Source: Thermoanaerobaculia bacterium (lineage in GTDB: Bacteria; Acidobacteriota; Thermoanaerobaculia; UBA5066). Taken from it: 64,000 bases of DNA. Position 1 is the first letter of the stretch. Every line of letters starts with the position of its first letter. Below are positions 1 through 64,000 of this stretch, piece after piece. Under the pieces are notes generated by a model. That model worked only from the letters and a program-made list of their open reading frames with translations. It did no database searches and was not told the origin of the DNA. The DNA is taken from the NCBI GenBank assembly GCA_963816185.1, contig CAWFJJ010000021.1, positions 1 to 64,000 on the forward strand, in the 5' to 3' direction. The position numbers and the translations under genes are program-made.

Positions 1-33
1 TTTTCGGGTGTTGCGCTACCCTCGGTCCAACTG

Positions 34-1905
34 ATGCCGGAAAGTCCAAGAATGGCCGGCCGGGCGGGTCTCTTCTGGACGCTCCTGCCGTACCTCGTTT
101 TCGCGGTCCTCTTCGTCGCGACGTTCAGGCGCTGGATCCTGCCGTTCGAGGATTCGGGCCGCGAGATGAACACGGCTCTTCGGCTCGCCGACGGCGAAGC
201 GCTCTATCGCGACGTCGGCTACCCCTACGGTCCGCTTCCCCCCGTCATCGACGGTCTCCTGCTCCGAACGTTCGGCCGAAGCCTCGACGTCCTCGTCGTG
301 TGGCGAACGATCCTCGCCTTGTTGGGCGTGGAGGCGCTCCGTCGTCTCGCGCGCCGGCTCGCCCCAGGCGAATCGCTCGCTGCAGCCATCTGCTCCTTCA
401 CGGTCGCCGCATGCGCATTCGGCGTGGGCAGCTCGTGGCCGTTCCCATACAGCGTGGCGGCCTTGGCCGGGACCGTCGGCGGGTGGTGGGCACTCGAGCT
501 CGCGTTGGCTTCAAAGTCGCAGGCCGGGTCGATCGCCGCCGGGGTCGTCGCGGGCCTCGCGGCGGGGACCAAGCTCGAGATCGTGCCGCTCGCTCTTCTG
601 GGTCCTCTCCTCGTCCTCGCTCTGAGTCGCCCGCGCAAGGAAACCGTCTCCGCTGGCGCCTGGATGCTGGGAACGGCCGCAATCGCGTATGCCGTTCCGA
701 TCGTCCGGTTCGGCGCGGACATGATGAAACGCCAGGGCTTTCTCGTCGCGCTCTCGGTCCCGGAATCCTGGCGACGCGTTTACGAGGGCGTGCTCTTTGG
801 CGGGCTGACTCCGGCGGCGTTCGCGCGTGGAGGATTTCGTGACGTTCTCTTCCCGTCGGCGGTCGCAGTCGCGCTCGCCCTTCTGCTCCGAGACGGAGGA
901 AGGACGTTCAACGTCGCTCTCATGCCGCTCCTGTTCGTGGTCGGGGGCCTCACGTTCCTCTCGCCCGGCAACGGCTGGTTGCACGCTCTCCTACCTCTCG
1001 CAGCCTGCGTTGCGATCGCCAGCCTCGTCCGGACTGCGATCGCCTGGCGTCATGGAGACTCTTCTCTCGATTTGGCGGCTGTCGGAGTCGCCCTCGTCAT
1101 GCTCCCCGCGCTCGTACGCCAGCCCTTTTTCCTCCGAAATCCGGTGTACGGCGCCTTTTCGGCCCCTTTCGCACTCGTGGTCGCGCTCTGCTGGATCGGC
1201 CGGCACTCGCGTGCGCGAAACGCGATAGCGGCCCTCGTTCTGGGCCTGTCGGCAGCGCAGATCGGCCTGCGAGTTCAGGGAATCGGAATGGCCGCAATGA
1301 CACGGACGGAGCTTCCGGGCGCCTCACTATTCCTCGTGCCGGCGGAATCACACTTCGTGACCGAGGCGGCGCGCGTCATTCGAGAGATCGTGCCGGAGGG
1401 TGGAACGATCGGCATCTTTCCGGAGCCCGGGTTCCTTCTGTTCGTAACAGGCCGCAAGAACCCGTTTGTAAACGAGTTCTTCCTGCCTGGAGTCCAGGAC
1501 GCCGCGGCGGAAGACCTGATGATTCGTCGGCTTCGCGAGCGCCCGCCCGACGCCCTTCTCGTGACGAACCGCGCTTACCCGGAGTTCGGGGGCGCGGTCT
1601 ACGGACACGGGCTCCTCGATCGGTTCTTTGCGGAGGTTTCCAGGCGTTACGTGCCCGCGCGGCGAATCGGCGGGGAGGCGGGACCGGTTCCGCTGCGGCA
1701 CGCGTCGGAGGGGCTGCTCCTCCTGCCGCGGGCCGGCGCGGCAGGGGGACGAACCCGTAAGATCACCGGATGCAGGCCACGACTCGCGCCGACGGTTCCG
1801 TCGACGTCGCCGTTGGCGCGAGGATCGCGGTCCTCTCGTCTCTTCTCCTCATTCTCGTCAAGCTTCCTTTGCTCGCCCTCGCCGCGCTTCGGGCGCGAAT
1901 CGTGA
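34..1905 (+). CDS. Polytopic membrane protein, GT-C fold (ArnT/PMT-like) glycosyltransferase candidate; true stop may be TAA 1758-1760 if the G5 run at 1744-1748 is really G6
   Basis: First TM followed by loop with EDSGRE...GEALYRDVGYPYGPL, many TM helices, soluble C-terminal domain; low-information tail overlaps the next gene by 136 nt. Confidence 0.7.
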   Translation: MPESPRMAGRAGLFWTLLPYLVFAVLFVATFRRWILPFEDSGREMNTALRLADGEALYRDVGYPYGPLPPVIDGLLLRTFGRSLDVLVVWRTILALLGVEALRRLARRLAPGESLAAAICSFTVAACAFGVGSSWPFPYSVAALAGTVGGWWALELALASKSQAGSIAAGVVAGLAAGTKLEIVPLALLGPLLVLALSRPRKETVSAGAWMLGTAAIAYAVPIVRFGADMMKRQGFLVALSVPESWRRVYEGVLFGGLTPAAFARGGFRDVLFPSAVAVALALLLRDGGRTFNVALMPLLFVVGGLTFLSPGNGWLHALLPLAACVAIASLVRTAIAWRHGDSSLDLAAVGVALVMLPALVRQPFFLRNPVYGAFSAPFALVVALCWIGRHSRARNAIAALVLGLSAAQIGLRVQGIGMAAMTRTELPGASLFLVPAESHFVTEAARVIREIVPEGGTIGIFPEPGFLLFVTGRKNPFVNEFFLPGVQDAAAEDLMIRRLRERPPDALLVTNRAYPEFGGAVYGHGLLDRFFAEVSRRYVPARRIGGEAGPVPLRHASEGLLLLPRAGAAGGRTRKITGCRPRLAPTVPSTSPLARGSRSSRLFSSFSSSFLCSPSPRFGRES

Positions 1906-3476
1906 TGGACGAGTTTTTCCAGGCGGCACTTTCCATCGTGATTCCAGACGGCTTCTACCACGGCTACGACCCGGTCAAGACGGTGCTCTACGCCTACGTC
2001 TTCGACCTCGCACGACGTGTCACGCACGACGCAGCCTCGTTGATGCTTGCAGCACGCGTTGAAGGCCTCGCCCTTGCTCTGATCGTGGCCTTCCTCGTCG
2101 GATGGATTGGCAAGCGGCTCGGGCGGACGACTCCGGAGACCCTGTTCGGCGTCGCCGTCCTCCTGTCGTTTTCCAACTTCATGGAACGTTCGTTTCGCGT
2201 TCGCTCCGACTCGGTCTCCGTTTTCTTCATCGCCGGCGCGATGACGGCCGCGACGTGGGCGGGAGTGCCTCCGGCCGCCGTCTCAGGAGTGCTGGCTGGA
2301 GCGGCATTTTTGAGCACCCAGAAGGCGGCTTTTGCCGTCGCCGCCCTGGGTATTGGATGGGTATCGGGCGCCCTGCGTCCGGCCTCGAGAATCAGGGCAC
2401 GTGGGGAGGCCCTTGCGTTTGTCGCTGCCTTTTCAGCGGCCGTCCTCGGTTACGCGGCGTGGTTCGGAGGCTTCGGCACCGGCGCCCTCGCAGTCGTGAG
2501 GATGGTGTTTCTGAGTCCCCTCGATTTCGCCGCTCATAGCCTCACGTATTACAGCGGGTTGAAGATGTACGCCGCCCAGACACTCGGACGTAACGTGCTT
2601 CCCTATGCTCTTTGCGCGGCCGGCGTCCTGCTCTCGGCCCTTCGGATCGGGGAACTCTCTGACGCTGCCCGCCGCCTCCTTATCGTGGCTCTCGTCGTGC
2701 CGCCGTGCGTGTTCCTTGGGGTGCAGACGTGGCCGTACGTCTTCGTGCTTCCGATCGTCACGCTCGCCGTGTTCAGTCCCGAGGTGCCGCGCTTCGTTGC
2801 GCGTCGAGCGCCAGGGCTCGCGGTGCCCGTCCTTCTCGTCCTCCTGGCAGGCCTCACGTTTTCCATTCCCCGAAACGTAAGATATCTGCGCGCTTCGAAC
2901 GAAGACCAGCTGAGCATCGTTCGAGTGGTCGAGAGCCTTCTCGGACCTGAGGATCGTTACCTCGATGGCACCTGGATGATCGCCACGCGCCGGCATGCTG
3001 GAATGATCTGGTGGGATGCTCAGGGCATCCAGGCCATCGTCGAGTCGGCCAAGAGAGGAGACTTCACCGAGCTCGACGCGGCATTCGTCGAACAACCCAA
3101 GGTTGTCATTCTCAACTATCGAACGCAGGCGCTTGGGCCTCTTCTGATGCGGTATGTCGTCCGCTCCTACGTCCGCGCCGCCCCGAATGCGCTTCTTTCC
3201 GGCACGCGAATCGACGGCGCGAGCGAGGTGCTGTTCGAGAACCGCTGGGCGGGCACCTATCGGCTTTACGATGCGAAGGGACGTCCCTGGGACGCCGCGT
3301 TTCGCCTGGACGGGGACGCGGTGGCCGGCGATGTCCGTGTCGGGCTCGGGCCTCATCGTGTGGCGCTCCGGGACTCGGCGGGGCCGGGGTTTCTGTTCCC
3401 GGCCGGCTTGAGCCTCCCGGGGGCGCTTCCCGAGACGCGACTCCCCGAAGACGTGTTCCGCGGGGTTTATGACTGA
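1770..3476 (+). CDS. Polytopic membrane protein, GT-C-like glycosyltransferase candidate
   Basis: TM1 then IVMDEF acidic motif, VRSD and STQK motifs, about 11 hydrophobic segments, soluble C-terminus. Confidence 0.65.
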   Translation: MQATTRADGSVDVAVGARIAVLSSLLLILVKLPLLALAALRARIVMDEFFQAALSIVIPDGFYHGYDPVKTVLYAYVFDLARRVTHDAASLMLAARVEGLALALIVAFLVGWIGKRLGRTTPETLFGVAVLLSFSNFMERSFRVRSDSVSVFFIAGAMTAATWAGVPPAAVSGVLAGAAFLSTQKAAFAVAALGIGWVSGALRPASRIRARGEALAFVAAFSAAVLGYAAWFGGFGTGALAVVRMVFLSPLDFAAHSLTYYSGLKMYAAQTLGRNVLPYALCAAGVLLSALRIGELSDAARRLLIVALVVPPCVFLGVQTWPYVFVLPIVTLAVFSPEVPRFVARRAPGLAVPVLLVLLAGLTFSIPRNVRYLRASNEDQLSIVRVVESLLGPEDRYLDGTWMIATRRHAGMIWWDAQGIQAIVESAKRGDFTELDAAFVEQPKVVILNYRTQALGPLLMRYVVRSYVRAAPNALLSGTRIDGASEVLFENRWAGTYRLYDAKGRPWDAAFRLDGDAVAGDVRVGLGPHRVALRDSAGPGFLFPAGLSLPGALPETRLPEDVFRGVYD

Positions 3477-5697
3477 CGCCGCAACTCCCGGGCGAGCCTC
3501 TCAGCCGTGGCTCTCGGTGGTGGTCCCGACATACAACGGAGGGCGCTATCTCGCCCGTGCTCTTGCGTCGATCGAATCCCAGGGCCGCGCATGCAACGAC
3601 CTCGAGATCCTCGTCATCGATGATGGTTCCACGGACTCGACGCTCGACATCGTGCGACGTTTCGGCCGGCGGCTCCCCATTCGCGTTCTTCCTTCGGAAC
3701 GTACGGGAAACTGGGTCGCGAACACCAACCGCGCCCTCTCGGAAGCCTCGGGCCGGTACATCGGCTTTCTACATCAGGACGACGCGTGGCTCCCGGGGCG
3801 TGTCACCGCTTTGAAGAGTCTTCTCGCGAAGCATCCCGGCGCGGCGATGGTGCTGCACCCAGTCTGGTTCATCGATGCGTCCGGCTGGAGGCTCGGGAGG
3901 TGGCATTGCCCGCTGCCCGAGGATGGGAAGCCGCTTCCGCCGGCATGCGTGGTCGAACGGCTCCTCGTGCAGAACTTCGTCGCGCTTCCGGCGCCGGTCG
4001 TAAGCCGGCGCTTCGCGCGGGAGGCGGGAGGACTGGACGAACGTCTCTGGTATTCGGCTGACTGGGATTTCTGGCTGAAGATCGCGGCGCGTGGCGAGAC
4101 GCTTTACTCACCGCTTCTCCTGGCGTGCTTTCGCGTTCACGGCCGCTCACAGACCGTCGCCGCGGCGGCGCGCCCGGCGGAGATGCGCCGGCAGCTCGAG
4201 GAGGTGTTGCGCCGGCATTCGGGTGCGGGGAAAGGAGCGAGCGTCGCGCTCTCCGCGGTTCGGGCCGCGAACCTGTCCATCGACGTGAACTGCCTCCTCG
4301 CCGGCCGGGGCCGCGGATGGCCTCGCGTTCTCCGAAGAGCGGCGGCGCTCTCCCGGTCCGAATGGCACCGGTTCCTTCGCGACTCGCGGCTCCGGGAGCG
4401 CCTCGGAGCGAGAGTCGTGGGCCTCCTTGGGACGTCGCGAGGACCAAGGCTGGACGGTGGCTTCACGGAGTCTTCCGCCGGTGAGAGAGTCGAGTCGGGG
4501 TCGCCGGTGGAGCTCGCGGACGACCGGAACGCCATGCGGAAAGAACCGCTCGAGGTGACGATTCTAATTCCTTGCCGTAACGAATCGCGGACGCTCGGCG
4601 CTTGCATCGCAGCCGCGAAGGAGGGCCTGGCGCGCGAAGGTCTTACGGGCGAGATTCTCATCGCAGACGATGGAAGCGAGGACGGGTCGCCCGAAGAGGC
4701 GCGCCGCCACGGCGCGCGCCTCGTGACAGCCTCTGAGACCGGCTATGGAGGCGCGATGCGCGCGGGGATCGAGGCCGCACGGGGTGCACGCATCGTGACA
4801 GGCGGAGGAGACGGAAGCGACGACTTCACCCTGGTCGGGCGATTCCTCGCCGCGCTGGATGCGGGCGCCGATTTGGTGGTGGGATGCCGGCTGCCCTCGG
4901 GCGGCGGGCGTTCTCGGCCCGGTGCGATCTCGTGGCAGAACAGACTCATCCTGCTGCCCCTGCTCTCGTGGCTCTCCCGCCTTCTGTTCGGCACGAAGCT
5001 TCGGGACGTCGTTTGCGGCTTTCGCGCTTTCCGCCGCGATGCGATCCTCGGGCTCGACCTCCGCACCAACGGCTTCGAATACTCCTCCGAGATGACGCTC
5101 AAGGCGGCACGCGGTGGCCTCAAGATCGCCGAGATCCCCGTCGTCGCGAGTTCTTCGGAACCGTCCGGAGGGAGCGCGGGCGGAGCGCGTCGGGGTTGGC
5201 GACACCTCCGCTTCATGCTTCTCTTTTCGCCCAGGTGGCTCTTCTTTCTGCCGGGCGCCTCGAGTGTTCTGTTCGGAGCGCTGCTCGGGACACGGCTCTT
5301 GTTCCGACCGCTTCGGTTCTCAGGGTTCGTCCTCGACACGAACAGCCTCCTCGTCTGCTCCATGGCGATCGTCGTCGGGATTCAGCTCTGTCTTTTCGCC
5401 GTCTTCGCGGAGATCTTCTCCGTCACGGAAGGACTGACCGCTCCCTCGCCACGCTACCCGATTCTCTTTCGCATCTTCACTCTGGAACGCGGTCTGGTGG
5501 CCGGGGTGACGCTCCTGGCGGCGGGCGTCGCGCTGATCGCCCGCGCGATGCAGCTGTGGAGCAGCGCGCACTTCGGAGGGATCTCGTATTCGGAGAGCCT
5601 GCGCATCGTGATCCCGGCGGTCACGTGCGTGACCGTGGGAACGCAGATCGTTTTTTCGAGCTTCTTTTTGAGCATCCTGGGCCTTCGCCGGAGGTGA
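3469..5697 (+). CDS. Tandem double GT2 glycosyltransferase with C-terminal TM helices
   Basis: Domain 1 SVVVPTYN..IDDGSTD..FLHQDD; domain 2 TILIPCRNE..ADDGSED..CGFRAFRR..GFEYSSEM (DPM/GtrB-like) plus TM tail. Confidence 0.85.
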   Translation: MTDAATPGRASQPWLSVVVPTYNGGRYLARALASIESQGRACNDLEILVIDDGSTDSTLDIVRRFGRRLPIRVLPSERTGNWVANTNRALSEASGRYIGFLHQDDAWLPGRVTALKSLLAKHPGAAMVLHPVWFIDASGWRLGRWHCPLPEDGKPLPPACVVERLLVQNFVALPAPVVSRRFAREAGGLDERLWYSADWDFWLKIAARGETLYSPLLLACFRVHGRSQTVAAAARPAEMRRQLEEVLRRHSGAGKGASVALSAVRAANLSIDVNCLLAGRGRGWPRVLRRAAALSRSEWHRFLRDSRLRERLGARVVGLLGTSRGPRLDGGFTESSAGERVESGSPVELADDRNAMRKEPLEVTILIPCRNESRTLGACIAAAKEGLAREGLTGEILIADDGSEDGSPEEARRHGARLVTASETGYGGAMRAGIEAARGARIVTGGGDGSDDFTLVGRFLAALDAGADLVVGCRLPSGGGRSRPGAISWQNRLILLPLLSWLSRLLFGTKLRDVVCGFRAFRRDAILGLDLRTNGFEYSSEMTLKAARGGLKIAEIPVVASSSEPSGGSAGGARRGWRHLRFMLLFSPRWLFFLPGASSVLFGALLGTRLLFRPLRFSGFVLDTNSLLVCSMAIVVGIQLCLFAVFAEIFSVTEGLTAPSPRYPILFRIFTLERGLVAGVTLLAAGVALIARAMQLWSSAHFGGISYSESLRIVIPAVTCVTVGTQIVFSSFFLSILGLRRR

Positions 5698-5699
5698 CG

Positions 5700-5988
5700 A
5701 TGAACGTATCTCAATCACTCTTTGGCCGGCGGTGCGGCTAGAATGGGCTGTACAAGGAAGACCTGCCGGCGGGCTCGAGAAGGCGTTGGCCGAGTTCCTT
5801 CACTTGACGCACGGCAGCCGTTTCGCTTCGAGAGCGATCCACCCTATCCCTATGACGTCGCCCGACGAGTTCCGGACACGAGAAAGGCGAAGGGAGTTCT
5901 CGGTTTTGAGGCGAAAACGGGTCTCTCGGAGATGCTTGACGAGGTCATTCCCTGGATCCGGCGGGAGATCGCGGAGGGAGGCATCTGA
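5700..5988 (+). pseudogene. Remnant of NAD-dependent epimerase/dehydratase (extended SDR); only C-terminal ~55 codons clearly recognisable
   Basis: DPPYPYDVARRVPDTRKAKGVLGFEAKTGLSEMLDEVIPWI matches the extended-SDR C-terminus; no intact Rossmann or YxxxK region in the available space. Confidence 0.65.
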
Positions 5989-5989
5989 C

Positions 5990-6694
5990 CGGCGCGCCGC
6001 AGCCGGGGAGCGTTTCCCAGGTCGAAGGGCGTTACTTCGATCTCCTCGTGAAAGAGCGCGGCGAGTTCGACCCCTTCTCGCCGCGGGGCTGGAGAACGAT
6101 CGCGAGGCGCTTCGCCGAGATGGTCCCTTCCTGTAGGCTCTCGCGTCTGCTCGACGTTGGGTGCGGGACGGGGCAGTCCCGCCAGATCTATGAGGACCGC
6201 ACCGGCGGATACGTCGGCATCGATCTCTCCTTCGAGGCGCTCTCCGTGGCGCGCCAGAAACTCTCCGCGGCGGACTGGGGCCAGGCCGACGCTTGCCGGC
6301 TTCCTTTCACGGACTGCTCGTTCGACGCGGTGGCTTTCCGCTCTGAGCAGCCTGATGCCGGGCGGGAGAGTCTTCGCCTTCGACCCGAATCTGCTTCGTC
6401 CGGCGATGGCGCTTCTGCGCTGGCCAAAAAGCCCCTTCTACCCGTCAGAAGGTGTCAGTCCGAACGAGGCGCTGCTCCTGCCCGCGGTCCTCCGCCTTCG
6501 AAGCAGCCGGGTTCGTCGAGGTCCGTCAGCGCTGCCAGTCGGATATCCCTTATCGGCAAGTTGCACCGCGTCTGATGAACGCCTGCCTGTCGCTTTAAAG
6601 CGCTGGGGACTGGATCTTCGAACGGATCGGCCTCGGCCGCTGGTTCGGGACGTTCGTCCTGACAGCTGGCCGCAAGGCGATCGAGGTGCGGTGA
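5990..6694 (+). pseudogene. Class I SAM-dependent methyltransferase pseudogene
   Basis: LLDVGCGTG..GIDLS..ADACRLPFTDCSFDAV in one frame, PGGRVFAFDPN in a second, QSDIPYRQVAPRLMNACLSL*SAGDWIFERIGLGRWFGTFVLTAGRK in a third with internal TAA. Confidence 0.8.
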
Positions 6695-6696
6695 GC

Positions 6697-7497
6697 ATGA
6701 CCGCCGACGCGAAGGCGAAATTCGGCGCCCCCTCGCTTCCAGAGCATCCTCGGTACTCGCTGGTTGTGCCGGTCTACAACGAGGCGGAGAACATCACCTC
6801 CTTTTGCAAGGCGCTTGCAGACCTTCCCGCGGGTCATGAGGTCCTGATCTGTCATGACTTCGAGGGCGACGATACGCTGGCGGCGCTCGACCGTCTGCCG
6901 CGCGAGGAAAAGCCCGAGTTCTTGCGTTGTGTCCTGAACACGCTCGGCCCGGGCGTGCGTTACGCGATCGAGGCGGGGATGCGGGAGGCCGCCGCTCCGG
7001 TTGTCGTCGTGACAATGGCCGACATTTCCGACGACTTCACCCGGGTCGAGGCGATGGTCTCCGGCGTCGAAGCTGGCGCCGACGTCGTGTGCGCAAGCCG
7101 TTACATGCCGGGCGGCCGGCAAATCGGGGGGCCGAGGATCAAAGCGATGCTGAGCCGCATGGCGGGCCTGACCCTTCATTGGCTCTCGGGGTTGCCCACG
7201 CGCGACCCAATCAACAGCTTCAAGGCCTACAGCCGGGAGTTTCTGCGGCGTACGCGGATCGAGAGCCCGGCGGGCTTCGCGCTCGCGATGGAGCTTACGG
7301 TCAAGGCCCATTTCGGCGGAGGGCGCGTGGAGGAGGTGCCCGCTACCTGGAGGGGGCGCACGAAGGGGACGAGCCGCTTTCGCCTCTTTTCCTGTCTGCC
7401 TCTCTACCTCCACTGGTACTTCTGGGCTCTCCGGCGGCGATGGATCCGATCCGGGCCGGCGAGGCGCGTCCCGCGAGATCGGCAGCGCAACCGGTGA
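6697..7497 (+). CDS. GT2 polyprenol-phosphate glycosyltransferase (DPM1-like)
   Basis: SLVVPVYNEAENI, MADISDD, ASRYMPGG, DPINSFKAY, EEVPATW; start reassigned to ATG 6697. Confidence 0.85.
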   Translation: MTADAKAKFGAPSLPEHPRYSLVVPVYNEAENITSFCKALADLPAGHEVLICHDFEGDDTLAALDRLPREEKPEFLRCVLNTLGPGVRYAIEAGMREAAAPVVVVTMADISDDFTRVEAMVSGVEAGADVVCASRYMPGGRQIGGPRIKAMLSRMAGLTLHWLSGLPTRDPINSFKAYSREFLRRTRIESPAGFALAMELTVKAHFGGGRVEEVPATWRGRTKGTSRFRLFSCLPLYLHWYFWALRRRWIRSGPARRVPRDRQRNR

Positions 7498-9218
7498 AAG
7501 CGGGCAGCCTCGTTCCCCGGCTTCTGACGGCGCTCCTCCTCGCCGCGTCGGCCCTCGGTCTTCTGTCGGTCCCGGTCAATGTCTACGACGACAGTCTCAT
7601 GCTGCTGGGTGCCCGACTTGTCGCTGGCGGGAGAACCCCATACATCGACTTCTACACGCACTACGGTCCGCTCGGTTACACGATCCTGGCTTTCCTTGTC
7701 CGTCTCTTCGGGAATCCGGGACTGGCGCTGCGAATGGGAGCAATCCTTCTGCTCGCGGGGATGGCCATCCTCTGTCATGCCCTTTTCCGTTCGCGGCAGC
7801 CCGAGAGCCCTCTTCGAGAGTACCCCGTCCCTTTCCTGATCGCGGCGGTCTCCGCTGTCGCGATTCAGGCCGACTTCCTCGGGTTCGCATTCGCAACAGA
7901 GGTCGTCGTCCTCTTTCTCCTCGCTCGAAGCGCACCTGAGGGGCTCCGCGCAACCACTCTCAACGTCGCGGCCGGCGCTGTGCTGGCGGCCTGTGTCCTG
8001 ATCCGTCCCGCCTTCGGCGCCTACTGCGCCGGCACGCTTCTGTTTCTGGAGACCGCCGGCCGGCCTCGCTTCGGCGGCTCGCGGAATTCTCTCGCGGCGC
8101 TCGCCGTGTTCTTCGGGTCCGCCGTCTGCTTCGCCCTATTCCTCTGGTCGTGTCTCTATCGGGGGATCTCGCTGCCCGTGGCGTTCAATGCCACGATCGT
8201 CACGCCGGCCCGCCTGGTGGGCGCTGGGGGGACGCGCTATCTCGATCCGGAGTTCCTCCTGGGCGCTGGAACCAATTCTCTCGGCCTCGTGAGGGCAATC
8301 GCGACCGGGGCGGGCCTGTTCGCGACGACGATCGCGTGGACGATCGCCGTTTCGCGGGGGAAGACGCGTCGCCTTGCCGCGGCCTTCGTCGTCGCAGGGG
8401 GCATCCTGCCGCTCCTGCCTGCGGTTTCGGAGCACCCCGCTCGGGACGCCGGGTTTCTCTCGCTGACGTTCTTCGTTCTGGCCTGCTGCCTCGTCTTCTC
8501 CGCCCGGCGCGCGCTACAGGAATCCGCTCTCCTGCGGGCTTCCGCGACATTCGGCCTCGTGGCGGCGGCGTTCGGGCACTATTTCTGGGCGCGCGCGGAT
8601 ATGTCCCACCTGCTTCCCATGCTGACCCTTGCCCTCGTGGGAGCGGCGCTCGTGCTGGCGTCTCTTCGCCCCGCGGGCCGCGTCGCCGTGATCGGTCTGT
8701 TCCTCTTCACGTCCGTTTCGGCTGCGCCGTCCTTATTCTTCCCCGCGGCCCTGCTTCTGAATCGCGACGTTGCCGCAAGCCTCCGTCCCTGGCGATGCAC
8801 CCTCGTTCGAACGGACGCAAAAATGGCTGTCGCCTACGCCGACAGTAGCGCGGAACCAAATAGTCGTTTCGTGGCGGTGGGCTCGAGCCAGGCCTGGAGC
8901 TCAGCCGACCCGATCCTGCTCTTTGCGATTTCCTCCCGTCTCCCCTACACACGGTGGTTTCAGTATGACCCCGGCGTCCAGAGCTCCGCCGTGATCCAAC
9001 GGGAGATGGAACGGGAGTTGGAGGCCTCTGGGAGCCGAAGCGCCGTGGTGTGGAAAGCAGACAAGTATCTGGTCGACTGGGAGAATCCAAGTCGCGACGC
9101 CCGTTCTCCATTCGATGATTTCTTCGACAGGCTCTACCCGATTACCGTCGCGAGGTTTGGCGATTATGAAGTCCGAGTGCGCGCGCCCGGCGCTCCCGCC
9201 GTTGCACGCCGCGAATGA
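7494..9218 (+). CDS. Polytopic membrane protein, GT-C-like candidate
   Basis: GTGA overlap with upstream stop; NVYDD..GRTPYIDFYTHYGPL loop similar to that of the 34..1905 protein; many TM helices. Confidence 0.7.
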   Translation: MKAGSLVPRLLTALLLAASALGLLSVPVNVYDDSLMLLGARLVAGGRTPYIDFYTHYGPLGYTILAFLVRLFGNPGLALRMGAILLLAGMAILCHALFRSRQPESPLREYPVPFLIAAVSAVAIQADFLGFAFATEVVVLFLLARSAPEGLRATTLNVAAGAVLAACVLIRPAFGAYCAGTLLFLETAGRPRFGGSRNSLAALAVFFGSAVCFALFLWSCLYRGISLPVAFNATIVTPARLVGAGGTRYLDPEFLLGAGTNSLGLVRAIATGAGLFATTIAWTIAVSRGKTRRLAAAFVVAGGILPLLPAVSEHPARDAGFLSLTFFVLACCLVFSARRALQESALLRASATFGLVAAAFGHYFWARADMSHLLPMLTLALVGAALVLASLRPAGRVAVIGLFLFTSVSAAPSLFFPAALLLNRDVAASLRPWRCTLVRTDAKMAVAYADSSAEPNSRFVAVGSSQAWSSADPILLFAISSRLPYTRWFQYDPGVQSSAVIQREMERELEASGSRSAVVWKADKYLVDWENPSRDARSPFDDFFDRLYPITVARFGDYEVRVRAPGAPAVARRE

Positions 9219-9257
9219 ACGCCAAGAAATGCCCTGGAAGCCAGGATTGCCCCTCGG

Positions 9258-9854
9258 CTACCCGCGCTTCTCTCCTATCGCGACGAACTCGTTGTACTTG
9301 AATACCTTGCCGAATAGTCGAGGCAAAGGAAAAGAGTATTGCTTGGATACGCTCAGCCCGCATTCTGCCAGAATCATTGCTGCCAGGTGGGGGTCTACAA
9401 AGTTCACGTGCGTCTGATCTGAATTGTATCCTGCCTCTTGGGGAGTAATGAGCACAACTCTCCCACCGGACCTCAGATAACCTACATACTCTCTTAGGAG
9501 CGAAATGGCTTCTTTCTGTTGCAGGTGCTCGGCCACGTGCGAGAAAAGAAGCGAGTCGAAACACGACTCGACCGCATAGGAGGAGGCGCGGAATTCTTCA
9601 GGGGTGAACGCAATCAGGCCACGTGATTTTGCGATCGCGACGGAGTGTTCATTGTTGTCCACGCCCACCGCCTGGCCGCTTAGGGCAATGTTGACGAGAT
9701 TTCGGCCAATTCCACAGCCGATCTCGAGGACGAGGCCGAGCCGAAGGTGCTGCAGGTGAATGCGGTAGGGCCTTTGGACATCCAGGAGGCGCTTCCACAG
9801 CCTAGTCTGTCCCAGCAGGCGATTTGTATATTCTTCGGTTTCTGTGCCGGCCAT
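9258..9854 (-). CDS. Class I SAM-dependent methyltransferase (lower GC than neighbours)
   Basis: VLEIGCGIG, GVDNN, FSHVAEH, LRSGGRVVLITP. Confidence 0.85.
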   Translation of the reverse strand: MAGTETEEYTNRLLGQTRLWKRLLDVQRPYRIHLQHLRLGLVLEIGCGIGRNLVNIALSGQAVGVDNNEHSVAIAKSRGLIAFTPEEFRASSYAVESCFDSLLFSHVAEHLQQKEAISLLREYVGYLRSGGRVVLITPQEAGYNSDQTHVNFVDPHLAAMILAECGLSVSKQYSFPLPRLFGKVFKYNEFVAIGEKRG

Positions 9855-9922
9855 TCGAAAGGATTATATTCACGGTCGCGGCACTCCGGCCGAAGGGCGC
9901 GGCGTGGCTCATAATCGGCTCG

Positions 9923-10050
9923 ATGAAGCGCGTGACCGTCCTCGGAGCCGGTCTCGTTGGCTCGCTCAGCGCCAGAACGTTCGCCGACGACGGGCGAGTC
10001 GGAATCCTTCGTCCGCGGTCGCGCGGTGGATGCTCTCGGCTTCGTCGCCG
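9923..10050 (+). pseudogene. Degenerate duplicate of the 5' end of the saccharopine dehydrogenase gene at 15321
   Basis: MKRVTVLGAGLVGSLSARTFADDGRVGIL vs MTRVTVLGAGLVGSLIAKTLADDGRFEIL; nucleotide similarity continues through a frameshift to GGATGCTCTCGGCTT. Confidence 0.9.
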
Positions 10051-10139
10051 CTTCGGTGATCGGCCTGCCCCGCTCGATGATCTCTTCCGTGACGTCTACG
10101 AGTGACGACGAGGGCCTCGCCGTAGAATGGACGCGATGC

Positions 10140-11063
10140 ATGGCTGAAAAGCACGCGCTGGCGGTTCTCATTCCCTGCCTGAATGAGGAGAAGGGAATCG
10201 GGTCCGTCGTGTCGGAGTACCGTCGCGAGTTTCCGGAGGCGCGCATTCTCGTCGTCGACAATGGATCGACGGACGGCACGGCGTGCGTGGCGCGCGAGGC
10301 GGGCGCAGAGGTGATCCGAGAGGCGATGCGCGGCAAGGCGAGAGCCGTGGTCACCGCCCTGAACCTGATCGACGAGGACCTCGTGCTGATGGTGGACGGC
10401 GACGGAACGTACCCGGCGGAGGGCGCGCGCCTCCTGTTTCCGCTGTGCGAGCAGGGGATGGACATGGTGACGGGCCTGAGGACTCCCGGAGGAGACCAGG
10501 CCGCCGCATTTCGCCGCTTCCATCGCGGCGGCTCGGCCCTGTTCCATGCGGCGATGCGCCTCGTGTTCGGCTACGCGCCGGGCGACCTGTTCTCGGGCCT
10601 GCGGCTTTTCTCGCGGCGTTTCTACAAGAACGTGCCGATCCTGTTCCGCGGTTTCGAGCTCGAGACGGAGCTCACGATTCAGGCCGTCGAGAAGGGCTTC
10701 CGTATCGCCGAGACGCCGGTGCCATTCCGCGAGCGGGCGGAGGGATCCGCGTCGAAGCTGCGGACCGTGCGCGACGGAATCCGGATCCTACGTCTGATCC
10801 TCGTGCTCTTCCGCGACTATCGTCCCTTCGAGTTTTTCGCGCTCGTCTCGGCGCTCTTCTTCGCGGCCGGACTCGCCGCTGGATTCCTGCCCGTGCGCGA
10901 GTATTTTCAGACGAACCTCGTCGGACGCTTCCCGCTCGCGATCCTCGCGGCGGCTTTGATGAACCTGTCGCTTTTTTCGCTCCTCACGGGCGTGACGCTG
11001 GAATCGGGGCTCCGGCACCGCCGGGAGGCGTGGCAGGTGCAGCTCCGCAACTTCCGGGGATGA
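10140..11063 (+). CDS. GT2 polyprenol-phosphate glycosyltransferase with two C-terminal TM helices (GtrB-like)
   Basis: AVLIPCLNEE, VVDNGSTD, MVDGDGTY, FSGLRLFSRRF, GFELETELT. Confidence 0.88.
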   Translation: MAEKHALAVLIPCLNEEKGIGSVVSEYRREFPEARILVVDNGSTDGTACVAREAGAEVIREAMRGKARAVVTALNLIDEDLVLMVDGDGTYPAEGARLLFPLCEQGMDMVTGLRTPGGDQAAAFRRFHRGGSALFHAAMRLVFGYAPGDLFSGLRLFSRRFYKNVPILFRGFELETELTIQAVEKGFRIAETPVPFRERAEGSASKLRTVRDGIRILRLILVLFRDYRPFEFFALVSALFFAAGLAAGFLPVREYFQTNLVGRFPLAILAAALMNLSLFSLLTGVTLESGLRHRREAWQVQLRNFRG

Positions 11064-12085
11064 GGCCGCAGTCCTCACCGGGGCCGCGTGGGGGCGTCGT
11101 TCACATCCTGTCGCAGTACCTTTGGCCGGACGACGCACCCACTGGAATCTACGCCGAGCAGGTGGCGGACGCACTCGCTCGCACCGGCGTCACGGTACGG
11201 CTCGTCGGTGGCACGGGCACGTACCGCCCCGGCGAGAGACCGCCCCCCGCGACGCCCATCGAACGCGTCGCGCACCGTGAAGGGAAGAGGGGTCATCTCC
11301 TCTCGACGGCGCTCGAATACGAAGCCGTGAGGCGGGCGTTCGCGTCGGAAATCGTGCGGTCCGTCTCGCCCGGGGACGTCGTGGTCGTGACGAGCGCTCC
11401 GCCGACTACGATCGGGCTCATCCGCCAGATCCGCGAGAAGGGCGCGCGCGGTGTCTACTGGCTCCAGGACTTCTATCCCGAGCTGATCCGCGGCGTCTTC
11501 GATTTTCCTCTCGCGCTTCGCCGGCGGTTCTCGGCGACGTGGCGGGCGCGGCTGGCGGAATGGGACCGTGTCGTGAAGGCCGCGGGGAACCTCGGCTACC
11601 ATGGCGAGAATGCGCGGGTCATCCGGAACTGGCCGACACTGGATCTCGGGGAGCCCCGTCCGTTTCGTCCAGGAACCGCGCTCTATTCCGGGAACCTCGG
11701 CTGGGGCCACCACTTGCCGAGCTTCCTCGCGCTCTGCGAGAAGCTGGCGCGCGAGGGATTCGAGATCAGCGTTCAGGGCGACGGCCCCGGCCTCATGCGC
11801 CTCCCGGGCTGGATTCGTACGGGGCCCGCGCTGAAGCGGCCAGGGGATCTCATCCGCACGTACTGGGACGCCGAGGTGCATCTCGTCGCGGGCCACCCGG
11901 CCATTCCCGAAGCCGTCTTCCCTTCCAAGTTCTGGAACGCCTGGGCGACGGGCCGCACGGTCCTCTTCTCGGGCCTGTCCGGCACGATGGAGGAGGAGAG
12001 GCTCGCCGCCGAGGCCGCGGATTACCGCCGCCACCTCCCCGACCTCACCGACTTCCTCAGCGGTCTGGCCCGGGGCAGCGCATGA
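11060..12085 (+). CDS. GT4-like glycosyltransferase (WcaI-like, shortened)
   Basis: LSQYLWPD, VTSAPP, YWLQDFYPE, LYSGNLG, FPSKF; ATGA overlap. Confidence 0.8.
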   Translation: MRPQSSPGPRGGVVHILSQYLWPDDAPTGIYAEQVADALARTGVTVRLVGGTGTYRPGERPPPATPIERVAHREGKRGHLLSTALEYEAVRRAFASEIVRSVSPGDVVVVTSAPPTTIGLIRQIREKGARGVYWLQDFYPELIRGVFDFPLALRRRFSATWRARLAEWDRVVKAAGNLGYHGENARVIRNWPTLDLGEPRPFRPGTALYSGNLGWGHHLPSFLALCEKLAREGFEISVQGDGPGLMRLPGWIRTGPALKRPGDLIRTYWDAEVHLVAGHPAIPEAVFPSKFWNAWATGRTVLFSGLSGTMEEERLAAEAADYRRHLPDLTDFLSGLARGSA

Positions 12086-12822
12086 CGAAACCGTCGACCT
12101 CGGAACGCGGGGCGCGCACGCGCCGCCAGCTCGCGTTCTATCGGCTGGGTCTCACCCTTCTCGGAGCGACGTTCCGGGTCGGGCCGCTCGCCTCGATCCT
12201 GGCCCGTGCCTCGAAAGTCTTCCTCCGCCACGCGAGGGTCCGGCACTTCCTGCGCACGGGCGGTTTCGACTCGATCGTGGACGGCGGCGCGGCTGTCGGA
12301 GAGTTCGCATTCGCTGCGCGCGGCACGTGTCCGAACGTCCCCCTCGTCTGCGTCGAGCCTCACCCGCCCTCGGCCGCGATCCTGCGCCGGAACGGCTTTC
12401 GCGTCGTCGAGGCCGCTCTTTGGGAGGCGCCTGGACGTCTCAGGCTGACGCAGCCTACCGACGCGACGACGTCGTGCAGCGTCGTGCTCGAGTCCGCCCC
12501 CGGTCGGCCCTCGTGGGAGGTGGACACGGTCCGCCTCGATGCGATCGGCGTAACGGGCGAACGGATCCTCGTAAAGCTGGACCTGCAAGGTGCCGAGGCC
12601 GAGGCGCTCGTAGGGATGGGATCGCTCTGGCCGCGCTGCACAGCCGTCCTCCTCGAAGTGAGCTACGGCGCGTCCGGCTCCTACGAGCCGCTCCGCGCCC
12701 TCCTCGCCGCACACGGCTTCGCGGAGGCGGCGACGTTGAACGAGCTCGAAGAAGACGGACTTCCGATCGAGGCCGACAAGCTCTTCGTCCGGCTCGTCAC
12801 CGGTGCTCCGTCTCCGTCATGA
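12082..12822 (+). CDS. FkbM family methyltransferase
   Basis: IVDGGAAVGEF, CVEP, VRLD, LVKLDLQGAE, LLEV. Confidence 0.85.
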   Translation: MTKPSTSERGARTRRQLAFYRLGLTLLGATFRVGPLASILARASKVFLRHARVRHFLRTGGFDSIVDGGAAVGEFAFAARGTCPNVPLVCVEPHPPSAAILRRNGFRVVEAALWEAPGRLRLTQPTDATTSCSVVLESAPGRPSWEVDTVRLDAIGVTGERILVKLDLQGAEAEALVGMGSLWPRCTAVLLEVSYGASGSYEPLRALLAAHGFAEAATLNELEEDGLPIEADKLFVRLVTGAPSPS

Positions 12823-13843
12823 CCCGCAGCAGGTCGACGACTTCGTCCAATGCGATCGCCTTCATGCAGCTGGTCTCCGGCTGCACGCAACGTATTTGTA
12901 AACATGGCCTGCATGCGTAGCCATCCCGCTGGATGACGGCATGGCCGCGCCCCCACGGTTTCCACAGCGCGGCAATTTGAGGACCGAACAGCGAGAGCAC
13001 CGGGAGGCCGTGGGCGGCTGCGTAGTGTCCCACGAAGGAATCGACGGCGATCACGGCAGTCGTTCCCCGGAGTCGAGACGAGAGGTCCTGGACGGAACCC
13101 GCGATGATTCCGTCGAACTCCGATGAGATGTCGAAACGTCCCCACTGCAGGTGGTGGACCACCAACTCCGTCTTCCATCCCCTGGACCTGAGCTCTCGAC
13201 TCAGCAGGATCCACCGTTCCTGGGGCCACTCTCGCAAGGCTGCTCCCGCCTCCGGTGCGAGGATCACGCGCCGGCTGTTTTCACCTGAAGCACCCGTGCC
13301 GTTCGCCCAAGGCCAGCGGAGTGTCGCGCGCTCGTCGATTCCGAGTTCCCGGCACGTCGCCTCGAGGTACTTCTGACGGTCCTCGAGGACGTGCCGGTTC
13401 GATTGTCCGAGCATCCTCCCCAGGCTCCTAGGCGCCGAGCCGTCCGCGACGACGTTCCGGATCCCGAGCCGGCGCAGGAGAAGCTTGTGGCGGATGTCGC
13501 CGCGGGGATCCAGGCCAATCCACGGGCCGCTCATCGGCGTCAGCCCGCGCCGGGAGTGGAGGATCGCCCGCGCCGACCGAAGTGGATGCTTCCACCAGTC
13601 GACGCGGACCCAGGGCCATTCCCCCACGACGACCTCGACCGCCAGGTCCTCCGGGAACGCGAACGCCCGCCCCGCCTCGCCCGTCACGAGACGGATCCGC
13701 GCGCGCGGCGCAACCGCCCGGAGGCCGTAGAGAAAGGCCGTCAGATAGACCAGGTCGCCGAGTGCGAATGTCTCCACCACACAGAACTGCAGCGCCTTGC
13801 CGTCCGCGCGAGATTGGTTTTGTTGCTCCGTTAGGGCGGTCAT
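12797..13843 (-). CDS. GT9 family (heptosyltransferase-like) glycosyltransferase
   Basis: ALGDLV, REWP, AVDSFVGHYAAA, LSLFGP, WKPW, CRPC..C..C. Confidence 0.88.
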   Translation of the reverse strand: MTALTEQQNQSRADGKALQFCVVETFALGDLVYLTAFLYGLRAVAPRARIRLVTGEAGRAFAFPEDLAVEVVVGEWPWVRVDWWKHPLRSARAILHSRRGLTPMSGPWIGLDPRGDIRHKLLLRRLGIRNVVADGSAPRSLGRMLGQSNRHVLEDRQKYLEATCRELGIDERATLRWPWANGTGASGENSRRVILAPEAGAALREWPQERWILLSRELRSRGWKTELVVHHLQWGRFDISSEFDGIIAGSVQDLSSRLRGTTAVIAVDSFVGHYAAAHGLPVLSLFGPQIAALWKPWGRGHAVIQRDGYACRPCLQIRCVQPETSCMKAIALDEVVDLLRVMTETEHR

Positions 13844-13873
13844 CGGTGTCGATTCTCAGTCAAGTCAAGCCCC

Positions 13874-14761
13874 TCAAATGGACCTCTGGCCCCATCCGGG
13901 CCTGACCGCGACGAAGGTATACGGGCGGCCGGGCGCCTTGTAGAGAAGGTCGAGGACCGAAAGGGTCCAATCCGGCACCCGCGCACCCGCGGGGAGGAAC
14001 AGCTTTTCCGCAACGAGAGCGCGCAGACTGGCACGCGTGTGCGGGAAAAGATTGATCTCGGAGCTGATCGTGCTGAGGATATTTGTGACTTCGAGTCCTC
14101 CGGCCTCGAGGAAGTCCTTGTAGGCGCGGACCGAATACGCGTACTCGCCTCCGCTCATGAAGTGAGTGGAGTGGCGTTTCAGGAAACGCTTCAAATCTCC
14201 GGGAAACGTCACGACGTGCTCGCGGGAGAGGACGAGGAGCCCGCCGGGTCGGAGGACGCGGGCCGCCTCGCGGCAGAACGCCTCCGGATTCACCATGTGG
14301 TGGAGCACCTGGCGCCCATAAACCAGGTCGAAAGCGTCCGCCCGGAAGGGAAGCGCTTCTCCGACCGCCCGGTGGATCCGGATCACGGCACCGGCCCGAT
14401 GGCTCAAGTCCCGAATCGCGTGGGCTCCGACGATCCGACTCGGGTCCGGTTCGACCGCGTCCACGGCCCATCCGTCCGCCGCCAGCGCCCAGGCGACGAT
14501 TCCCCGGCCGCTTCCGATATCGAGGGCGCGCCCGCGGGCCGGCGGCAGGAGGCGGCGCGCCGCCCGCCACTCCGAGCTCTCGCGGAACCGGGCCGCCGCG
14601 TCCTCGATGGGATCGTCGAAGTAGCTGTCGCTCGAGAGCCGGGCGTTTTGCGGCTGGCTTCGGAACCAGAGGAACGTCTCCTCCCACGTTCGCGGAGCGG
14701 CTGGTTCGAGCGAACGGTCTCGGACCCTCGGCGAGTCCCTCGGGCGCAGCCTCCAGACCAT
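13874..14761 (-). CDS. Class I SAM-dependent methyltransferase
   Basis: ALDIGSGRG, GEALPFRADAFDLVY, VLHH, RVLRPGG. Confidence 0.88.
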   Translation of the reverse strand: MVWRLRPRDSPRVRDRSLEPAAPRTWEETFLWFRSQPQNARLSSDSYFDDPIEDAAARFRESSEWRAARRLLPPARGRALDIGSGRGIVAWALAADGWAVDAVEPDPSRIVGAHAIRDLSHRAGAVIRIHRAVGEALPFRADAFDLVYGRQVLHHMVNPEAFCREAARVLRPGGLLVLSREHVVTFPGDLKRFLKRHSTHFMSGGEYAYSVRAYKDFLEAGGLEVTNILSTISSEINLFPHTRASLRALVAEKLFLPAGARVPDWTLSVLDLLYKAPGRPYTFVAVRPGWGQRSI

Positions 14762-14911
14762 GAGAAGACAGAATGATAGCGCCCGGTCGGTTCGTCATCG
14801 GGAACCGCGGCGTCACGCCGGTCCGGCTGCGCCCCCCGCATCGCACGTCCCTCCCGTACGCCGTGGCAAGATGACGCCGGCTCGCGGATGGCGGGCGGGA
14901 GGAGGAGAGCG

Positions 14912-15313
14912 GTGAAGTCATACGGCGACGCGTTCTCTCGTTACGGCCCTCACGTGTTGCTCCTCGTGGTGGCCGCAGCGATGAGCTGCGCGAACCAGTT
15001 GTTTCTGAAGGCCGGGGTCTCGCAGGGCGGTCCAATCGCCATCAGCTTCCATGGGCTTGTGGTTCTCATCCGCCGCATCTTCACGACCCCCTTGATCCTG
15101 ACGGGTTACGTGCTCGGCGGATTGACGAACCTCGTGTGGCTGACGGCCCTCTCACGGTTCGAGATCAGTTTCGCGGCGCCCGTCATGGCGGGGCTGTCTT
15201 TCGTCCTCCTCCTCGCCGCGTCCGCTCTCGTTCTCGGCGAGACGGTCGGCTCGAATCGATGGGTCGGAACGTTCCTGATCGTCGCCGGCATGCTCCTCGT
15301 CGGGCGGAAATAG
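14912..15313 (+). CDS. EamA/SMR-family 4-TM protein (ArnE/ArnF-like flippase candidate)
   Basis: NQLFLKAG, WLTALSRFEISFAAP, LVLGETV..RWVG; GGAGGAG before GTG 14912. Confidence 0.8.
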   Translation: MKSYGDAFSRYGPHVLLLVVAAAMSCANQLFLKAGVSQGGPIAISFHGLVVLIRRIFTTPLILTGYVLGGLTNLVWLTALSRFEISFAAPVMAGLSFVLLLAASALVLGETVGSNRWVGTFLIVAGMLLVGRK

Positions 15314-15320
15314 ACTCTTC

Positions 15321-16469
15321 ATGACGCGCGTGACCGTTCTCGGAGCCGGCCTCGTCGGCTCCCTCATCGCCAAGACGCTCGCCGACGACGGGCGATTCGA
15401 AATCCTCGTCTGCGATCGCTCGGAGGATGCCCTCGGCTTTTTCGCGGGCCGGCCCCGGGTCGCGACCGCGCGCCTCGATCTCGCGAGCTCGGCTGCGGTC
15501 GCGGCGGCCGTCGCTTCCGCGGATGTCGTCGTCGGCGCGGTGCCCGGGTTCCTCGGGCACGCGATGCTCAGGACCGTGATCGAGGCCGGCAAGCCGGTCT
15601 CGGACATCTCCTTCGCGCCCGAAGACCCGTTCGAGCTGGACGGCCTCGCGAAGGAGAAAGGCGTTCCCGCGGTCGTGGACTGCGGAGTCTCGCCGGGCCT
15701 GTCGAACCTCGCGTGCGGGCGAGCGGCCGGGCGGCTCGACGCGGTCGACTCGATCGTGATCTCCGTCGGGGGTCTCCCGTTCCGGCGCGTGCCGCCGTGG
15801 GAGTACCGCATCGTGTTCTCCGCGACGGACGTCATCGAGGAGTACACGCGCCCGGCGCGCCTCGTCGAGGACGGGCGCATCGTCACGAAGCCGGCCTTGT
15901 CGGAGGTGACCCGCTTCGAGCTGCCGGGTATCGGAACGCTCGAGGCATTCCTGACGGACGGCCTCCGCACCGTGCTTTCGACGGTGAAGGCGCGGAATCT
16001 GCGCGAGCAGACGCTACGTTGGCCGGGACACGCCGAGAAGATGCGCCTCCTGCGCGACGGCGGCTTTCTTCGGGACGAGCCCGTCGAAGCGGGCGGCACG
16101 CGCGTGGCGCCGCGCGCGGTCGCCGAGGCGCTCCTCTTCGCCCAGTGGAAGAGGCCCGAGGGGGAAGAGGAGTTCACCGTCCTCCGGGTGGAGTCGCGCG
16201 GCTCTCGCGCCGGCCGGCCGGTCCGCCTCGTCCACGATCTCTTCGACCGCACCGACGTGAGGACGGGCGCGACGTCGATGGCGCGCACGACGGGCTTTCC
16301 GTGCGTCATCGCGGCGGAGCTCCTCGCGTCGGGCTCCCTCCGCGATCCCGGCGTGCTTCCCCTGGAGCTTCTCGGCAACCGGCCCGGGCTTTTCAAGGCC
16401 TTCGTGGACGGGCTCGCCGCCCGGGGAGTCGCGTTCAAGGAGACCGAGGAGGATCCGTGGCCGCGATAA
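15321..16469 (+). CDS. Saccharopine dehydrogenase / lysine 6-dehydrogenase family protein
   Basis: GAGLVG Rossmann motif, DCGVSPGLSN, VGGLP, DVIEEYTRPAR, EAFLTDGLRT, SMARTTG. Confidence 0.9.
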   Translation: MTRVTVLGAGLVGSLIAKTLADDGRFEILVCDRSEDALGFFAGRPRVATARLDLASSAAVAAAVASADVVVGAVPGFLGHAMLRTVIEAGKPVSDISFAPEDPFELDGLAKEKGVPAVVDCGVSPGLSNLACGRAAGRLDAVDSIVISVGGLPFRRVPPWEYRIVFSATDVIEEYTRPARLVEDGRIVTKPALSEVTRFELPGIGTLEAFLTDGLRTVLSTVKARNLREQTLRWPGHAEKMRLLRDGGFLRDEPVEAGGTRVAPRAVAEALLFAQWKRPEGEEEFTVLRVESRGSRAGRPVRLVHDLFDRTDVRTGATSMARTTGFPCVIAAELLASGSLRDPGVLPLELLGNRPGLFKAFVDGLAARGVAFKETEEDPWPR

Positions 16470-18412
16470 AGAACCCGATGGGGCGCATGCCGGGCGGCGA
16501 GCGATCGCACGGGCGGATCCGCGAAGAGCGGCCGAAGCTCCCGAAATCCGAGCGCCTGCGGGCGCTCCTGCCCGACATCAAGGCGCTCGTCGCTCCCCGC
16601 AAGGGCATCCTCGCGCTCGGCTTCGTCCTGATGGCGATCAACCGCGTGTCGGGGCTCGTCCTGCCCGCCTCGACGAAGTGGCTGATCGACGACGTGATCG
16701 GGAAGAAGCGCATGGACCTGCTCCTGCCGCTCCTCGGCGCCGTGCTCGCGGCGACGCTCGTCCAGGGCGTCACGTCGTTCTCGCTCACACAGCTCCTCTC
16801 GAAGGCTGCCCAGCGGCTCATCGCCGAGCTTCGGCGGAAGGTGCAGGCGCACATCGGGCGGCTGCCCGTGACCTTCTACGACGCGAACAAGGCCGGGGCG
16901 CTCGTGTCGCGCATCATGTCGGACGTCGAGGGCGTGCGGAACCTCATCGGCACGGGCCTCGTCGAGTTCGCCGGCGGCCTCCTGACGGCGGCCATCGCGC
17001 TCGTCGTCCTCTTCAAGATCTCGACGACGATGACGCTGCTCGCGTTCACGTTCCTCGTGGGCTTCGGCGTCGTCCTGAATCGGGCTTTCGGCACGATCCG
17101 TCCCATCTTCCGCGAGCGGGGAAAGATCAACGCCGAGGTCACGGGCCGCCTCATGGAGTCGCTGGGCGGCGTACGTGTCGTCAAGGGCTACCACGCCGAG
17201 ACGCGGGAGGAGAACGTCTTCGCGGCGGGCGTGAAGCGCTTGCTCGACAACGTGCTGAAGACGCTGACGTCCACGAGCATCATGAGCCTTTCCTCGACCG
17301 TCATGCTGGGGGTCGTGGGCGCGGTCGTCATGTACGTCGGGGCGCGCCAGATTCTCGCCGGGACGCTCACGCTGGGCGGATTCTTCACGTACACGATCTT
17401 CATGGGCTTCCTCGTGGCGCCCATCTTCCAGATCGTCGCCATCGGGACCCAGCTCACGGAGGCCCTCGCGGGGCTGGAGAGGACTCGCGAGATCCTTTCG
17501 GAGAGGCCCGAGGACGCCGATCCGCGCCGGACGGTCGCGCTTCCCGAGATCACGGGCGACGTGGTCTTCCAGGACGTGAGGTTCTCTTACGAAGAGGGGA
17601 AGGAGGTGCTCCACGGAGTCTCCTTCCAGTCGCTGCCGGGAACGGTGACCGCGCTCGTCGGGCCCTCGGGCTCGGGCAAGAGCACGATCATTGGGCTCGT
17701 GGCCGCATTCCACGTTCCGACGAGCGGCGTCGTGCGCGTGGACGGCGTGGACCTCTCGACGGTGCGGCTCGACTCCTACCGGACTGCGCTCGGCGTCGTC
17801 CTGCAGGAGACCTTCCTCTTCGACGGCACGATCCGCGAGAATGTCGCGTTCTCGCGCCCCGAAGCCCCGGAAGAGGAGATCCTGAGAGCGTGCCGGATCG
17901 CGCGCGTGGACGAGTTCGCCGAGTCGTTCGAGAAGAAATACGACACGATCGTCGGCGAGCGGGGCGTGAAACTCTCGGGCGGGCAGCGCCAGCGCGTGTC
18001 GATCGCGCGCGCGATCCTTGCGGACCCGCGAATTCTCATCCTCGACGAGGCGACGTCGAGCCTCGACTCCGAGTCCGAGGCGCTCATCCAGGAAGGGCTG
18101 TCGTTCCTCATGAAGGGGCGCACGACGTTCGTCATCGCGCACCGACTCTCCACGATCCGGCGGTCAGACCAGATCCTCGTCGTCGAGGGCGGCCTCATCG
18201 TGGAGCGCGGCACCCACGCGCTGCTCTACGCGGCCCGCGGCCGGTATTACGAGATGTACACGAAGCAGCACGGCGTCGAGACCAACTTGTTTCTCGCGCC
18301 GGGCGAGGGCGACGAGAAGCCGCGGCCGGAGCCCGAGGAAAAAGCCGAGAACGGCAGCGGCCCGCCGGCGCTCCAGGAGGCGGTCAACCTCATTCGCCGG
18401 CCGAGCGGATAA
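16457..18412 (+). CDS. ABC exporter, fused permease/ATPase (MsbA/Sav1866 type)
   Basis: TM domain then [30 protein letters not shown]; GAGGAGG before GTG. Confidence 0.93.
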   Translation: MAAIKNPMGRMPGGERSHGRIREERPKLPKSERLRALLPDIKALVAPRKGILALGFVLMAINRVSGLVLPASTKWLIDDVIGKKRMDLLLPLLGAVLAATLVQGVTSFSLTQLLSKAAQRLIAELRRKVQAHIGRLPVTFYDANKAGALVSRIMSDVEGVRNLIGTGLVEFAGGLLTAAIALVVLFKISTTMTLLAFTFLVGFGVVLNRAFGTIRPIFRERGKINAEVTGRLMESLGGVRVVKGYHAETREENVFAAGVKRLLDNVLKTLTSTSIMSLSSTVMLGVVGAVVMYVGARQILAGTLTLGGFFTYTIFMGFLVAPIFQIVAIGTQLTEALAGLERTREILSERPEDADPRRTVALPEITGDVVFQDVRFSYEEGKEVLHGVSFQSLPGTVTALVGPSGSGKSTIIGLVAAFHVPTSGVVRVDGVDLSTVRLDSYRTALGVVLQETFLFDGTIRENVAFSRPEAPEEEILRACRIARVDEFAESFEKKYDTIVGERGVKLSGGQRQRVSIARAILADPRILILDEATSSLDSESEALIQEGLSFLMKGRTTFVIAHRLSTIRRSDQILVVEGGLIVERGTHALLYAARGRYYEMYTKQHGVETNLFLAPGEGDEKPRPEPEEKAENGSGPPALQEAVNLIRRPSG

Positions 18413-18462
18413 GGGAGGCCCGCCACCGCCATGCGCGGCACGTGTCTATCGCCTCGTTCGCA

Positions 18463-18640
18463 CCCGGGGCCCCCTCTCCTTCGCGCGTGAACTCGCTTCG
18501 CTCAGACAGCACGCGCGTGCGTCGAGGAGGTCCCGGGCCGCTCCTCGGCGCGAGCGCTCCGGCCGGGCGAGATCGCCGGCTCCGAAATTCCGCCCCTCCT
18601 TCCCCTCTTCCTTTTCTAAGAAATCCCTCGGTCCCCCTCC
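18463..18640. repeat. Intergenic REP-like imperfect hairpin followed by a copy of the TTCTWAGAA motif
   Basis: CCCGGG..CGCGCGTG-AACTCGCTTCGCTCAGACAG-CACGCGCG..CCCGGG, then CTCTTCCTTTTCTAAGAAATCCCTC. Confidence 0.6.
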
Positions 18641-18711
18641 TCGTCTGATTCGTCTGGATCATGCCGAAGCGCCTCCCGGCAGCCTAGCTTTGGGTGCAAG
18701 GGAGAATTTCC

Positions 18712-19638
18712 ATGAAAATTCTGATTGCCGACGCCTTCGACGAGTCCCTTCCCGGCCGCCTCGCCCCGCTCGGCGAGGTGTTCACCGACCCCGCACATCT
18801 CAAGGACGCCGATGTCGTGCTCGTCCGCTCGAAGACGAAGGTGACGAACGAGTTCCTGAAGGGGGCGCCGAACCTGAAGCTCGTGATCCGGGGCGGCGTC
18901 GGCCTCGACAACGTCGACATCCAGGCCTGCCGCGAGCGCGGGATCGACGTGAAGAACACGCCCCGCGCGTCCTCGGTCGCCGTGGCGGAGCTCACGATGG
19001 CGCTCATGCTCGCCGTCCCGAACCGCCTCGTCGAGGGGCACACCGGCCTCAAGCAGGGACGCTTTCTCAAGAAAGAGCTCAAGCGCACCGAGCTCTTCGG
19101 AAAGACGCTCGGCCTCGTCGGCGCCGGCCTGATCGGCACGGAGGTCGCGCGGCGGGCCCAGGCGTTCGGGATGAAGGTCATCGCCTACGATCCGCAGATC
19201 GCGAATCACGCGCTCGCCACTCTCGTGGACGACCTCGACGAGCTCTTCCTGCGTGCCGACTTCATCAGCCTCCACGTCCCGGCCACGGCCGAGACCCGCG
19301 GCCTCGTGAACGAGCACACGCTCGCGAAGATGAAGGACGGCGTCGTGATCGTGAACACCGCCCGCGGCTCGATCGTCGTGGAGCCCGAGCTCGCGGCCGC
19401 GCTCGCGTCGGGGAAGGTGCGCGCTTACGCGACGGACGTCTTCCTGAGCGATCCGCCCGACCCGAACAGCCCGCTCCTGTCCGCGCCGAACGTCCTCATG
19501 ACGCCGCACCTCGGCGGCTCCAGCCGCGAGAACCTCCTGAGGATCGGCGACAGCGTCGTCGAGCTCCTCGGGAAACGACAGAAGGCGCTCGCTTTAGCGG
19601 CAAAGGAGAAGGAGACCGCGCCGGTCGCCGCGCGGTAG
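18712..19638 (+). CDS. D-2-hydroxyacid dehydrogenase, SerA-like (no ACT domain)
   Basis: RGGVGLDNVD, VAELT, GKTLGLVGAGLIG, NTARG, DVF, TPHLGGS. Confidence 0.9.
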   Translation: MKILIADAFDESLPGRLAPLGEVFTDPAHLKDADVVLVRSKTKVTNEFLKGAPNLKLVIRGGVGLDNVDIQACRERGIDVKNTPRASSVAVAELTMALMLAVPNRLVEGHTGLKQGRFLKKELKRTELFGKTLGLVGAGLIGTEVARRAQAFGMKVIAYDPQIANHALATLVDDLDELFLRADFISLHVPATAETRGLVNEHTLAKMKDGVVIVNTARGSIVVEPELAAALASGKVRAYATDVFLSDPPDPNSPLLSAPNVLMTPHLGGSSRENLLRIGDSVVELLGKRQKALALAAKEKETAPVAAR

Positions 19639-19648
19639 AGGCTTGCCG

Positions 19649-21340
19649 TCAGGGCTTCACGGCCCGGTCCGAGCAGCGGCTGACCGGGACGCTCTGCCGT
19701 GATCTTCCCCCGTCCACGACCAGGGCGCCGTTGACGGCGACGTACGGGAATCCCTCGGAATAGTGCATGGGGTCGGCGTACGTCGAGACGGCCTTCACGC
19801 GGACGGGGTCGAAGGCGACGACGTCTGCGGCGAGGCCTGCCTTCAGGATGCCGCGATCCGGGAGCCCGGCGCGCGCGGCGGAAAAAGACGTCATTTTCCG
19901 CACGGCTTCCTCGAGGGGGATCAGCTTCTCGTCGCGCACGTACGTTGCGAGGATGCGGGCCGTCGAGGCCCAGGCGCGGGGATGCGACTTCTCCTCCGAG
20001 TAGATCCCGTCCGTGGCCACCGCCCCGGAATCCGTGCAGAAGCCCACGAAGGGATCTTTCAGGGCCGCCCGCACGTCGTCCTCTCGCATCACGAAGATGA
20101 TGCATTCCGCATTCGCGCGGTCGGCGAGGACGATGTCCATGAGCGCGTCTCGCGGGTCTTTCTTCATGAGCGCGCCGATTTCCTGGAGCGTCCCGCCCTC
20201 GTATCTCTTGAGCTGGGGGTTGTGGACAGCGGCGAGCATGACGCCGGAGCCGCCGCCCGACCCGTACCACTGGTTCTCCCAGGAGTCGGAGTCCTCGGCC
20301 ATCTCGCTCCGGATGCGGGCCCGCGCTTCGGGATCGCGCAGGCGCGCCAGCAGCTTCTCGCGGCCGCCCTGGCGCACCCAGGGCGGGAGGCAGGCGTCCA
20401 GCCCGTTTGCGCCGGCGTTCCACGGGTACGCGTTCGCGGCGACGTCCAGCCCCGAGGCGCGGGCCGCCGCGAATGCGGCGAGGACCCTCGGCATCGTCCC
20501 CCAGTTGCGCGGGTAGGCGGTCTTCAGGTGCCAGACGTTCGTCGGGATACGGGCTTCCCGGGCGATCCGGAACACTTCCGCGAGGGACGAGTCGATCCGA
20601 TTCCCCTCGGAGCGCTGGTGCGTGAAGTAGACGCCGCCGCGGGAGGCCGCCACCTTCGCGCAGGCGATGATCTCCTCGGTGGAGTTGTAGAGGTCCGGAA
20701 CGTACTGCAAGGACGTTGAGATTCCGAGAGCGCCGTCTTCCATGGCCTGCGCGACGAGAGCCTTCATCCGCTCGAGCTCGGTCGGGCCGGCTCGCCGGTC
20801 CTCGGTCCCGACGACCATCCGCCGAAGTCCCCCGAGCCCGACGAACGTGCCGAGGTTGATCGTGGGCGGAGTGCGCCGGAATCTCATGAAATACGTGAGG
20901 AGCGACGACCAGTCCGGTCTGAGGCCGTAGCGGCGGTACGTGTCTTCGTTGCTCTTGAGCAGCGTCTCGTCGAGGGGTGCGATGGACTCGCCCTCGCCCG
21001 TGACCTCGGAGGTGATGCCCTGCGTGATCTTGGAGGCCGCGCGCCGGTCGACGAGGGCGTTGTATTCGGACTGGCCGAGAAGGTCGATGAATCCAGGCGC
21101 GACGACGAGACCCCTTGCATCGATCCTGCGTCGGGCGCGCGCGATCCGGTCCGGCGCGAGGTCCCCCACGGCGGAGATGCGGCCGTCCCGGACGGCCACG
21201 TCCCCCCGGAACGCCGCTTTCCCCGTGCCGTCCACGACGCGTCCGCCGGTGAACACGAGGTCGTCCCGGGAGGGCGCGGCGCCCGCAAAGAGAAAAAGGG
21301 CCGCGACCGGCAGGGTCAGGGCCCAAGAAACCCGAGTCAT
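19649..21340 (-). CDS. N-acyl-D-amino-acid deacylase (amidohydrolase) with signal peptide; C-terminal tail probably frameshifted
   Basis: GGRVVDGTG, APGFID, GITSEVTGEG, HPRAW, EEAVRKMTS, DRGILKAGLAADVVAFDP. Confidence 0.88.
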   Translation of the reverse strand: MTRVSWALTLPVAALFLFAGAAPSRDDLVFTGGRVVDGTGKAAFRGDVAVRDGRISAVGDLAPDRIARARRRIDARGLVVAPGFIDLLGQSEYNALVDRRAASKITQGITSEVTGEGESIAPLDETLLKSNEDTYRRYGLRPDWSSLLTYFMRFRRTPPTINLGTFVGLGGLRRMVVGTEDRRAGPTELERMKALVAQAMEDGALGISTSLQYVPDLYNSTEEIIACAKVAASRGGVYFTHQRSEGNRIDSSLAEVFRIAREARIPTNVWHLKTAYPRNWGTMPRVLAAFAAARASGLDVAANAYPWNAGANGLDACLPPWVRQGGREKLLARLRDPEARARIRSEMAEDSDSWENQWYGSGGGSGVMLAAVHNPQLKRYEGGTLQEIGALMKKDPRDALMDIVLADRANAECIIFVMREDDVRAALKDPFVGFCTDSGAVATDGIYSEEKSHPRAWASTARILATYVRDEKLIPLEEAVRKMTSFSAARAGLPDRGILKAGLAADVVAFDPVRVKAVSTYADPMHYSEGFPYVAVNGALVVDGGRSRQSVPVSRCSDRAVKP

Positions 21341-21375
21341 GTCGCGGGCGGCCATTCGGCAACCCGCGCGCCCGC

Positions 21376-21648
21376 TCAGCGGGGTCCGCGGGGTCCGCGC
21401 GGCTCGTCCGTCTTCGGACGGGCCTCGTTTACGCGGATCGTGCGACCCTCGTGCTGCGACCCGTTGAGCGCCTGAATGGCCTTCTGAGCGTCCGCGTCGC
21501 TCATCTCGACGAAGCCGAATCCCTTGGAGCGGCCCGACTCGCGATCCGCGACGACCGTGGCCGATTCGACGGCTCCATGAGGTTCGAAGAGGGCCCGGAG
21601 GGAGGCATCGTTCACACCGTAGGAGAGATTGCCGACGTACAGTTTCAT
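21376..21648 (-). CDS. RRM RNA-binding protein (90 aa)
   Basis: RNP2 LYVGNL and RNP1 KGFGFVEM, IRVNEARP; hidden at the end of an 876-aa shadow ORF. Confidence 0.95.
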   Translation of the reverse strand: MKLYVGNLSYGVNDASLRALFEPHGAVESATVVADRESGRSKGFGFVEMSDADAQKAIQALNGSQHEGRTIRVNEARPKTDEPRGPRGPR

Positions 21649-21741
21649 CCCCGAAATTTCCTTTCCGTAGCGGGTCCGATCGATGGGAAAGTTTAGCACG
21701 CCTGCCCCGCGCAAGGCCCGGGGGTGGGGGATACTTCGCCC

Positions 21742-22971
21742 ATGGCACGAATCCGACCTTTCCCGTCCGGCCGCCCGCCGCGGAAGCTCGCTGCCCGCGT
21801 CGCCTCCGTCCCGTACGACGTCGTGGATACCCGCGAAGCCCGGGCCCTCGCCGCCGGGAATCCGTTGTCGTTCCTCCACGTCTGTCGCCCGGAGATCGAT
21901 CTTCCGGAGGACGTGGATGTCCACTCCGATGCGGTGTACGCGAAAGGGCGCGAGAACCTCGACGGCTTCTACGCGAACGGCACGCTCGAGAGCGATCCCG
22001 TACCCCGTCTCCTCGTCTACCGGCAGACCTGGAGGGGGCGCAAGCAGGACGGCCTCGTCGCCACGTGCTCGGTCGACGACTACGACGCGGACGTCATTCG
22101 CAAGCACGAGAAGACGCGCCCCGACAAGGAAAATGACCGCGTTCGGCACCTGATGACGCAGTCCGCGCACGCCGAGCCCGTGTTCCTGACCTATCGGGCG
22201 GCTGACGCGGTCGACACCCGCGTCGCGCGGGTGACCGCGGCATCCCCCGAGTTCGACTTCGAGGCTCCGGACGGGGTGAGACACACCCTTTGGATCGTGC
22301 CCGAGGGCGACGTCGCGTTCTTCGTCTCCTCGTTCGCGACGGTGCCGTTGCTTTACGTCGCCGACGGCCACCACCGCTGTGCGTCGGCCGCGCGCGCGCG
22401 CGTAGCGCTGAAGGGAAAGCTCGGGACTCTCCCCGACGAGCATCCCGTCAACTGGTTCCCGGCGGCGATCTTCCCGGACAATCAGCTCGCCATCCTGCCG
22501 TACAACCGGGTCGTGAAGGACCTCGGGGGGCTCGGAGAAGAAGATTTTCTTAGAAAGGTGCGCGAGCGGTTCGACGTTCGGCGGGCCGAAGCTCCCGAGC
22601 CTCGCCGCCGCGGCGAGTTCTCTCTCTTTTTCAAAGAAACTTGGCAGACCCTCACCCCGAACGAGCCGGTTTCCTCGAAGGACCCGGTCGCGTCCCTGGA
22701 TGTCTCGATCCTCCAGGACCGGCTCCTCGGCCCCGTCCTCGGCATCGGTGACCCCCGCACGGACCCCCGCGTCGACTTCGTCGGAGGGATCCGGGGCACC
22801 GGCGAGCTCGAGGAGCGCGTGCGCTCGGGTCGGGGAGCCGTCGCGTTCGCGATGTTCCCGACGTCCCTCGCCGAGGTCATGGCGATCGCAGATGCGGGGG
22901 CTACCATGCCGCCAAAGTCCACGTGGTTCGAGCCGAAGCTGCGGTCCGGCCTCTTCGTGCACAGATTCTGA
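21742..22971 (+). CDS. DUF1015 family protein
   Basis: PYDV, NPLSFLHV, IRKHEKTRPDKE, YVADGHHR, MPPKSTWFEPKLRSGL. Confidence 0.92.
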   Translation: MARIRPFPSGRPPRKLAARVASVPYDVVDTREARALAAGNPLSFLHVCRPEIDLPEDVDVHSDAVYAKGRENLDGFYANGTLESDPVPRLLVYRQTWRGRKQDGLVATCSVDDYDADVIRKHEKTRPDKENDRVRHLMTQSAHAEPVFLTYRAADAVDTRVARVTAASPEFDFEAPDGVRHTLWIVPEGDVAFFVSSFATVPLLYVADGHHRCASAARARVALKGKLGTLPDEHPVNWFPAAIFPDNQLAILPYNRVVKDLGGLGEEDFLRKVRERFDVRRAEAPEPRRRGEFSLFFKETWQTLTPNEPVSSKDPVASLDVSILQDRLLGPVLGIGDPRTDPRVDFVGGIRGTGELEERVRSGRGAVAFAMFPTSLAEVMAIADAGATMPPKSTWFEPKLRSGLFVHRF

Positions 22972-22980
22972 GGTTCGCCC

Positions 22981-24186
22981 ATGAAAGTGCTCGTCGCAGA
23001 CAAGTTCGAGGACTCGGGTCTCGCCGGTCTCAAGGCTCTCGGCTGCGAGGTCCTCTACGAGCCGAAGCTCGAAGGGGCCTCCCTCGGCGCCCGCCTCGCC
23101 GAGTCCGGGGCCGAGGTGCTCGTCGTCAGGTCGACGAAGGTCGGACCGGCGGAGATGGAAGGCGCCTTCGGCCTCGCGCTGATCGTCCGCGCGGGCGCAG
23201 GCGTGAACACGATCGACCTTTCGGCCGCCTCGGCGCGCGCGATCGCGGTCTCGAACTGCCCGGGCAAGAACGCGATCGCCGTGGCCGAGCTCGCGTGGGG
23301 TCTCATCCTCGCCCTCGACCGCCGCCTCGTCGATCAGACGAACGACCTTCGCGCCCGCGTCTGGAACAAGGCGCTCTACGGGAAGGCCCGGGGCCTCGCC
23401 GGGCGCACGCTCGGCGTCATCGGCCTCGGGGCGATCGGGCTCGAAGTCGTCGCGCGAGCGAAGGCCTTCGGAATGCCGATCGTCGCGTGGAGCCGCTCCC
23501 TGGACGAAGACCGAGCGGCGCGGCTCGCTGTGGGGCGCGCCGACTCGATTCACGCGCTCGCTGCCGCATCCGACGGCGTGACCGTCCATTGCGCGCTGAC
23601 GAAAGAGACGAAGGGCATGCTCGACGCGAAATTCTTCGCGGCGATGAAGCCGGGCGCCTTCTTCGTGAACACGAGCCGCGGCGAGGTCGTCGATCAGCCG
23701 GCTCTCGAGGCCGCGATCGCGGAGAAGGGGCTCCGGGCGGGCCTCGACGTCTTCGCGAAGGAGCCGTCCTCGGGGACGGGAACGTTCGAGGACGGGATCG
23801 CGCTCCTCCCCGGAGTCGTCGGCACGCACCATGTGGGCGCTTCGACGGACCAGGCGCAGAACGCGATCGCCTTGGAGACCGTGCGGATCGTCGCGGCCTT
23901 CGCCTCGACGGGCGAGGTCCCGAACGCCGTCAACCTCGCGAACCGCACTCCCGCGACGCACGTCCTGTCCGTCCGGCACCGCGACCGAGTCGGCGTCCTC
24001 GCGCACGTGTTCGGCGTGCTGCGCGCGGCCGGAATCAACGTCGAAACGACGGAAAACGTCGTCTTTGCCGGGGCGGAAGCCGCGTGCGCCCGCATCCAGG
24101 TGGGGCAGGCGCCGCAGGCGGCGGTTCTCGAAGAGATTCAGCGAGGCTGCGCCGACGTGCTCTCGATCTCGGTGCGGCCGCTCTAG
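22981..24186 (+). CDS. serA: D-3-phosphoglycerate dehydrogenase-like protein with C-terminal ACT domain
   Basis: RAGAGVNTID, AVAEL, GLGAIG, NTSRG, DVFAKEP, HVGASTDQAQ, HRDRVGVLA..GINV. Confidence 0.8.
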   Translation: MKVLVADKFEDSGLAGLKALGCEVLYEPKLEGASLGARLAESGAEVLVVRSTKVGPAEMEGAFGLALIVRAGAGVNTIDLSAASARAIAVSNCPGKNAIAVAELAWGLILALDRRLVDQTNDLRARVWNKALYGKARGLAGRTLGVIGLGAIGLEVVARAKAFGMPIVAWSRSLDEDRAARLAVGRADSIHALAAASDGVTVHCALTKETKGMLDAKFFAAMKPGAFFVNTSRGEVVDQPALEAAIAEKGLRAGLDVFAKEPSSGTGTFEDGIALLPGVVGTHHVGASTDQAQNAIALETVRIVAAFASTGEVPNAVNLANRTPATHVLSVRHRDRVGVLAHVFGVLRAAGINVETTENVVFAGAEAACARIQVGQAPQAAVLEEIQRGCADVLSISVRPL

Positions 24187-24243
24187 GGCCCTTTCTCCTC
24201 ACGGCCGCCGGCGGACCTCGTCCTGCATAATGCCGGGAAGACC

Positions 24244-26106
24244 GTGCTCGAACCGCTTCCCGCGAAGACCCTTCTCGACTACTTTCGCTTCGCCGCTGCC
24301 AGCGGAAAACCGGAGCTTCTCGTCTCGAAGATCGGCGGGACCTGGACACCTCTCTCGGCCGAGGACTTCAGAGAGCGGACGCAAGGCCTCGCCCTCGGGT
24401 TCGCGCTCCTCGGCGTCGACCGGGACGACCGGGTCGCGATCCTCTCGGAGAACCGCCCCGAGTGGGCGATGACGGACTTCGCGGCGCTTGCCCTCGGCGC
24501 GCTCAGCGTGCCGATCTACACGAGCTACCTCGCGCCGCAGGTCGAGTACATCCTCAGGGATTCGCTCGCGAAGGTCGTGGTCGTCTCGACCGCGGTCGAG
24601 CTCCAGAAAGTGGTCGACGTCCGCGACCGCTGCCCCGAGCTCAAGCACGTGATCATCCTCGAACACGTGCCGTGGAGCGCGGGGAAGGCCACGCCTTTCG
24701 CGACCGTGGTCCAGAAGGGCCTCGCGGCCCTTCGCGCGGACCCGGGCGCCTTCGAGGAGCGCGCGTCCTCGGTCCTCCCGGGCGACCTCGCGACGATGAT
24801 CTATACATCGGGCACCACGGGCGAGCCGAAAGGCGCGATTCTGACGCACGACAACTTCGTGTCGAACGTCGCCGCGTGCTCGGCGCTCTTCGACGTGACG
24901 AGCGACACGAGCGCCCTGTCCTTCCTGCCCCTCTCGCACGTGTTCGAGCGGATGGTCGACTATCTCTATTTCTCGCGCGCCGCGACGATCACGTACGCCG
25001 AGTCGATCGACAAGCTCTCGGAGAACTTCCTCGAGGTCAAGCCTCATTGCTTCGCTGCGGTGCCGCGCGTGTACGAGAAGATGCTCATGCGCGTCCAGGC
25101 CGCCGTGGAAAAGGCTTCCCCCCTGCGCCGCGCGATCTTCTCCTGGGGCGTTTCGACCGGGATCCGCCGCCTCGCGGTCGTCGGAGCGGCAGAGGAGCCG
25201 GGATTTTTTCTGAGGCTCAGGTGCGCAATCGCCGACCGGCTCGTCTTCGGAAAGATCAAGTCGCGGCTCGGGGGCCGGTTCCGCTTCGCGATCTCGGGCG
25301 GCGCGCCGCTTGCGCGCGACGTCGCCGAGTTCTTCTGGGCGGCGGGCATCGAGGTGTACGAAGGCTACGGCCTCACGGAGACGAGCCCCGTCCTCGCCTG
25401 CAACCGCCCGGGCGAATGGCGCCTCGGCACGGTCGGTCGTGCGATCCCCGGCGTCACGTTGCGGCTCGCTCCGGACGGCGAGATTCTCGCAAAGGGTCCG
25501 AACATCATGGAAGGCGGCTACTGGCGGAAGCCCGGCGAGACGGCGAGCGTCTTCGATGCGGAGGGCTGGTTCCTCACGGGCGACATCGGCTCCTTCGACG
25601 AGGACGCGTTCCTGACGCTCACGGACCGCAAGAAGGAGATCCTCATCAACGCGTACGGCAAGAACATCGCTCCGGCGCCGATCGAGGCCGCGCTCCGTTC
25701 GGTGCGGTACGTGGCGTCCGCGGTCCTCATCGGCGACCGGCGGAAGTTCATGTCCGCGCTCATCGTGCCGAACTTCGAGAAGCTCGAGGCGTGGGCGCTG
25801 TCGTCGGGCGTGAAGTACCGGGATCGCGAGGCGCTCGTGAAGGATCCGAAAGTCCTCTCGCTCGTCAAACAGGCGATCGACATCCTCAACGGCGACGAGC
25901 CTCACGAGCGCCAGATCCGCGCGTTCACTCTTCTCAAGGACGACTTCACGATCGAGGGCGGCGAGCTGACGCCCACGATGAAGATCAAGCGCCGCGTCAT
26001 CGCCGAGAAATACAAGGACGTCATCGACAAGATGTACGCGGACGCGGAGGAGTCGCTCTCGGGAGAAAGACCCGGAGATTTCTTGGAAAGAAAGAAGAAA
26101 ATCTAG
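24244..26106 (+). CDS. Long-chain fatty-acid-CoA ligase
   Basis: YTSGTTGEPKG, FLPLSHVFER, EGYGLTETSP, TGDIG, DRKKE, ELTPTMKIKR. Confidence 0.93.
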   Translation: MLEPLPAKTLLDYFRFAAASGKPELLVSKIGGTWTPLSAEDFRERTQGLALGFALLGVDRDDRVAILSENRPEWAMTDFAALALGALSVPIYTSYLAPQVEYILRDSLAKVVVVSTAVELQKVVDVRDRCPELKHVIILEHVPWSAGKATPFATVVQKGLAALRADPGAFEERASSVLPGDLATMIYTSGTTGEPKGAILTHDNFVSNVAACSALFDVTSDTSALSFLPLSHVFERMVDYLYFSRAATITYAESIDKLSENFLEVKPHCFAAVPRVYEKMLMRVQAAVEKASPLRRAIFSWGVSTGIRRLAVVGAAEEPGFFLRLRCAIADRLVFGKIKSRLGGRFRFAISGGAPLARDVAEFFWAAGIEVYEGYGLTETSPVLACNRPGEWRLGTVGRAIPGVTLRLAPDGEILAKGPNIMEGGYWRKPGETASVFDAEGWFLTGDIGSFDEDAFLTLTDRKKEILINAYGKNIAPAPIEAALRSVRYVASAVLIGDRRKFMSALIVPNFEKLEAWALSSGVKYRDREALVKDPKVLSLVKQAIDILNGDEPHERQIRAFTLLKDDFTIEGGELTPTMKIKRRVIAEKYKDVIDKMYADAEESLSGERPGDFLERKKKI

Positions 26107-26675
26107 ATCAGCTTGGCCAAACGTGCCAGAGCTCTGCTTGCTCCCGACTCATTCATCTTTTTTGCCGCTTCTTCCAGCGTGAACCAGGCGAGATCGAGCG
26201 ACTCAGCCGCATCCCTGACGATTCCTTCGGGACGCTCCGTCACGAGCGCATAACGCACGTCGTGATGTTTATGGGGCGGCTCGCCTTTCCCGGCGGGAAT
26301 GTCGTGCACGTCGACGTCGAGGATCTCGTCCGACAGGAGCTTGAGGTCCTTCAGGCCCGATTCTTCCGCTGCCTCGCGTAGCGCGGTCGCGCGCGGATCG
26401 TGCTCTCCGTCGTCGTGCCCTCCGAGCTGCAGCCACGCGTTCAGCCGCCGGTGATGGTGCAGGAGAACTTTGCCCGTCGAACGGCAGACCACAAAGGCGC
26501 TCCCGGTGATGTGTCCGGGTGTGAACGTCTGGCGCGAGAAGCAGGCGGGCTCCGTCTCGACGAGGCGGAGGATCGCCTTCCGATGAATCTCCTCGCGTGC
26601 GTCCGCCGGAGTGTGCCGAAGGAGCGCGTCGCGAAGGTCTGCGCGGGCGCGATCGAGCGGTATGGGCGGGCTCAC
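26103..26675 (-). CDS. Nudix hydrolase
   Basis: GHITGSA, WLQLGGH..ALREAAEESGL Nudix box, HHDVRY; GTG start inferred from TAAGGT 7 nt upstream. Confidence 0.88.
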   Translation of the reverse strand: MSPPIPLDRARADLRDALLRHTPADAREEIHRKAILRLVETEPACFSRQTFTPGHITGSAFVVCRSTGKVLLHHHRRLNAWLQLGGHDDGEHDPRATALREAAEESGLKDLKLLSDEILDVDVHDIPAGKGEPPHKHHDVRYALVTERPEGIVRDAAESLDLAWFTLEEAAKKMNESGASRALARLAKLI

Positions 26676-26729
26676 GCCGGCGACCTTAACAGCCCGGGCG
26701 GGGCGTTCGTGCATCATTCCGGGATGCCG

Positions 26730-27317
26730 ATGACGTTCGACCGTCCCCTGCTCGCCGTTTTCTGCGGTGCGCGCACAGGCCTCTCGCCCGTTCACGCCGA
26801 AGACGCGGCGGCCGTCGGGCGCGCGATCGCTCGCGCCGGCGCGGGCCTCGTTTACGGCGGCGGGCGCGTCGGGCTCATGGGCGTCCTCGCGGACGCCGCG
26901 CTCGAGGAGGGCGCGCCCGTCTACGGCGTCATCCCGGCGGGCCTTGCAGAGAAAGAGGTCGCGCACGGCGGCCTCACGCATCTCGACATCGTCGCGACGA
27001 TGCACGAGCGCAAGGCGCGGATGTCGGAGGTGGCGTCCGGCTTCCTGGCGCTCGCCGGGGGGTTCGGCACTCTCGACGAGTTCTTCGAGATCGTGACGTG
27101 GCGCCAGCTCGGCCACCATTCGCGGCCGATCGTCCTCTTCAACGGCTCCGGCTACTTCGACCCTCTTCTCACCGCTCTCCGGCACGTCGCGGACCAGGGA
27201 TTTGCCCGCGACGGCGCCGAGTACTTCGCGGTGGAGACCGAGCCCGATGCGGCGGTCCGGCGCGCCCTCGCCGGATCGGAACGCCAGGTGCCGTCCCGAT
27301 GGCCCACTCGCGCCTGA
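26730..27317 (+). CDS. LOG family nucleotide phosphoribohydrolase (TIGR00730-like)
   Basis: VFCGA, LVYGGGRVGLMG, MHERKARM, GGFGTLDEFFE. Confidence 0.93.
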   Translation: MTFDRPLLAVFCGARTGLSPVHAEDAAAVGRAIARAGAGLVYGGGRVGLMGVLADAALEEGAPVYGVIPAGLAEKEVAHGGLTHLDIVATMHERKARMSEVASGFLALAGGFGTLDEFFEIVTWRQLGHHSRPIVLFNGSGYFDPLLTALRHVADQGFARDGAEYFAVETEPDAAVRRALAGSERQVPSRWPTRA

Positions 27318-29284
27318 AGGGCTCCCCGCGAGCGCTCGGCCTTTCCGTCCTCGCCGCATTTCTCCTGCTCGCGGGGACGGCGGAGGAGCGCACGTTCGGG
27401 ACCGTCACCGACGAGCAGCAGATGCTCTATACCGCGATCTCCATCGCGACGACCTTCGAGCTCGGAATCGCACGCGGGCAGACGTTCGCGATCCCGCGGC
27501 CCGCGGGCGACGCGGTTTCGCCCTACGGCATGGGCCTCCCGTTGCTCGAGGTGCCTTTCGCCCTCGCTGCGGGCCCGTGGGAAGCGCATTTCGGCGCGCG
27601 GACGTCACAGACGTTGTTCGTCCTCCTACAGGTCCTCCTCGTGACGGCAGCGGCGGCGGGAGCAGGCATCCTCGCGAAAACGCTGGGCGCGGGGCTCTTC
27701 GGCCAGGGGCTCGCCGTGCTCGGGACGGCGCTCGCCTCGCCCCTCTGGCCCTACACGGCCTGTGGATTCACCGAGCCCCTGCAGGCGGTCTGTCTCGTTT
27801 TCGCCGTGACGTTCGCGGCCCGCGCGAGCCAGGCGGAAGGGAGGCCTGCGCTCGCGCTCGCCTTCGCCGCGGGTTTTTGCGCCGGGTATCTCGCCCTCAC
27901 GAAGGTCGTGAACCTCCTCTTCGTCCCTCTTCCTCTCCTGCCGCTTTTCGCACGAGCGGGGCCCCCCACGCGCGAGAGGATGCGAGAGTGGGCGGCGGCC
28001 ACCGCAGGCGTGGCCATCCCGGTCGTGGGGATGCTCGCGTTCGAGGTCGTTCGCTTCGGCCGTCCGTTCTCGTCCTATGCGCGCGGGCAGAGCTTTTCGC
28101 ATCCGCCTCTCGACGGCGCCTGGCGCCTCCTCGTGGGCCCGAACAAGGGACTCTTGCTCTACTTCCCGCTGGCGCTCCTCGCCGCAGTCGGGCTCGTCGC
28201 GCTCGTCCGCGGGCGGGAGACGCGAGGCGCCGCGGTCTCGACGCTCGCTCTCGCCGGCGGCGCTCTGGCGCTGTACTCGGGCTGGTGGGCGTGGGACGGA
28301 AGCGGGGGCTGGGGGCCGCGCTTTCTGGTCCCGCTCGTGCCGCTTCTCGCGGCCGCCGCGGGCGCAGCCGCATCGACACCTGCAAGGCGCGCCACCGGCT
28401 TGGCGCTCGTCCTTCTCGGCACGGCCATGAATGCGCTCGGAACGTTTGAGGCCGAAGCAGCCACTTTCTACTACATCTCGTCCACCGGACCCGCGAGCGT
28501 CCCGCGCGCCCTGTACGAGGAGTACCCGCCTTCCTTTCGCCCGCCCGAGAGCCGCGACGAGAAGTACTGGCTCCCTCGATACGTGCCTGCGGCTTCGGAC
28601 ACCGCCTTTTCTGCGTTTCGGGTTCATCCCTTCCTTCTCGCGAACCGCCTCGCCGGGCAGAACGACGGCGACCGTCGACGCCGTCTTTCCTCGCCTCCGT
28701 GGCTTGCGACGAGCCCCGACGCGGTTCCGCACCTCCTTCCCGACTCGCCGCAGATCACGACACAGACGCCGCTCGTCACGTATCTCACGTCGAGGTTCCG
28801 GTGGCCGCACCTCTTCATGTCCTTCGAGCGGCCCGACGGCGAACGGCCGGGCACGTACAGCACCGCGTGGATCGCGGGGCTGGCGGACCAGACGCTCAGA
28901 AACCTGGACATCTCGCGCCCTGACCGGGCCTCCCGCCTCGCCGAGAGGCTCTTCGACGTCTCGCCTTCGGCCTACACGGCCGCCCTGCGGGCCGAGGCGC
29001 TGAGATTGTCGGGACGGACCGGCGACACCCGCGCGTTCCTCGACTCTCTGCCCGAGCGGGTCTTCAACGCTCCCGTCCTCGCCCTCGTGCGGGCGCTCGC
29101 GGCACGCGACGACGGTCAGGATGCCTTGGCCGCCGCCCTCCTCTCCGAGGCGGCGCGCGGAATCCGGACGATCACGCTGAGACAGGCGCTCACGCGCCCT
29201 CCGGCGGAGTGGCCGCGTTCCCTGCGCGCCTTCCTGTCGGATCTTCCCGACGCCCCTGCGAAGGGTCCGGCCGCGCGGGAGTGA
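27299..29284 (+). CDS. Polytopic membrane protein, GT-C-like candidate
   Basis: TDE loop, SPYG, FTEPL, GPNKGLLLYFP, WDGSGGWGPRFLVP; soluble helical C-terminus. Confidence 0.7.
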   Translation: MAHSRLKGSPRALGLSVLAAFLLLAGTAEERTFGTVTDEQQMLYTAISIATTFELGIARGQTFAIPRPAGDAVSPYGMGLPLLEVPFALAAGPWEAHFGARTSQTLFVLLQVLLVTAAAAGAGILAKTLGAGLFGQGLAVLGTALASPLWPYTACGFTEPLQAVCLVFAVTFAARASQAEGRPALALAFAAGFCAGYLALTKVVNLLFVPLPLLPLFARAGPPTRERMREWAAATAGVAIPVVGMLAFEVVRFGRPFSSYARGQSFSHPPLDGAWRLLVGPNKGLLLYFPLALLAAVGLVALVRGRETRGAAVSTLALAGGALALYSGWWAWDGSGGWGPRFLVPLVPLLAAAAGAAASTPARRATGLALVLLGTAMNALGTFEAEAATFYYISSTGPASVPRALYEEYPPSFRPPESRDEKYWLPRYVPAASDTAFSAFRVHPFLLANRLAGQNDGDRRRRLSSPPWLATSPDAVPHLLPDSPQITTQTPLVTYLTSRFRWPHLFMSFERPDGERPGTYSTAWIAGLADQTLRNLDISRPDRASRLAERLFDVSPSAYTAALRAEALRLSGRTGDTRAFLDSLPERVFNAPVLALVRALAARDDGQDALAAALLSEAARGIRTITLRQALTRPPAEWPRSLRAFLSDLPDAPAKGPAARE

Positions 29285-29308
29285 TTCGCCGCTGCTAAGA
29301 TCGAAACG

Positions 29309-29815
29309 ATGCGCGTATCACGATCCTCACTCCCGTTCATCGCCGCCATCGTCGGGATTCTTCTGGCCGTTCCTGGTCCCTCTCGGTCGGACGCGGGCGC
29401 CTCGAAGGCCACGTCCGCCAGTGGCTCGATCAGATGGCGCTCGATCGCCTCGGGGAATGCCGAGGCGAAGAAGAGGGGCAAGCCCGCGCTTTACTTCTTC
29501 ACGGCCGCTTGGTGCGGGCCGTGCCGCCTGCTCGAAGGTCAGGTTTTCTCGGTGCCGGAAATGGCTGCGCTGATCGAGAGGGATTTCGTGCCGATCGAAG
29601 TGGCGGATCGCGAGCGCGAGACCGGGCGCAACTCCCCCGAGATGGTGGCGCTCGCGAACCGCTACGGTTTGCGCGGGTTTCCGACCCTCGTCGTCTCGCG
29701 CCCGGGCCTCGCGGCGAACGTGACGCTCGAGGGCTGGGAGGGGAGGGGAGCGGCCTTCGAGTTCCTGAAGACCGCGAAGAAGCGCTTCCTCGATCTCGAG
29801 AAGAAGCCGCGCTGA
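29309..29815 (+). CDS. Exported thioredoxin-family protein
   Basis: Signal peptide, FTAAWCGPC, GFPTLV. Confidence 0.88.
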   Translation: MRVSRSSLPFIAAIVGILLAVPGPSRSDAGASKATSASGSIRWRSIASGNAEAKKRGKPALYFFTAAWCGPCRLLEGQVFSVPEMAALIERDFVPIEVADRERETGRNSPEMVALANRYGLRGFPTLVVSRPGLAANVTLEGWEGRGAAFEFLKTAKKRFLDLEKKPR

Positions 29816-29824
29816 GGTGACGAC

Positions 29825-30058
29825 ATGAGCGACGCGAAGATTCTCGTGAAGCGCAACGGCCCGCTGCTCGTGAGCGGGGAGATCAACCTCGTGGACGGAA
29901 CGGAGAAGGCGTTCGGCCTCGGCGGCCGTACGACGATCGCTCTTTGCCGGTGCGGCCACTCGGGGAGCAAGCCGTTCTGCGACGGGACGCACAACAAGAT
30001 CGGCTTCCAGTCGGACCCGCCGGCGTGCGAACTGCCGCCCCGGGCGCCGAAGCCCTAG
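29825..30058 (+). CDS. CDGSH iron-sulfur domain protein
   Basis: NGPLLV, LCRCGHSGSKPFCDGTH. Confidence 0.93.
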   Translation: MSDAKILVKRNGPLLVSGEINLVDGTEKAFGLGGRTTIALCRCGHSGSKPFCDGTHNKIGFQSDPPACELPPRAPKP

Positions 30059-30071
30059 GGCCCGACGCGCC

Positions 30072-30887
30072 TCAACCCTCGCGCAAGAGGTCTTCCGCGG
30101 TGAAGGTGCGGAACGCGCGCGTGACGGCGCGGGGCGAGAGCGGCTTTGCGCACGCGCGGGCCGCCGCGCGAAGGGCCATGCCGAGCGTCTGCCCCTTCGC
30201 GAGCGCTCCGAGGAGGTGGAATTCCTCCCGCGTCAGGTCCAGGCGGTAGACGGCGTAGCTCCGGCGGTGCAGTGCGGCCCACGTCGCGCGCGGGCGCGTT
30301 CGCGGGCGTCTTCCCGCTTTCAGAGCGTCGAGCGCGGCCCCCGCGGCGTGACGAAACGCCAGAAGGCGCAGCGTCGGGGGCGTCGCGAAGCGCCGCGACT
30401 CCCAGGTCTCGGCGACGTGCCGGAGAGGACGTGGCGGGCGTTCGGAGCCCTCCTCGTCGACCTCGAAGACCTCGGTCACCGCGCGCTCGAGGCGTGCGAG
30501 GTCGTAGAGGAAAGGCGCGGGGGAGAACCGGCGGGTCTCCCGGAGGAACTCGGGCACCTGGTCGCCGAGGCGCGCGAACGTGTAGCTGCGCGAGGGATGG
30601 ACGGCGACGTATGCGAGGACGAAACCGAAGAAGCGCTCGTGCCCGAGGAACGCCGCAAGGCCGGGGTAGTCGGCGGCGAGGGCGTCGTGCATGCGCAGGG
30701 GATACATCTCCTGATAGACCGCAAGCCGCTCGAGCGGCTGCATCGTCCTCGAGGGCAGGATCGCGCCTCGCGCCTCGGCGACCTTCATGTGGCGCGTCGC
30801 GGCACGGGATCGAACGGCCTCCTCGACGGCGAGAGGATGCACGATCACCGCTTGCATCCAGCGCTCGAGGCTCGGCAGCTCAGGCAT
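30072..30887 (-). CDS. DUF2063 / HvfC-BufC-type MNIO partner protein
   Basis: ERLAVYQEMYPLR..AL..DYP..LG..F...Y...HPSRS, DLARLE; overlaps the DUF692 stop. Confidence 0.85.
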   Translation of the reverse strand: MPELPSLERWMQAVIVHPLAVEEAVRSRAATRHMKVAEARGAILPSRTMQPLERLAVYQEMYPLRMHDALAADYPGLAAFLGHERFFGFVLAYVAVHPSRSYTFARLGDQVPEFLRETRRFSPAPFLYDLARLERAVTEVFEVDEEGSERPPRPLRHVAETWESRRFATPPTLRLLAFRHAAGAALDALKAGRRPRTRPRATWAALHRRSYAVYRLDLTREEFHLLGALAKGQTLGMALRAAARACAKPLSPRAVTRAFRTFTAEDLLREG

Positions 30888-31752
30888 GGGCGGCTCTCCG
30901 TGGAGCGTCGACCGCGGAAGCACGCGCGAAGGGCGGGCGATACCGGAAGGCCTTTCTTGCCTCGCCGTGGACGGTCGCAAAGTCCGGTATGTCCTCGTCC
31001 CATTCGTAGAGCGTGGCGCGCGGCCCCGTGCGGGCGATCGCGTGCGCGTAGAGCTTCCAGACGTCCTTCTTCATGCGTGCGCTGTGCGTGTCGAGGAGGT
31101 GCGTGCCCTTGTCGGTGTGCCCGGCGAGGTGGTACTGCACGACACGGTCCGCCGGTATTGCGTCGAGGTAGGCGACGGGATCGAAGCCGTGGTTCACGGA
31201 GCTCACGTAGACGTTGTTCACGTCGAGGAGCATCCCGCAGTCGGCGTCCTCCAGGAGGCGCGCGAAGAACGCGGCCTCGGACATCGTCGAGGAGCGGAAC
31301 TCCAGATAGGAAGACGGGTTCTCGAGGACGAGAGGCTGCTCGAGGACGTCGGAGGCCTGCTTCACGCGCGAGATGACGTGGCGCAACGTCTCCTCGTTGT
31401 AGGGCAGCGGGAGCAGGTCGTGTGTGTTGCGCCCCGAAACACCGGTGAAGCAGAGATGGTCCGACACCCACTTCGCGTTGACGCGTGCGGCGAGCGCCTT
31501 GACCTTCCTGAGGTAGCCGAGATCCAGAGGGTCGGTTCCCCCGATGGACATCGACACGCCGTGGAGGACGATCGGATAGCGCTCGGCGACGCGGTCGAGG
31601 ACGTGGCGCGGGCGCCCGCCCGTATCGAGGAAGTTCTCGGTGAGGGCCTCGAAGAAGTCCACCTCGGGCGCCTTCGACAGGACGTGGCCGAAGTGGACCG
31701 TGCGGAGCCCGACCCCCACGCCGAGGTCGGGCAGTCCGAACCGGTCTCCCAT
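30880..31752 (-). CDS. MNIO family (DUF692) multinuclear iron RiPP maturase
   Basis: GVGLR..H, FFEALTEN, HGVSMSIG, WVSDHLC, DLLPLP, LENPSSY, LLDVNNVYVSSVNH, HLAGH, DTH, EWD. Confidence 0.95.
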   Translation of the reverse strand: MGDRFGLPDLGVGVGLRTVHFGHVLSKAPEVDFFEALTENFLDTGGRPRHVLDRVAERYPIVLHGVSMSIGGTDPLDLGYLRKVKALAARVNAKWVSDHLCFTGVSGRNTHDLLPLPYNEETLRHVISRVKQASDVLEQPLVLENPSSYLEFRSSTMSEAAFFARLLEDADCGMLLDVNNVYVSSVNHGFDPVAYLDAIPADRVVQYHLAGHTDKGTHLLDTHSARMKKDVWKLYAHAIARTGPRATLYEWDEDIPDFATVHGEARKAFRYRPPFARASAVDAPRRAAHA

Positions 31753-31763
31753 GCGGAACGAGA

Positions 31764-32126
31764 TCAGGCGGCCTTCTTCTTGAGCGGAACCGCGCAGCCG
31801 CCCTTGCCCTTGCAGGCGTTCTGGCCGGCGCACTTGTGGTCCTTCGTCTTGCAGCCGCCCTGGCCCTTGCATTCGTTCTGGCCCGAACAGCTGTGTTTCA
31901 TGGACGCGGAGGCGCAGCCGCCCTTGCCCTTGCAGGCGTTCTGGCCGGCGCACGAGTTGTCCTTCGTGGCGCAGGCGCCCTGGCCCTTGCAGCCGTTCTT
32001 GCCGGCGCAAACGTGGTCCTTGCTCTTGTCCTTCTCGGCAGGCTTGTCGTCGGCGAGAAGGGCCTTGCCGGCGACGATGCCCGCGACCGCGGCTCCGAGG
32101 GTGCTGGCGAACTGACGACGATTCAT
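31764..32126 (-). CDS. Cys-rich exported RiPP precursor (bufferin BufA2-like) with four CxGxNxCKGxGxC repeats
   Basis: MNRRQF twin-arginine-type leader, 12 Cys in 4 repeats, AGGAGG RBS, directly upstream of DUF692. Confidence 0.88.
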   Translation of the reverse strand: MNRRQFASTLGAAVAGIVAGKALLADDKPAEKDKSKDHVCAGKNGCKGQGACATKDNSCAGQNACKGKGGCASASMKHSCSGQNECKGQGGCKTKDHKCAGQNACKGKGGCAVPLKKKAA

Positions 32127-32206
32127 GTCTGCCTCCTTTTAAGTCCCTGTGGTCTGTGGGGTTGACGCTTCAGATTGCCGACGAAGTGGGGCGTTCTGTA
32201 GGTGTA

Positions 32207-32237
32207 TGAGAACGAGATTATGTCTCAGGTTCAACCT
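32207..32237 (-). promoter_or_regulatory. Candidate operator/promoter of the RiPP operon
   Basis: TGAGA-N11-TCTCA inverted repeat (32207-32227) and adjacent AGGTTCAACCT palindrome in AT-rich intergenic DNA. Confidence 0.4.
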
Positions 32238-32307
32238 ATTTCGATACGGACGTCAAGGCCGTCCTGGATCAGCGGTCCGAGCACATGGATGCGGGAAAGG
32301 GCCGGTC

Positions 32308-34287
32308 CTATTCCCCTCCGTTGCGGACATTCCCGCCGACGGCGGTGCGCAGGAGCTCGGCGACGCTCCAGGCCTGGGCCACGCAGCCGCGCGGGCGGTG
32401 GGGTGCGTCGCCGTCGAAGAGCTCCGGGATCTGCCCGAGGCCTTCGCCGAGCAGGAAGTCCGCGAGCGGGGTGAGCAGCTCGCGCATCGCCTCGGCGGTC
32501 TTCGGCCCTTCCCCGTTCACGCGGCGGAAAGCCGCGGCATAGGCTCCGAGAAGCCACGGCCACGCCGTGCCCTGGTGATAGGCCGAATCCCGTTCCACGG
32601 GACCTCCTTCGTAGCGGCCGCGGTACGCCGGGTCACTCGGCGAGAGCGTGCGGAGCCCGTACGGCGTCAGGAGGTGCTCCTCGACGACCGCGAGGACGTG
32701 CCGTGCGAGGGACATGGGAACCATCGAGTGGTGCAGGCTCACGGCGAAGAGCTGGTTCGGGCGGATCGAGCGGTCGCGGATCGACTCACCGGGGCCGTCG
32801 ACGCAGTCGACGAGGCCTCCCCCCGATCCGAGGTCCTCGGGAAAGATTCTTAGAAAGGAGGATCGGCAGCTCTCCGCGCGTTCCGCATACCCATTCTCAG
32901 AAACTCTTTCTCCGATTTTCCCGGCGAAAGCCGCCATGGTCTTCAGCGCGTTGAACCACAGAGCCTGGATCTCGACTGGTTTGCCTTCGCGCGGCGTGAC
33001 AGGGCGGCCGTCGACCCGTGCGTCCATCCACGTCAGCGCCTCGCCTGCGGCGTGCCATTCAAGGAGAGAGTCCGCGCTCACCCGTATGCCGTAGCGGGTG
33101 CCGCGCTCGTGCCATGCGACGATGTCCGCGAGGACCGTGAAGAGGCGTTCGCGGACGAGCCCGAGGTCTCCCGTCGCCTCCACGTACTGCCTCACGGCCT
33201 CGAAGTACCAGAGTGTCGCGTCGATCGTGTTGTATTCGGGCTCCTCTCCCGCGTCCGGGAAACGGTTCGGCAGCATTCCCTGATCCACATGCTCCGAGAA
33301 CGCGAGGAGGATCTCCCGGGCGACCTCCGGCCGGCCGGTCGTCAGCGTGAGGCCCGGCAGCGCGATCATCGCGTCGCGGCCCCAGTCGGAGAACCACGGG
33401 TAGCCTGCGATCACCGTCGTGAGGTCTCCTCGCGCAACGAGGAACTGGTCGGCGGCGCGCGTGAGCGCGCGCACGACTGGGTCGCGTTTACCCCTCGCGG
33501 CGATCGTTTCGCGTCGGGAGGACTCGGATCTTCTTAGAAGGTGAATGTCGGACGCGGCGCGTGGGGAGACGGAAGCAACGAGGTTCGCGGTCCGGCGCGT
33601 CGTGGCGCCTCCGGAGACTTCTTCGAATGAATAGAAGAGGGTCGACGGATGCCACAGATCCTCGGTGAAGTCGAAGCCACGAGCCCTCTCCTCTTCATAC
33701 TCGAAGAATCTGTACCAGTCTCCCGCCTGCTTCGCCACGCCGTCGTGCGCGATGAAGACCTGGGGAAGACCTCTGTATGGAGCAATCCTGACGTTTCCCT
33801 CGGCGATCTCCACCGTCCGATCGAGATCGTCGTTCTCGCGTGTCAGCGCGTGGAAGTCGCGGAAGGCGACGAGCGGGCGCACCTCGAGGCCGATCGGCCC
33901 GACTTGACCGCCCCGCTCGAGAATCCGCCACGTCACGCACACGGTGTTCTCGCCGTGCGGCATGAAGACTTCCTTCTCGACTCCGACGCCGTCGGCCTCG
34001 AAGACCCATGTCGGAAACGGCTCGAGTCGGAAGTCCATCAGGAAGCGGAAGCCCTCGGGGTAAGTCGTGCCGGGGTAGCGATTCGTCGAAAGGTCGATGC
34101 GCCGGCCGCCCACGAGGAGCGTCTCCTCGACTTTCGACAGGAGCACGACGCGGCCGACGGGCGGTTTCGTGGCGGCCACGAGCAGGCCGTGATACCGGCG
34201 CGTGTTCTCGCCGGCGACGGTCGACATCGCGTAGCCGCCGAGGCCGTTCGTCTCGAGCCACTCGCGCCCGTCGGGCCCGGCAGTCAC
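32308..34287 (-). CDS. Glycogen debranching enzyme / amylo-alpha-1,6-glucosidase family
   Basis: [67 protein letters not shown]; GTGA overlap. Confidence 0.92.
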
Positions 34288-36938
34288 TCGCCGCTCTGCT
34301 GAATGAGCTTCGCGACGAGGCCCGTCCAGCCGGTCTGGTGGCTCGCGCCGATCCCGGCGCCGATGTCGCCGTGGAAGTACTCGTAGAAGAGGACGTACTC
34401 GCGCCAGTGAGGGTCGGTCTGGAACGTCTCGGCACCTCCGTAGACCGGCCGCCGGCCGTTCTCGTCCTTGAGGAAGATGCGCGTGAGGCGGCGTGAGAGC
34501 TCGCCCGCGACGTCCCACAGCGAAGATCTTTCTCCCGAGCGCGCTGGGAACTCGACCCGGAACGAGTCGCCCAGGAAGTGGTGGAACTTCTGGAGCGACT
34601 CGATGATGAGGTAGTTCACGGGGAACCAGACCGGCCCGCGCCAGTTCGAATTGCCGCCGAAGAGGCCGGTCGACGACTCGGCCGGCTCGTAATCCACGCG
34701 GTGCTCCATGCCCATGACGTCGATCACGTACGGATGCTCCTTGTGGAAGCGCGAGAGGGCACGGATGCCGTAGTCGGAGAGGAATTCTCCGGGGTCGAGG
34801 AGGTACGTCAAGACCGAGCGCAGCCGGTCCCGGTTCACGAGTGAGAGGAAGCGGCGCGGGCCGTCGTCCGTCGACACCGTCTCGACGTGCCTCGCGAAGT
34901 CGGGCCGGTTGTCGATGAACCACTGCATCCGCCGCTTGAAGCCCGGCAACCGGTCCACGACCTCGGCTTCCAGCGTCTCCACCGCGAAGAGCGGGATGAG
35001 GCCCACCATCGAACGGATACGTATCGGGAGACGGCCGCCGCCGGGAAGGTGCAGGACGTCGTAATAGAAGCCGTCCTGCTTGTCCCACAGCTCGATGCCT
35101 TCGCCGCCGAGGTCGTTCATGGCGCGCGCGATGTAGACGAAGTGCTCGAAGAATTTGGACGCGACGTCTTCGTAGGCCGAGTCCTCGCGCGACAGCTCGA
35201 GGGCGATCGCGAGCATGTTCAGGCAGTACATGCCCATCCAGCTCGTACCGTCCGACTGCTCGAGGTGGCCGCCGGTGGGCAGAGGAGCGCTGCGGTCGAA
35301 GACGCCGATGTTGTCCAGGCCGAGGAAGCCGCCCTGGAAGACGTTCCGGCCCTCTTCGTCCTTGCGGTTCACCCACCAGGTGAAGTTCAGGAGCAGCTTG
35401 TGGAACACGCGTTCGAGGAAATTGCGGTCCGGCTTGCCGGAGCGTTTCGCGTCGATCTTGTAGACGCGCCACGCGGCCCACGCGTGGACGGGCGGGTTCA
35501 CGTCGCTGAACTTCCACTCGTACGCGGGAAGCTGCCCGTTCGGGTGCATGTACCACTCGCGCAGGAGGAGGATGAGCTGCTGCTTCGCGAAGTCTCCGTC
35601 CACGAGCGCGAGCGGCACCGTGTGGAACGCGAGGTCCCACGCGGCGTACCACGGGTACTCCCACTTGTCCGGCATCGAGATGACGTCGGCGTTGTAGAGA
35701 TGCCCCCATTCGGCGTTCCGGCCGTGTTTCCTCTCCGGCGGAGGCACCGGTTGATCGGGATCGCCTTTGAGCCAGCGCGCGATCTCGAGGCCGTAATACT
35801 GCTTGCTCCACAGGAGGCCGCCGAACGACTGGCGCATGACGCTCTTCGCGTCGTCCGAGACGTCGTCCGGGATCACGTTCGCGTAGAAGGCGTCCGCTTC
35901 CGCGCGGCGCACGGCCAGAATGGCGTCGAAACCGGGGTCGAACGGCTCGGGCGGATTCGCGTCCGTCAGGCGCAGCCGGATCTTCTTCGAGCCGCCTGCC
36001 GGAACGTCGAGCCGGTACCACGCCGCCACTTTCGTGCCGAAAGCCGCGGGATTCACCGCCTCCTTGACGCCGTGAACGACGCGTTCGTGGAACGCGTCTT
36101 TCACGAACGGCCCGTCGTTCTCGGTGCCGAAGAGGCGCCGGTTGTTCGTCTCGTTCTCGGTGAAGAGAAGCTCCGGCGCGTCCTCGGCATACAGCATGCG
36201 GTCGCCGTAAGCGGGGTGCGCGATCGCGACCGCCGCAGCGCCCGCCGGCCCCTCGGCTTTGCGAGCGCGCGGCTTTCGCGCGTCGAGGCCCCACGACCAC
36301 GTGTTGCGGAACCAGAGCGTCGGAAGCAGGTGGAGCGGCGCCGTCTCGGGGCCGCGATTGAAGGCCTCGATCTCGACGAGGATGTCCTCGGGCGAAGCCT
36401 TCGCATACGTCACGAAGACGTCGAAGTAGCGGCTCTCGCGGAAGGCGCCGGTGTCGAGGAGCTCGTATTCCAGCTCCCGCCTGCCGCGCCGGCGGTTCTC
36501 CGCGCGCAGCTCTGAATAGGGAAACTCGGCCTGCGGATACTTGTACAGCATCCGCATGTACGAGTGCGTCGGCGTGGAGTCGAGATAGAAGTAGTACTCC
36601 TTCACGTCCTCGCCGTGGTTTCCCTCGGAGCCGTTGAGGCCGAAGAGGCGCTCCTTCAGGTACGGGTCCACTCCGTTCCAAAGGGCGAGCGCGAAGCAGA
36701 GGCTCGCGTGTCGGTCGGAGATGCCGGCGATGCCGTCCTCTCCCCAGCGATACGCGCGCGAGCGCGCCATGTCGTGCGGGAGGTAATCCCAGGCCGAGCC
36801 GTCGGGGCTGTAGTCCTCGCGGACGGTGCCCCACTGTCGCTCGGAGAGATACGGCCCCCACCGCTTCCAGTTCTTCTTGCGGACGCGGTCTTCCGCGAGG
36901 CGGAGCGACTCCGGATCCGGCGCTTTCGACTCGGTCAT
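34284..36938 (-). CDS. MGH1-like / GH63 glycoside hydrolase
   Basis: [64 protein letters not shown]. Confidence 0.92.
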
Positions 36939-36950
36939 GACCTCAAAATC

Positions 36951-37685
36951 TTATCGCCGCGGCCCGCGCGAGACGACCCTGAGGAACGCCTCGAGGTGAG
37001 TGTCGGCCGGACGCGCGCGCAGCTCGGCTGGCGTGCCAGCCTGCGCGACCTTCCCGTCGAGAAGTACCACGAGGTGCTCGGCCAGGGCGAACGCTTCCGG
37101 CTGGTCGTGCGTGACGAGGAGAGTGGTCAACCCGGTCTCGTCGTGAAGCCTCAGCAGCCACTCGCCGAGCTCGAGCCGGACGAGCGCGTCGAGGGCGCCG
37201 AACGGCTCGTCGAGGAGGAGGACGCGCGGATTCACCGCGAGCGCGCGGGCGAAGGCCACCCGCTGTCGCTGGCCGCCGGATAGCTCCGACGGGCGGCGGT
37301 CTCCGAAGCCGTCGAGCTGAACGCGGTGGAGGAGCTCGTCCGCCCGCTCTCCCGCCTCTTGGCGCGGAACGTGCCTCACGCGCAGGCCGAAGACCACGTT
37401 CTCTCGCACGGAGAGGTGTCCGAACAGCGCATAGCCCTGGAACACGAAGCCGACTCCCCGCTTTTGGACCGGCACGTCCGTCACGTCCTCGCCGTGAAGG
37501 AGAACTCGGCCCGCATCCGGCTCCTCGAGCCCCGCGATCAGCCGGAGCACCGTCGACTTCCCGGCTCCGGACGGACCCAGGATCCCCGTGATCGAGCCTG
37601 TGGGTGCGGTGAACGACACGCCCCCGACGGCCGGAGGCCCGTCGGGGGTGAAGCGGCGCCTGAGATCCTTCACGACGACGCTCAT
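36951..37685 (-). CDS. cysA: Sulfate ABC transporter ATPase (short, no C-terminal TOBE)
   Basis: [51 protein letters not shown]. Confidence 0.88.
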
Positions 37686-39355
37686 GCCGCCCTCACCCGC
37701 GTTTCCTCGAGCTTCCGAGCCGCGAGCGTGACGACGGCGAGGAAGGTGAGAAGCGATGCGACCGCGAACGCGCCCGTGAAGTCGTACTCGTTGTAGAGGA
37801 TCTCCACGTGGAGGGGCAACGTGTTCGTCACGCCGCGAATGTGTCCGGACACGACTGAGACGGCGCCGAACTCTCCCATCGCGCGCGCGTTGCACAGAAC
37901 GGCGCCGTAGAGAAGCCCCCAGCGCGCCTTCGGGAGCGTCACGCGAAAGAACGTCTGCCAGCCGCTGGCTCCGAGCGTGAGCGCGGCCTCCTCCTCTTCG
38001 TTGCCCTGCGCCTCGAGCACCGCGAGCACCTCGCGCGCCACGAACGGAAATGTGACGAAGACCGTGGCGAGGACGATGCCCGGGACGGCAAAGATGATCT
38101 TCCAGTCGTGTGACGCGAGAAAGGGTCCGAGGAATCCCTGGCGCCCGAACAGCAGGACGAAGACGAGACCGGCGATGACCGGAGAGACCGCGAACGGGAG
38201 GTCGATGAGGGAGACGAGGAGGCCTTTTCCGCGGAATCGGAACTTCGCGACGAGCCACGCGGCGACCACCCCGAAGACGAGGTGCAGCGGCACCGCGATC
38301 GCGGCCGTGAGGAGAGTGAGCCGGATCGCGGCGAGGGCGGCGGGCTGTGTAATCGCCGCGAGGTAGCCCGCCGGCCCTTTCGCGAGCGCCTGCACGAAGA
38401 CGGCCGCGAGCGGCACGAAGAGGAAGAGCGCGAGAAAGAGAAACGCAGCCGACAGGAGGCCTCGCCGGAGAAGCGGCGCGTCCGCGAGCGCGGGGGCGAG
38501 CCGGAAGCCGCGCCCGATCACGGTGGACGCGCCGGCTCGACGCCGCGTCCAGCGCTGCAGGGCGTTGGTCGTGAACACGAGGACGAAGGACGTCACGAGG
38601 AGGACGAGCGCGATCGCCGTGGCGCCGTCCGTGTCGTACTGCTCGAGCTTCGTGACGATGAGAAGCGGGGCGATTTCCGTGCGAAAGGGCATGTTGCCCG
38701 ACACGAACACGATCGAGCCGTACTCGCCGAGCGCCCGCGCGAAGGCGAGCGTGAACCCCGTCAGGAGCGGCGGGAGAACGTTCGGGAAAACGATGCGCAC
38801 GAACGTTTGCAGCCGCGAGGCGCCGAGAACGGCCGCCGCCTCTTCCAGCTCCGCGTCGAGATCCTCGAGGACGGGCTGGACCGTCCGGACGACGAAGGGG
38901 AGACCGACGAACGTGAGCGCGAGGATGACGCCGGCGGGCGTGAAGGCCACCTTCAGGCCGAGCGGCTCGAGGAAGCGTCCGAGCCAGCCGTGGCTGGAGT
39001 AAAGGGCCGTGAGCGTAAGGCCGGCGACGGCCGTGGGGAGCGCGAAGGGAAGATCCACGATCGCGTCGACGAAGGAGCGCCCCGGAAAGGGGTATCGGGC
39101 GAGCACCCAGGCGAGGAGGAGGCCGAAGACTGCGTTGAGAAGCGCGGCGGCGAGCGCCGCTCCGAAGCTCAGGCGGTAAGCCGCCAACGCGCGCGGCGCC
39201 GTCACGATGCGGAGGAACTCCGCCGAGGAGAGGCCAGCCGTCTTCACGAAAAGGGCGGCGAGCGGCACGAGGACGAGGAGGCCGACGTAGAAAAGGGTCA
39301 CGCCGAGAGCCGGTCCGAACCCGGGCAGCACTCCGTGCCGGCGGGCGCTTCTCAT
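37682..39355 (-). CDS. Sulfate ABC permease, CysT and CysW in one reading frame
   Basis: CysT half [21 protein letters not shown]; CysW half [32 protein letters not shown]. Confidence 0.85.
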
Positions 39356-40473
39356 CGGCCGGGCTGGTAGAGCTGGTCGAACGTGCCGTCGTCGTCGAAG
39401 TGGATCTTCTGGGCCCGGCCCCATCCGCCAAACACGTCATCGATCGTGAAAAGGGAGACTTTCGAGAAGTCGCCGGCGCGGGCGGCGGCAACCTTCGCAC
39501 TCCCCGGCCGGAAGTGATGCTTCGCGGCGATTGCCTGCGCCTCGTCCGTGTAAAGGAACTCGAGGTAGGCCTGCGCCGCGGCGCGCGTGGCGTGCTTGTC
39601 GGCGTTCCGGTCCACGAGGGCGACGGGCGGCTCGGCGAGGATGCTCACGGACGGGACGACGATCTCGAAACGCCCCTTGCCGACATCGTTCGTCAAGAGG
39701 AGCGCCTCGTTCTCCCAGGCGATGAGGACGTCGCCGAGGCCGCGCTCGGCGAATGTCGTCGTGGAACCACGAGCGCCCGCGTCGAGAACGGAGACGTTCC
39801 GGAAAAGAGCGAAGAGGAAGTCGCGCGCCGTCCTTTCGCTTCCGCCGGTTCGCTTCATCGCGTACCCCCAGGCCGCGAGGTAATTCCATCGCGCGCCGCC
39901 GGAGGTCTTCGGATTCGGCGTGATGACCGCAATCCCGGGCTTCGCGAGATCTTCCCAATCCCGGATCTTCTTCGGGTTCCCCGAGCGGACGACGAAGACG
40001 ATCGTGGAAGTGAAGGGGGCGCTGTTCCTCGGAAGGCGCGCCTGCCATGTCTTCGGCAGGAGGCCCGACCGCGACGCGATCGCGTCGATGTCTCCCGAGA
40101 GCGCGAGGGTCACGACGTCGGCCTCGAGGCCGTCGATGACGGAACGAGCCTGCTTGCCCGACCCGCCATGCGACTGGTTGATCGTGACCTTCTGGCCGGT
40201 CCTGGCGGACCAGGCCTTCGCGAACGCGGCGTTGATCTCCTCGTACAGCTCGCGCGTCGGGTCGTACGAGACGTTCAGGAGAGTCGCGGCAGGTGACGCG
40301 GCGAGTAGGGAATACGAACGCACCGAGGACGAAGACCAAGAGGAATGGAAGATTTCTGCGAATGAAAGAACAGCGAGGGTGGCCAGAGCGCCAAGGAAGA
40401 CGTGGCGGCGCTGGCCGCGAGACCAGACCCGAGGCAAGCCGTGAATTTGGAGGAAACGAACGAACGTCGCCAT
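39352..40473 (-). CDS. sbp: Sulfate-binding periplasmic protein
   Basis: [48 protein letters not shown]. Confidence 0.93.
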
Positions 40474-40527
40474 GGCCTATTACCTTCTGAGAAATCTTTC
40501 TCTCTCTGTTCTTCGTTCTTATATTAT

Positions 40528-40552
40528 TTACCCCACTGAGTTAGTCAAGTAT
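40528..40552 (-). promoter_or_regulatory. Rrf2 (IscR type-1-like) operator overlapping the sbp promoter
   Basis: ATACTTGACTAACTCAGTGGGGTAA resembles ATASYYGACTRwwwYAGTCRRSTAT; contains TTGACT -35; lies between sbp and the divergent Rrf2 gene. Confidence 0.7.
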
Positions 40553-40574
40553 TATTGACGGAGGGAAATCAGCC

Positions 40575-40976
40575 ATGAAGCTCACCCGGCGAAGCGAGTA
40601 CGCGCTCCTCGCGCTCGTTCACCTTGCGCGCGTCGAGGGGAAGGGTTACGTCGGCGTCGCCGCGATGGCCGAGGCGCAGGATCTGCCCGCGAGATTCCTC
40701 GAGCAGCTCCTGATGGCGCTCAAGCACGCGCGGCTCGTGCAGAGCCAGAAGGGGCCGCACGGCGGATACCGGCTCGCTCGGCCGGCCGGCGAGATTTCGC
40801 TTGCCGAGGTCATCCGCCTTCTGGACGGCGCCCTCGCGCCGACCGAATCCGTGAGCACGTACTTTTACGAGCCGACGCCCGTGGAGAGGGAGAAGAGGCT
40901 CCTCCGCGTCTTCAAGGAGATCCGCGACCTCGTTTCGGCCCGGCTGGAAAAGACGACCCTCGCCGACGTGCGCTGA
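40575..40976 (+). CDS. Rrf2 family regulator, cysteine-free (CymR-like)
   Basis: SEYALLAL, FLEQLL, SQKGPHGGYRLARPA..ISLAEVIR. Confidence 0.92.
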   Translation: MKLTRRSEYALLALVHLARVEGKGYVGVAAMAEAQDLPARFLEQLLMALKHARLVQSQKGPHGGYRLARPAGEISLAEVIRLLDGALAPTESVSTYFYEPTPVEREKRLLRVFKEIRDLVSARLEKTTLADVR

Positions 40977-40992
40977 AGGATTTGCGTGGGCC

Positions 40993-41021
40993 TTGACATT
41001 GTACTAGTTGACTAGTATATT
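40993..41021 (+). promoter_or_regulatory. Sigma70 promoter with overlapping YtrA-type palindromic operator
   Basis: TTGACA-N17-TATATT; TGTACTAGTTGACTAGTATA at 41000-41019. Confidence 0.8.
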
Positions 41022-41027
41022 AACGGC

Positions 41028-41420
41028 ATGGGAAGCGTTCCCTTCCGGCTCGATCAGGCTTCCGGCGTGCCGTTCTACCGCCAGGTCATCGACCAGGTCC
41101 TCCTCGCCGTCGCGGACGGGCGCCTGACGCCCGGGACGCAGCTCCCCACGGTGCGCCAGCTCGCGGTGGACCTTTCCGTGAACCTCAACACGATCGCGCG
41201 GGCCTACCGGGAGATGGAGATCCGGGGAATCGTCGAGACGCAACAGGGCACCGGCACGTTCGTCGCTCACCGTAAGCCCGAGAAGCGCACGGCGGAGCGC
41301 CGGAAAGCTCTCGAGCGCCTCGTCGACCAGTTCCTCTCTCTCGCGACCGCGCAGGGATTCACATCCGATGAGTTTGCCGACGCTCTTCTCGGGAAAACCG
41401 AGGAAGGCGGCAGGAGGTAG
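41028..41420 (+). CDS. GntR family regulator, YtrA subfamily
   Basis: PFYRQV, PGTQLPTVRQLA, NLNTIARAY, GTGTFV, short helical C-terminus. Confidence 0.92.
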   Translation: MGSVPFRLDQASGVPFYRQVIDQVLLAVADGRLTPGTQLPTVRQLAVDLSVNLNTIARAYREMEIRGIVETQQGTGTFVAHRKPEKRTAERRKALERLVDQFLSLATAQGFTSDEFADALLGKTEEGGRR

Positions 41421-41424
41421 CCCC

Positions 41425-42411
41425 ATGCTCGTCAGATCGATCCGTCGGCTTGCCGAAAAGGCGAAGGCGGAGGCAAGCATCCCCATGGAGCCGCGGAGGT
41501 CCGCTTCGGACAGGCGGCACCGCGAGAGCGAGAAAGACCTGCAGGCGCGCCGTTACGTCAGCGGCGTGAGTCTGCTCGCGTTCTGCCTCTCGCTCGCGGC
41601 CGGAGGCATCTTCGCGGGGATCACCGGCTCTCCGATCCCGTTCGTGGCGGCCGTTCTCGTCGGGATCGTCCTTCTGTTCTCTCTGAAGGTCGCAAACCAG
41701 TGGGAGCGAGCCGTCGTCCTGCGATTCGGGCGCTTCGTCGGCCTCAAGGGCCCCGGTCTCTTCGTCCTCGTCCCCGTCGTGGACCAGATCTCGCAGCTCG
41801 TGGACCAGCGCGTTCGTGTGACGGACGTTTCGGCGGAGTCCGCGCTCACGAAGGACACGGTCCCGGTGAACGTGGACGCGATCGTCTTCTGGACGGTGTG
41901 GGACGCACAGAAGGCCGTCCTCGAGGTCGCCGACTTCCTCGACGCGATCGCTCTCTCCGCGCAGACCGCTCTCCGCGAGACGATCGGCCGGCACATGCTC
42001 GCCGAGATGATCACGGAGCGCGAGCGGCTGGGAAAGCAGCTCCAGTCGATCCTCGACGAGAAGACGAACCCGTGGGGGATCACGGTGCAATCCGTCGAGA
42101 TCCGCGACGTGAAGATTCCTGCCGAGCTCGAGGATGCGATGTCGCGTCAGGCCCAGGCGGAACGCGAGCGACAGGCCCGCATCATCCTCGGAACGGCCGA
42201 GACCGAGATCGCCGAGCGGTTCGTGGCCGCGGGCGATGCCTACAAGGACCGCCCGCTCGCCCTCCATCTCCGAGCCATGAACATGCTCTACGAGGCCATC
42301 AAGGAGAAAGGCTCCATGGTCATCGTGCCGTCCAGCGCGGTCGAGACGATGGGCCTCGGCGGTCTCGCCGGGATGACGGCGCTCGGCCAGAAGAACCCGG
42401 CGGGGGAGTAG
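41425..42411 (+). CDS. SPFH/band-7 (slipin/stomatin-like) protein
   Basis: QWERAVVLRFG, LTKDTVPVNVDA, AQTALR, SVEIRDV, QAQAERERQAR. Confidence 0.92.
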   Translation: MLVRSIRRLAEKAKAEASIPMEPRRSASDRRHRESEKDLQARRYVSGVSLLAFCLSLAAGGIFAGITGSPIPFVAAVLVGIVLLFSLKVANQWERAVVLRFGRFVGLKGPGLFVLVPVVDQISQLVDQRVRVTDVSAESALTKDTVPVNVDAIVFWTVWDAQKAVLEVADFLDAIALSAQTALRETIGRHMLAEMITERERLGKQLQSILDEKTNPWGITVQSVEIRDVKIPAELEDAMSRQAQAERERQARIILGTAETEIAERFVAAGDAYKDRPLALHLRAMNMLYEAIKEKGSMVIVPSSAVETMGLGGLAGMTALGQKNPAGE

Positions 42412-42436
42412 GAAGACCGGGAGAGAGGAAGCCGTC

Positions 42437-42937
42437 GTGAGACAGCTGTTCGTCACGGTCAGGGCGCTGGTCTATGCGACGGGCTTCATATCCCTCTGGG
42501 GTTGGTTCGTGGCGACGGCCGTGCGTCTCGATCGGGCGGCCGGACGTGCGTTGCCGGCCGTTCCCGGGCTGCCTGAGGTCGGCATGACGCTCGCCATCGC
42601 CGGCGGCTTCCTCGCGTTGACCTGCGCGGTGCTCTTCGTCGCGCGCGGTGAGGGGACGCCCGCCCCGTTCGACGCTCCGAAGCGTTTCGTCGCGTCCGGT
42701 CCCTACCGCTTCGTGCGCAACCCGATGTACGTCGGCGCGATCACGCTGCTCGTCGGCCTCAGTCTCGTCCTCGACGCGCCATCCGTCTTCGGGGTCGCAT
42801 TCGTAGCGTTCTTCTTCTCCAACCTCTTCGTGGTCCTCGTGGAAGAGCCGGGCCTCACGCGCCGGTTCGGAGAGAGCTACCTCGCGTACAGGCGTGCGAC
42901 GAACCGGTGGATCCCGCGCGTTCCACGCGCTGTCTAG
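42437..42937 (+). CDS. Isoprenylcysteine carboxyl / phospholipid methyltransferase family membrane protein
   Basis: GTPAP, GPYRFVRNPMY, EEPGL..RFGESY..Y. Confidence 0.88.
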   Translation: MRQLFVTVRALVYATGFISLWGWFVATAVRLDRAAGRALPAVPGLPEVGMTLAIAGGFLALTCAVLFVARGEGTPAPFDAPKRFVASGPYRFVRNPMYVGAITLLVGLSLVLDAPSVFGVAFVAFFFSNLFVVLVEEPGLTRRFGESYLAYRRATNRWIPRVPRAV

Positions 42938-43371
42938 CCGGGGGAGATCTCCTCGTCCGGTCGCTTCTTCAGAAGGTGCGCGGCATAGGCGATGACGTAG
43001 ACGACGCCGAGCGCGGCGTGGATCCGCCCCGTCCACTGCCGCGCCAAGTCGCCCGTGAGGGCCTGGATGAGGGCGCCGGTGAGGATCATCGGCGCTGCAA
43101 GGGCAAGGAGACCTGAGCCGCTCGCGCGGCCGGGGTCCGTTCCGCTCTTCAGTCGCGCAAGCGCGTGGCCGCTGAAGATGAGGCCGAGGGCGAAGACGAG
43201 GAAGGGCGCCGCGAGGATGTGGAGCTTGAGCATGGGCTGCTGCCACGGATGCCCGACTCGCGAATCGGGGTCCGAACCCGTCAGGAAGTACTTCATGACG
43301 CCGTATGCGATCCCGGAGAGCCCGACGAAGGCACACGCGATGTGATTCAAGACGGCCGCCCCGCGCTTCAC
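42934..43371 (-). CDS. Small 4-TM His-containing membrane protein (cytochrome b-like candidate)
   Basis: Four hydrophobic segments with His pairs LKLH..SGH and RIH..AAH spaced 14 residues apart. Confidence 0.6.
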   Translation of the reverse strand: MKRGAAVLNHIACAFVGLSGIAYGVMKYFLTGSDPDSRVGHPWQQPMLKLHILAAPFLVFALGLIFSGHALARLKSGTDPGRASGSGLLALAAPMILTGALIQALTGDLARQWTGRIHAALGVVYVIAYAAHLLKKRPDEEISPG

Positions 43372-44045
43372 TTCCGCCTCTTCTCCTTCAGGAAGGCGTC
43401 CAGCGCGAGGACGCGGCGCGCCGCCTCGACGGTGACGCGCACCGTGATCGTCGCGCCCGTGACAGGCCGCACCCCTCGTTTTTCCGAGAGCTCGTCCGTC
43501 AGCGTCTTGCCGGAGAATTGCCCGTACCAGTTGGCACGCGGGAGATACTCCTCCGGCTCGGAAGAAGAGAGGATCTCGATCCGCGCGATCGCTCCCTTCG
43601 GATCGACGAGGACGAGCAGGGTCTCGGGCTCGGTACGCACGACGTGCGTGTCGAAGTAGACCGTGCCGAGGTCTGTGGCCGCGGAACTGCCCGTGTAGAA
43701 GACGACGAGGCCGGGCGGCGGCGCGCCGCCCGAGCGGCGCGCGACCTCGGCGCGGTCGGCCTCGGAGAGGAACGCCGTCTTCCGCGTCACGACCGTGCCC
43801 TTCGGAAACGCGAGGCGCAGCGCCTCTTCCTGAGTCAAGAAACTCTTCGCGAGAGAAAGAGAGGAAGAGAGGAGGAAAAGGAAGAAGAAGATTTCTTTGA
43901 ATGGAAAGAGAAAGAGGGGATGCGTCCCCGGCCGATCGGAGTCAAGGGTCGACGACCGCTGCGCGGCGCGCAAAGCGCGCCCTTGACGCCGATCGGCCGG
44001 TAACAGATTTCCATCTATCGGCGGCTGCATCAGCAGCCGCCGCAT
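43368..44045 (-). CDS. FMN-binding (flavinylation target) protein; start uncertain (44096 or 44045)
   Basis: VTGATIT motif, EEALRLAFP, DTHVVRT, EPEEY; in operon with ApbE. Confidence 0.8.
   Translation of the reverse strand: MRRLLMQPPIDGNLLPADRRQGRALRAAQRSSTLDSDRPGTHPLFLFPFKEIFFFLFLLSSSLSLAKSFLTQEEALRLAFPKGTVVTRKTAFLSEADRAEVARRSGGAPPPGLVVFYTGSSAATDLGTVYFDTHVVRTEPETLLVLVDPKGAIARIEILSSSEPEEYLPRANWYGQFSGKTLTDELSEKRGVRPVTGATITVRVTVEAARRVLALDAFLKEKRRK
43928..44000. repeat. REP-like hairpin with 21-bp arms (1 mismatch) inside the FMN-binding ORF 5' region
   Basis: CCGGCCGATCGGAGTCAAGGG (43928-43948) ... CCCTTGACGCCGATCGGCCGG (43980-44000). Confidence 0.85.
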
Positions 44046-44085
44046 ATAAGCAAAATCCGAATCTTCGGTCTTCTTCAATCTCGTT

Positions 44086-45465
44086 CTAAAACTCATATCC
44101 CAAAGCTACGTTCAACTGCTTCACCCCTGTGTACGCCGCGTTCCGCCGCCACTGGCCGTCGGCCTTCAGGACGATCTGCGGAATCGGCTTGAAGTTCACA
44201 CCCGCCGTGAAGACCCGCACGTCGCTCTCCGGATTTCGCGCGTAGCCCACGGGCACCTCCGCCTGGGTGTCGTAGGCCTCGTGTCTCACGAAAGGCGTGA
44301 GAGTCATCCGGCTCTTCGGGACGAGAGAGAAGACGTCGAAGCCCGCCTCGACGTACCAGCCTTCCTGCGTCTTTCCGACCGATTCGTCCCCCTCGAGGCC
44401 GTTCGCCTGATTGATGGCCGTCGCATCCTCGACCGTGGAGCGCGCCCACACCGCGCGAAAGGACGCGCCGCGGTACCGCGCGTCGAGGTGCAGGTCGACG
44501 AACGTCGTGCGGCCGGCGAAGGAGTCTCCCGAGGGCGTGACGTGTCCCTGCCCGGAGTTCCCGGAGAAGAACGAGCCGCCGACGAGGACGCCGGGCAGAC
44601 CCGTGTAGTCGAGCCGGCCGGTCACGGCGAAGCTTCTCGCGAGCGCGAGCGAGCCCTCGCCGCTGCCCTCCTTCAGGCCGTCGGCGGCATAGCGCGACGC
44701 GTCGAGCCCGTTCACGAAGTAGAGGCGCCACGAAAACGGTCCGACGTCGCCCCACCCGCCGACCCCGATCTCACGCCACGTCGAGGGAAGGATGATGGTC
44801 TCGACGTCCGGCCGCAGCGAGCCCAGGAAGACCGGCGGCTCGTGGAGCTGGTTGATGAGTCCCACGGGAATGAGCATGAGGCCCGCGCGGAGGTTGAAGG
44901 CCTTCGAGCGGCTGAGCCAGTCCAGGTAGGCGAATTCCGCTTCGGCCTCGCCCTCCTTGTCGGACGCCGTCACCGCATGCTCGAACTCGATCTCGCTGTT
45001 GAAGACGAAGCGATCGTCGAACTTGTAGCCGAAGTAGAGGACGGCTCGCGCGACGTCGACGATGGGCGTGAGGTTCGACCTAGACCCGTCCTGACGCACG
45101 GTCGAGAAGTCCTGGTAGATGGTCTCGCCGTAGCCGCCGATCGAGACGCCGTTCTTCGCGTAGACCTTCGAGGCCGACGGCCCCAGGCCGAGCGTGGGCG
45201 TCGACGGGGGAGCCGCAGCCGCGGCTGGCGTGCCCGGAGCGGGGGGAGGCTGCTGCGCCGGCGTTTCACCGAGGCGCATCGACTCGATCTCCTTCGTGAG
45301 CACGTCGACCTTCTGCTCGAGCTCCTTCAGGCGCTGCTCCCGCTCCTCGTCGGATTTCGGTGGCTCGTCTGCGAGGGCGGGGAGGGAGGGGAGAAGACTG
45401 CTTAGAAAGAGCAAGAGACCGATCGCGGCGGCACCGCGGAGGCGCGTCGAGAAGCGTTGGTTCAT
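44086..45465 (-). CDS. Outer-membrane beta-barrel / porin with N-terminal coiled coil
   Basis: Signal peptide, coiled coil, IGGYGE, FNSEIEFEH, HEP, C-terminal LGYEF. Confidence 0.82.
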   Translation of the reverse strand: MNQRFSTRLRGAAAIGLLLFLSSLLPSLPALADEPPKSDEEREQRLKELEQKVDVLTKEIESMRLGETPAQQPPPAPGTPAAAAAPPSTPTLGLGPSASKVYAKNGVSIGGYGETIYQDFSTVRQDGSRSNLTPIVDVARAVLYFGYKFDDRFVFNSEIEFEHAVTASDKEGEAEAEFAYLDWLSRSKAFNLRAGLMLIPVGLINQLHEPPVFLGSLRPDVETIILPSTWREIGVGGWGDVGPFSWRLYFVNGLDASRYAADGLKEGSGEGSLALARSFAVTGRLDYTGLPGVLVGGSFFSGNSGQGHVTPSGDSFAGRTTFVDLHLDARYRGASFRAVWARSTVEDATAINQANGLEGDESVGKTQEGWYVEAGFDVFSLVPKSRMTLTPFVRHEAYDTQAEVPVGYARNPESDVRVFTAGVNFKPIPQIVLKADGQWRRNAAYTGVKQLNVALGYEF

Positions 45466-46511
45466 GGTTGACCTCCTTCGGATTTCTTAGAACGAGCAAG
45501 AGGGAGAGGCGCTGGGGCGGGGGCAGCACGCGCGACGGACGTCCCCGGCGCGAGCACGGCCGACGGGGTCAGTTCGACGAACCTCTTCATTCCAGGCGAC
45601 ATGGAGACCCGCAGGCGTTGCCCCTCTTCTCCTTCGAAGAAAAACAGCGTTTCATGAGTGACGCCTTCTGCCCGTAGGCGCTCAGACAGCGCCAAGCCCT
45701 CTTCTGGTCCGAGGACGAAGAACGCCGTGGAGAGGATGTCTGCGGTGAGTCCGTCCTTCGCAACGACGGTGACGGAGCCGAAGTCGGGCGCGGGGTGGCC
45801 CGTCCGAGGGTCGAGAAGGTGGCCGATCCGCCGGCCATTCACGACGACAGATCGCTCGGAATTGCCCGAGGTGGAGGCGGACGCGCCCTTCAGGCGGAGT
45901 GTGGCAACGGTCCTCGCGCGATCGAGGGGAGAGGCGGCATCGACGGACGTGTCCTCGCCGAATACGAGGATCTGTCCGCCGAGGTCCAGCAGTCCGGAAG
46001 CGGCGCCGGCGTCGCGCATCGCGGCCGCCGCTCGGTCGAGTGCCCACCCTTTACCCCAGGCGCCTTCGTCGATGCCCGCGGCGGCGTCGTGCCGCGAGAC
46101 CGACGAAGAGGATTCTTCGAAGGAAAAGAGGGACGGGTCGGTGGCTCGGCGCGCGGCGAGCAGCTCCGCGAAGCCCGGAATGCGTCCTCCGTTGCGAAGC
46201 CCCCATGCCCTCACGAGAGGTGCCACCGCCGGGTCGAACGCACCGCCGGTTCGTTTCTCCCAATCGAAGACACTTGTCAGCAACGCGAAGAGCTCCGGCG
46301 GAATTCGCGTCGCGACGCCGGGTGCTGCGGCGTTCAAGCGGGCGAGGGGAGTGTCTTCCCGCCAGGTGGAGAGGAGCGCCTCGATCCGCTCGATCTCCCG
46401 CACCCCCGCTTCGCTCGCCGTGAGCGCCGCGCTCCGCGTCGGAGCGGAGACCGTCAAAGCCAGCGCGGTCCCCATGGCCGCGAGATGGCGGACGATCGTC
46501 TCGTTGCTCAT
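45462..46511 (-). CDS. apbE: FAD:protein FMN transferase
   Basis: AMGT, TGGAFDPAV, WGKGWALD, DLGG, STSGNSER, GHLLDPRTG, ADILSTA. Confidence 0.92.
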   Translation of the reverse strand: MSNETIVRHLAAMGTALALTVSAPTRSAALTASEAGVREIERIEALLSTWREDTPLARLNAAAPGVATRIPPELFALLTSVFDWEKRTGGAFDPAVAPLVRAWGLRNGGRIPGFAELLAARRATDPSLFSFEESSSSVSRHDAAAGIDEGAWGKGWALDRAAAAMRDAGAASGLLDLGGQILVFGEDTSVDAASPLDRARTVATLRLKGASASTSGNSERSVVVNGRRIGHLLDPRTGHPAPDFGSVTVVAKDGLTADILSTAFFVLGPEEGLALSERLRAEGVTHETLFFFEGEEGQRLRVSMSPGMKRFVELTPSAVLAPGTSVARAAPAPAPLPLARSKKSEGGQP

Positions 46512-46559
46512 GCGACTCAGTCTCAATCGCAATCTACCGATTGCCGGGACGCGCGTCAA
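46511..46559 (-). promoter_or_regulatory. Sigma70 promoter with Fur-like 7-1-7 box upstream of apbE
   Basis: TTGACG-N17-TAGATT then TGAGACT-G-AGTCGCA (46525-46511). Confidence 0.7.
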
Positions 46560-46573
46560 GCCGTGCAGTTGCT

Positions 46574-47284
46574 TCAGCCGGCGGGGCTCGGGCCGGCGGG
46601 GCTTGGGGCGCCGTCCCGAAAGACGTCGGCGGGAGCGCCGCGGGCCGCGAGGTGGCCCGCGTAAAGGACGACGACCTCGTCCGCGAGCGCGACGACTTCG
46701 GCCGCCTCGTGAGTGACGTAGAGGATCGGCAGCGGGAAGGCCGCCTTGACCTTCAGAAGGTGCTCGAGGACCCTCTCCTTGAGCGGACGGTCGAGGCCGG
46801 AGAGGGGCTCGTCGAGGAGCAGGATCTCAGGCGCCGAAAGGAGGGCACGGCCCAGCGCAACGCGGCGCTTCTCGCCGCCGGAAAGCGTCGCGGGGCTTCT
46901 GTGGAGAAGCGTTGCGAGTCCCAGGGTGTCGACGATGCGATCCTCCTCGAGGGGGGCCTGGCGGGCAACGCCGCGGCCCGCCCCGTAGCGCAGGTTGCCG
47001 GCGACGGAGAGATGGGGGAACAGCGAATCGTCCTGCGTGACGTATCCGACGGCCCGCAGGCGCGGCGGCACGCGGACTCCCGCGCCTGCGTCGTCGAGCA
47101 CACGGCCGAAAAGGACGATTCGTCCGCTCTGCGGGTGCCTCAGCCCCGCGACGGCCTCGAGGAGCGACGTCTTGCCGGCGCCCGACGGCCCGAAGACGGC
47201 CGTGACGTGGGCGCTCAACGTGACGTCGAGCTCGAGTGCGAAGGGCGTGAGGGGCAGGCGGAAGCCTTCGAGCGAGAGCGTCAC
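46574..47284 (-). CDS. modC: Molybdate ABC ATPase (no TOBE)
   Basis: GPSGAGKT, LFPHLSV, LSGGEKRRVALGRAL, LLDEP, YVTH. Confidence 0.9.
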   Translation of the reverse strand: MTLSLEGFRLPLTPFALELDVTLSAHVTAVFGPSGAGKTSLLEAVAGLRHPQSGRIVLFGRVLDDAGAGVRVPPRLRAVGYVTQDDSLFPHLSVAGNLRYGAGRGVARQAPLEEDRIVDTLGLATLLHRSPATLSGGEKRRVALGRALLSAPEILLLDEPLSGLDRPLKERVLEHLLKVKAAFPLPILYVTHEAAEVVALADEVVVLYAGHLAARGAPADVFRDGAPSPAGPSPAG

Positions 47285-47958
47285 GTGTTCGTCCGGCGCT
47301 TCAGCCAGACCTCCGACAGAAAGATGGCGCCGAACGCGAGCGCCGCCGAGACGGCGAGAAGACCATACGCGCGCCCGTCCACGCCGGTCTGCACGTCGTT
47401 GTAGATTGCCGTTGCGATCGTCGTGGTGCGACCCGGAATGTTCCCCGCGACGAGGATCGTGGCGCCGAACTCGCCGAGAGCGCGCGCGAACGCGAGAAGG
47501 AGGCCCGCGGCGATTCCGCGCGAGGCCAGGGGGAGCGTGATGGTCCAAAGGACGCGCGCTTCGTTCGCCCCGAGGGTCCGCGCGACGGCCTCGAGACGAG
47601 GGTTCACCTCCTCGAAGGCGACGCGCGCGGTGCGCACGAGCAAGGGAAGGGACATCACCATCATCGCGACGACGACGGCTTTCCATGTGAAGACCACGTC
47701 CATGCCGAAAAGGGAGCGCGCGGCCCGCCCGCCCGGCCCGCGCCTGCCGAGAAACTTCAGGAGCAGGAGCCCGGTCGCGACGGGCGGGAGGACGAGCGGA
47801 AGCGAGACGAGCGTCTCGAGGAGGGCCTTTCCCGGAAAGAGCCGTCGCGCGAGGAGAAACGCGAGCGCGAGCCCGAAGGGCGCGAGGAGGAGGACGGCGA
47901 AAGCCGCCACCCGCACGGTGAACCAGACGACGGGCAGGTCCACGGCGAGCTCGGACAC
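47281..47958 (-). CDS. modB: Molybdate ABC permease
   Basis: LPLVLPPVATG, FARALGEFGAT..AGNIPG. Confidence 0.93.
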   Translation of the reverse strand: MSELAVDLPVVWFTVRVAAFAVLLLAPFGLALAFLLARRLFPGKALLETLVSLPLVLPPVATGLLLLKFLGRRGPGGRAARSLFGMDVVFTWKAVVVAMMVMSLPLLVRTARVAFEEVNPRLEAVARTLGANEARVLWTITLPLASRGIAAGLLLAFARALGEFGATILVAGNIPGRTTTIATAIYNDVQTGVDGRAYGLLAVSAALAFGAIFLSEVWLKRRTNT

Positions 47959-47960
47959 GT

Positions 47961-48659
47961 TCAGTTCTTCACGAGGAAGCCGTATCGGACGAAGACCTCT
48001 CGGGCGGCTTTCGAAGAAAGGTATTCGAGGAATTTCCGTGCCGCTGCCTCGCGGGGAGCACCCTTCACGAGAGCGAAAGGATAGGAAATCGAAGGTCCGG
48101 TTGCGGCCGGAACCTCGAAGGCGACGCGCACCCGCTTCGAGATCGCGGCATCGGTCCGGTAGACGAGTCCGGCGTCGACGTTTCCGGACTCGACGGCGGC
48201 GAGCGTAGCCCGGGCGTTCTCGGTCGGAACGACCTTCGATGCGACGGCCCCCCAGATCCCGGCCCTTTCGAAGAAATTCTTCGAATAGACCCCCACGGGA
48301 ACCGACGTCGGTTCTGCAATTGCGAGCGTCCCGACGCGCGGCCCGGCGAGGTCCTTCTCCGAAACGATTTTCAGCGGGCTTCCCGCCGGCACGACGACAA
48401 CGAGCTCGTTCGAAAGGACGCTGCGGCGCGTCTCCGGCACGAGGAGCCCGGCTTTCTGAAGCGTGTCCATCTGGGCTTCGTCCGCCGAAAGAAAGAGATC
48501 AGCGGGCGCCCCTTCGCGGATCTGCCGGGCGAGCGTGCTGGAGGATGCGAAGTTGAAAGCGATCTTCTCCCCGCCGCTCTTTTCCCACGCCGTCCCGATC
48601 GCCGTCAGGGCGTCCGTCAGGCTCGCGGCGGCGAAGACGAGAACGAGAGCTTCCTTCAT
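47961..48659 (-). CDS. modA: Molybdate-binding protein
   Basis: FAAASLTDA, ASSSTLARQI..GAPADLFLSAD, VPVGVY, GLVYRTD; no obvious signal peptide from this start. Confidence 0.9.
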   Translation of the reverse strand: MKEALVLVFAAASLTDALTAIGTAWEKSGGEKIAFNFASSSTLARQIREGAPADLFLSADEAQMDTLQKAGLLVPETRRSVLSNELVVVVPAGSPLKIVSEKDLAGPRVGTLAIAEPTSVPVGVYSKNFFERAGIWGAVASKVVPTENARATLAAVESGNVDAGLVYRTDAAISKRVRVAFEVPAATGPSISYPFALVKGAPREAAARKFLEYLSSKAAREVFVRYGFLVKN

Positions 48660-48684
48660 CCTGATGTCACTCAGGATATACAGG
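48660..48684 (-). promoter_or_regulatory. ModE-like operator
   Basis: CCTG-TATAT-CCTGAGT-GACAT-CAGG resembles TATAT-N7-TAYAT directly before modA. Confidence 0.55.
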
Positions 48685-48708
48685 AACGAGGATCGTTTCT
48701 CTTCTCGG

Positions 48709-49146
48709 CTATTTCTTCTTCCCCGCCCGCGCCGCCTTCTTGATGAGGCCGGTCGCGGCCTTCGCGTCCGCCTCGTTCCCGAAGCCGAAGATCGCCGAGA
48801 ACTTCCGGCCGATGACCTGGGCCACCAGGAAATCGAGGTTGATCCCGGCGTCGGCGATGGCGCGCGCGAGCGCGTGGCCGAGGCCCGGCCGGTCGTCTCC
48901 CTCGACGAGGAGCGTCGGGATCGTGGAGGCCCCGAGGCCTTCCGACTCCGCGGCGGCGACCGCCTTCTTTCCGGAGACCGGCGACACCTCGATGACGGCG
49001 GTGCCGGTTCCGGGCTGCTTGTAGCCCATCGCGACTTTCAGGCTCGTTCCCTGCGCGGCGAGCGGTCTGAGCGTTTCCGCCATGAGGCCGGGACGGTCCC
49101 CCGACTCACGGCGCCAGAGCGTGATCTTCTTGACGGTGATGGCCAT
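48709..49146 (-). CDS. Tandem ACT-domain protein
   Basis: DRPGLMA and DDRPGLG..AGINL repeats. Confidence 0.8.
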   Translation of the reverse strand: MAITVKKITLWRRESGDRPGLMAETLRPLAAQGTSLKVAMGYKQPGTGTAVIEVSPVSGKKAVAAAESEGLGASTIPTLLVEGDDRPGLGHALARAIADAGINLDFLVAQVIGRKFSAIFGFGNEADAKAATGLIKKAARAGKKK

Positions 49147-49229
49147 GGTCGACTCCTTTCGCGCGAAATCCCCCAAAGACCAAGCTAGGGACGGAACGCC
49201 GGGAAATCAAGCGGAAGAAGGGGAATGCC

Positions 49230-50388
49230 TCAGACGGGCGCCTTCGCGTCGATGTCGGCCACCACGACGTCGATTCCTTCGGCACCCTCGAGGACGCGCT
49301 GGACAATGCCCGGCGCGATGCGCCCCCACAGGCCCCTCCGGGACGGGCGCCCCATCAGGAGAACGCCCACCCGCTCCTCGTGAACGAAATCCAGGATCGC
49401 AGCCGGCCACGTCCTCGGATTCGCGATAGACGATCGTGGCTCCGAGCGTCATCGCGAGCTGGATGTTCTCCGTGAGCTCCCGGTGCCGCGACGCCGAAAG
49501 GTTCTCGGGCCGATCCCTCTTCCGCCTCACATAGAGCGCATACCAGCGCGTGTTCATGCGGCCGGCCATGCGCGAGCCGCGCCGGATGAGGACGCGCGCC
49601 GCCACCGGATCGAGGGGCAGCGCGACGGCGACGCGAATCGCCGGAGCGATCCCCGGAAGGGAGCCGCCGGTCTCGGTCGGACCGTGGTCGACGTTCTCGG
49701 CCGTCTCGCGCAGGGCGAGCTCGCGCAGGGCGCGGAGGTTGTCTTCCCGGAAGAAGTTCTCGAGCGCGGCCTCCGCCTGCGCCGGTGGGTAGATCTTGCC
49801 CTGCCGCAGCCGGTCCCTCAGCTCCGGGCCCGGCAGGTCGACGTTCACGATCGCATCGGCATCGCGAATGACGCGGTCCGGGACGCGCTCTTTCACCTCG
49901 AGGCCGGTCGCGGATTTGACGACATCCTGGACGCCCTCGAGATGCTGGACGTTGCACGCGGTCATGACGGAGATGCCCGCCGCGAGGAGGTCCTCCACGT
50001 CCTGCCAGCGCTTTTCGTTCTTGCCGCCGGGAGCGTTCGTGTGCGGGAGCTCGTCGACGACCGCGACCTCGGGCTTCCTCGCAAGGACCGCGTCGAGATC
50101 CATCTCCTCGAGGACGGTCCCCTTGTAATCCACGCGGCGGCGGGGGATCACCTCGAGGTCGCCGACCCGCGCTCCCGTGTCCGCCCGGCCATGGGTCTCG
50201 ACGAGCGCGACGACGACGTCGACGCCGCGCGCGCGCATCGCGTTCGCGTCGTCGAGCATCCGGAACGTCTTGCCGACGCCCGCGGCCTGGCCGAGGTAGA
50301 CCTTCAGGTGCCCGCGCTTCGGATCGCGCGAGGCGAGCTTGAGAAACTCCTCCGGATCGGGGCGATCACGTTCGGTGCGCGGCGGCAC
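49230..50388 (-). CDS. kdpD: Stand-alone KdpD N-terminal + Usp protein (split KdpD); +1 frameshift near 49405
   Basis: LKVYLGQAAGVGKT, ETHGR, EEMDLDA, VDELPH, KRWQDV, NVQHLE; canonical Usp end AILDFVHEERVGVLLMGRP..IDVVV continues in another frame to TGA 49230. Confidence 0.85.
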
Positions 50389-50395
50389 GCGCTCA

Positions 50396-51076
50396 TTATG
50401 AGGTGGAGGGCGAGGCTGGAGAGGCGCTGGCGCCTGGAGACGGCGCCGGCGTCGGAGTCGGCGTGGGCGCGATCTGGGGATGGCCGAGCCGAGAGTCGAT
50501 CTCGAGGTTCAATGCGAGGACGTTGACCCGGCTTTCTCCGTAGAGGCCGAGAAACCGCCCCTCGGTGTTCCTGGCGACGAGCGCCTCGAGATCGGTGGCG
50601 GGAATCCGGGTCTCACGAGCGACGCGCGAAATCTGCAGGCGCGCGTACTCCGGGGAGATGTGGGGGTCCACGCCCGAGGCGGACGACGTTACGGCGTCGG
50701 CCGGGACGGCCCCGCTGGCCCCCTCGTCGCTTCTCACGGCCGTCACGGCGTCCTTGACGGAGTCGGCGAGCTTCTTGGAGGTCGGGCCGAGATTCGTGCC
50801 GCCCGACGCAGTCGGATCGTAGCCGTTGCCAGCCGCGGACGGACGGCCGTGGAAGTGGCCCGGCATCACGAACGCCTGGCCGATCAGCGACGAGCCCATC
50901 ACCGCGCCGGGGCTCGTCCCCTCTTTCCTTCTAAGAAAGCTCCCGTTCGCGGCGTCCCGAAAAGCGAGTTGTCCGAGGCCCCAGACAGCGGCCGGATAGA
51001 GCAGTCCGAGGAGCACCGTCAGCGCCAGGAAGAGCCTCAGAGAGCCGAGCACGTTTTCTTTCATCTCAGACCTCAA
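50396..51076 (-). CDS. kdpC: K+-transporting ATPase subunit C
   Basis: [47 protein letters not shown]. Confidence 0.95.
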
Positions 51077-53121
51077 ACGAGATGGAGGGTGACGAGGAGG
51101 AGATCGATCGCCTTGATACCCAGGAACGGCACGATGACGCCCCCGACGCCGTAGAGCATCAGGTTCCGCCTCAGGATCCTCCCTGCGCCGAGCGGCCGGT
51201 ACGAGACCCCTTTCAGAGCGAGAGGGATGAGCGCGACGATGATGAGCGCGTTGAAGATCACGGCCGAGAGGATTGCGCTCTGAGGCGTCGCGAGACGCAT
51301 GATGTTCAGCGCCTGGAGCTCGGGATACGTCACGAGAAAAAGCGCCGGGATGATCGCGAAGTACTTCGCGACGTCGTTCGCGATCGAGAACGTCGTGAGC
51401 GCGCCGCGCGTCATGAGGAGCTGCTTGCCGATCTCGACGACCTCGATGAGCTTCGTCGGGTTCGAGTCGAGGTCCACCATGTTGCCGGCTTCCTTCGCGG
51501 GCTGCGTCCCCGTGTTCATGGCCATGCCGACGTCCGCCTGGGCGAGAGCCGGCGCGTCGTTCGTGCCGTCGCCGGTCATCGCGACGAGGTTTCCTTTTGC
51601 CTGCTCGGCTTGGATGAGGCGCAGCTTGTGCTCGGGCGTCGCTTCGGCCAGGAAGTCGTCCACGCCTGCCTCGTGCGCGATCGTCGCGGCCGTGAGCGGG
51701 TTGTCACCCGTGATCATGACGGTGCGAATGCCCATCGCGCGGAGGCGGTCGAAGCGCTCCTTCATGCCACCCTTGACGACGTCCTTCAGGTAGATCGTCC
51801 CCATCACGCGCTCTCCGTCCACCACGACGAGCGGTGTTCCCCCTTCTCCGGCAATGGAGGAGACGTCGCGCCGGACCGATTCCGGAAGCGACCCGCCGAG
51901 GGACGTCACGAACGCCTCGACGGCGTCCGCGGCTCCCTTGCGAACCTTGCGGCCGGACGCGAAGTCGAGGCCCGACATGCGCGTCTTTGCCGTGAACGGC
52001 ACGAAGACGGCGTCGAGCTCGGCGAGGAGGCGCGCCCGGAGGCCGTAATTTTCTTTGGCGAGGATGACGATCGAGCGGCCTTCCGGGGTTTCGTCCGCGA
52101 GAGAGGAGAGCTGGGCGAGGTCCGCGAGCTGGTGCTCCTCGACGCCCGGGGCGGGGAGGAACCGGACTGCCTGCCGGTTACCGAGCGTGATCGTTCCGGT
52201 CTTGTCGAGGAGCAGGACGTTCACGTCGCCGGCGGCCTCCACGGCACGGCCCGACATCGCGAGGATGTTGTGCTTCAGGACCCGGTCCATGCCCGCGATG
52301 CCGATCGCGGAAAGGAGGCCGCCGATCGTCGTCGGGATCAGGCAGACGAGGAGCGCGATGAGGACCGTCACGGACACCGAGCCGCCCGAGTAGATGGCGA
52401 ACGGCCGCAGCGTGACCGTGGCGAAGAGGAAGACGATCGTGAGACCTGCGAGCAGGATGTCGAGAGCGATCTCGTTAGGCGTCTTCTGCCGTTCGGCGCC
52501 CTCGACGAGCCGGATCATCCGGTCCAGAAAGGTCTGACCCTGCTCTGAGGTGATCTCGACGACGATGCGGTCCGAGAGGACCGTCGTTCCTCCCGTGACG
52601 GCGGACCGATCGCCGCCGGACTCGCGGATGACGGGCGCCGACTCACCCGTGATGGCGGACTCGTTAACCGAGGCAATTCCCTCGACGACCGTTCCGTCGC
52701 CCGGAATCATTCCATTCGCCTCGACGACGACGCGGTCTCCCTTTCGAAGCTGCGTGGAAGGGACGGTCTCCTCGACCTGCGTCTTGCCGGACCCCTTGAG
52801 GCGCCGCGCCATCGTGTCGGTGCGCGCCCTTCGGAGCGCGTCGGCCTGAGCCTTGCCTCGGCCCTCGGCAACCGCCTCGGCGAAGTTCGCGAAGAGGACG
52901 GTGGCCCAGAGCCAGAACACGATCTGGAGCTGGAATCCGAACAGGCCTTTCGGGGCGAGGCCGGGCAGCAAGAAAAGAGTCGTCGCGAGCGCGCCGACCT
53001 CCACGATGAACATGACCGGGTTCTTGAGCATCTTCGCCGGCGCCAGCTTTGTGAAGGCATCGGCGGCGGCCCGGGAGAGGATCGCGCGGTCGAGCAGGGA
53101 TGTGGCTTTCGTTGGGCTCAT
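51073..53121 (-). CDS. kdpB: K+-transporting ATPase subunit B
   Basis: NPVMF, TGES, LIPTTI, DKTGT, KGA, GDGTND. Confidence 0.97.
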
Positions 53122-53128
53122 GGTTTCC

Positions 53129-54835
53129 TCAGAAGAGCTTCCCGGCGCCCATCAGGAAGTGCTCCACGATCGGGCCGAGGGCGAGCGCGGGGAAGAAGGT
53201 CAGGGCGCCGACGATCAGGATCACGCCGATCAGGAGCAGGACGAAGACGGGCCCGTCCACCGGGAACGTCCCGATCGACTCGGCGACCTTCTTCTTCGCC
53301 GCGAGCGAGCCGGCGATGCCGAGGAGCGGGATGATCATCAGGAATCGCCCGAAGAACATCGCGATGCCGAGCGCCACGTTGTAGAAATCCGTGTTCGCGT
53401 TGAGGCCGGCGAACGCGCTGCCGTTGTTCCCGGTGGCGCTCGTGAAGGCGTAGAGGATCTCGGACAGCCCGTGGGGTCCCTGGTTGTTCAGGCTTGCGAG
53501 GCCGGCTTTCGACGCGACTCCGAGCGCCGTCCCGACGAGGATGGAGAACGTCAGGATGAGGACGGAGAGCATCGCGAGCTTCACTTCGTGCGCCTCGATC
53601 TTCTTGCCGAGGTACTCGGGCGTTCGCCCGACCATGAGGCCGGCGATGAAGACGGAGAGCACCACGAAAAGCAGCATTCCGTAGAGCCCGGCGCCGACTC
53701 CGCCGAAGATGATCTCGCCGAGCTGGATGTTCAGGAGCGGCACGAGGCCGCCGAGCGGCGTGAAGGAGTCGTGCATCGAGTTGACCGCGCCGCACGAGGC
53801 GTCGGTCGTGATCGTGGCGAAGAGGGCAGAGTCCGCCGGCCCGAACCGGACCTCCTTGCCTTCCATGTTTCCCATCGCGGCCGAGACCCCGAGCCCGTGA
53901 TGGATCGGGTTGCCGCGCACCTCGAAGAAGCCGGCCGTCAGCGCCCCGATGAGGAACAGGATCGCCATGGACCAGAAGACGGCCCAGCCGTGGCGGGTCT
54001 TGCCGGTCATCGAGCCGAGCGTGTACGTCAGCCCGCCTCCGATCGAGAAGATGAGAACCATCTCGAAGAGATTCGTGAAGGGCGTCGGGTTCTCATACGG
54101 GTGCGCCGAGTTCGCGTTCACGAAGCCGCCGCCGTTCGTCCCGAGCTCCTTGATGGACTCCTGCGAGGCGATGGGGCCCTGCGGGATCTTCTGGATCGCG
54201 CCTTCGAGCGTCGTCACGGCCTCGGAGGACTTGAAGTTCTGGATGACGCCCTGCGACATGAGGACGATCGCGCCGGCGAAGCTGATCGGCAGGAGCACCC
54301 AGAGCGTTGCGCGCACGAGGTCGGACCAGAAGTTGCCGATGCCCTTCGACTCCGTTCGCGCGACCCCTCTCACGAAGGCGATCGCGATCGCGATGCCCGT
54401 GGCCGCCGACGCGAAGTTGTGGACGGCGAGCCCCGCCATCTGGGTGAACAGCGACATCGTCGATTCGCCCGAGTAGGCCTGCCAGTTCGTGTTCGTCGTG
54501 AACGAGACCGCCGTGCTCCAGGCGAGAGCGGCCGGGACGGCCGCCATCTTGTCGGGGTTCAGCGGCAGGAGATGCTGCAGGCGCTCCATCGCGTAGAGCA
54601 CGACGAGGCTGACGACGTTGAAGATCATCATCGAGCCCGCGTACGCGACGAACCCCTGCTCCTTCGAGGCGTCGACGCCGCCGATGCGGTAGAGAAGGCG
54701 TTCGAGCGGAGCGAGCACCCCGTCCAGGAAAGTCTTCTCCTTCGAGAAGACCTTCTTCATGTAGACCCCGATCGGCTTGACGAGCGCGAGGACGATGAGG
54801 AAATAGATGCCGGTTTTCAGAACGACGTCGAGCAT
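53129..54835 (-). CDS. kdpA: K+-transporting ATPase subunit A
   Basis: [38 protein letters not shown]. Confidence 0.97.
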
Positions 54836-54842
54836 GGCGTTT

Positions 54843-54932
54843 TCACAGCTTCTCGGGCTTCAGGAGCGCGTAAAGGAGATAGGCGAGGGCGGCGACGGCG
54901 AGGACGAGGCCGAGGGTGGCTTCGAATGACAT
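54843..54932 (-). CDS. kdpF: KdpF peptide (29 aa), missing from the ORF track
   Basis: MSFEATLGLVLAVAALAYLLYALLKPEKL with YLxYALxxPE signature directly upstream of kdpA. Confidence 0.9.
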   Translation of the reverse strand: MSFEATLGLVLAVAALAYLLYALLKPEKL

Positions 54933-54943
54933 GTCGGCCCCGT

Positions 54944-55027
54944 TCAGATCTCGTCGCAGCGCTTGACGTACCAGAGCGACAGCGCCAGGAGACCGAGCGT
55001 CAGGAGGAGGAAGAGGGCGTCGAGCAT
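54944..55027 (-). CDS. Second small hydrophobic peptide (27 aa) upstream of kdpF
   Basis: MLDALFLLLTLGLLALSLWYVKRCDEI; GGGAGA RBS; fills the gap between porin and kdpF. Confidence 0.75.
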   Translation of the reverse strand: MLDALFLLLTLGLLALSLWYVKRCDEI

Positions 55028-55041
55028 GGATGGTTCTCCCT

Positions 55042-56490
55042 TCAAAAGAAGTAGAGCGCGTTCAGAAGGACGGTCGGCTGCTGCTTCTTCGTGAGAGCCC
55101 CGTCCCGGTCCTCGAAGACCTCCTTGTCGGAGAAGTCGACGCGAAGGTCGCCGCGGAGAACGACGTGGGAGCCCACCTTTAGCTCCGGCGTAAGAGTCGC
55201 TCCCTTGAGCTTCTGCACGACTCCCGTCCGCGCGCCGTCGCGGTCGTTGAAGTATTCACCCCTGAGAATGAGCGCGAATGAGTCGGTGAGGCCGAACCGC
55301 GCGTAGCCCACGATCCCGTTCCACATCGCGGTCTCGCCTTGCGTCACGGCGTTCGGCTCGGTCCCGTAGACCGTGTCCACGGTGAGAACCGTCCGGTCCG
55401 TGACCTTCCACTGGGCGTTGACGTCGACTACGTTGCGGGCGTCGCGGTTGTTGCCGGTGCGCTCGGGCCCCCACATGTAGTTGGCGATGACCGTGACCGT
55501 CTTGGACGCTGTCCAGGTGAGCTGACCGCCGACCGACTTGCTGCTGTTGTTATCCTTCGCGTTGTCCCAGCCGTTGGCGATCATCAGCATCGCGGAGATC
55601 TGGTCGCTGAACGTGTAGCTGGCTTTGATCCCGGTGTGCGTGAAGGGGATCGCGAACCCGAAGAGGAAGGAGCGTGTGGCGTTGTCGTTGTAGCCGTCGT
55701 ATCCGTCGATGACCTCGTAGCCGTGGTTCGTGACGTACTTCCCGACGTCGAGGCGCAGGCCGCTCCCGACCGGGGCGATCCAGCTGACGAAGGCCTGTTT
55801 GAGGTCGAAGTCCTGGCCCTGGAAGAGCCCGTACGCGGCGGAGACGCGTGGAATGGAGGAGCCGGCTTCCGCATCGACGCGGAAGCCTGTTTCGCCCGGC
55901 TTTGACACGGCCTTCTGGAGGACGAGCTCGGCCACGTCCACCTTGAACGAGTTGTCGTCGAAATCGAAAACCCGGAACTGGTTCGTGCCCGAGGCCGGGC
56001 GATTCGTGTTGTACGAGTAGCTGGTGGAGAGGAACCCGTTCACGGCGATCTCCTCGTACCAGGGTTTCGGTGGCGGAGTCGGAGCTGGCGTGGGCGTCGG
56101 CGAGGGTGTCGTTGTCGCCTGCGGCGCCGATTCCTGCGCGAGCGAGGGACTTTCGACGGCGGTGAAGACGGCGACGAGCGCCGCGGCCGCGACGACGTGA
56201 TTGCGGTCGACGGGCTCTCCCGTCTTTCGGAGACGCGGTTCCTTCCGGATCTCGCCGTCGGGTCCCGGCCTTCCCTCGATGAGGACTTTCGGCAGGGCGA
56301 TCCGGTGTAGCGCTCGGGCGAAGAAGAACACGTAGCCCCCGAACCCCGCAATGCCGAACACGAGCCGGACCGCCCCCTCGAACGAAACGGCGAGGAGGGC
56401 TCCGCCGCCGAGGAAGGCGAGTGAGGTGCCGATCAGACCGAGAATCGAGCGGAGAGATTGCCGCCGGGAGCTAAGTGCAGAGTTTTTCAC
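55042..56490 (-). CDS. Outer-membrane beta-barrel porin (BBP2-like) with N-terminal membrane extension, first gene of kdp operon
   Basis: SYSYNTNRP, QAFVS, GKY..GYEVID, AIPFTHTG, NGWD, RGEYF, C-terminal YFF. Confidence 0.8.
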   Translation of the reverse strand: MKNSALSSRRQSLRSILGLIGTSLAFLGGGALLAVSFEGAVRLVFGIAGFGGYVFFFARALHRIALPKVLIEGRPGPDGEIRKEPRLRKTGEPVDRNHVVAAAALVAVFTAVESPSLAQESAPQATTTPSPTPTPAPTPPPKPWYEEIAVNGFLSTSYSYNTNRPASGTNQFRVFDFDDNSFKVDVAELVLQKAVSKPGETGFRVDAEAGSSIPRVSAAYGLFQGQDFDLKQAFVSWIAPVGSGLRLDVGKYVTNHGYEVIDGYDGYNDNATRSFLFGFAIPFTHTGIKASYTFSDQISAMLMIANGWDNAKDNNSSKSVGGQLTWTASKTVTVIANYMWGPERTGNNRDARNVVDVNAQWKVTDRTVLTVDTVYGTEPNAVTQGETAMWNGIVGYARFGLTDSFALILRGEYFNDRDGARTGVVQKLKGATLTPELKVGSHVVLRGDLRVDFSDKEVFEDRDGALTKKQQPTVLLNALYFF

Positions 56491-56535
56491 GGGGGGGAAC
56501 GTGCCTCCCGGACTCCAAGGAAGTCCGGAAAGACG

Positions 56536-56557
56536 TCTAAAGAAGTTCTAAAGAAAT
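56536..56557 (-). promoter_or_regulatory. KdpE-type direct repeat operator
   Basis: TTTAGA-N5-TTTAGA on the minus strand (11-bp period), like TTTATA-N5-TTTACA, in the divergent kdp promoter region. Confidence 0.65.
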
Positions 56558-56610
56558 GCAATCACTGGACTAGACTCCCGCGGTGCTGCAGCAGAGATGG
56601 ATGAACTGAG

Positions 56611-58590
56611 TTGTCTTCTGAACGCAACTCACTGACCCGCCTCGTCCTAGGGAAGCCCCGGGACGTCAACGATCCGAAGATTTTTCACCGGGTTTCGCTT
56701 GTCGCGTTTCTTGCGTGGGTGGGGCTCGGCGCCGACGGACTTTCGTCGTCGGCATACGGACCCGACGAGGCTTTCCGGGCGCTCGGCGGCCACCGCTCGC
56801 TCGCGATCGTGCTCGTCGCGATGACAGCGATCACGATCGCCGTCATCTCGATCGCCTACTCGAACCTCATCCAGCATTTCCCGGGCGGCGGCGGCGGGTA
56901 CCTCGTCGCGACAAAACTCCTCGGCCGGAAGGCCGGGGTCGTCTCGGGTTGCGCTCTACTCGTGGACTACGTCCTCACGATCACCGTGTCGATCGCCTCG
57001 GCATGCGACCAGGTCTGGAACTTCCTCGGGCCCGGGATGGCGCACTACAAGATGATCGCGGAGATCGCCGCGCTCATCTTCCTGATCGTCCTGAACCTCA
57101 GGGGCGTCAAGGAGTCCGTCACGTTCCTCGCGCCGATCTTCCTCGTCTTCATCGGGACGCACGCGTTCGCGATCCTGTACGTGTTTGCCGCCAATGCGAC
57201 CGGCCTGCCGGAAGTGTTCGCCGGCGCCGCTCGGGAATACCATGCCTCGGCGGCGACGATTGGATTCTGGCCGCTCGCGTTCGTTCTTCTCCGCGCGTAC
57301 TCGATGGGCGGCGGCACCTACACCGGTATCGAAGCCGTGTCGAACGGTGTGACGATGCTCCGCGAGCCGCGCGTGAAGACCGGCAAACACACGATGTTTC
57401 TCATGGCGGCGTCGCTGGCCTTTACCGCGGGAGGCATCCTGTTCGGCTATCTTCTCGTCGGAGCGCGCGCGCAACAGGGAAAGACGATGAACTTCGTCCT
57501 CTTCGACGCGCTCTTCGGGCATTGGAAGGTCGGAGGCATCGCCGTCGGGACGGCGTTCGTCCTCACGCTCCTCGTCGCGGAGGCGGCGCTCCTCTTCGTG
57601 GCGGCGCAGACGGGCTTCCTCGACGGGCCGCGCGTCCTCGGAAACATGGCTCTCGATTCCTGGATGCCGCATCGCTTCGCGCAGCTCTCGGACCGGCTCG
57701 TCACGAAGAACGGCGTCTTCCTGATGGGTCTTGCGGCGATCGCGGCGCTTCTCTATACGCGCGGCGACATCACGATGCTCGTCGTCATGTACTCGATCAA
57801 CGTCTTCATCACGTTCTCGCTCACCGAGCTCGGCATGTCGCGTCACTGGATCGTGGACCGGCACAAGGAACCCCGCTGGAAGAGCCAACTCGCGATCCAC
57901 GGCACCGGCCTCGTCATGTGCCTCACGATCCTTTGCGTCACCCTCTACGAGAAGTTCGCGGAGGGCGGCTGGATGACGTCGCTCGTGACGAGCGCGACGA
58001 TCTTCGTCTGTTTCCTCATCCGGCGGCACTACGAGAACGTGCAGCGGGACCTCAAGCGTCTCGACGACGTCCTCGTGCCGGTTCAGCCGGTTCCGGTCGC
58101 GAAGAACGCGCTCGAGGAGCTGGACCACAGGCTCCCGACCGCGATTCTCACCGTGGACCGGTTCTCCGGCTACGGGATCCACCAGATCCTGAGCATCCAC
58201 ACGCTGTTCCCGAACTACTACAAGAACTTCGTCTTCGTCTCCGTGGCGGTCGTCGACTCCGGCAACTTCAAGGGCAGCGACGAGATGGGGCACCTGGAAG
58301 CCGACGCCCGGCGGAACCTCGAGATGTACGTCGCGTGGTGCCGGGAGAAGGGCTGGAACGCCGGCTACCGGATGGCGATCGCGACGGAAGCCGTCGCGAA
58401 GGTCGTCGAAATCTGCAAGGAGCTGCGCCAGGAATTTCCGCGCTCGGTCGTGTTCAGCGGCAAGCTCGTCTTCGAGAAGGAGGATTGGTACCATCGCCTT
58501 CTGCACAACGAGACGGCGATGTCGATCCAGCGGAAGCTCCAGTTCGAGGGCGTGCAGGCGATCGTCCTTCCGGTCCGGGCCGCGGTGTGA
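56611..58590 (+). CDS. APC-superfamily transporter, KimA-like K+/H+ symporter candidate
   Basis: DGLSSSAYG, FPGGGGGY, DYVLT, NLRGVKES, TGIEAVSNG, KFAEGGW, LLHN in cytoplasmic tail. Confidence 0.82.
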   Translation: MSSERNSLTRLVLGKPRDVNDPKIFHRVSLVAFLAWVGLGADGLSSSAYGPDEAFRALGGHRSLAIVLVAMTAITIAVISIAYSNLIQHFPGGGGGYLVATKLLGRKAGVVSGCALLVDYVLTITVSIASACDQVWNFLGPGMAHYKMIAEIAALIFLIVLNLRGVKESVTFLAPIFLVFIGTHAFAILYVFAANATGLPEVFAGAAREYHASAATIGFWPLAFVLLRAYSMGGGTYTGIEAVSNGVTMLREPRVKTGKHTMFLMAASLAFTAGGILFGYLLVGARAQQGKTMNFVLFDALFGHWKVGGIAVGTAFVLTLLVAEAALLFVAAQTGFLDGPRVLGNMALDSWMPHRFAQLSDRLVTKNGVFLMGLAAIAALLYTRGDITMLVVMYSINVFITFSLTELGMSRHWIVDRHKEPRWKSQLAIHGTGLVMCLTILCVTLYEKFAEGGWMTSLVTSATIFVCFLIRRHYENVQRDLKRLDDVLVPVQPVPVAKNALEELDHRLPTAILTVDRFSGYGIHQILSIHTLFPNYYKNFVFVSVAVVDSGNFKGSDEMGHLEADARRNLEMYVAWCREKGWNAGYRMAIATEAVAKVVEICKELRQEFPRSVVFSGKLVFEKEDWYHRLLHNETAMSIQRKLQFEGVQAIVLPVRAAV

Positions 58591-58599
58591 GCGTCTAGA

Positions 58600-59298
58600 C
58601 TAGGGTTCCGCCACGAAGCGGTACCCCACCCACGGCTCCGTGACGATGTAACGCGGGCGGGCGGGATCAGGCTCGATCTTCTTGCGCAACGAGCCCACGT
58701 GGACGCGGACGGCGTCCGGGCTCGTGCCGGGCGCGCCGTGCCAGACGCGGCCGATGATCTGGCGGATCGTGATGGGCTTGCCCGCATGGGATGCGAGGAG
58801 GTCGAGGATCGCGAGCTCGGTCGGCGTGAGGTGGACCTCTTTGCCCTCGACGACGACACGCCGCCTCTCGCGGTCCAGCGTGAGGCCCGGAAACTCGAGG
58901 ACGCCGCCCGCCTCTTCCTCCGCGTGGCGCCGAAGCTGCGCCCGCACACGCGCGAGGAGCTCCTGCACCGAGAAGGGTTTGACGACATAGTCGTCGGCGC
59001 CGAGATCCAGCGCGCGGACCTTGTCCGCGTCGCCGCCGCGCACCGACAGGACGACGACGGGGGTGGCTCCGGCGCGCCGCACGCGCCCGACGAGGTCGAA
59101 GCCGTCCGTGACGGGCATCGCGAGATCGGTCAGGACGAGGTCGGGCTCGGTTTCCTCGAAACGACGAAAGCCCTCCGCTCCGTCGGCCGCCTCAAGGACC
59201 TCGTATCCCGAGGCCGAGAGCTCGGCCGCGAGCGCCCGGCGGATCGCCGGATCGTCGTCGACGACGAGAATGCGGGCGGCCCCCGGCGCGCGCGTCAA
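58600..59298 (-). CDS. kdpE: KdpE-type response regulator
   Basis: LVVDDD, DLAMP, ALDLGADDYVVKPF, HLTPTE, KKIEPDPARPRYIVTEPWVGYRF. Confidence 0.9.
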   Translation of the reverse strand: MTRAPGAARILVVDDDPAIRRALAAELSASGYEVLEAADGAEGFRRFEETEPDLVLTDLAMPVTDGFDLVGRVRRAGATPVVVLSVRGGDADKVRALDLGADDYVVKPFSVQELLARVRAQLRRHAEEEAGGVLEFPGLTLDRERRRVVVEGKEVHLTPTELAILDLLASHAGKPITIRQIIGRVWHGAPGTSPDAVRVHVGSLRKKIEPDPARPRYIVTEPWVGYRFVAEP

Positions 59299-60695
59299 CC
59301 GATCTCCTCGGCCGGCGCTGCGGCGGCGGGGACTTCGAAGCGTGCGATCGTGCCGCCTCCCGGACGGTCCACGAGCGCGATCGACCCGCCCAGCGCGTGC
59401 GCGAGCGACTGGCAGATCGTCAGCCCCAGCCCGGCGCGGCCGGCATCGCCCGGCGCACCGCCCGCAGCGGCGCGCTTCACGTCGGGGGAGACGCCTGAAC
59501 CGCGGTCGAGGACGTCGAGGCGGACGCGCGCGGCGTCACGCGGGCTCGGCGCGGCCGCCAGCTCCAGCGTCCCGGATGGGGCCGCGCGCGAGGCGTTTTC
59601 CAGAAGGTTCGCGAGGATCTCGACCGCGAGCGTCGGATCCACGTAAAGGTCCGGCGTCTGGGGCGCCACGAAGACATCCACGGCGCGCCCCGCGAGGGCG
59701 AGCGGGAGGGCGTCGAGCGTCGCCCGGAACAGGTCTGCCGCAGGCGTCGGCTCGGGGTGCGGCACGAACGTGCCCGCGTCGAGGCGCGCCATCGCGAGGA
59801 GGTTGTCGATCCGACGCGAAAGGCGCTCGGTCTCTCGTGCCACGTCCTCGACGATTTTCGCGGTCTCCGCGGGGAATCGCTTCAGGCGGTCGAGCCCGAG
59901 GCGAATGGACGTGATCGGCGTCCTCAGGTCGTGGGACACGGCGCGCAGGAGCGAGGTCTTGAGGGCGTCGCTCTCTTTGAGGGCGTCGAGGTGCGCCCGC
60001 TCCCCCAGGAACCGCTCCCGCTCGACGGCCAACGCCACCAGCCGTCCGACCGACTCCAGGGCGCCGCGGTCTGCGCGGGTCCCCCGGACGACGAGAACAC
60101 CGCTGGTCTTCCCGCCGACGGCCAAAGGAAGATAGACGTCGCGCGCGCCACCCTCCGCGGGCACCTCGGCGGTCTCGCCGCGTCGTCCGACGGTCTCCAC
60201 GAGCGGATCCTCGGCATGGAGGGCGTTCTCGCCCATCACGCCGACGATTTCTGCCCGGGTGGCCTCGTTGCGAAAGAGGGCGAGCCCGCCGGCCCGGGCC
60301 CCGAGCGTCTTCAGAGCTTTCCCCGCCGCCTCGCCGAGGGCCCCGACGCGGTTCGTGGCCGTGAAAAGGTCGATCGAGAGATCGTAGAGCGCCTCGATCT
60401 CCGCGCGCCGGGCGTCTGCGTCGGCGGCGCGCTGCTGCTCCCGTGCCACGAGCCGGCTCACGACGACGGACGTAATGAGAAAAGCGGCCAGGGCGACCCA
60501 ATTCGCGGGGTCGGCGATCGTAAACGTGCCGATGGGGGGCAGGAAGAAGAAGTTGTAGCAGGCGGTCGCGGCGAGCGACGCGACGGTCGAGGCCACGAGG
60601 CCGAGCCTCAACGCGGCCAGGAGAACGACGACGAGGAAGACGAAACCGATCGTCGTGGCGTTGGCTCCCGTGAGCCGTCCGAGCGCCGTCGTCAC
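59295..60695 (-). CDS. KdpD C-terminal sensor kinase (DUF4118 TM + GAF + HisKA/HATPase); start uncertain
   Basis: YNFFFLPP..TFTIADPANWVAL, SHDLRTP, NLLENA, DRGSG, GLGL. Confidence 0.88.
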   Translation of the reverse strand: MTTALGRLTGANATTIGFVFLVVVLLAALRLGLVASTVASLAATACYNFFFLPPIGTFTIADPANWVALAAFLITSVVVSRLVAREQQRAADADARRAEIEALYDLSIDLFTATNRVGALGEAAGKALKTLGARAGGLALFRNEATRAEIVGVMGENALHAEDPLVETVGRRGETAEVPAEGGARDVYLPLAVGGKTSGVLVVRGTRADRGALESVGRLVALAVERERFLGERAHLDALKESDALKTSLLRAVSHDLRTPITSIRLGLDRLKRFPAETAKIVEDVARETERLSRRIDNLLAMARLDAGTFVPHPEPTPAADLFRATLDALPLALAGRAVDVFVAPQTPDLYVDPTLAVEILANLLENASRAAPSGTLELAAAPSPRDAARVRLDVLDRGSGVSPDVKRAAAGGAPGDAGRAGLGLTICQSLAHALGGSIALVDRPGGGTIARFEVPAAAAPAEEIG

Positions 60696-60735
60696 GGCGA
60701 CGGCGGCGAGCGCCGCCGCCGCCCGCGCAACTCCT

Positions 60736-62145
60736 CTAGCCGTGGATGTTGTGGCCGTGGACCGCCTCCGCCGCCTCGTGCATGGCTTCCGACAGCGTCG
60801 GGTGCGCGTGGATCGTGCGAATCATCTCCTCGGTCGTCGCTTCGAGGCGCAGGAGGGCGCCGCCCTCCGCGATGAGCTCGGTGGCATGCGGGCCGACGAT
60901 GTGGACGCCGAGGATCTCATCGTACTTCGCGTCGGAAACGATCTTCACGAAGCCTTCCTGCGACGGCTCCATCATCGTCTTGGCGAGGACCGAGAAGTTG
61001 AACTTTCCGGTCTTCACGACGTAGCCGCGCTCTTTCGCCTTCGCTTCGCTGAGACCGATCGACGCGACTTCGGGGTCGCAGTACGTGCAGCCCGGCACCT
61101 GGTCGCGGTTCACGGGCACCGTCGGATGGCCGGCCATCGTCTCGGCGGCCACGATGCCTTCGGCGGACGCGACGTGCGCGAGCCAGATCGTGGGCGTGAC
61201 GTCCCCGATCGCCCAGACGCCCGGCACGTTCGTGCGCTGGTTTGCGTCCACCTTCACGTAACCGCGGTCCGTCGCGACGCCCACGGCCTCGAGGCCGAGC
61301 CCCTCGGAGAGCGGCTTGCGGCCGACGGCGAGGAGCACTTTCTCGACGGACCACGACAGCGGGCCGCCGTCCGGCCCCTTCGCCTTCACCGTGACCGTCC
61401 CGTCCCCGTTCGGCGCCACGGACTCGACGCCCGTCTTCGTGCGCACCTCGATGCCGTGCTTCTTGAAGACGCGCTCGACCTCTTTCGAGATCTCCTCGTC
61501 CTCCACGGGCAGGACGCGCGGCAGGACCTCGACGAGGACGGTCTTCGTGCCGTACCGCGAGAAGCAGGACGCGAACTCGGCGCCCACCGCCCCCGAGCCG
61601 ATCACGAGGAGCGACCTCGGGATCGACTGCGACTTCAGGATGTGGTCCGAGTTCAGGACGCTCTCGCCGTCGGCCTTGAGGAGCGGCAGGTCGCGGGGCA
61701 CCGAGCCGGTTGCGATGAGGACGTTCTTCGTGTCCAGCTTGGTCTCGCCCGCGTCGCCTTTCACCGCGACCTCGTGCGGCGAGACGATGCGCCCGAGCCC
61801 CGCGTGGACGTCGACCTTGTGTTTCTTCATGAGGTATTCGACGCCCTTGGCTCCCCGAAAGACGACCTTGTCGCGGAACTTCACCACGCCCGGAAAGTCG
61901 AGCTCGACGCCGGCGGCTCTCACGCCGAAGTCTGCGGCGCGGTTCTTCGCCTCGTCGTACAAAGAGGCCGACTTGAGCATCGCCTTCGTGGGGATGCAGC
62001 CTCGGTGAAGGCAGTTGCCGCCGAGTCCCACGTTCGAAACTTTAGCGTCTCTTTCGACGATCGCGGTCCTGAGGCCGAGCTGGGAGGCCCGGACGGCGGC
62101 GACGTAGCCGCCCGGTCCCGAGCCGATGACGACCAGGTCGTACAT
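60736..62145 (-). CDS. lpdA: Dihydrolipoyl dehydrogenase
   Basis: IGSGPGGYVAA, GGNCLHRGCIPTK, GSGAVGAEF, HAHPTLSE. Confidence 0.95.
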   Translation of the reverse strand: MYDLVVIGSGPGGYVAAVRASQLGLRTAIVERDAKVSNVGLGGNCLHRGCIPTKAMLKSASLYDEAKNRAADFGVRAAGVELDFPGVVKFRDKVVFRGAKGVEYLMKKHKVDVHAGLGRIVSPHEVAVKGDAGETKLDTKNVLIATGSVPRDLPLLKADGESVLNSDHILKSQSIPRSLLVIGSGAVGAEFASCFSRYGTKTVLVEVLPRVLPVEDEEISKEVERVFKKHGIEVRTKTGVESVAPNGDGTVTVKAKGPDGGPLSWSVEKVLLAVGRKPLSEGLGLEAVGVATDRGYVKVDANQRTNVPGVWAIGDVTPTIWLAHVASAEGIVAAETMAGHPTVPVNRDQVPGCTYCDPEVASIGLSEAKAKERGYVVKTGKFNFSVLAKTMMEPSQEGFVKIVSDAKYDEILGVHIVGPHATELIAEGGALLRLEATTEEMIRTIHAHPTLSEAMHEAAEAVHGHNIHG

Positions 62146-62222
62146 TCCAATCTCCTATAGGTCCGGCCGGCGCACGTGCGCGGAGGCGGCGCCGGAGCGA
62201 ACGGAATTATAGGGGGAGTCTC

Positions 62223-63437
62223 TCACCCGAAAAGGACGCCGAGAAGCCCGCCTGCGAGGACGAGCCAGGCCGTGTTGATTCTCACGGCCGCGAGAATCGC
62301 GACGCTCACGAGAAAGAGCGCGATCGTCGGGCCGTTCGTCAGCGCGGGCCGCGCGAATTGAAGCGTCACGGACCCCATCAGCGCGAGCGCCGCGACGTTC
62401 ACGCCGTCGAGAAACGCACCCAGGACCTTCGACTGCCGCAGCCGGGGCACGAAAGGGCCCATGACGAAGACCAGGGCGAACGCGGGAAGGAAGATCCCGA
62501 GCGTCGCGACCCCGGCGCCCTTCAGACCCCCGAGCACGTAGCCGATGAACGTCGCGGTGGACAGCAGCGGCCCCGGCGTGAACTGGCCGACGGCGACGGC
62601 ATCGAGGAGCTGCCCGCTCGTGAGCCAGTGCCAGCGCTCGACGAGATCGGCCTTCAGATAGGCGAGCAGCACGTAGCCGCTGCCGAACAGCACGGCACCG
62701 GTCTTCAGGAAGAAGAGGAAGAGGCTGGTAAGAGAGAAGGGCGAAAGAGGAGCGCCGAGGGAGAAGAGGGGGACGAAGAGGGATTTCTTGGAAAGAGGAA
62801 GAGAAGATTTCCTAGAAAGTGAATTGGGCGGGGCGCCGTCGACGCGCTCCGGCGCGTGCGGCGCAGCGGCACCGCCGCCTCTTCCCCTTCTAAGAAAATC
62901 CTCAGACACCATCGCCAGAATCGAGACACACCCTGAAACGAGCAGCAGGAGAAGCTCGTTGACGAAGAAAGTGGCGGCAAGGGCGGCGAGTCCCAATGCC
63001 AGAAGGAACCGGCTTTTCACCGCCGTGCGGCCGAGGCTGACGAGCGCCTGCGCGATGAGCGCGAGGACCACGGGCTTGATGCCGTCGAAGAAATGCGGAA
63101 ACGCGGGCAGAGAGCCGAAGCGCACGTAGGCCCACGCAAAGGCGGTCACGAGGAAGGTCGCGGGCAGAAGGAAGCCGACTCCGGCGACGAGAAGCCCCGC
63201 CCAACCTCCGCGTGCATGCCCGATGAAGAGCGCCATCTTGGTGGAGTTCGGTCCTGGCGCGAGGTTCGTCGCACCGAGGAGGTCGAGAAACTCCTCGCGT
63301 GTCATCCACGCGCGCCGCGTCACGACCTCGTGCTCCATCATCGAGATGTGGGCGGCGGGCCCGCCGAAGGCCGTCGCGCCGAGGCGCAGGAAGAGGATGG
63401 CGAGGTCCTTCAGGTCGGCGGGGTTCCCTCTCGCCAT
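62223..63437 (-). CDS. chrA: Chromate ion transporter (long-chain CHR)
   Basis: AFGGPAAH, PGPNS, LFGSGYVL, GQFTPGP; expanded interdomain linker. Confidence 0.92.
   Translation of the reverse strand: MARGNPADLKDLAILFLRLGATAFGGPAAHISMMEHEVVTRRAWMTREEFLDLLGATNLAPGPNSTKMALFIGHARGGWAGLLVAGVGFLLPATFLVTAFAWAYVRFGSLPAFPHFFDGIKPVVLALIAQALVSLGRTAVKSRFLLALGLAALAATFFVNELLLLLVSGCVSILAMVSEDFLRRGRGGGAAAPHAPERVDGAPPNSLSRKSSLPLSKKSLFVPLFSLGAPLSPFSLTSLFLFFLKTGAVLFGSGYVLLAYLKADLVERWHWLTSGQLLDAVAVGQFTPGPLLSTATFIGYVLGGLKGAGVATLGIFLPAFALVFVMGPFVPRLRQSKVLGAFLDGVNVAALALMGSVTLQFARPALTNGPTIALFLVSVAILAAVRINTAWLVLAGGLLGVLFG
62763..62905. repeat. Three copies of the TTCTWAGAA-type motif, outer pair inverted, within the chrA linker
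   Basis: GAGGGATTTCTTGGAAAGAGGAAGAG, GAAGATTTCCTAGAAAG, and CCTCTTCCCCTTCTAAGAAAATCCTC. Confidence 0.8.
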
Positions 63438-63489
63438 CGTCCCGATTATGGGCGGGCGGCGGCCGGCGCCGCCGCACTAAGATCCCACC

Positions 63490-64000
63490 GTGATCGGGGA
63501 AGTCCTCGCGCACTACCGCATCGCGGAGCGCCTCGGTGAAGGCGGGATGGGAGAGGTCTTCCGCGCCGAGGACCTCAAGCTCCGGCGACCCGTCGCCCTG
63601 AAGGTCCTGCGCGGCGCGGAGGATTCGGAAGGCCGCCTGTTGCGCGAGGCGCGTTTCGCGTCGCAGCTCAACCACCCGAACATCGCGGTCGTCTATGACG
63701 TCGACACCGTGGAGCGCGATGGACGGAGGCAGAGCTTCATTGCGATGGAGTATGTCGCGGGGCGCACGCTGTCGGCGCTCCTCAAGGAGCGCGCGCCGGA
63801 TGTCTCCAAATCGGTCGACATCGTCCTGCAGGTCGCCGATGCCCTCGCGGCCGCGCACGCGCGAGGGGTCGTCCACCGCGATGTCAAGCCCGGCAACATC
63901 ATGCTGGACGGGAGGGGGCGCGTGAAGGTCCTGGATTTCGGCCTCGCGGCCTTCCGCCCCGTGCCGGGCGAGGGGAGCGAGACCTGGAGCCCGATCGGCG
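63490..64000 (+). CDS. Hanks-type Ser/Thr protein kinase, truncated by the window edge
   Basis: Translated by hand: LGEGGMGEVF, VALKVL, HPNI, MEYV, HRDVKPGN, DFG. Confidence 0.95.
   Translation, partial: MIGEVLAHYRIAERLGEGGMGEVFRAEDLKLRRPVALKVLRGAEDSEGRLLREARFASQLNHPNIAVVYDVDTVERDGRRQSFIAMEYVAGRTLSALLKERAPDVSKSVDIVLQVADALAAAHARGVVHRDVKPGNIMLDGRGRVKVLDFGLAAFRPVPGEGSETWSPIG

Follow-up and report, generated by a model that had tools for sequence, protein, structure and literature searches.

A dispersed, directional and often paired DNA motif in a Thermoanaerobaculia genus resembles a recognition signal for a putative protein

Described systems and the motif

HIP1 (GCGATCGC), the highly iterated palindrome of cyanobacteria, is a symmetric 8-mer without polarity or a pairing rule; it is lineage-specific, abundant both in and between genes, and maintained at the DNA level. 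The motif analysed here is likewise a lineage-specific short motif that occurs in genes and between them at the DNA level, but it is ∼30 bp long, asymmetric and paired. The Rickettsia palindromic elements (RPEs) are repeats that lie inside protein-coding genes without destroying them, the whole conserved element having been inserted. As with RPEs and other MITEs in frame, our motif often sits in loops or linkers of intact genes at positions common to several species; unlike RPEs, its copies share only their two ends, and the intervening DNA is, for several genes, the gene's own conserved sequence.

PMC2817400 places 34.5-65% of uptake sequence copies in ORFs, and describes genes without homologues in related genomes as being without uptake sequences and poorly conserved residues as the preferred positions. 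PMC2397512 gives a DUS density of ∼1 per 1.1-1.5 kb and describes paired DUS, ≤21 nt apart, that function as terminators. The motif resembles DUS and USS (PMC2817400; PMC2397512) in that a longer consensus surrounds its short core, in being hugely over-represented and equally frequent on the two strands, in having ORF copies in all tolerated frames and at permissive positions, and in being lineage-specific, scarce in foreign-looking DNA and subject to turnover between species. It differs in being 7-15 times sparser, in having most of its copies paired inwardly at 40-250 bp, where DUS and USS are single or form the ≤21 nt terminator pairs, and in being purine-rich on both flanks; the comparison is one of sequence behaviour in an uncultured soil genus of Acidobacteria.

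REPINs, in PMC3116915, have 93% of doublets inverted, spacings of 71 or 110 bp and a less conserved spacer. On that account (PMC3116915), the motif resembles REPINs with their RAYT in its inverted ends and preferred spacing (74-79 bp, where REPINs of P. fluorescens have 71 or 110 bp), and also in its less conserved spacer, the occurrence of single sites, hundreds of copies and vertical inheritance within a lineage. It differs in that about half of its units are intragenic, its spacers are unrelated instead of simply less conserved, its ends lack hairpin covariation and RAYT was not found in most genomes that carry it.

The best reading is one of USS/DUS-like dynamics combined with REPIN-like geometry in a motif that belongs to neither family. 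It fits no described repeat family, and looks like a recognition signal for a putative protein. The earlier note on this DNA knew of no described match, and no bacterial motif paper was among the matches listed in a full-text search with both 9-mers. Against a protein-recognition signal, ∼700 highly specific sites, many of them in ORFs, would to our knowledge be unusual among the known site-specific binding proteins of bacteria.

Abundance and anatomy of the motif

The window, i.e. the whole 64,000-nucleotide stretch that was analysed, had been reported to hold seven exact TTCTWAGAA cores (at 18614, 22547, 32847, 33531, 45484, 50929 and 62888). All seven are present, against 0.05 expected from dinucleotide shuffling (maximum 1 across 100 shuffles). 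Both of the reported TTCTSAGAA cores (32894 and 40485) were also found; with 0.32 expected and 2 of 100 shuffles reaching 2, their number alone is not significant. The reported near-matches proved to be genuine degenerate members, those at 26080, 33619, 43893, 45399, 45633, 46113, 62785 and 62809 being found by the PWM and those at 22630 and 40354 being partner ends on direct reading of the sequence (Table 1). The motif is not restricted to the window. Genome-wide counting under an order-3 Markov model gave 337 copies of TTCTWAGAA in 5.09 Mb where 5.6 were expected, the PWM gave 736 matches, and both strands carry the motif equally often; its dispersed and directional character is borne out across the genome and the genus.

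Table 1. Motif sites and pairs in the window, with their ends and surroundings
Feature	Coordinates	Strand	Sites	Score and context
Single site	18614..18622	-	Core TTCTTAGAA	PWM 34.8 bits; intergenic, between ABC transporter gene 16457-18412 (+) and 2-hydroxyacid dehydrogenase gene 18712-19638 (+)
Inward-facing pair, 83 bp spacing	22547..22638	.	Left end 22547-22555 TTCTTAGAA, encodes EEDFLRK; degenerate right end 22630-22638 TTCAAAGAA, preceded by pyrimidine run	Within DUF1015 gene 21823-22971 (+)
Single degenerate site	26080..26088	+	TTCTTGGAA, encodes PGDFLERKKK	24.4 bits; C-terminal end of AMP-binding (acyl-CoA ligase type) gene 24244-26106 (+)
Inward-facing pair, 47 bp spacing	32847..32902	.	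32847-32855 (+) TTCTTAGAA; 32894-32902 (-) TTCTGAGAA	GDE_C domain, glycogen debranching enzyme gene 32308-34287 (-)
Two same-orientation sites	33531..33627	+	33531-33539 TTCTTAGAA, gene-sense reading GACATTCACCTTCTAAGAA = DIHLLRR; 33619-33627 TTCTTCGAA, encodes FEE	GDE_N/GDE_C linker, glycogen debranching enzyme gene
Degenerate inward-facing pair, 131 bp spacing	40354..40493	.	40354-40362 (+) TTCTGCGAA, in context GGAAGAT-TTCTGCGAA-TGAAAGAA; 40485-40493 (-) TTCTCAGAA	Intergenic, between solute-binding protein gene 39352-40323 (-) and Rrf2 regulator gene 40575-40976 (+)
Single site	43893..43901	+	TTCTTTGAA, long purine run before	27.9 bits; intergenic
Single degenerate site	45399..45407	+	TGCTTAGAA	22 bits; antisense, from codon ∼20 of gene 44086-45465 (-), which has no Pfam match
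Inward-facing pair, 149 bp spacing	45484..45641	.	45484-45492 (+) TTCTTAGAA; 45633-45641 (-) TTCTTCGAA	Past ApbE domain, 19 bp 5' of the ATG of 44086-45465
Single stop-free variant	46113..46121	+	TTCTTCGAA	22.8 bits; antisense, ApbE domain coding region
Single stop-free variant	48267..48275	-	TTCTTCGAA	20.4 bits; sense, solute-binding protein gene 47961-48659 (-)
Single site	50929..50937	-	Encodes GS-FLRRKEG	Sense strand of kdpC 50396-51064 (-)
Element, 79 bp spacing	62785..62896	.	Two left ends, 62785-62793 TTCTTGGAA and 62809-62817 TTCCTAGAA; right end 62888-62896 (-) TTCTTAGAA, facing both	chrA inter-domain linker, gene 62223-63437 (-)

The consensus over all 337 genomic copies is a directional site of ∼30 bp, consisting of a purine run, GAT, TTCTTAGAA and GGTGAAGAGGG, so that the directional, purine-rich alignment first drawn from the window holds throughout the genome. 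Invariance is greatest in the core, and the flanks on its two sides are purine-rich and roughly mirror-symmetric.

Gene positions were those of our own crude gene caller, with a Pfam check covering 19 genes. By this caller 178 of the 337 exact copies are intergenic, although the non-coding share of the genome is 16%, and 146 are genic (ORFs hold 43% of exact copies, which use every permissible frame). The statement in the earlier note that most copies are coding is thus overstated, and in the window too the sites at 18614, 40354/40485 and 43893 are intergenic and the 45484/45633 pair lies beyond the ApbE domain. As a possible refutation, synonymous codons were shuffled with the amino-acid sequence and per-gene codon usage preserved; the motif survived, since 20 replicates of this null gave 2.4 ± 1.6 genic copies and never more than 5, i.e. 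the 146 observed represent ∼60-fold enrichment. Genic copies use all stop-free frames on both strands (77 exact copies sense, 69 antisense), occupy permissive or loop positions where they are encoded through codon choice, and lie in purine- or pyrimidine-rich codon runs (e.g. EEDFLRK, EEFFEGEE and PSKKSSL). The stop-free variant TTCTTCGAA occupies those reading frames in which the core would bring in an in-frame TAG or TAA, and 113 of its 197 genic copies are in the two phases in which the canonical core is an in-frame stop. Conservation at the DNA level, as originally proposed, is supported by the frame usage, the variant in forbidden frames and the excess over the null.

The motif is depleted in low-GC regions, and its density across large contigs spans about five-fold, from 4.5 to 21.7 per 100 kb. 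Its reported absence from the first 18 kb of the window stands, with no exact TTCTTMGAA there; the low-GC DNA that is poor in the motif, this stretch included, is probably foreign. A polar signal of the matS/parS/KOPS type is unsupported, as no strand bias of single sites relative to GC skew was found.

Inward-facing pairs and their interiors

Inward-facing pairing is the main structural fact about the motif, and was missed in the earlier note. Such pairs, 40-250 bp apart, take in 428 of the 736 PWM matches; between neighbours <200 bp apart, 202 pairs face inward and 2 outward, and the spacing has its mode at 74-79 bp (36 of 214 pairs). Single sites make up 304 of the 488 units and are likewise common to several species, and about half of all units are intragenic. 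The interiors are mutually unrelated: of the 214 compared, 25 pairs are similar, and these form four small clusters, the biggest of which (9 members) consists of paralogous kinase genes. Some interiors are native coding sequence. In a GHMP kinase the right end overlies the IHLSKKIP-GGGLGGGSS stretch, Ser/Thr kinase domains are further cases, and in kdpC of two species VGSxLIGQxF lies between the two ends. Interior folding is not unusual (mean z of -0.33, compared with -0.16 for the control). Across 20 elements with a spacing of 73-81 bp, 66.2% of flank cells pair; reassigning the right ends at random among these elements gives 68.8%, and the corresponding values for the inner arms are 47.9% and 46.3%, i.e. 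there is no covariation. The ends of a pair are independent draws from one consensus.

An ancient non-autonomous element of REPIN/MITE type, with the ends as terminal inverted repeats of an unknown or lost transposase, single sites as decayed halves and genic copies as in-frame insertions of the RPE kind, would account for the inward-facing doublets and their preferred spacing. The presence or absence of whole units between species (units C28:41143 and C28:34047) also favours it, as do the intergenic left ends, which peak 10-60 bp past stop codons (73 of the 144 intergenic cases on the same strand), the position of the chrA and kdpC sites within lineage-specific insertions, and a coding score below that of the gene itself in about half of 62 intragenic interiors. 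However, the unrelated and in several cases conserved, native coding interiors, the lack of interior folding and of end covariation, and intragenic spacings that are not enriched for multiples of three (remainders 0, 1 and 2 in 28, 18 and 20 cases) all count against it. So does the intragenic half of the units, compared with 14 of 1067 REP 16-mers overlapping genes in PMC3116915. Searches for a mobilising enzyme gave no Y1_Tnp/RAYT match in genome G000; such matches occurred in 2 of 18 genus genomes compared with 8 of 12 motif-free outgroup genomes, and a search of 19 motif-bearing genomes left 17 without a RAYT match. TnpB was searched for and not found, nor was a motif-bearing transposase (G000 has one DDE_Tnp_1 and one DDE_3 gene, both without the motif), and the putative empty TA target TTCTTAAGAA has no occurrences. 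TTAG followed by GAAGGTG presumably resembles an IS5-family terminal inverted repeat beside a YTAR target, which we take only as a lead; in contrast, the 42-nt inverted repeats of the sole DDE_Tnp_1 gene in G000 are unrelated and the gene is without the motif, and a DDE_Tnp_1_2 gene was not found. The earlier suggestion of a decayed MITE terminus therefore captured the paired, polar architecture but fails on the interiors, the ends and the missing transposase, and we regard this already weakened reading as unlikely.

The ends could alternatively act in RNA or single-stranded DNA, pairing in transcripts of either direction as a terminator, RNase III site or mRNA stabiliser. Inverted pairs do form the same hairpin whichever way they are transcribed, the peak of left ends after stop codons would fit, and the right end resembles the 16S 3' end/spacer junction of the genome, with the left end resembling the complement of that junction. 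Compensatory changes between ends and an excess of interior fold energy are nevertheless absent, the many single sites shared by several species have no partner end, sense and antisense copies are similar in number, and units between convergent genes are not enriched (8 of 90 intergenic pairs in a class comprising 15% of intergenic bases). Rfam gave no family match anywhere in the window. A hairpin function is accordingly very improbable.

Inverted repeats of one consensus flanking short segments, both genic and intergenic, are also what would be expected of invertons (intragenic ones included) flipped by a master invertase. This is scarcely credible, because all orthologue alignments made show the interiors in one orientation across species, enzymes that are probably essential have their conserved cores encoded in some interiors, and notional inversion leaves 38 of 66 intragenic pairs stop-free in the gene frame, compared with 41.1 ± 3.3 expected.

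Range, turnover and a putative reader

All 18 genomes of the genus carry 79-346 copies, whereas 12 genomes from other genera of the same order carry 0-4. Class-wide, the motif-rich genomes are those of this Thermoanaerobaculia genus and one genome of a sister genus, which has identical flanks and 77-bp pairs. Sites turn over between species. In alignable genic DNA, identity is 0.749 at motif positions and 0.834 at their neighbours; at third codon positions the values are 0.712 and 0.687, and outside genes 0.801 and 0.805. As motif positions are not conserved above their neighbours, purifying selection on individual sites is not demonstrated. Entire intergenic units, together with their interiors, occur in some species and are cleanly missing from others (C28:41143 is missing in 2 of 2 relatives aligned across the locus and C28:34047 in 2 of 8), and in this they look like a mobile or deletion-prone element.

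This level of conservation would also suit a mutational by-product that has no reader protein, in which purine-rich, near mirror-symmetric tracts around a TTTCTTA island spread from one purine-rich (Glu/Lys/Arg-coding) or pyrimidine-rich tract to another, through template switching or ectopic gene conversion over short patches, or reflect H-DNA-prone sequence. The mirror-symmetric flanks and the codon runs around genic sites are consistent with such an origin, and a reversed, non-complemented control 9-mer is also raised (15-58 copies in the genus, 3-17 in other-genus genomes). However, the core varies least within the site, unlike the free loop of H-DNA, template switching within units should yield covarying ends, which were not seen, and neither of these processes explains the strict inward polarity. 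We therefore consider a by-product improbable.

We tentatively favour the motif as a lineage-specific double-stranded DNA recognition site for a putative trans-acting protein. The recognised site would be the asymmetric ∼30 bp sequence in its fixed orientation, and the working unit would often be two facing sites across 40-250 bp of arbitrary DNA, most often ∼76 bp; such an arrangement suggests two bound protomers touching across the interior, which might bridge the sites to some benefit of the cell. Sites would arise wherever the DNA can tolerate them, by point substitution or small indels and without delivery by a mobile element. In genes, the birth of a site would cost rare AT-rich codons, with TTCTTCGAA substituting where TAG or TAA would terminate, and sites would be lost through decay or deletion of the entire unit. 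If sites come and go in this way, their high copy number would need site-level selection or a biased process of USS/DUS type, e.g. preferential uptake and recombination of motif-bearing DNA. In favour of this reading are the abundance, the directional consensus, the inward polarity, the independence of the ends, the unrelated and partly native interiors, the frame adaptation, the narrow range, the depletion in low-GC DNA and the failure to find matching mobile machinery; the lack of extra conservation at motif positions, the mobile-like presence and absence of whole units and the uneven density among contigs weigh against it. The polarity and anatomy of the motif, its origin at the DNA level, its turnover and its phylogenetic range are demonstrated by these data, whereas recognition by a protein, bridging within pairs and a benefit to the cell are inferred.

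One version of this explanation is a signal for uptake or self-recognition in natural transformation, comparable to Neisseriaceae DUS and Pasteurellaceae USS, in which a surface receptor would favour motif DNA, and biased uptake and recombination would fill tolerant core-genome positions. The strong over-representation, strand-equal frequency and frame-independent ORF copies agree with it, as do permissive placement by codon choice, depletion in low-GC, probably foreign DNA, and lineage-specific occurrence common to the sister genus with turnover of sites between species; ComEC and DprA are present but do not discriminate. The idea, raised in the earlier note, is viable in terms of evolutionary behaviour, but it does not predict strict inward polarity in 40-250 bp pairs, and the density, ∼1 per 7 kb for PWM matches and ∼1 per 15 kb for the exact core, is below that of DUS and uneven among contigs. 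An uptake signal is therefore a doubtful version of the protein-recognition reading.

The ends of the 45484/45633 pair are recognisable in 6 of 6 aligned relatives, with exact TTCTTMGAA-type cores in some only and indels in the interior. The loop with the kdpC site has 5 codons more than in other genera, and most chrA orthologues of the genus retain recognisable ends around an interior that varies in length and sequence.

Abundance, anatomy and placement of the motif

All seven exact TTCTWAGAA cores that the earlier note had reported in the window were present where it had placed them, versus a mean of 0.05 and a maximum of 1 in dinucleotide-preserving shuffles of the window. The two TTCTSAGAA cores that it had also listed were found as well, and are not significant on their own. 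The window is G000:C21:1-64000. Across the source assembly (G000; 5.09 Mb in 30 contigs, ∼67% G+C) the core occurs 337 times in about equal orientations (165 TTCTTAGAA and 172 TTCTAAGAA), compared with 5.6 copies expected from an order-3 Markov model, and when homopolymer runs are set aside it is the most over-represented 9-mer of this genome by a wide margin.

The earlier note had held that the motif is conserved at the DNA level, and had named counts no higher than a codon-aware null model as a possible refutation. We ran such a model, shuffling synonymous codons within each gene so that the protein sequence and the gene's own codon usage were preserved (20 replicates; 4048 genes from a home-made, simple codon-score gene caller, which puts 84% of G000 bases in genes and on which all gene positions given here rest). 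Codon shuffling left 2.4 ± 1.6 genic copies (maximum 5 in 20 replicates) versus 146 observed, and the motif is therefore not accounted for by protein sequence. The exact genic copies (77 sense, 69 antisense) use all four stop-free phases.

Alignment of the 337 copies on TTCTTAGAA gave a common directional consensus of ∼30 bp, i.e. a purine run (often GAAGAG-like), R-G-R-W-T, the core, GG(G/T)GAA and then more G/A. A weight matrix (PWM) built from these copies found 736 sites in G000 at a score of at least 16 bits versus 119 in reversed-sequence controls, and 416 versus 19 at 25 bits; counting by PWM matches or by exact copies, there is one site per 7–15 kb. A second core, TTCTTCGAA, occurs 287 times in G000, and its 197 genic copies compare with 60.4 ± 6.4 predicted by codon shuffling. 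In genes, 113 of the 197 lie in the two codon phases in which the canonical core gives an in-frame TAG or TAA, and two of the four phases used by the canonical core hold few copies of the second core (6 versus 37 and 3 versus 21). This phase pattern, together with the excess over codon shuffling, indicates that the DNA motif is kept as far as the reading frame permits.

Where the 16S rRNA 3′ end meets the spacer (G000:C1:445500-445640; record L149), the sequence reads ...GATCACCTCCTTT|CTAAGGGATC and resembles the right end of the motif, CATTCACC(C)TTCTAAGAAATC; the left end resembles the complement. The likeness is probably a coincidence because the sites occupy either strand and every frame and stand well away from start codons, and an extended Shine-Dalgarno or 16S mimicry was rejected on the same grounds. 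A sigma-70 promoter was also rejected, as the hexamer spacing, judged by eye, is unfit in both directions.

By our gene caller 178 of the 337 exact copies are intergenic. Taking as a unit either a single site or one inward-facing pair, the midpoint falls within a called gene for 94 of 184 pairs and 160 of 304 single sites. Pfam matches in the window confirmed DUF1015, glycogen debranching enzyme, ApbE, KdpC, ChrA, AMP-binding enzyme and solute-binding protein hosts, in agreement with those named beforehand (DUF1015, ligase, debranching enzyme, sbp, apbE, kdpC and chrA); Pkinase and GHMP kinase genes are further Pfam-confirmed hosts. The left ends of intergenic units peak 10–60 bp past a same-strand stop codon (73 of 144 cases), and no enrichment of units between convergent genes was found in G000.

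Single sites number 80 plus and 72 minus where the GC skew is positive, and 21 plus and 30 minus where it is negative, i.e. their strand does not follow the local GC skew, a check that had been proposed from the sequence. A polar chromosome signal of the KOPS, Chi or matS/parS type was rejected, given hundreds of sites on all large contigs and no strand bias that follows the skew. Ten-kilobase windows below 65% G+C hold 0.1–0.6 sites, and those at 65–69% G+C hold 1.3–1.7; this scarcity is notable because the motif itself is AT-rich. The first 18 kb of the window, said to be free of the motif and in which we found no copy, has a somewhat reduced G+C content of 62–69% (0.625–0.69), with a strongly negative AT skew at the start. 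Its lack of sites fits the scarcity in low-G+C windows, and the stretch fits more recently acquired DNA. Motif density among large G000 contigs is about five-fold apart (4.5–9 per 100 kb in C29, C25, C8 and C5 versus 20–22 in C24, C28 and C21); possible causes are chromosome domains, a second replicon and binning.

Inward-facing pairs and their interiors

The main feature of the motif is its inward-facing pairing, which the earlier note had missed. Of 87 neighbouring exact cores in G000 with a distance below 1 kb, 63 pairs face inward. With PWM sites, neighbour pairs closer than 200 bp are inward-facing in 202 cases versus outward-facing in 2, and 428 of the 736 sites belong to inward-facing pairs of at most 250 bp. 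Spacing runs from 40 to ∼250 bp; 36 of 214 pairs fall in a peak at 74–79 bp, and another 11 form a spike at exactly 93 bp. With the 74–79 bp peak excluded, no consistent helical period was found in pair spacing.

Paired motif sites in the window (positions in the 64-kb stretch)
First site	Second site
22547	22630
32847	32894
40354	40485
45484	45633
62809	62888

The 93-bp spike is not a subfamily of elements, because paralogous Ser/Thr kinase genes account for 9 of its 11 pairs; the ends of these 9 pairs read EEF(F/L)EGEE and SFEEIP and flank native kinase-domain sequence. These paralogues, which have a beta-propeller tail (G000:C24:602-621 kb, C23 and C28:51.7 kb), carry the pair at one common place in the kinase domain, and those of the sister genus do likewise. 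The interiors do not form a repeat family: comparison of 214 interiors gave 25 similar pairs only, which form four small clusters with 9, 4, 3 and 2 members; the cluster of 9 lies in paralogous kinase genes. In this the units are unlike a MITE, whose internal sequence is shared in the family, and a classical MITE or RPE is very unlikely as the source of the genic copies.

In the GHMP kinase gene the pair encloses 155 bp of the gene's own sequence, and its right end is written on IHLSKKIP directly before GGGLGGGSS, within the GHMP_kinases_N match; two other species have a pair with 70-bp spacing in kdpC that encloses the conserved VGSxLIGQxF segment. Some units lie in linkers or lineage-specific loops, e.g. 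the inter-domain linker of chrA, with an interior of ∼45 to 130 bp depending on species, and a kdpC loop 5 codons longer than in other genera. For the 62 pairs in confident genes the coding score was 0.083 per codon in the interior versus 0.215 in the rest of the gene, and about half of the interiors reach at least half of their gene's score; both native coding interiors and linker or loop interiors are therefore common.

We scored mirrored left and right positions for base pairing in 20 units with exact cores and a spacing of 73–81 bp. From the outer flank to the first inner bases (26 positions), pairing was seen in 66.2% of cells versus 68.8% when right ends are dealt randomly, and 489 of 500 shuffles were at least as high as the real pairing; over the 12 inner positions, whose register is imperfect owing to one-base indels, the values were 47.9% and 46.3% (shuffled). 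The ends do not covary, so a unit is not a copied palindrome, nor is it a hairpin maintained through compensatory changes; each end matches the consensus in its own right, and the relative orientation of the two is fixed. The interiors fold no better than random genomic segments (mean z −0.33 with 6.9% below −2, and −0.16 with 4.4% in the control segments). RNA hairpins, to which the inverted arrangement might point, have a slim chance of being the explanation. Strict inward polarity combined with ends that do not covary is what would be expected if two sites, each bound by protein, had to face one another.

Inward-facing ends might also mark invertons, a reading that we rate as very improbable. 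The interior orientation is identical in all aligned species and, after notional inversion, 38 of 66 interiors stay open in the gene's frame versus 41.1 ± 3.3 expected. Contigs of four public runs, giving shallow and fragmentary cover of window positions 43501–63500, have no strand change at units among the joints listed. One of these contig records replaces part of the 45484–45641 interior (joint 45478 to 45578), and another replaces 43852–44088; this cover speaks neither for nor against inversion.

Phylogenetic range and history of the sites

All genomes compared are MAGs. In the genus of G000 all 18 sampled genomes carry 79–346 copies, and 12 outgroup genomes from seven other genera of the order carry 0–4. 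In a class-wide sample of 201 genomes, G000 and all 11 other genomes of the genus were motif-rich. Eight genomes came from other genera of the same family: one of the sister genus (G174) has 45 copies, with flanks as in the genus, the same kinase site and inward pairs at 64–176 bp, two of them at 77 bp, and the remaining seven have 0–8. G079, also of the sister genus, is motif-poor. The counts take in four unpublished genomes, two of them outgroups (G019, G024) and two from the class sample (G193, G196). The statements on outgroups do not rest solely on G019 and G024, as the 10 other outgroup genomes agree; G024 and G019 are single outgroup rows in the alignments of kdpC, chrA and the debranching enzyme gene. 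Because the boundary of the motif is sharp (the genus and part of the sister genus), a reader protein, if any, should be traceable by phylogenetic profiling. The motif is a diagnostic marker of the genus.

The same motif was considered for two other families (G181, with 136 copies, and G059) and rejected, as there the 9-mer lies within an unrelated repeat with other flanks. This multi-copy repeat (records L232–L241) reads ...GGGATGACAC...CCGCGTAAATACTGGGAGT-TTCTTAGAA-GCCGC... and holds the 9-mer by coincidence; it often lies within ∼160 bp of contig ends, a position that points to an unrelated element, mobile or REP-like, at which assemblies break. A tandem array of ∼27-bp GAAGAACTGGCCTTCTTGGAA-like units (L244:1-300; G200:C146), from a further family of the class, holds the 9-mer twice and is probably a coding repeat.

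Orthology was followed in three syntenic regions and three further genes, and many sites stand at the same position in several species. The kdpC core is exact in G000, G007, G004 and G012 and decayed in G005, G008, G010 and G014; in G003, G009, G013, G017 and all eight outgroup sequences it is absent and the loop is 5 codons shorter. The debranching-enzyme site at 33531 is exact in 7 of 12 genus sequences and has one mismatch in 4 more, and the outgroups, whose alignment is weak in this linker, have LLR-type residues in GC-rich codons. At the right end of the GHMP kinase pair the central base varies synonymously among species (TCT, TCC, TCG and TCA), and ATT-CAC-CTT is kept in 10 of 11 sequences.

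Sites turn over between species. In the window region, G003, G007 and G011 share 7–10 of 10–13 sites with G000, and more distant genomes share from 0 of 4 to 3 of 8; the unshared sites fall at aligned positions that are motif-free in G000 or in unaligned DNA. The intergenic unit at C28:41143 is wholly absent in G003 and G017, and that at C28:34047 is missing from G011 and G017, with truncated versions in G008, G016 and G018. In BLAST-alignable DNA, identity in genes was 0.749 at motif positions versus 0.834 elsewhere; at third codon positions it was 0.712 versus 0.687, and outside genes 0.801 versus 0.805, i.e. no extra protection of motif positions was visible in the 35 kb and 20 kb of syntenic DNA compared. 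We would read the sites as created in place by small mutations, with the high copy number kept by selection or a biased process; a mutational process that operates without a reader is distinctly unlikely.

Known machinery and possible readings

A Y1 transposase (PF01797; RAYT/IS200 type) was found in 2 of 18 genus genomes versus 8 of 12 motif-free relatives, with no match in G000 (95% complete), and a search for TnpB found none. The sole DDE_Tnp_1 gene of G000 (C30, ∼38.3–40.0 kb) is flanked by 42-nt inverted repeats (L267:1011-1057 and 2624-2665), which are made up of CAGCT-like short repeats and are unrelated to the motif. No motif was found at this gene or at the single DDE_3 gene, a DDE_Tnp_1_2 gene was not found in G000, and nothing in G000 supports a putative IS5-like end of the motif. 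Units are flanked by no direct repeat beyond a possible TA, and the empty TA target TTCTTAAGAA, expected from a TA-duplicating element, has 0 copies in G000. Autonomous elements in inward-facing pairs of 300–4000 bp were rejected: four enclosed ORFs were tested (a ferredoxin/beta-lactamase-fold protein, an FG-GAP protein and two without a family) and none is a transposase. We regard an old mobile element with an uncharacterised enzyme, whose ends the pairs would represent, as unlikely. No Rfam family matched in the window, and a literature search with both 9-mers gave no bacterial motif among the matches listed, which were eukaryotic STAT sites, primers and the like.

The units resemble REPINs in forming inverted doublets with a characteristic spacing (here 74–79 bp, with 202 inward versus 2 outward), as these are described in PMC3116915. 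Unlike REPIN and REP sequences, which are extragenic, form hairpins from complementary ends and have a cognate RAYT in the genome, about half of the units here have their midpoint in a gene, their ends pair no better than dealt ends, their interiors have no excess fold and PF01797 has no match in G000. Chance, conservation at the protein level, a polar signal tied to the replichores and REPIN/RAYT membership are all excluded by these data.

The motif also has features in common with the uptake sequences DUS and USS. The motif is over-represented with orientations about equal (337 versus 5.6; 165/172), and its genic copies occupy tolerant positions (loops, linkers and codon choice) that leave the protein undisrupted. 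PMC2817400 and PMC2397512 describe uptake sequences as originating in place, being lineage-specific and depleted in foreign-looking DNA, and turning over, and the motif shares these four properties. Unlike DUS/USS, which occur about once per kilobase, the motif occurs once per 7–15 kb. For DUS, the gain of sites within recombination tracts has been shown. ComEC and DprA are present in G000, and are widespread proteins found in most bacteria. A specific uptake signal, as one version of a protein-recognised signal, is rather unlikely. HIP1 is another DNA-level, genome-wide signal that intrudes into coding sequence; to our knowledge such signals are known in very few lineages, i.e. DUS/USS and HIP1, each of which opened a mechanistic field. 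The motif has a strict rule of pairing and polarity, whereas DUS/USS and HIP1 show none.

The motif may be a sequence-specific double-stranded DNA signal that has one inner and one outer face. The geometry, the dynamics and the excluded readings therefore lead us to favour, at somewhat less than an even chance, a paired signal of unspecified function that is recognised by a protein. We infer a reader protein, bridging of paired sites and a benefit to the cell. More tentatively, the motif could represent an undescribed class of bacterial chromosomal signal, in which a lineage-specific protein would read hundreds of asymmetric ∼30 bp sites in inward pairs with a separation of about seven helical turns. 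Such sites would be written into intergenic DNA and, by codon choice, into conserved domains of probably essential genes, and their abundance would arise via selection or a self-recognition drive (uptake, recombination or chromosome organisation). If true, the dynamics of uptake sequences would be joined to the geometry of transposon ends without a mobile element, and a reader, if one exists, could offer a first way into the study of how Thermoanaerobaculia take up DNA, recombine it or organise their chromosomes.

Throughout an uncultured soil genus, hundreds of genes have their choice of codons and amino acids shaped by the motif. The motif also causes assembly and annotation artefacts, because AT-rich islands, rare codons and TAG or TAA in repeats can mislead gene callers. 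A/T runs, whether real tracts, artefacts of assembly or a few long homopolymers, are very frequent in G000 despite its 67% G+C: poly-A/T is the commonest 11-mer, with 1073 counts, and the poly-A/T 9-mer occurs 1083 times versus 7.2 expected.
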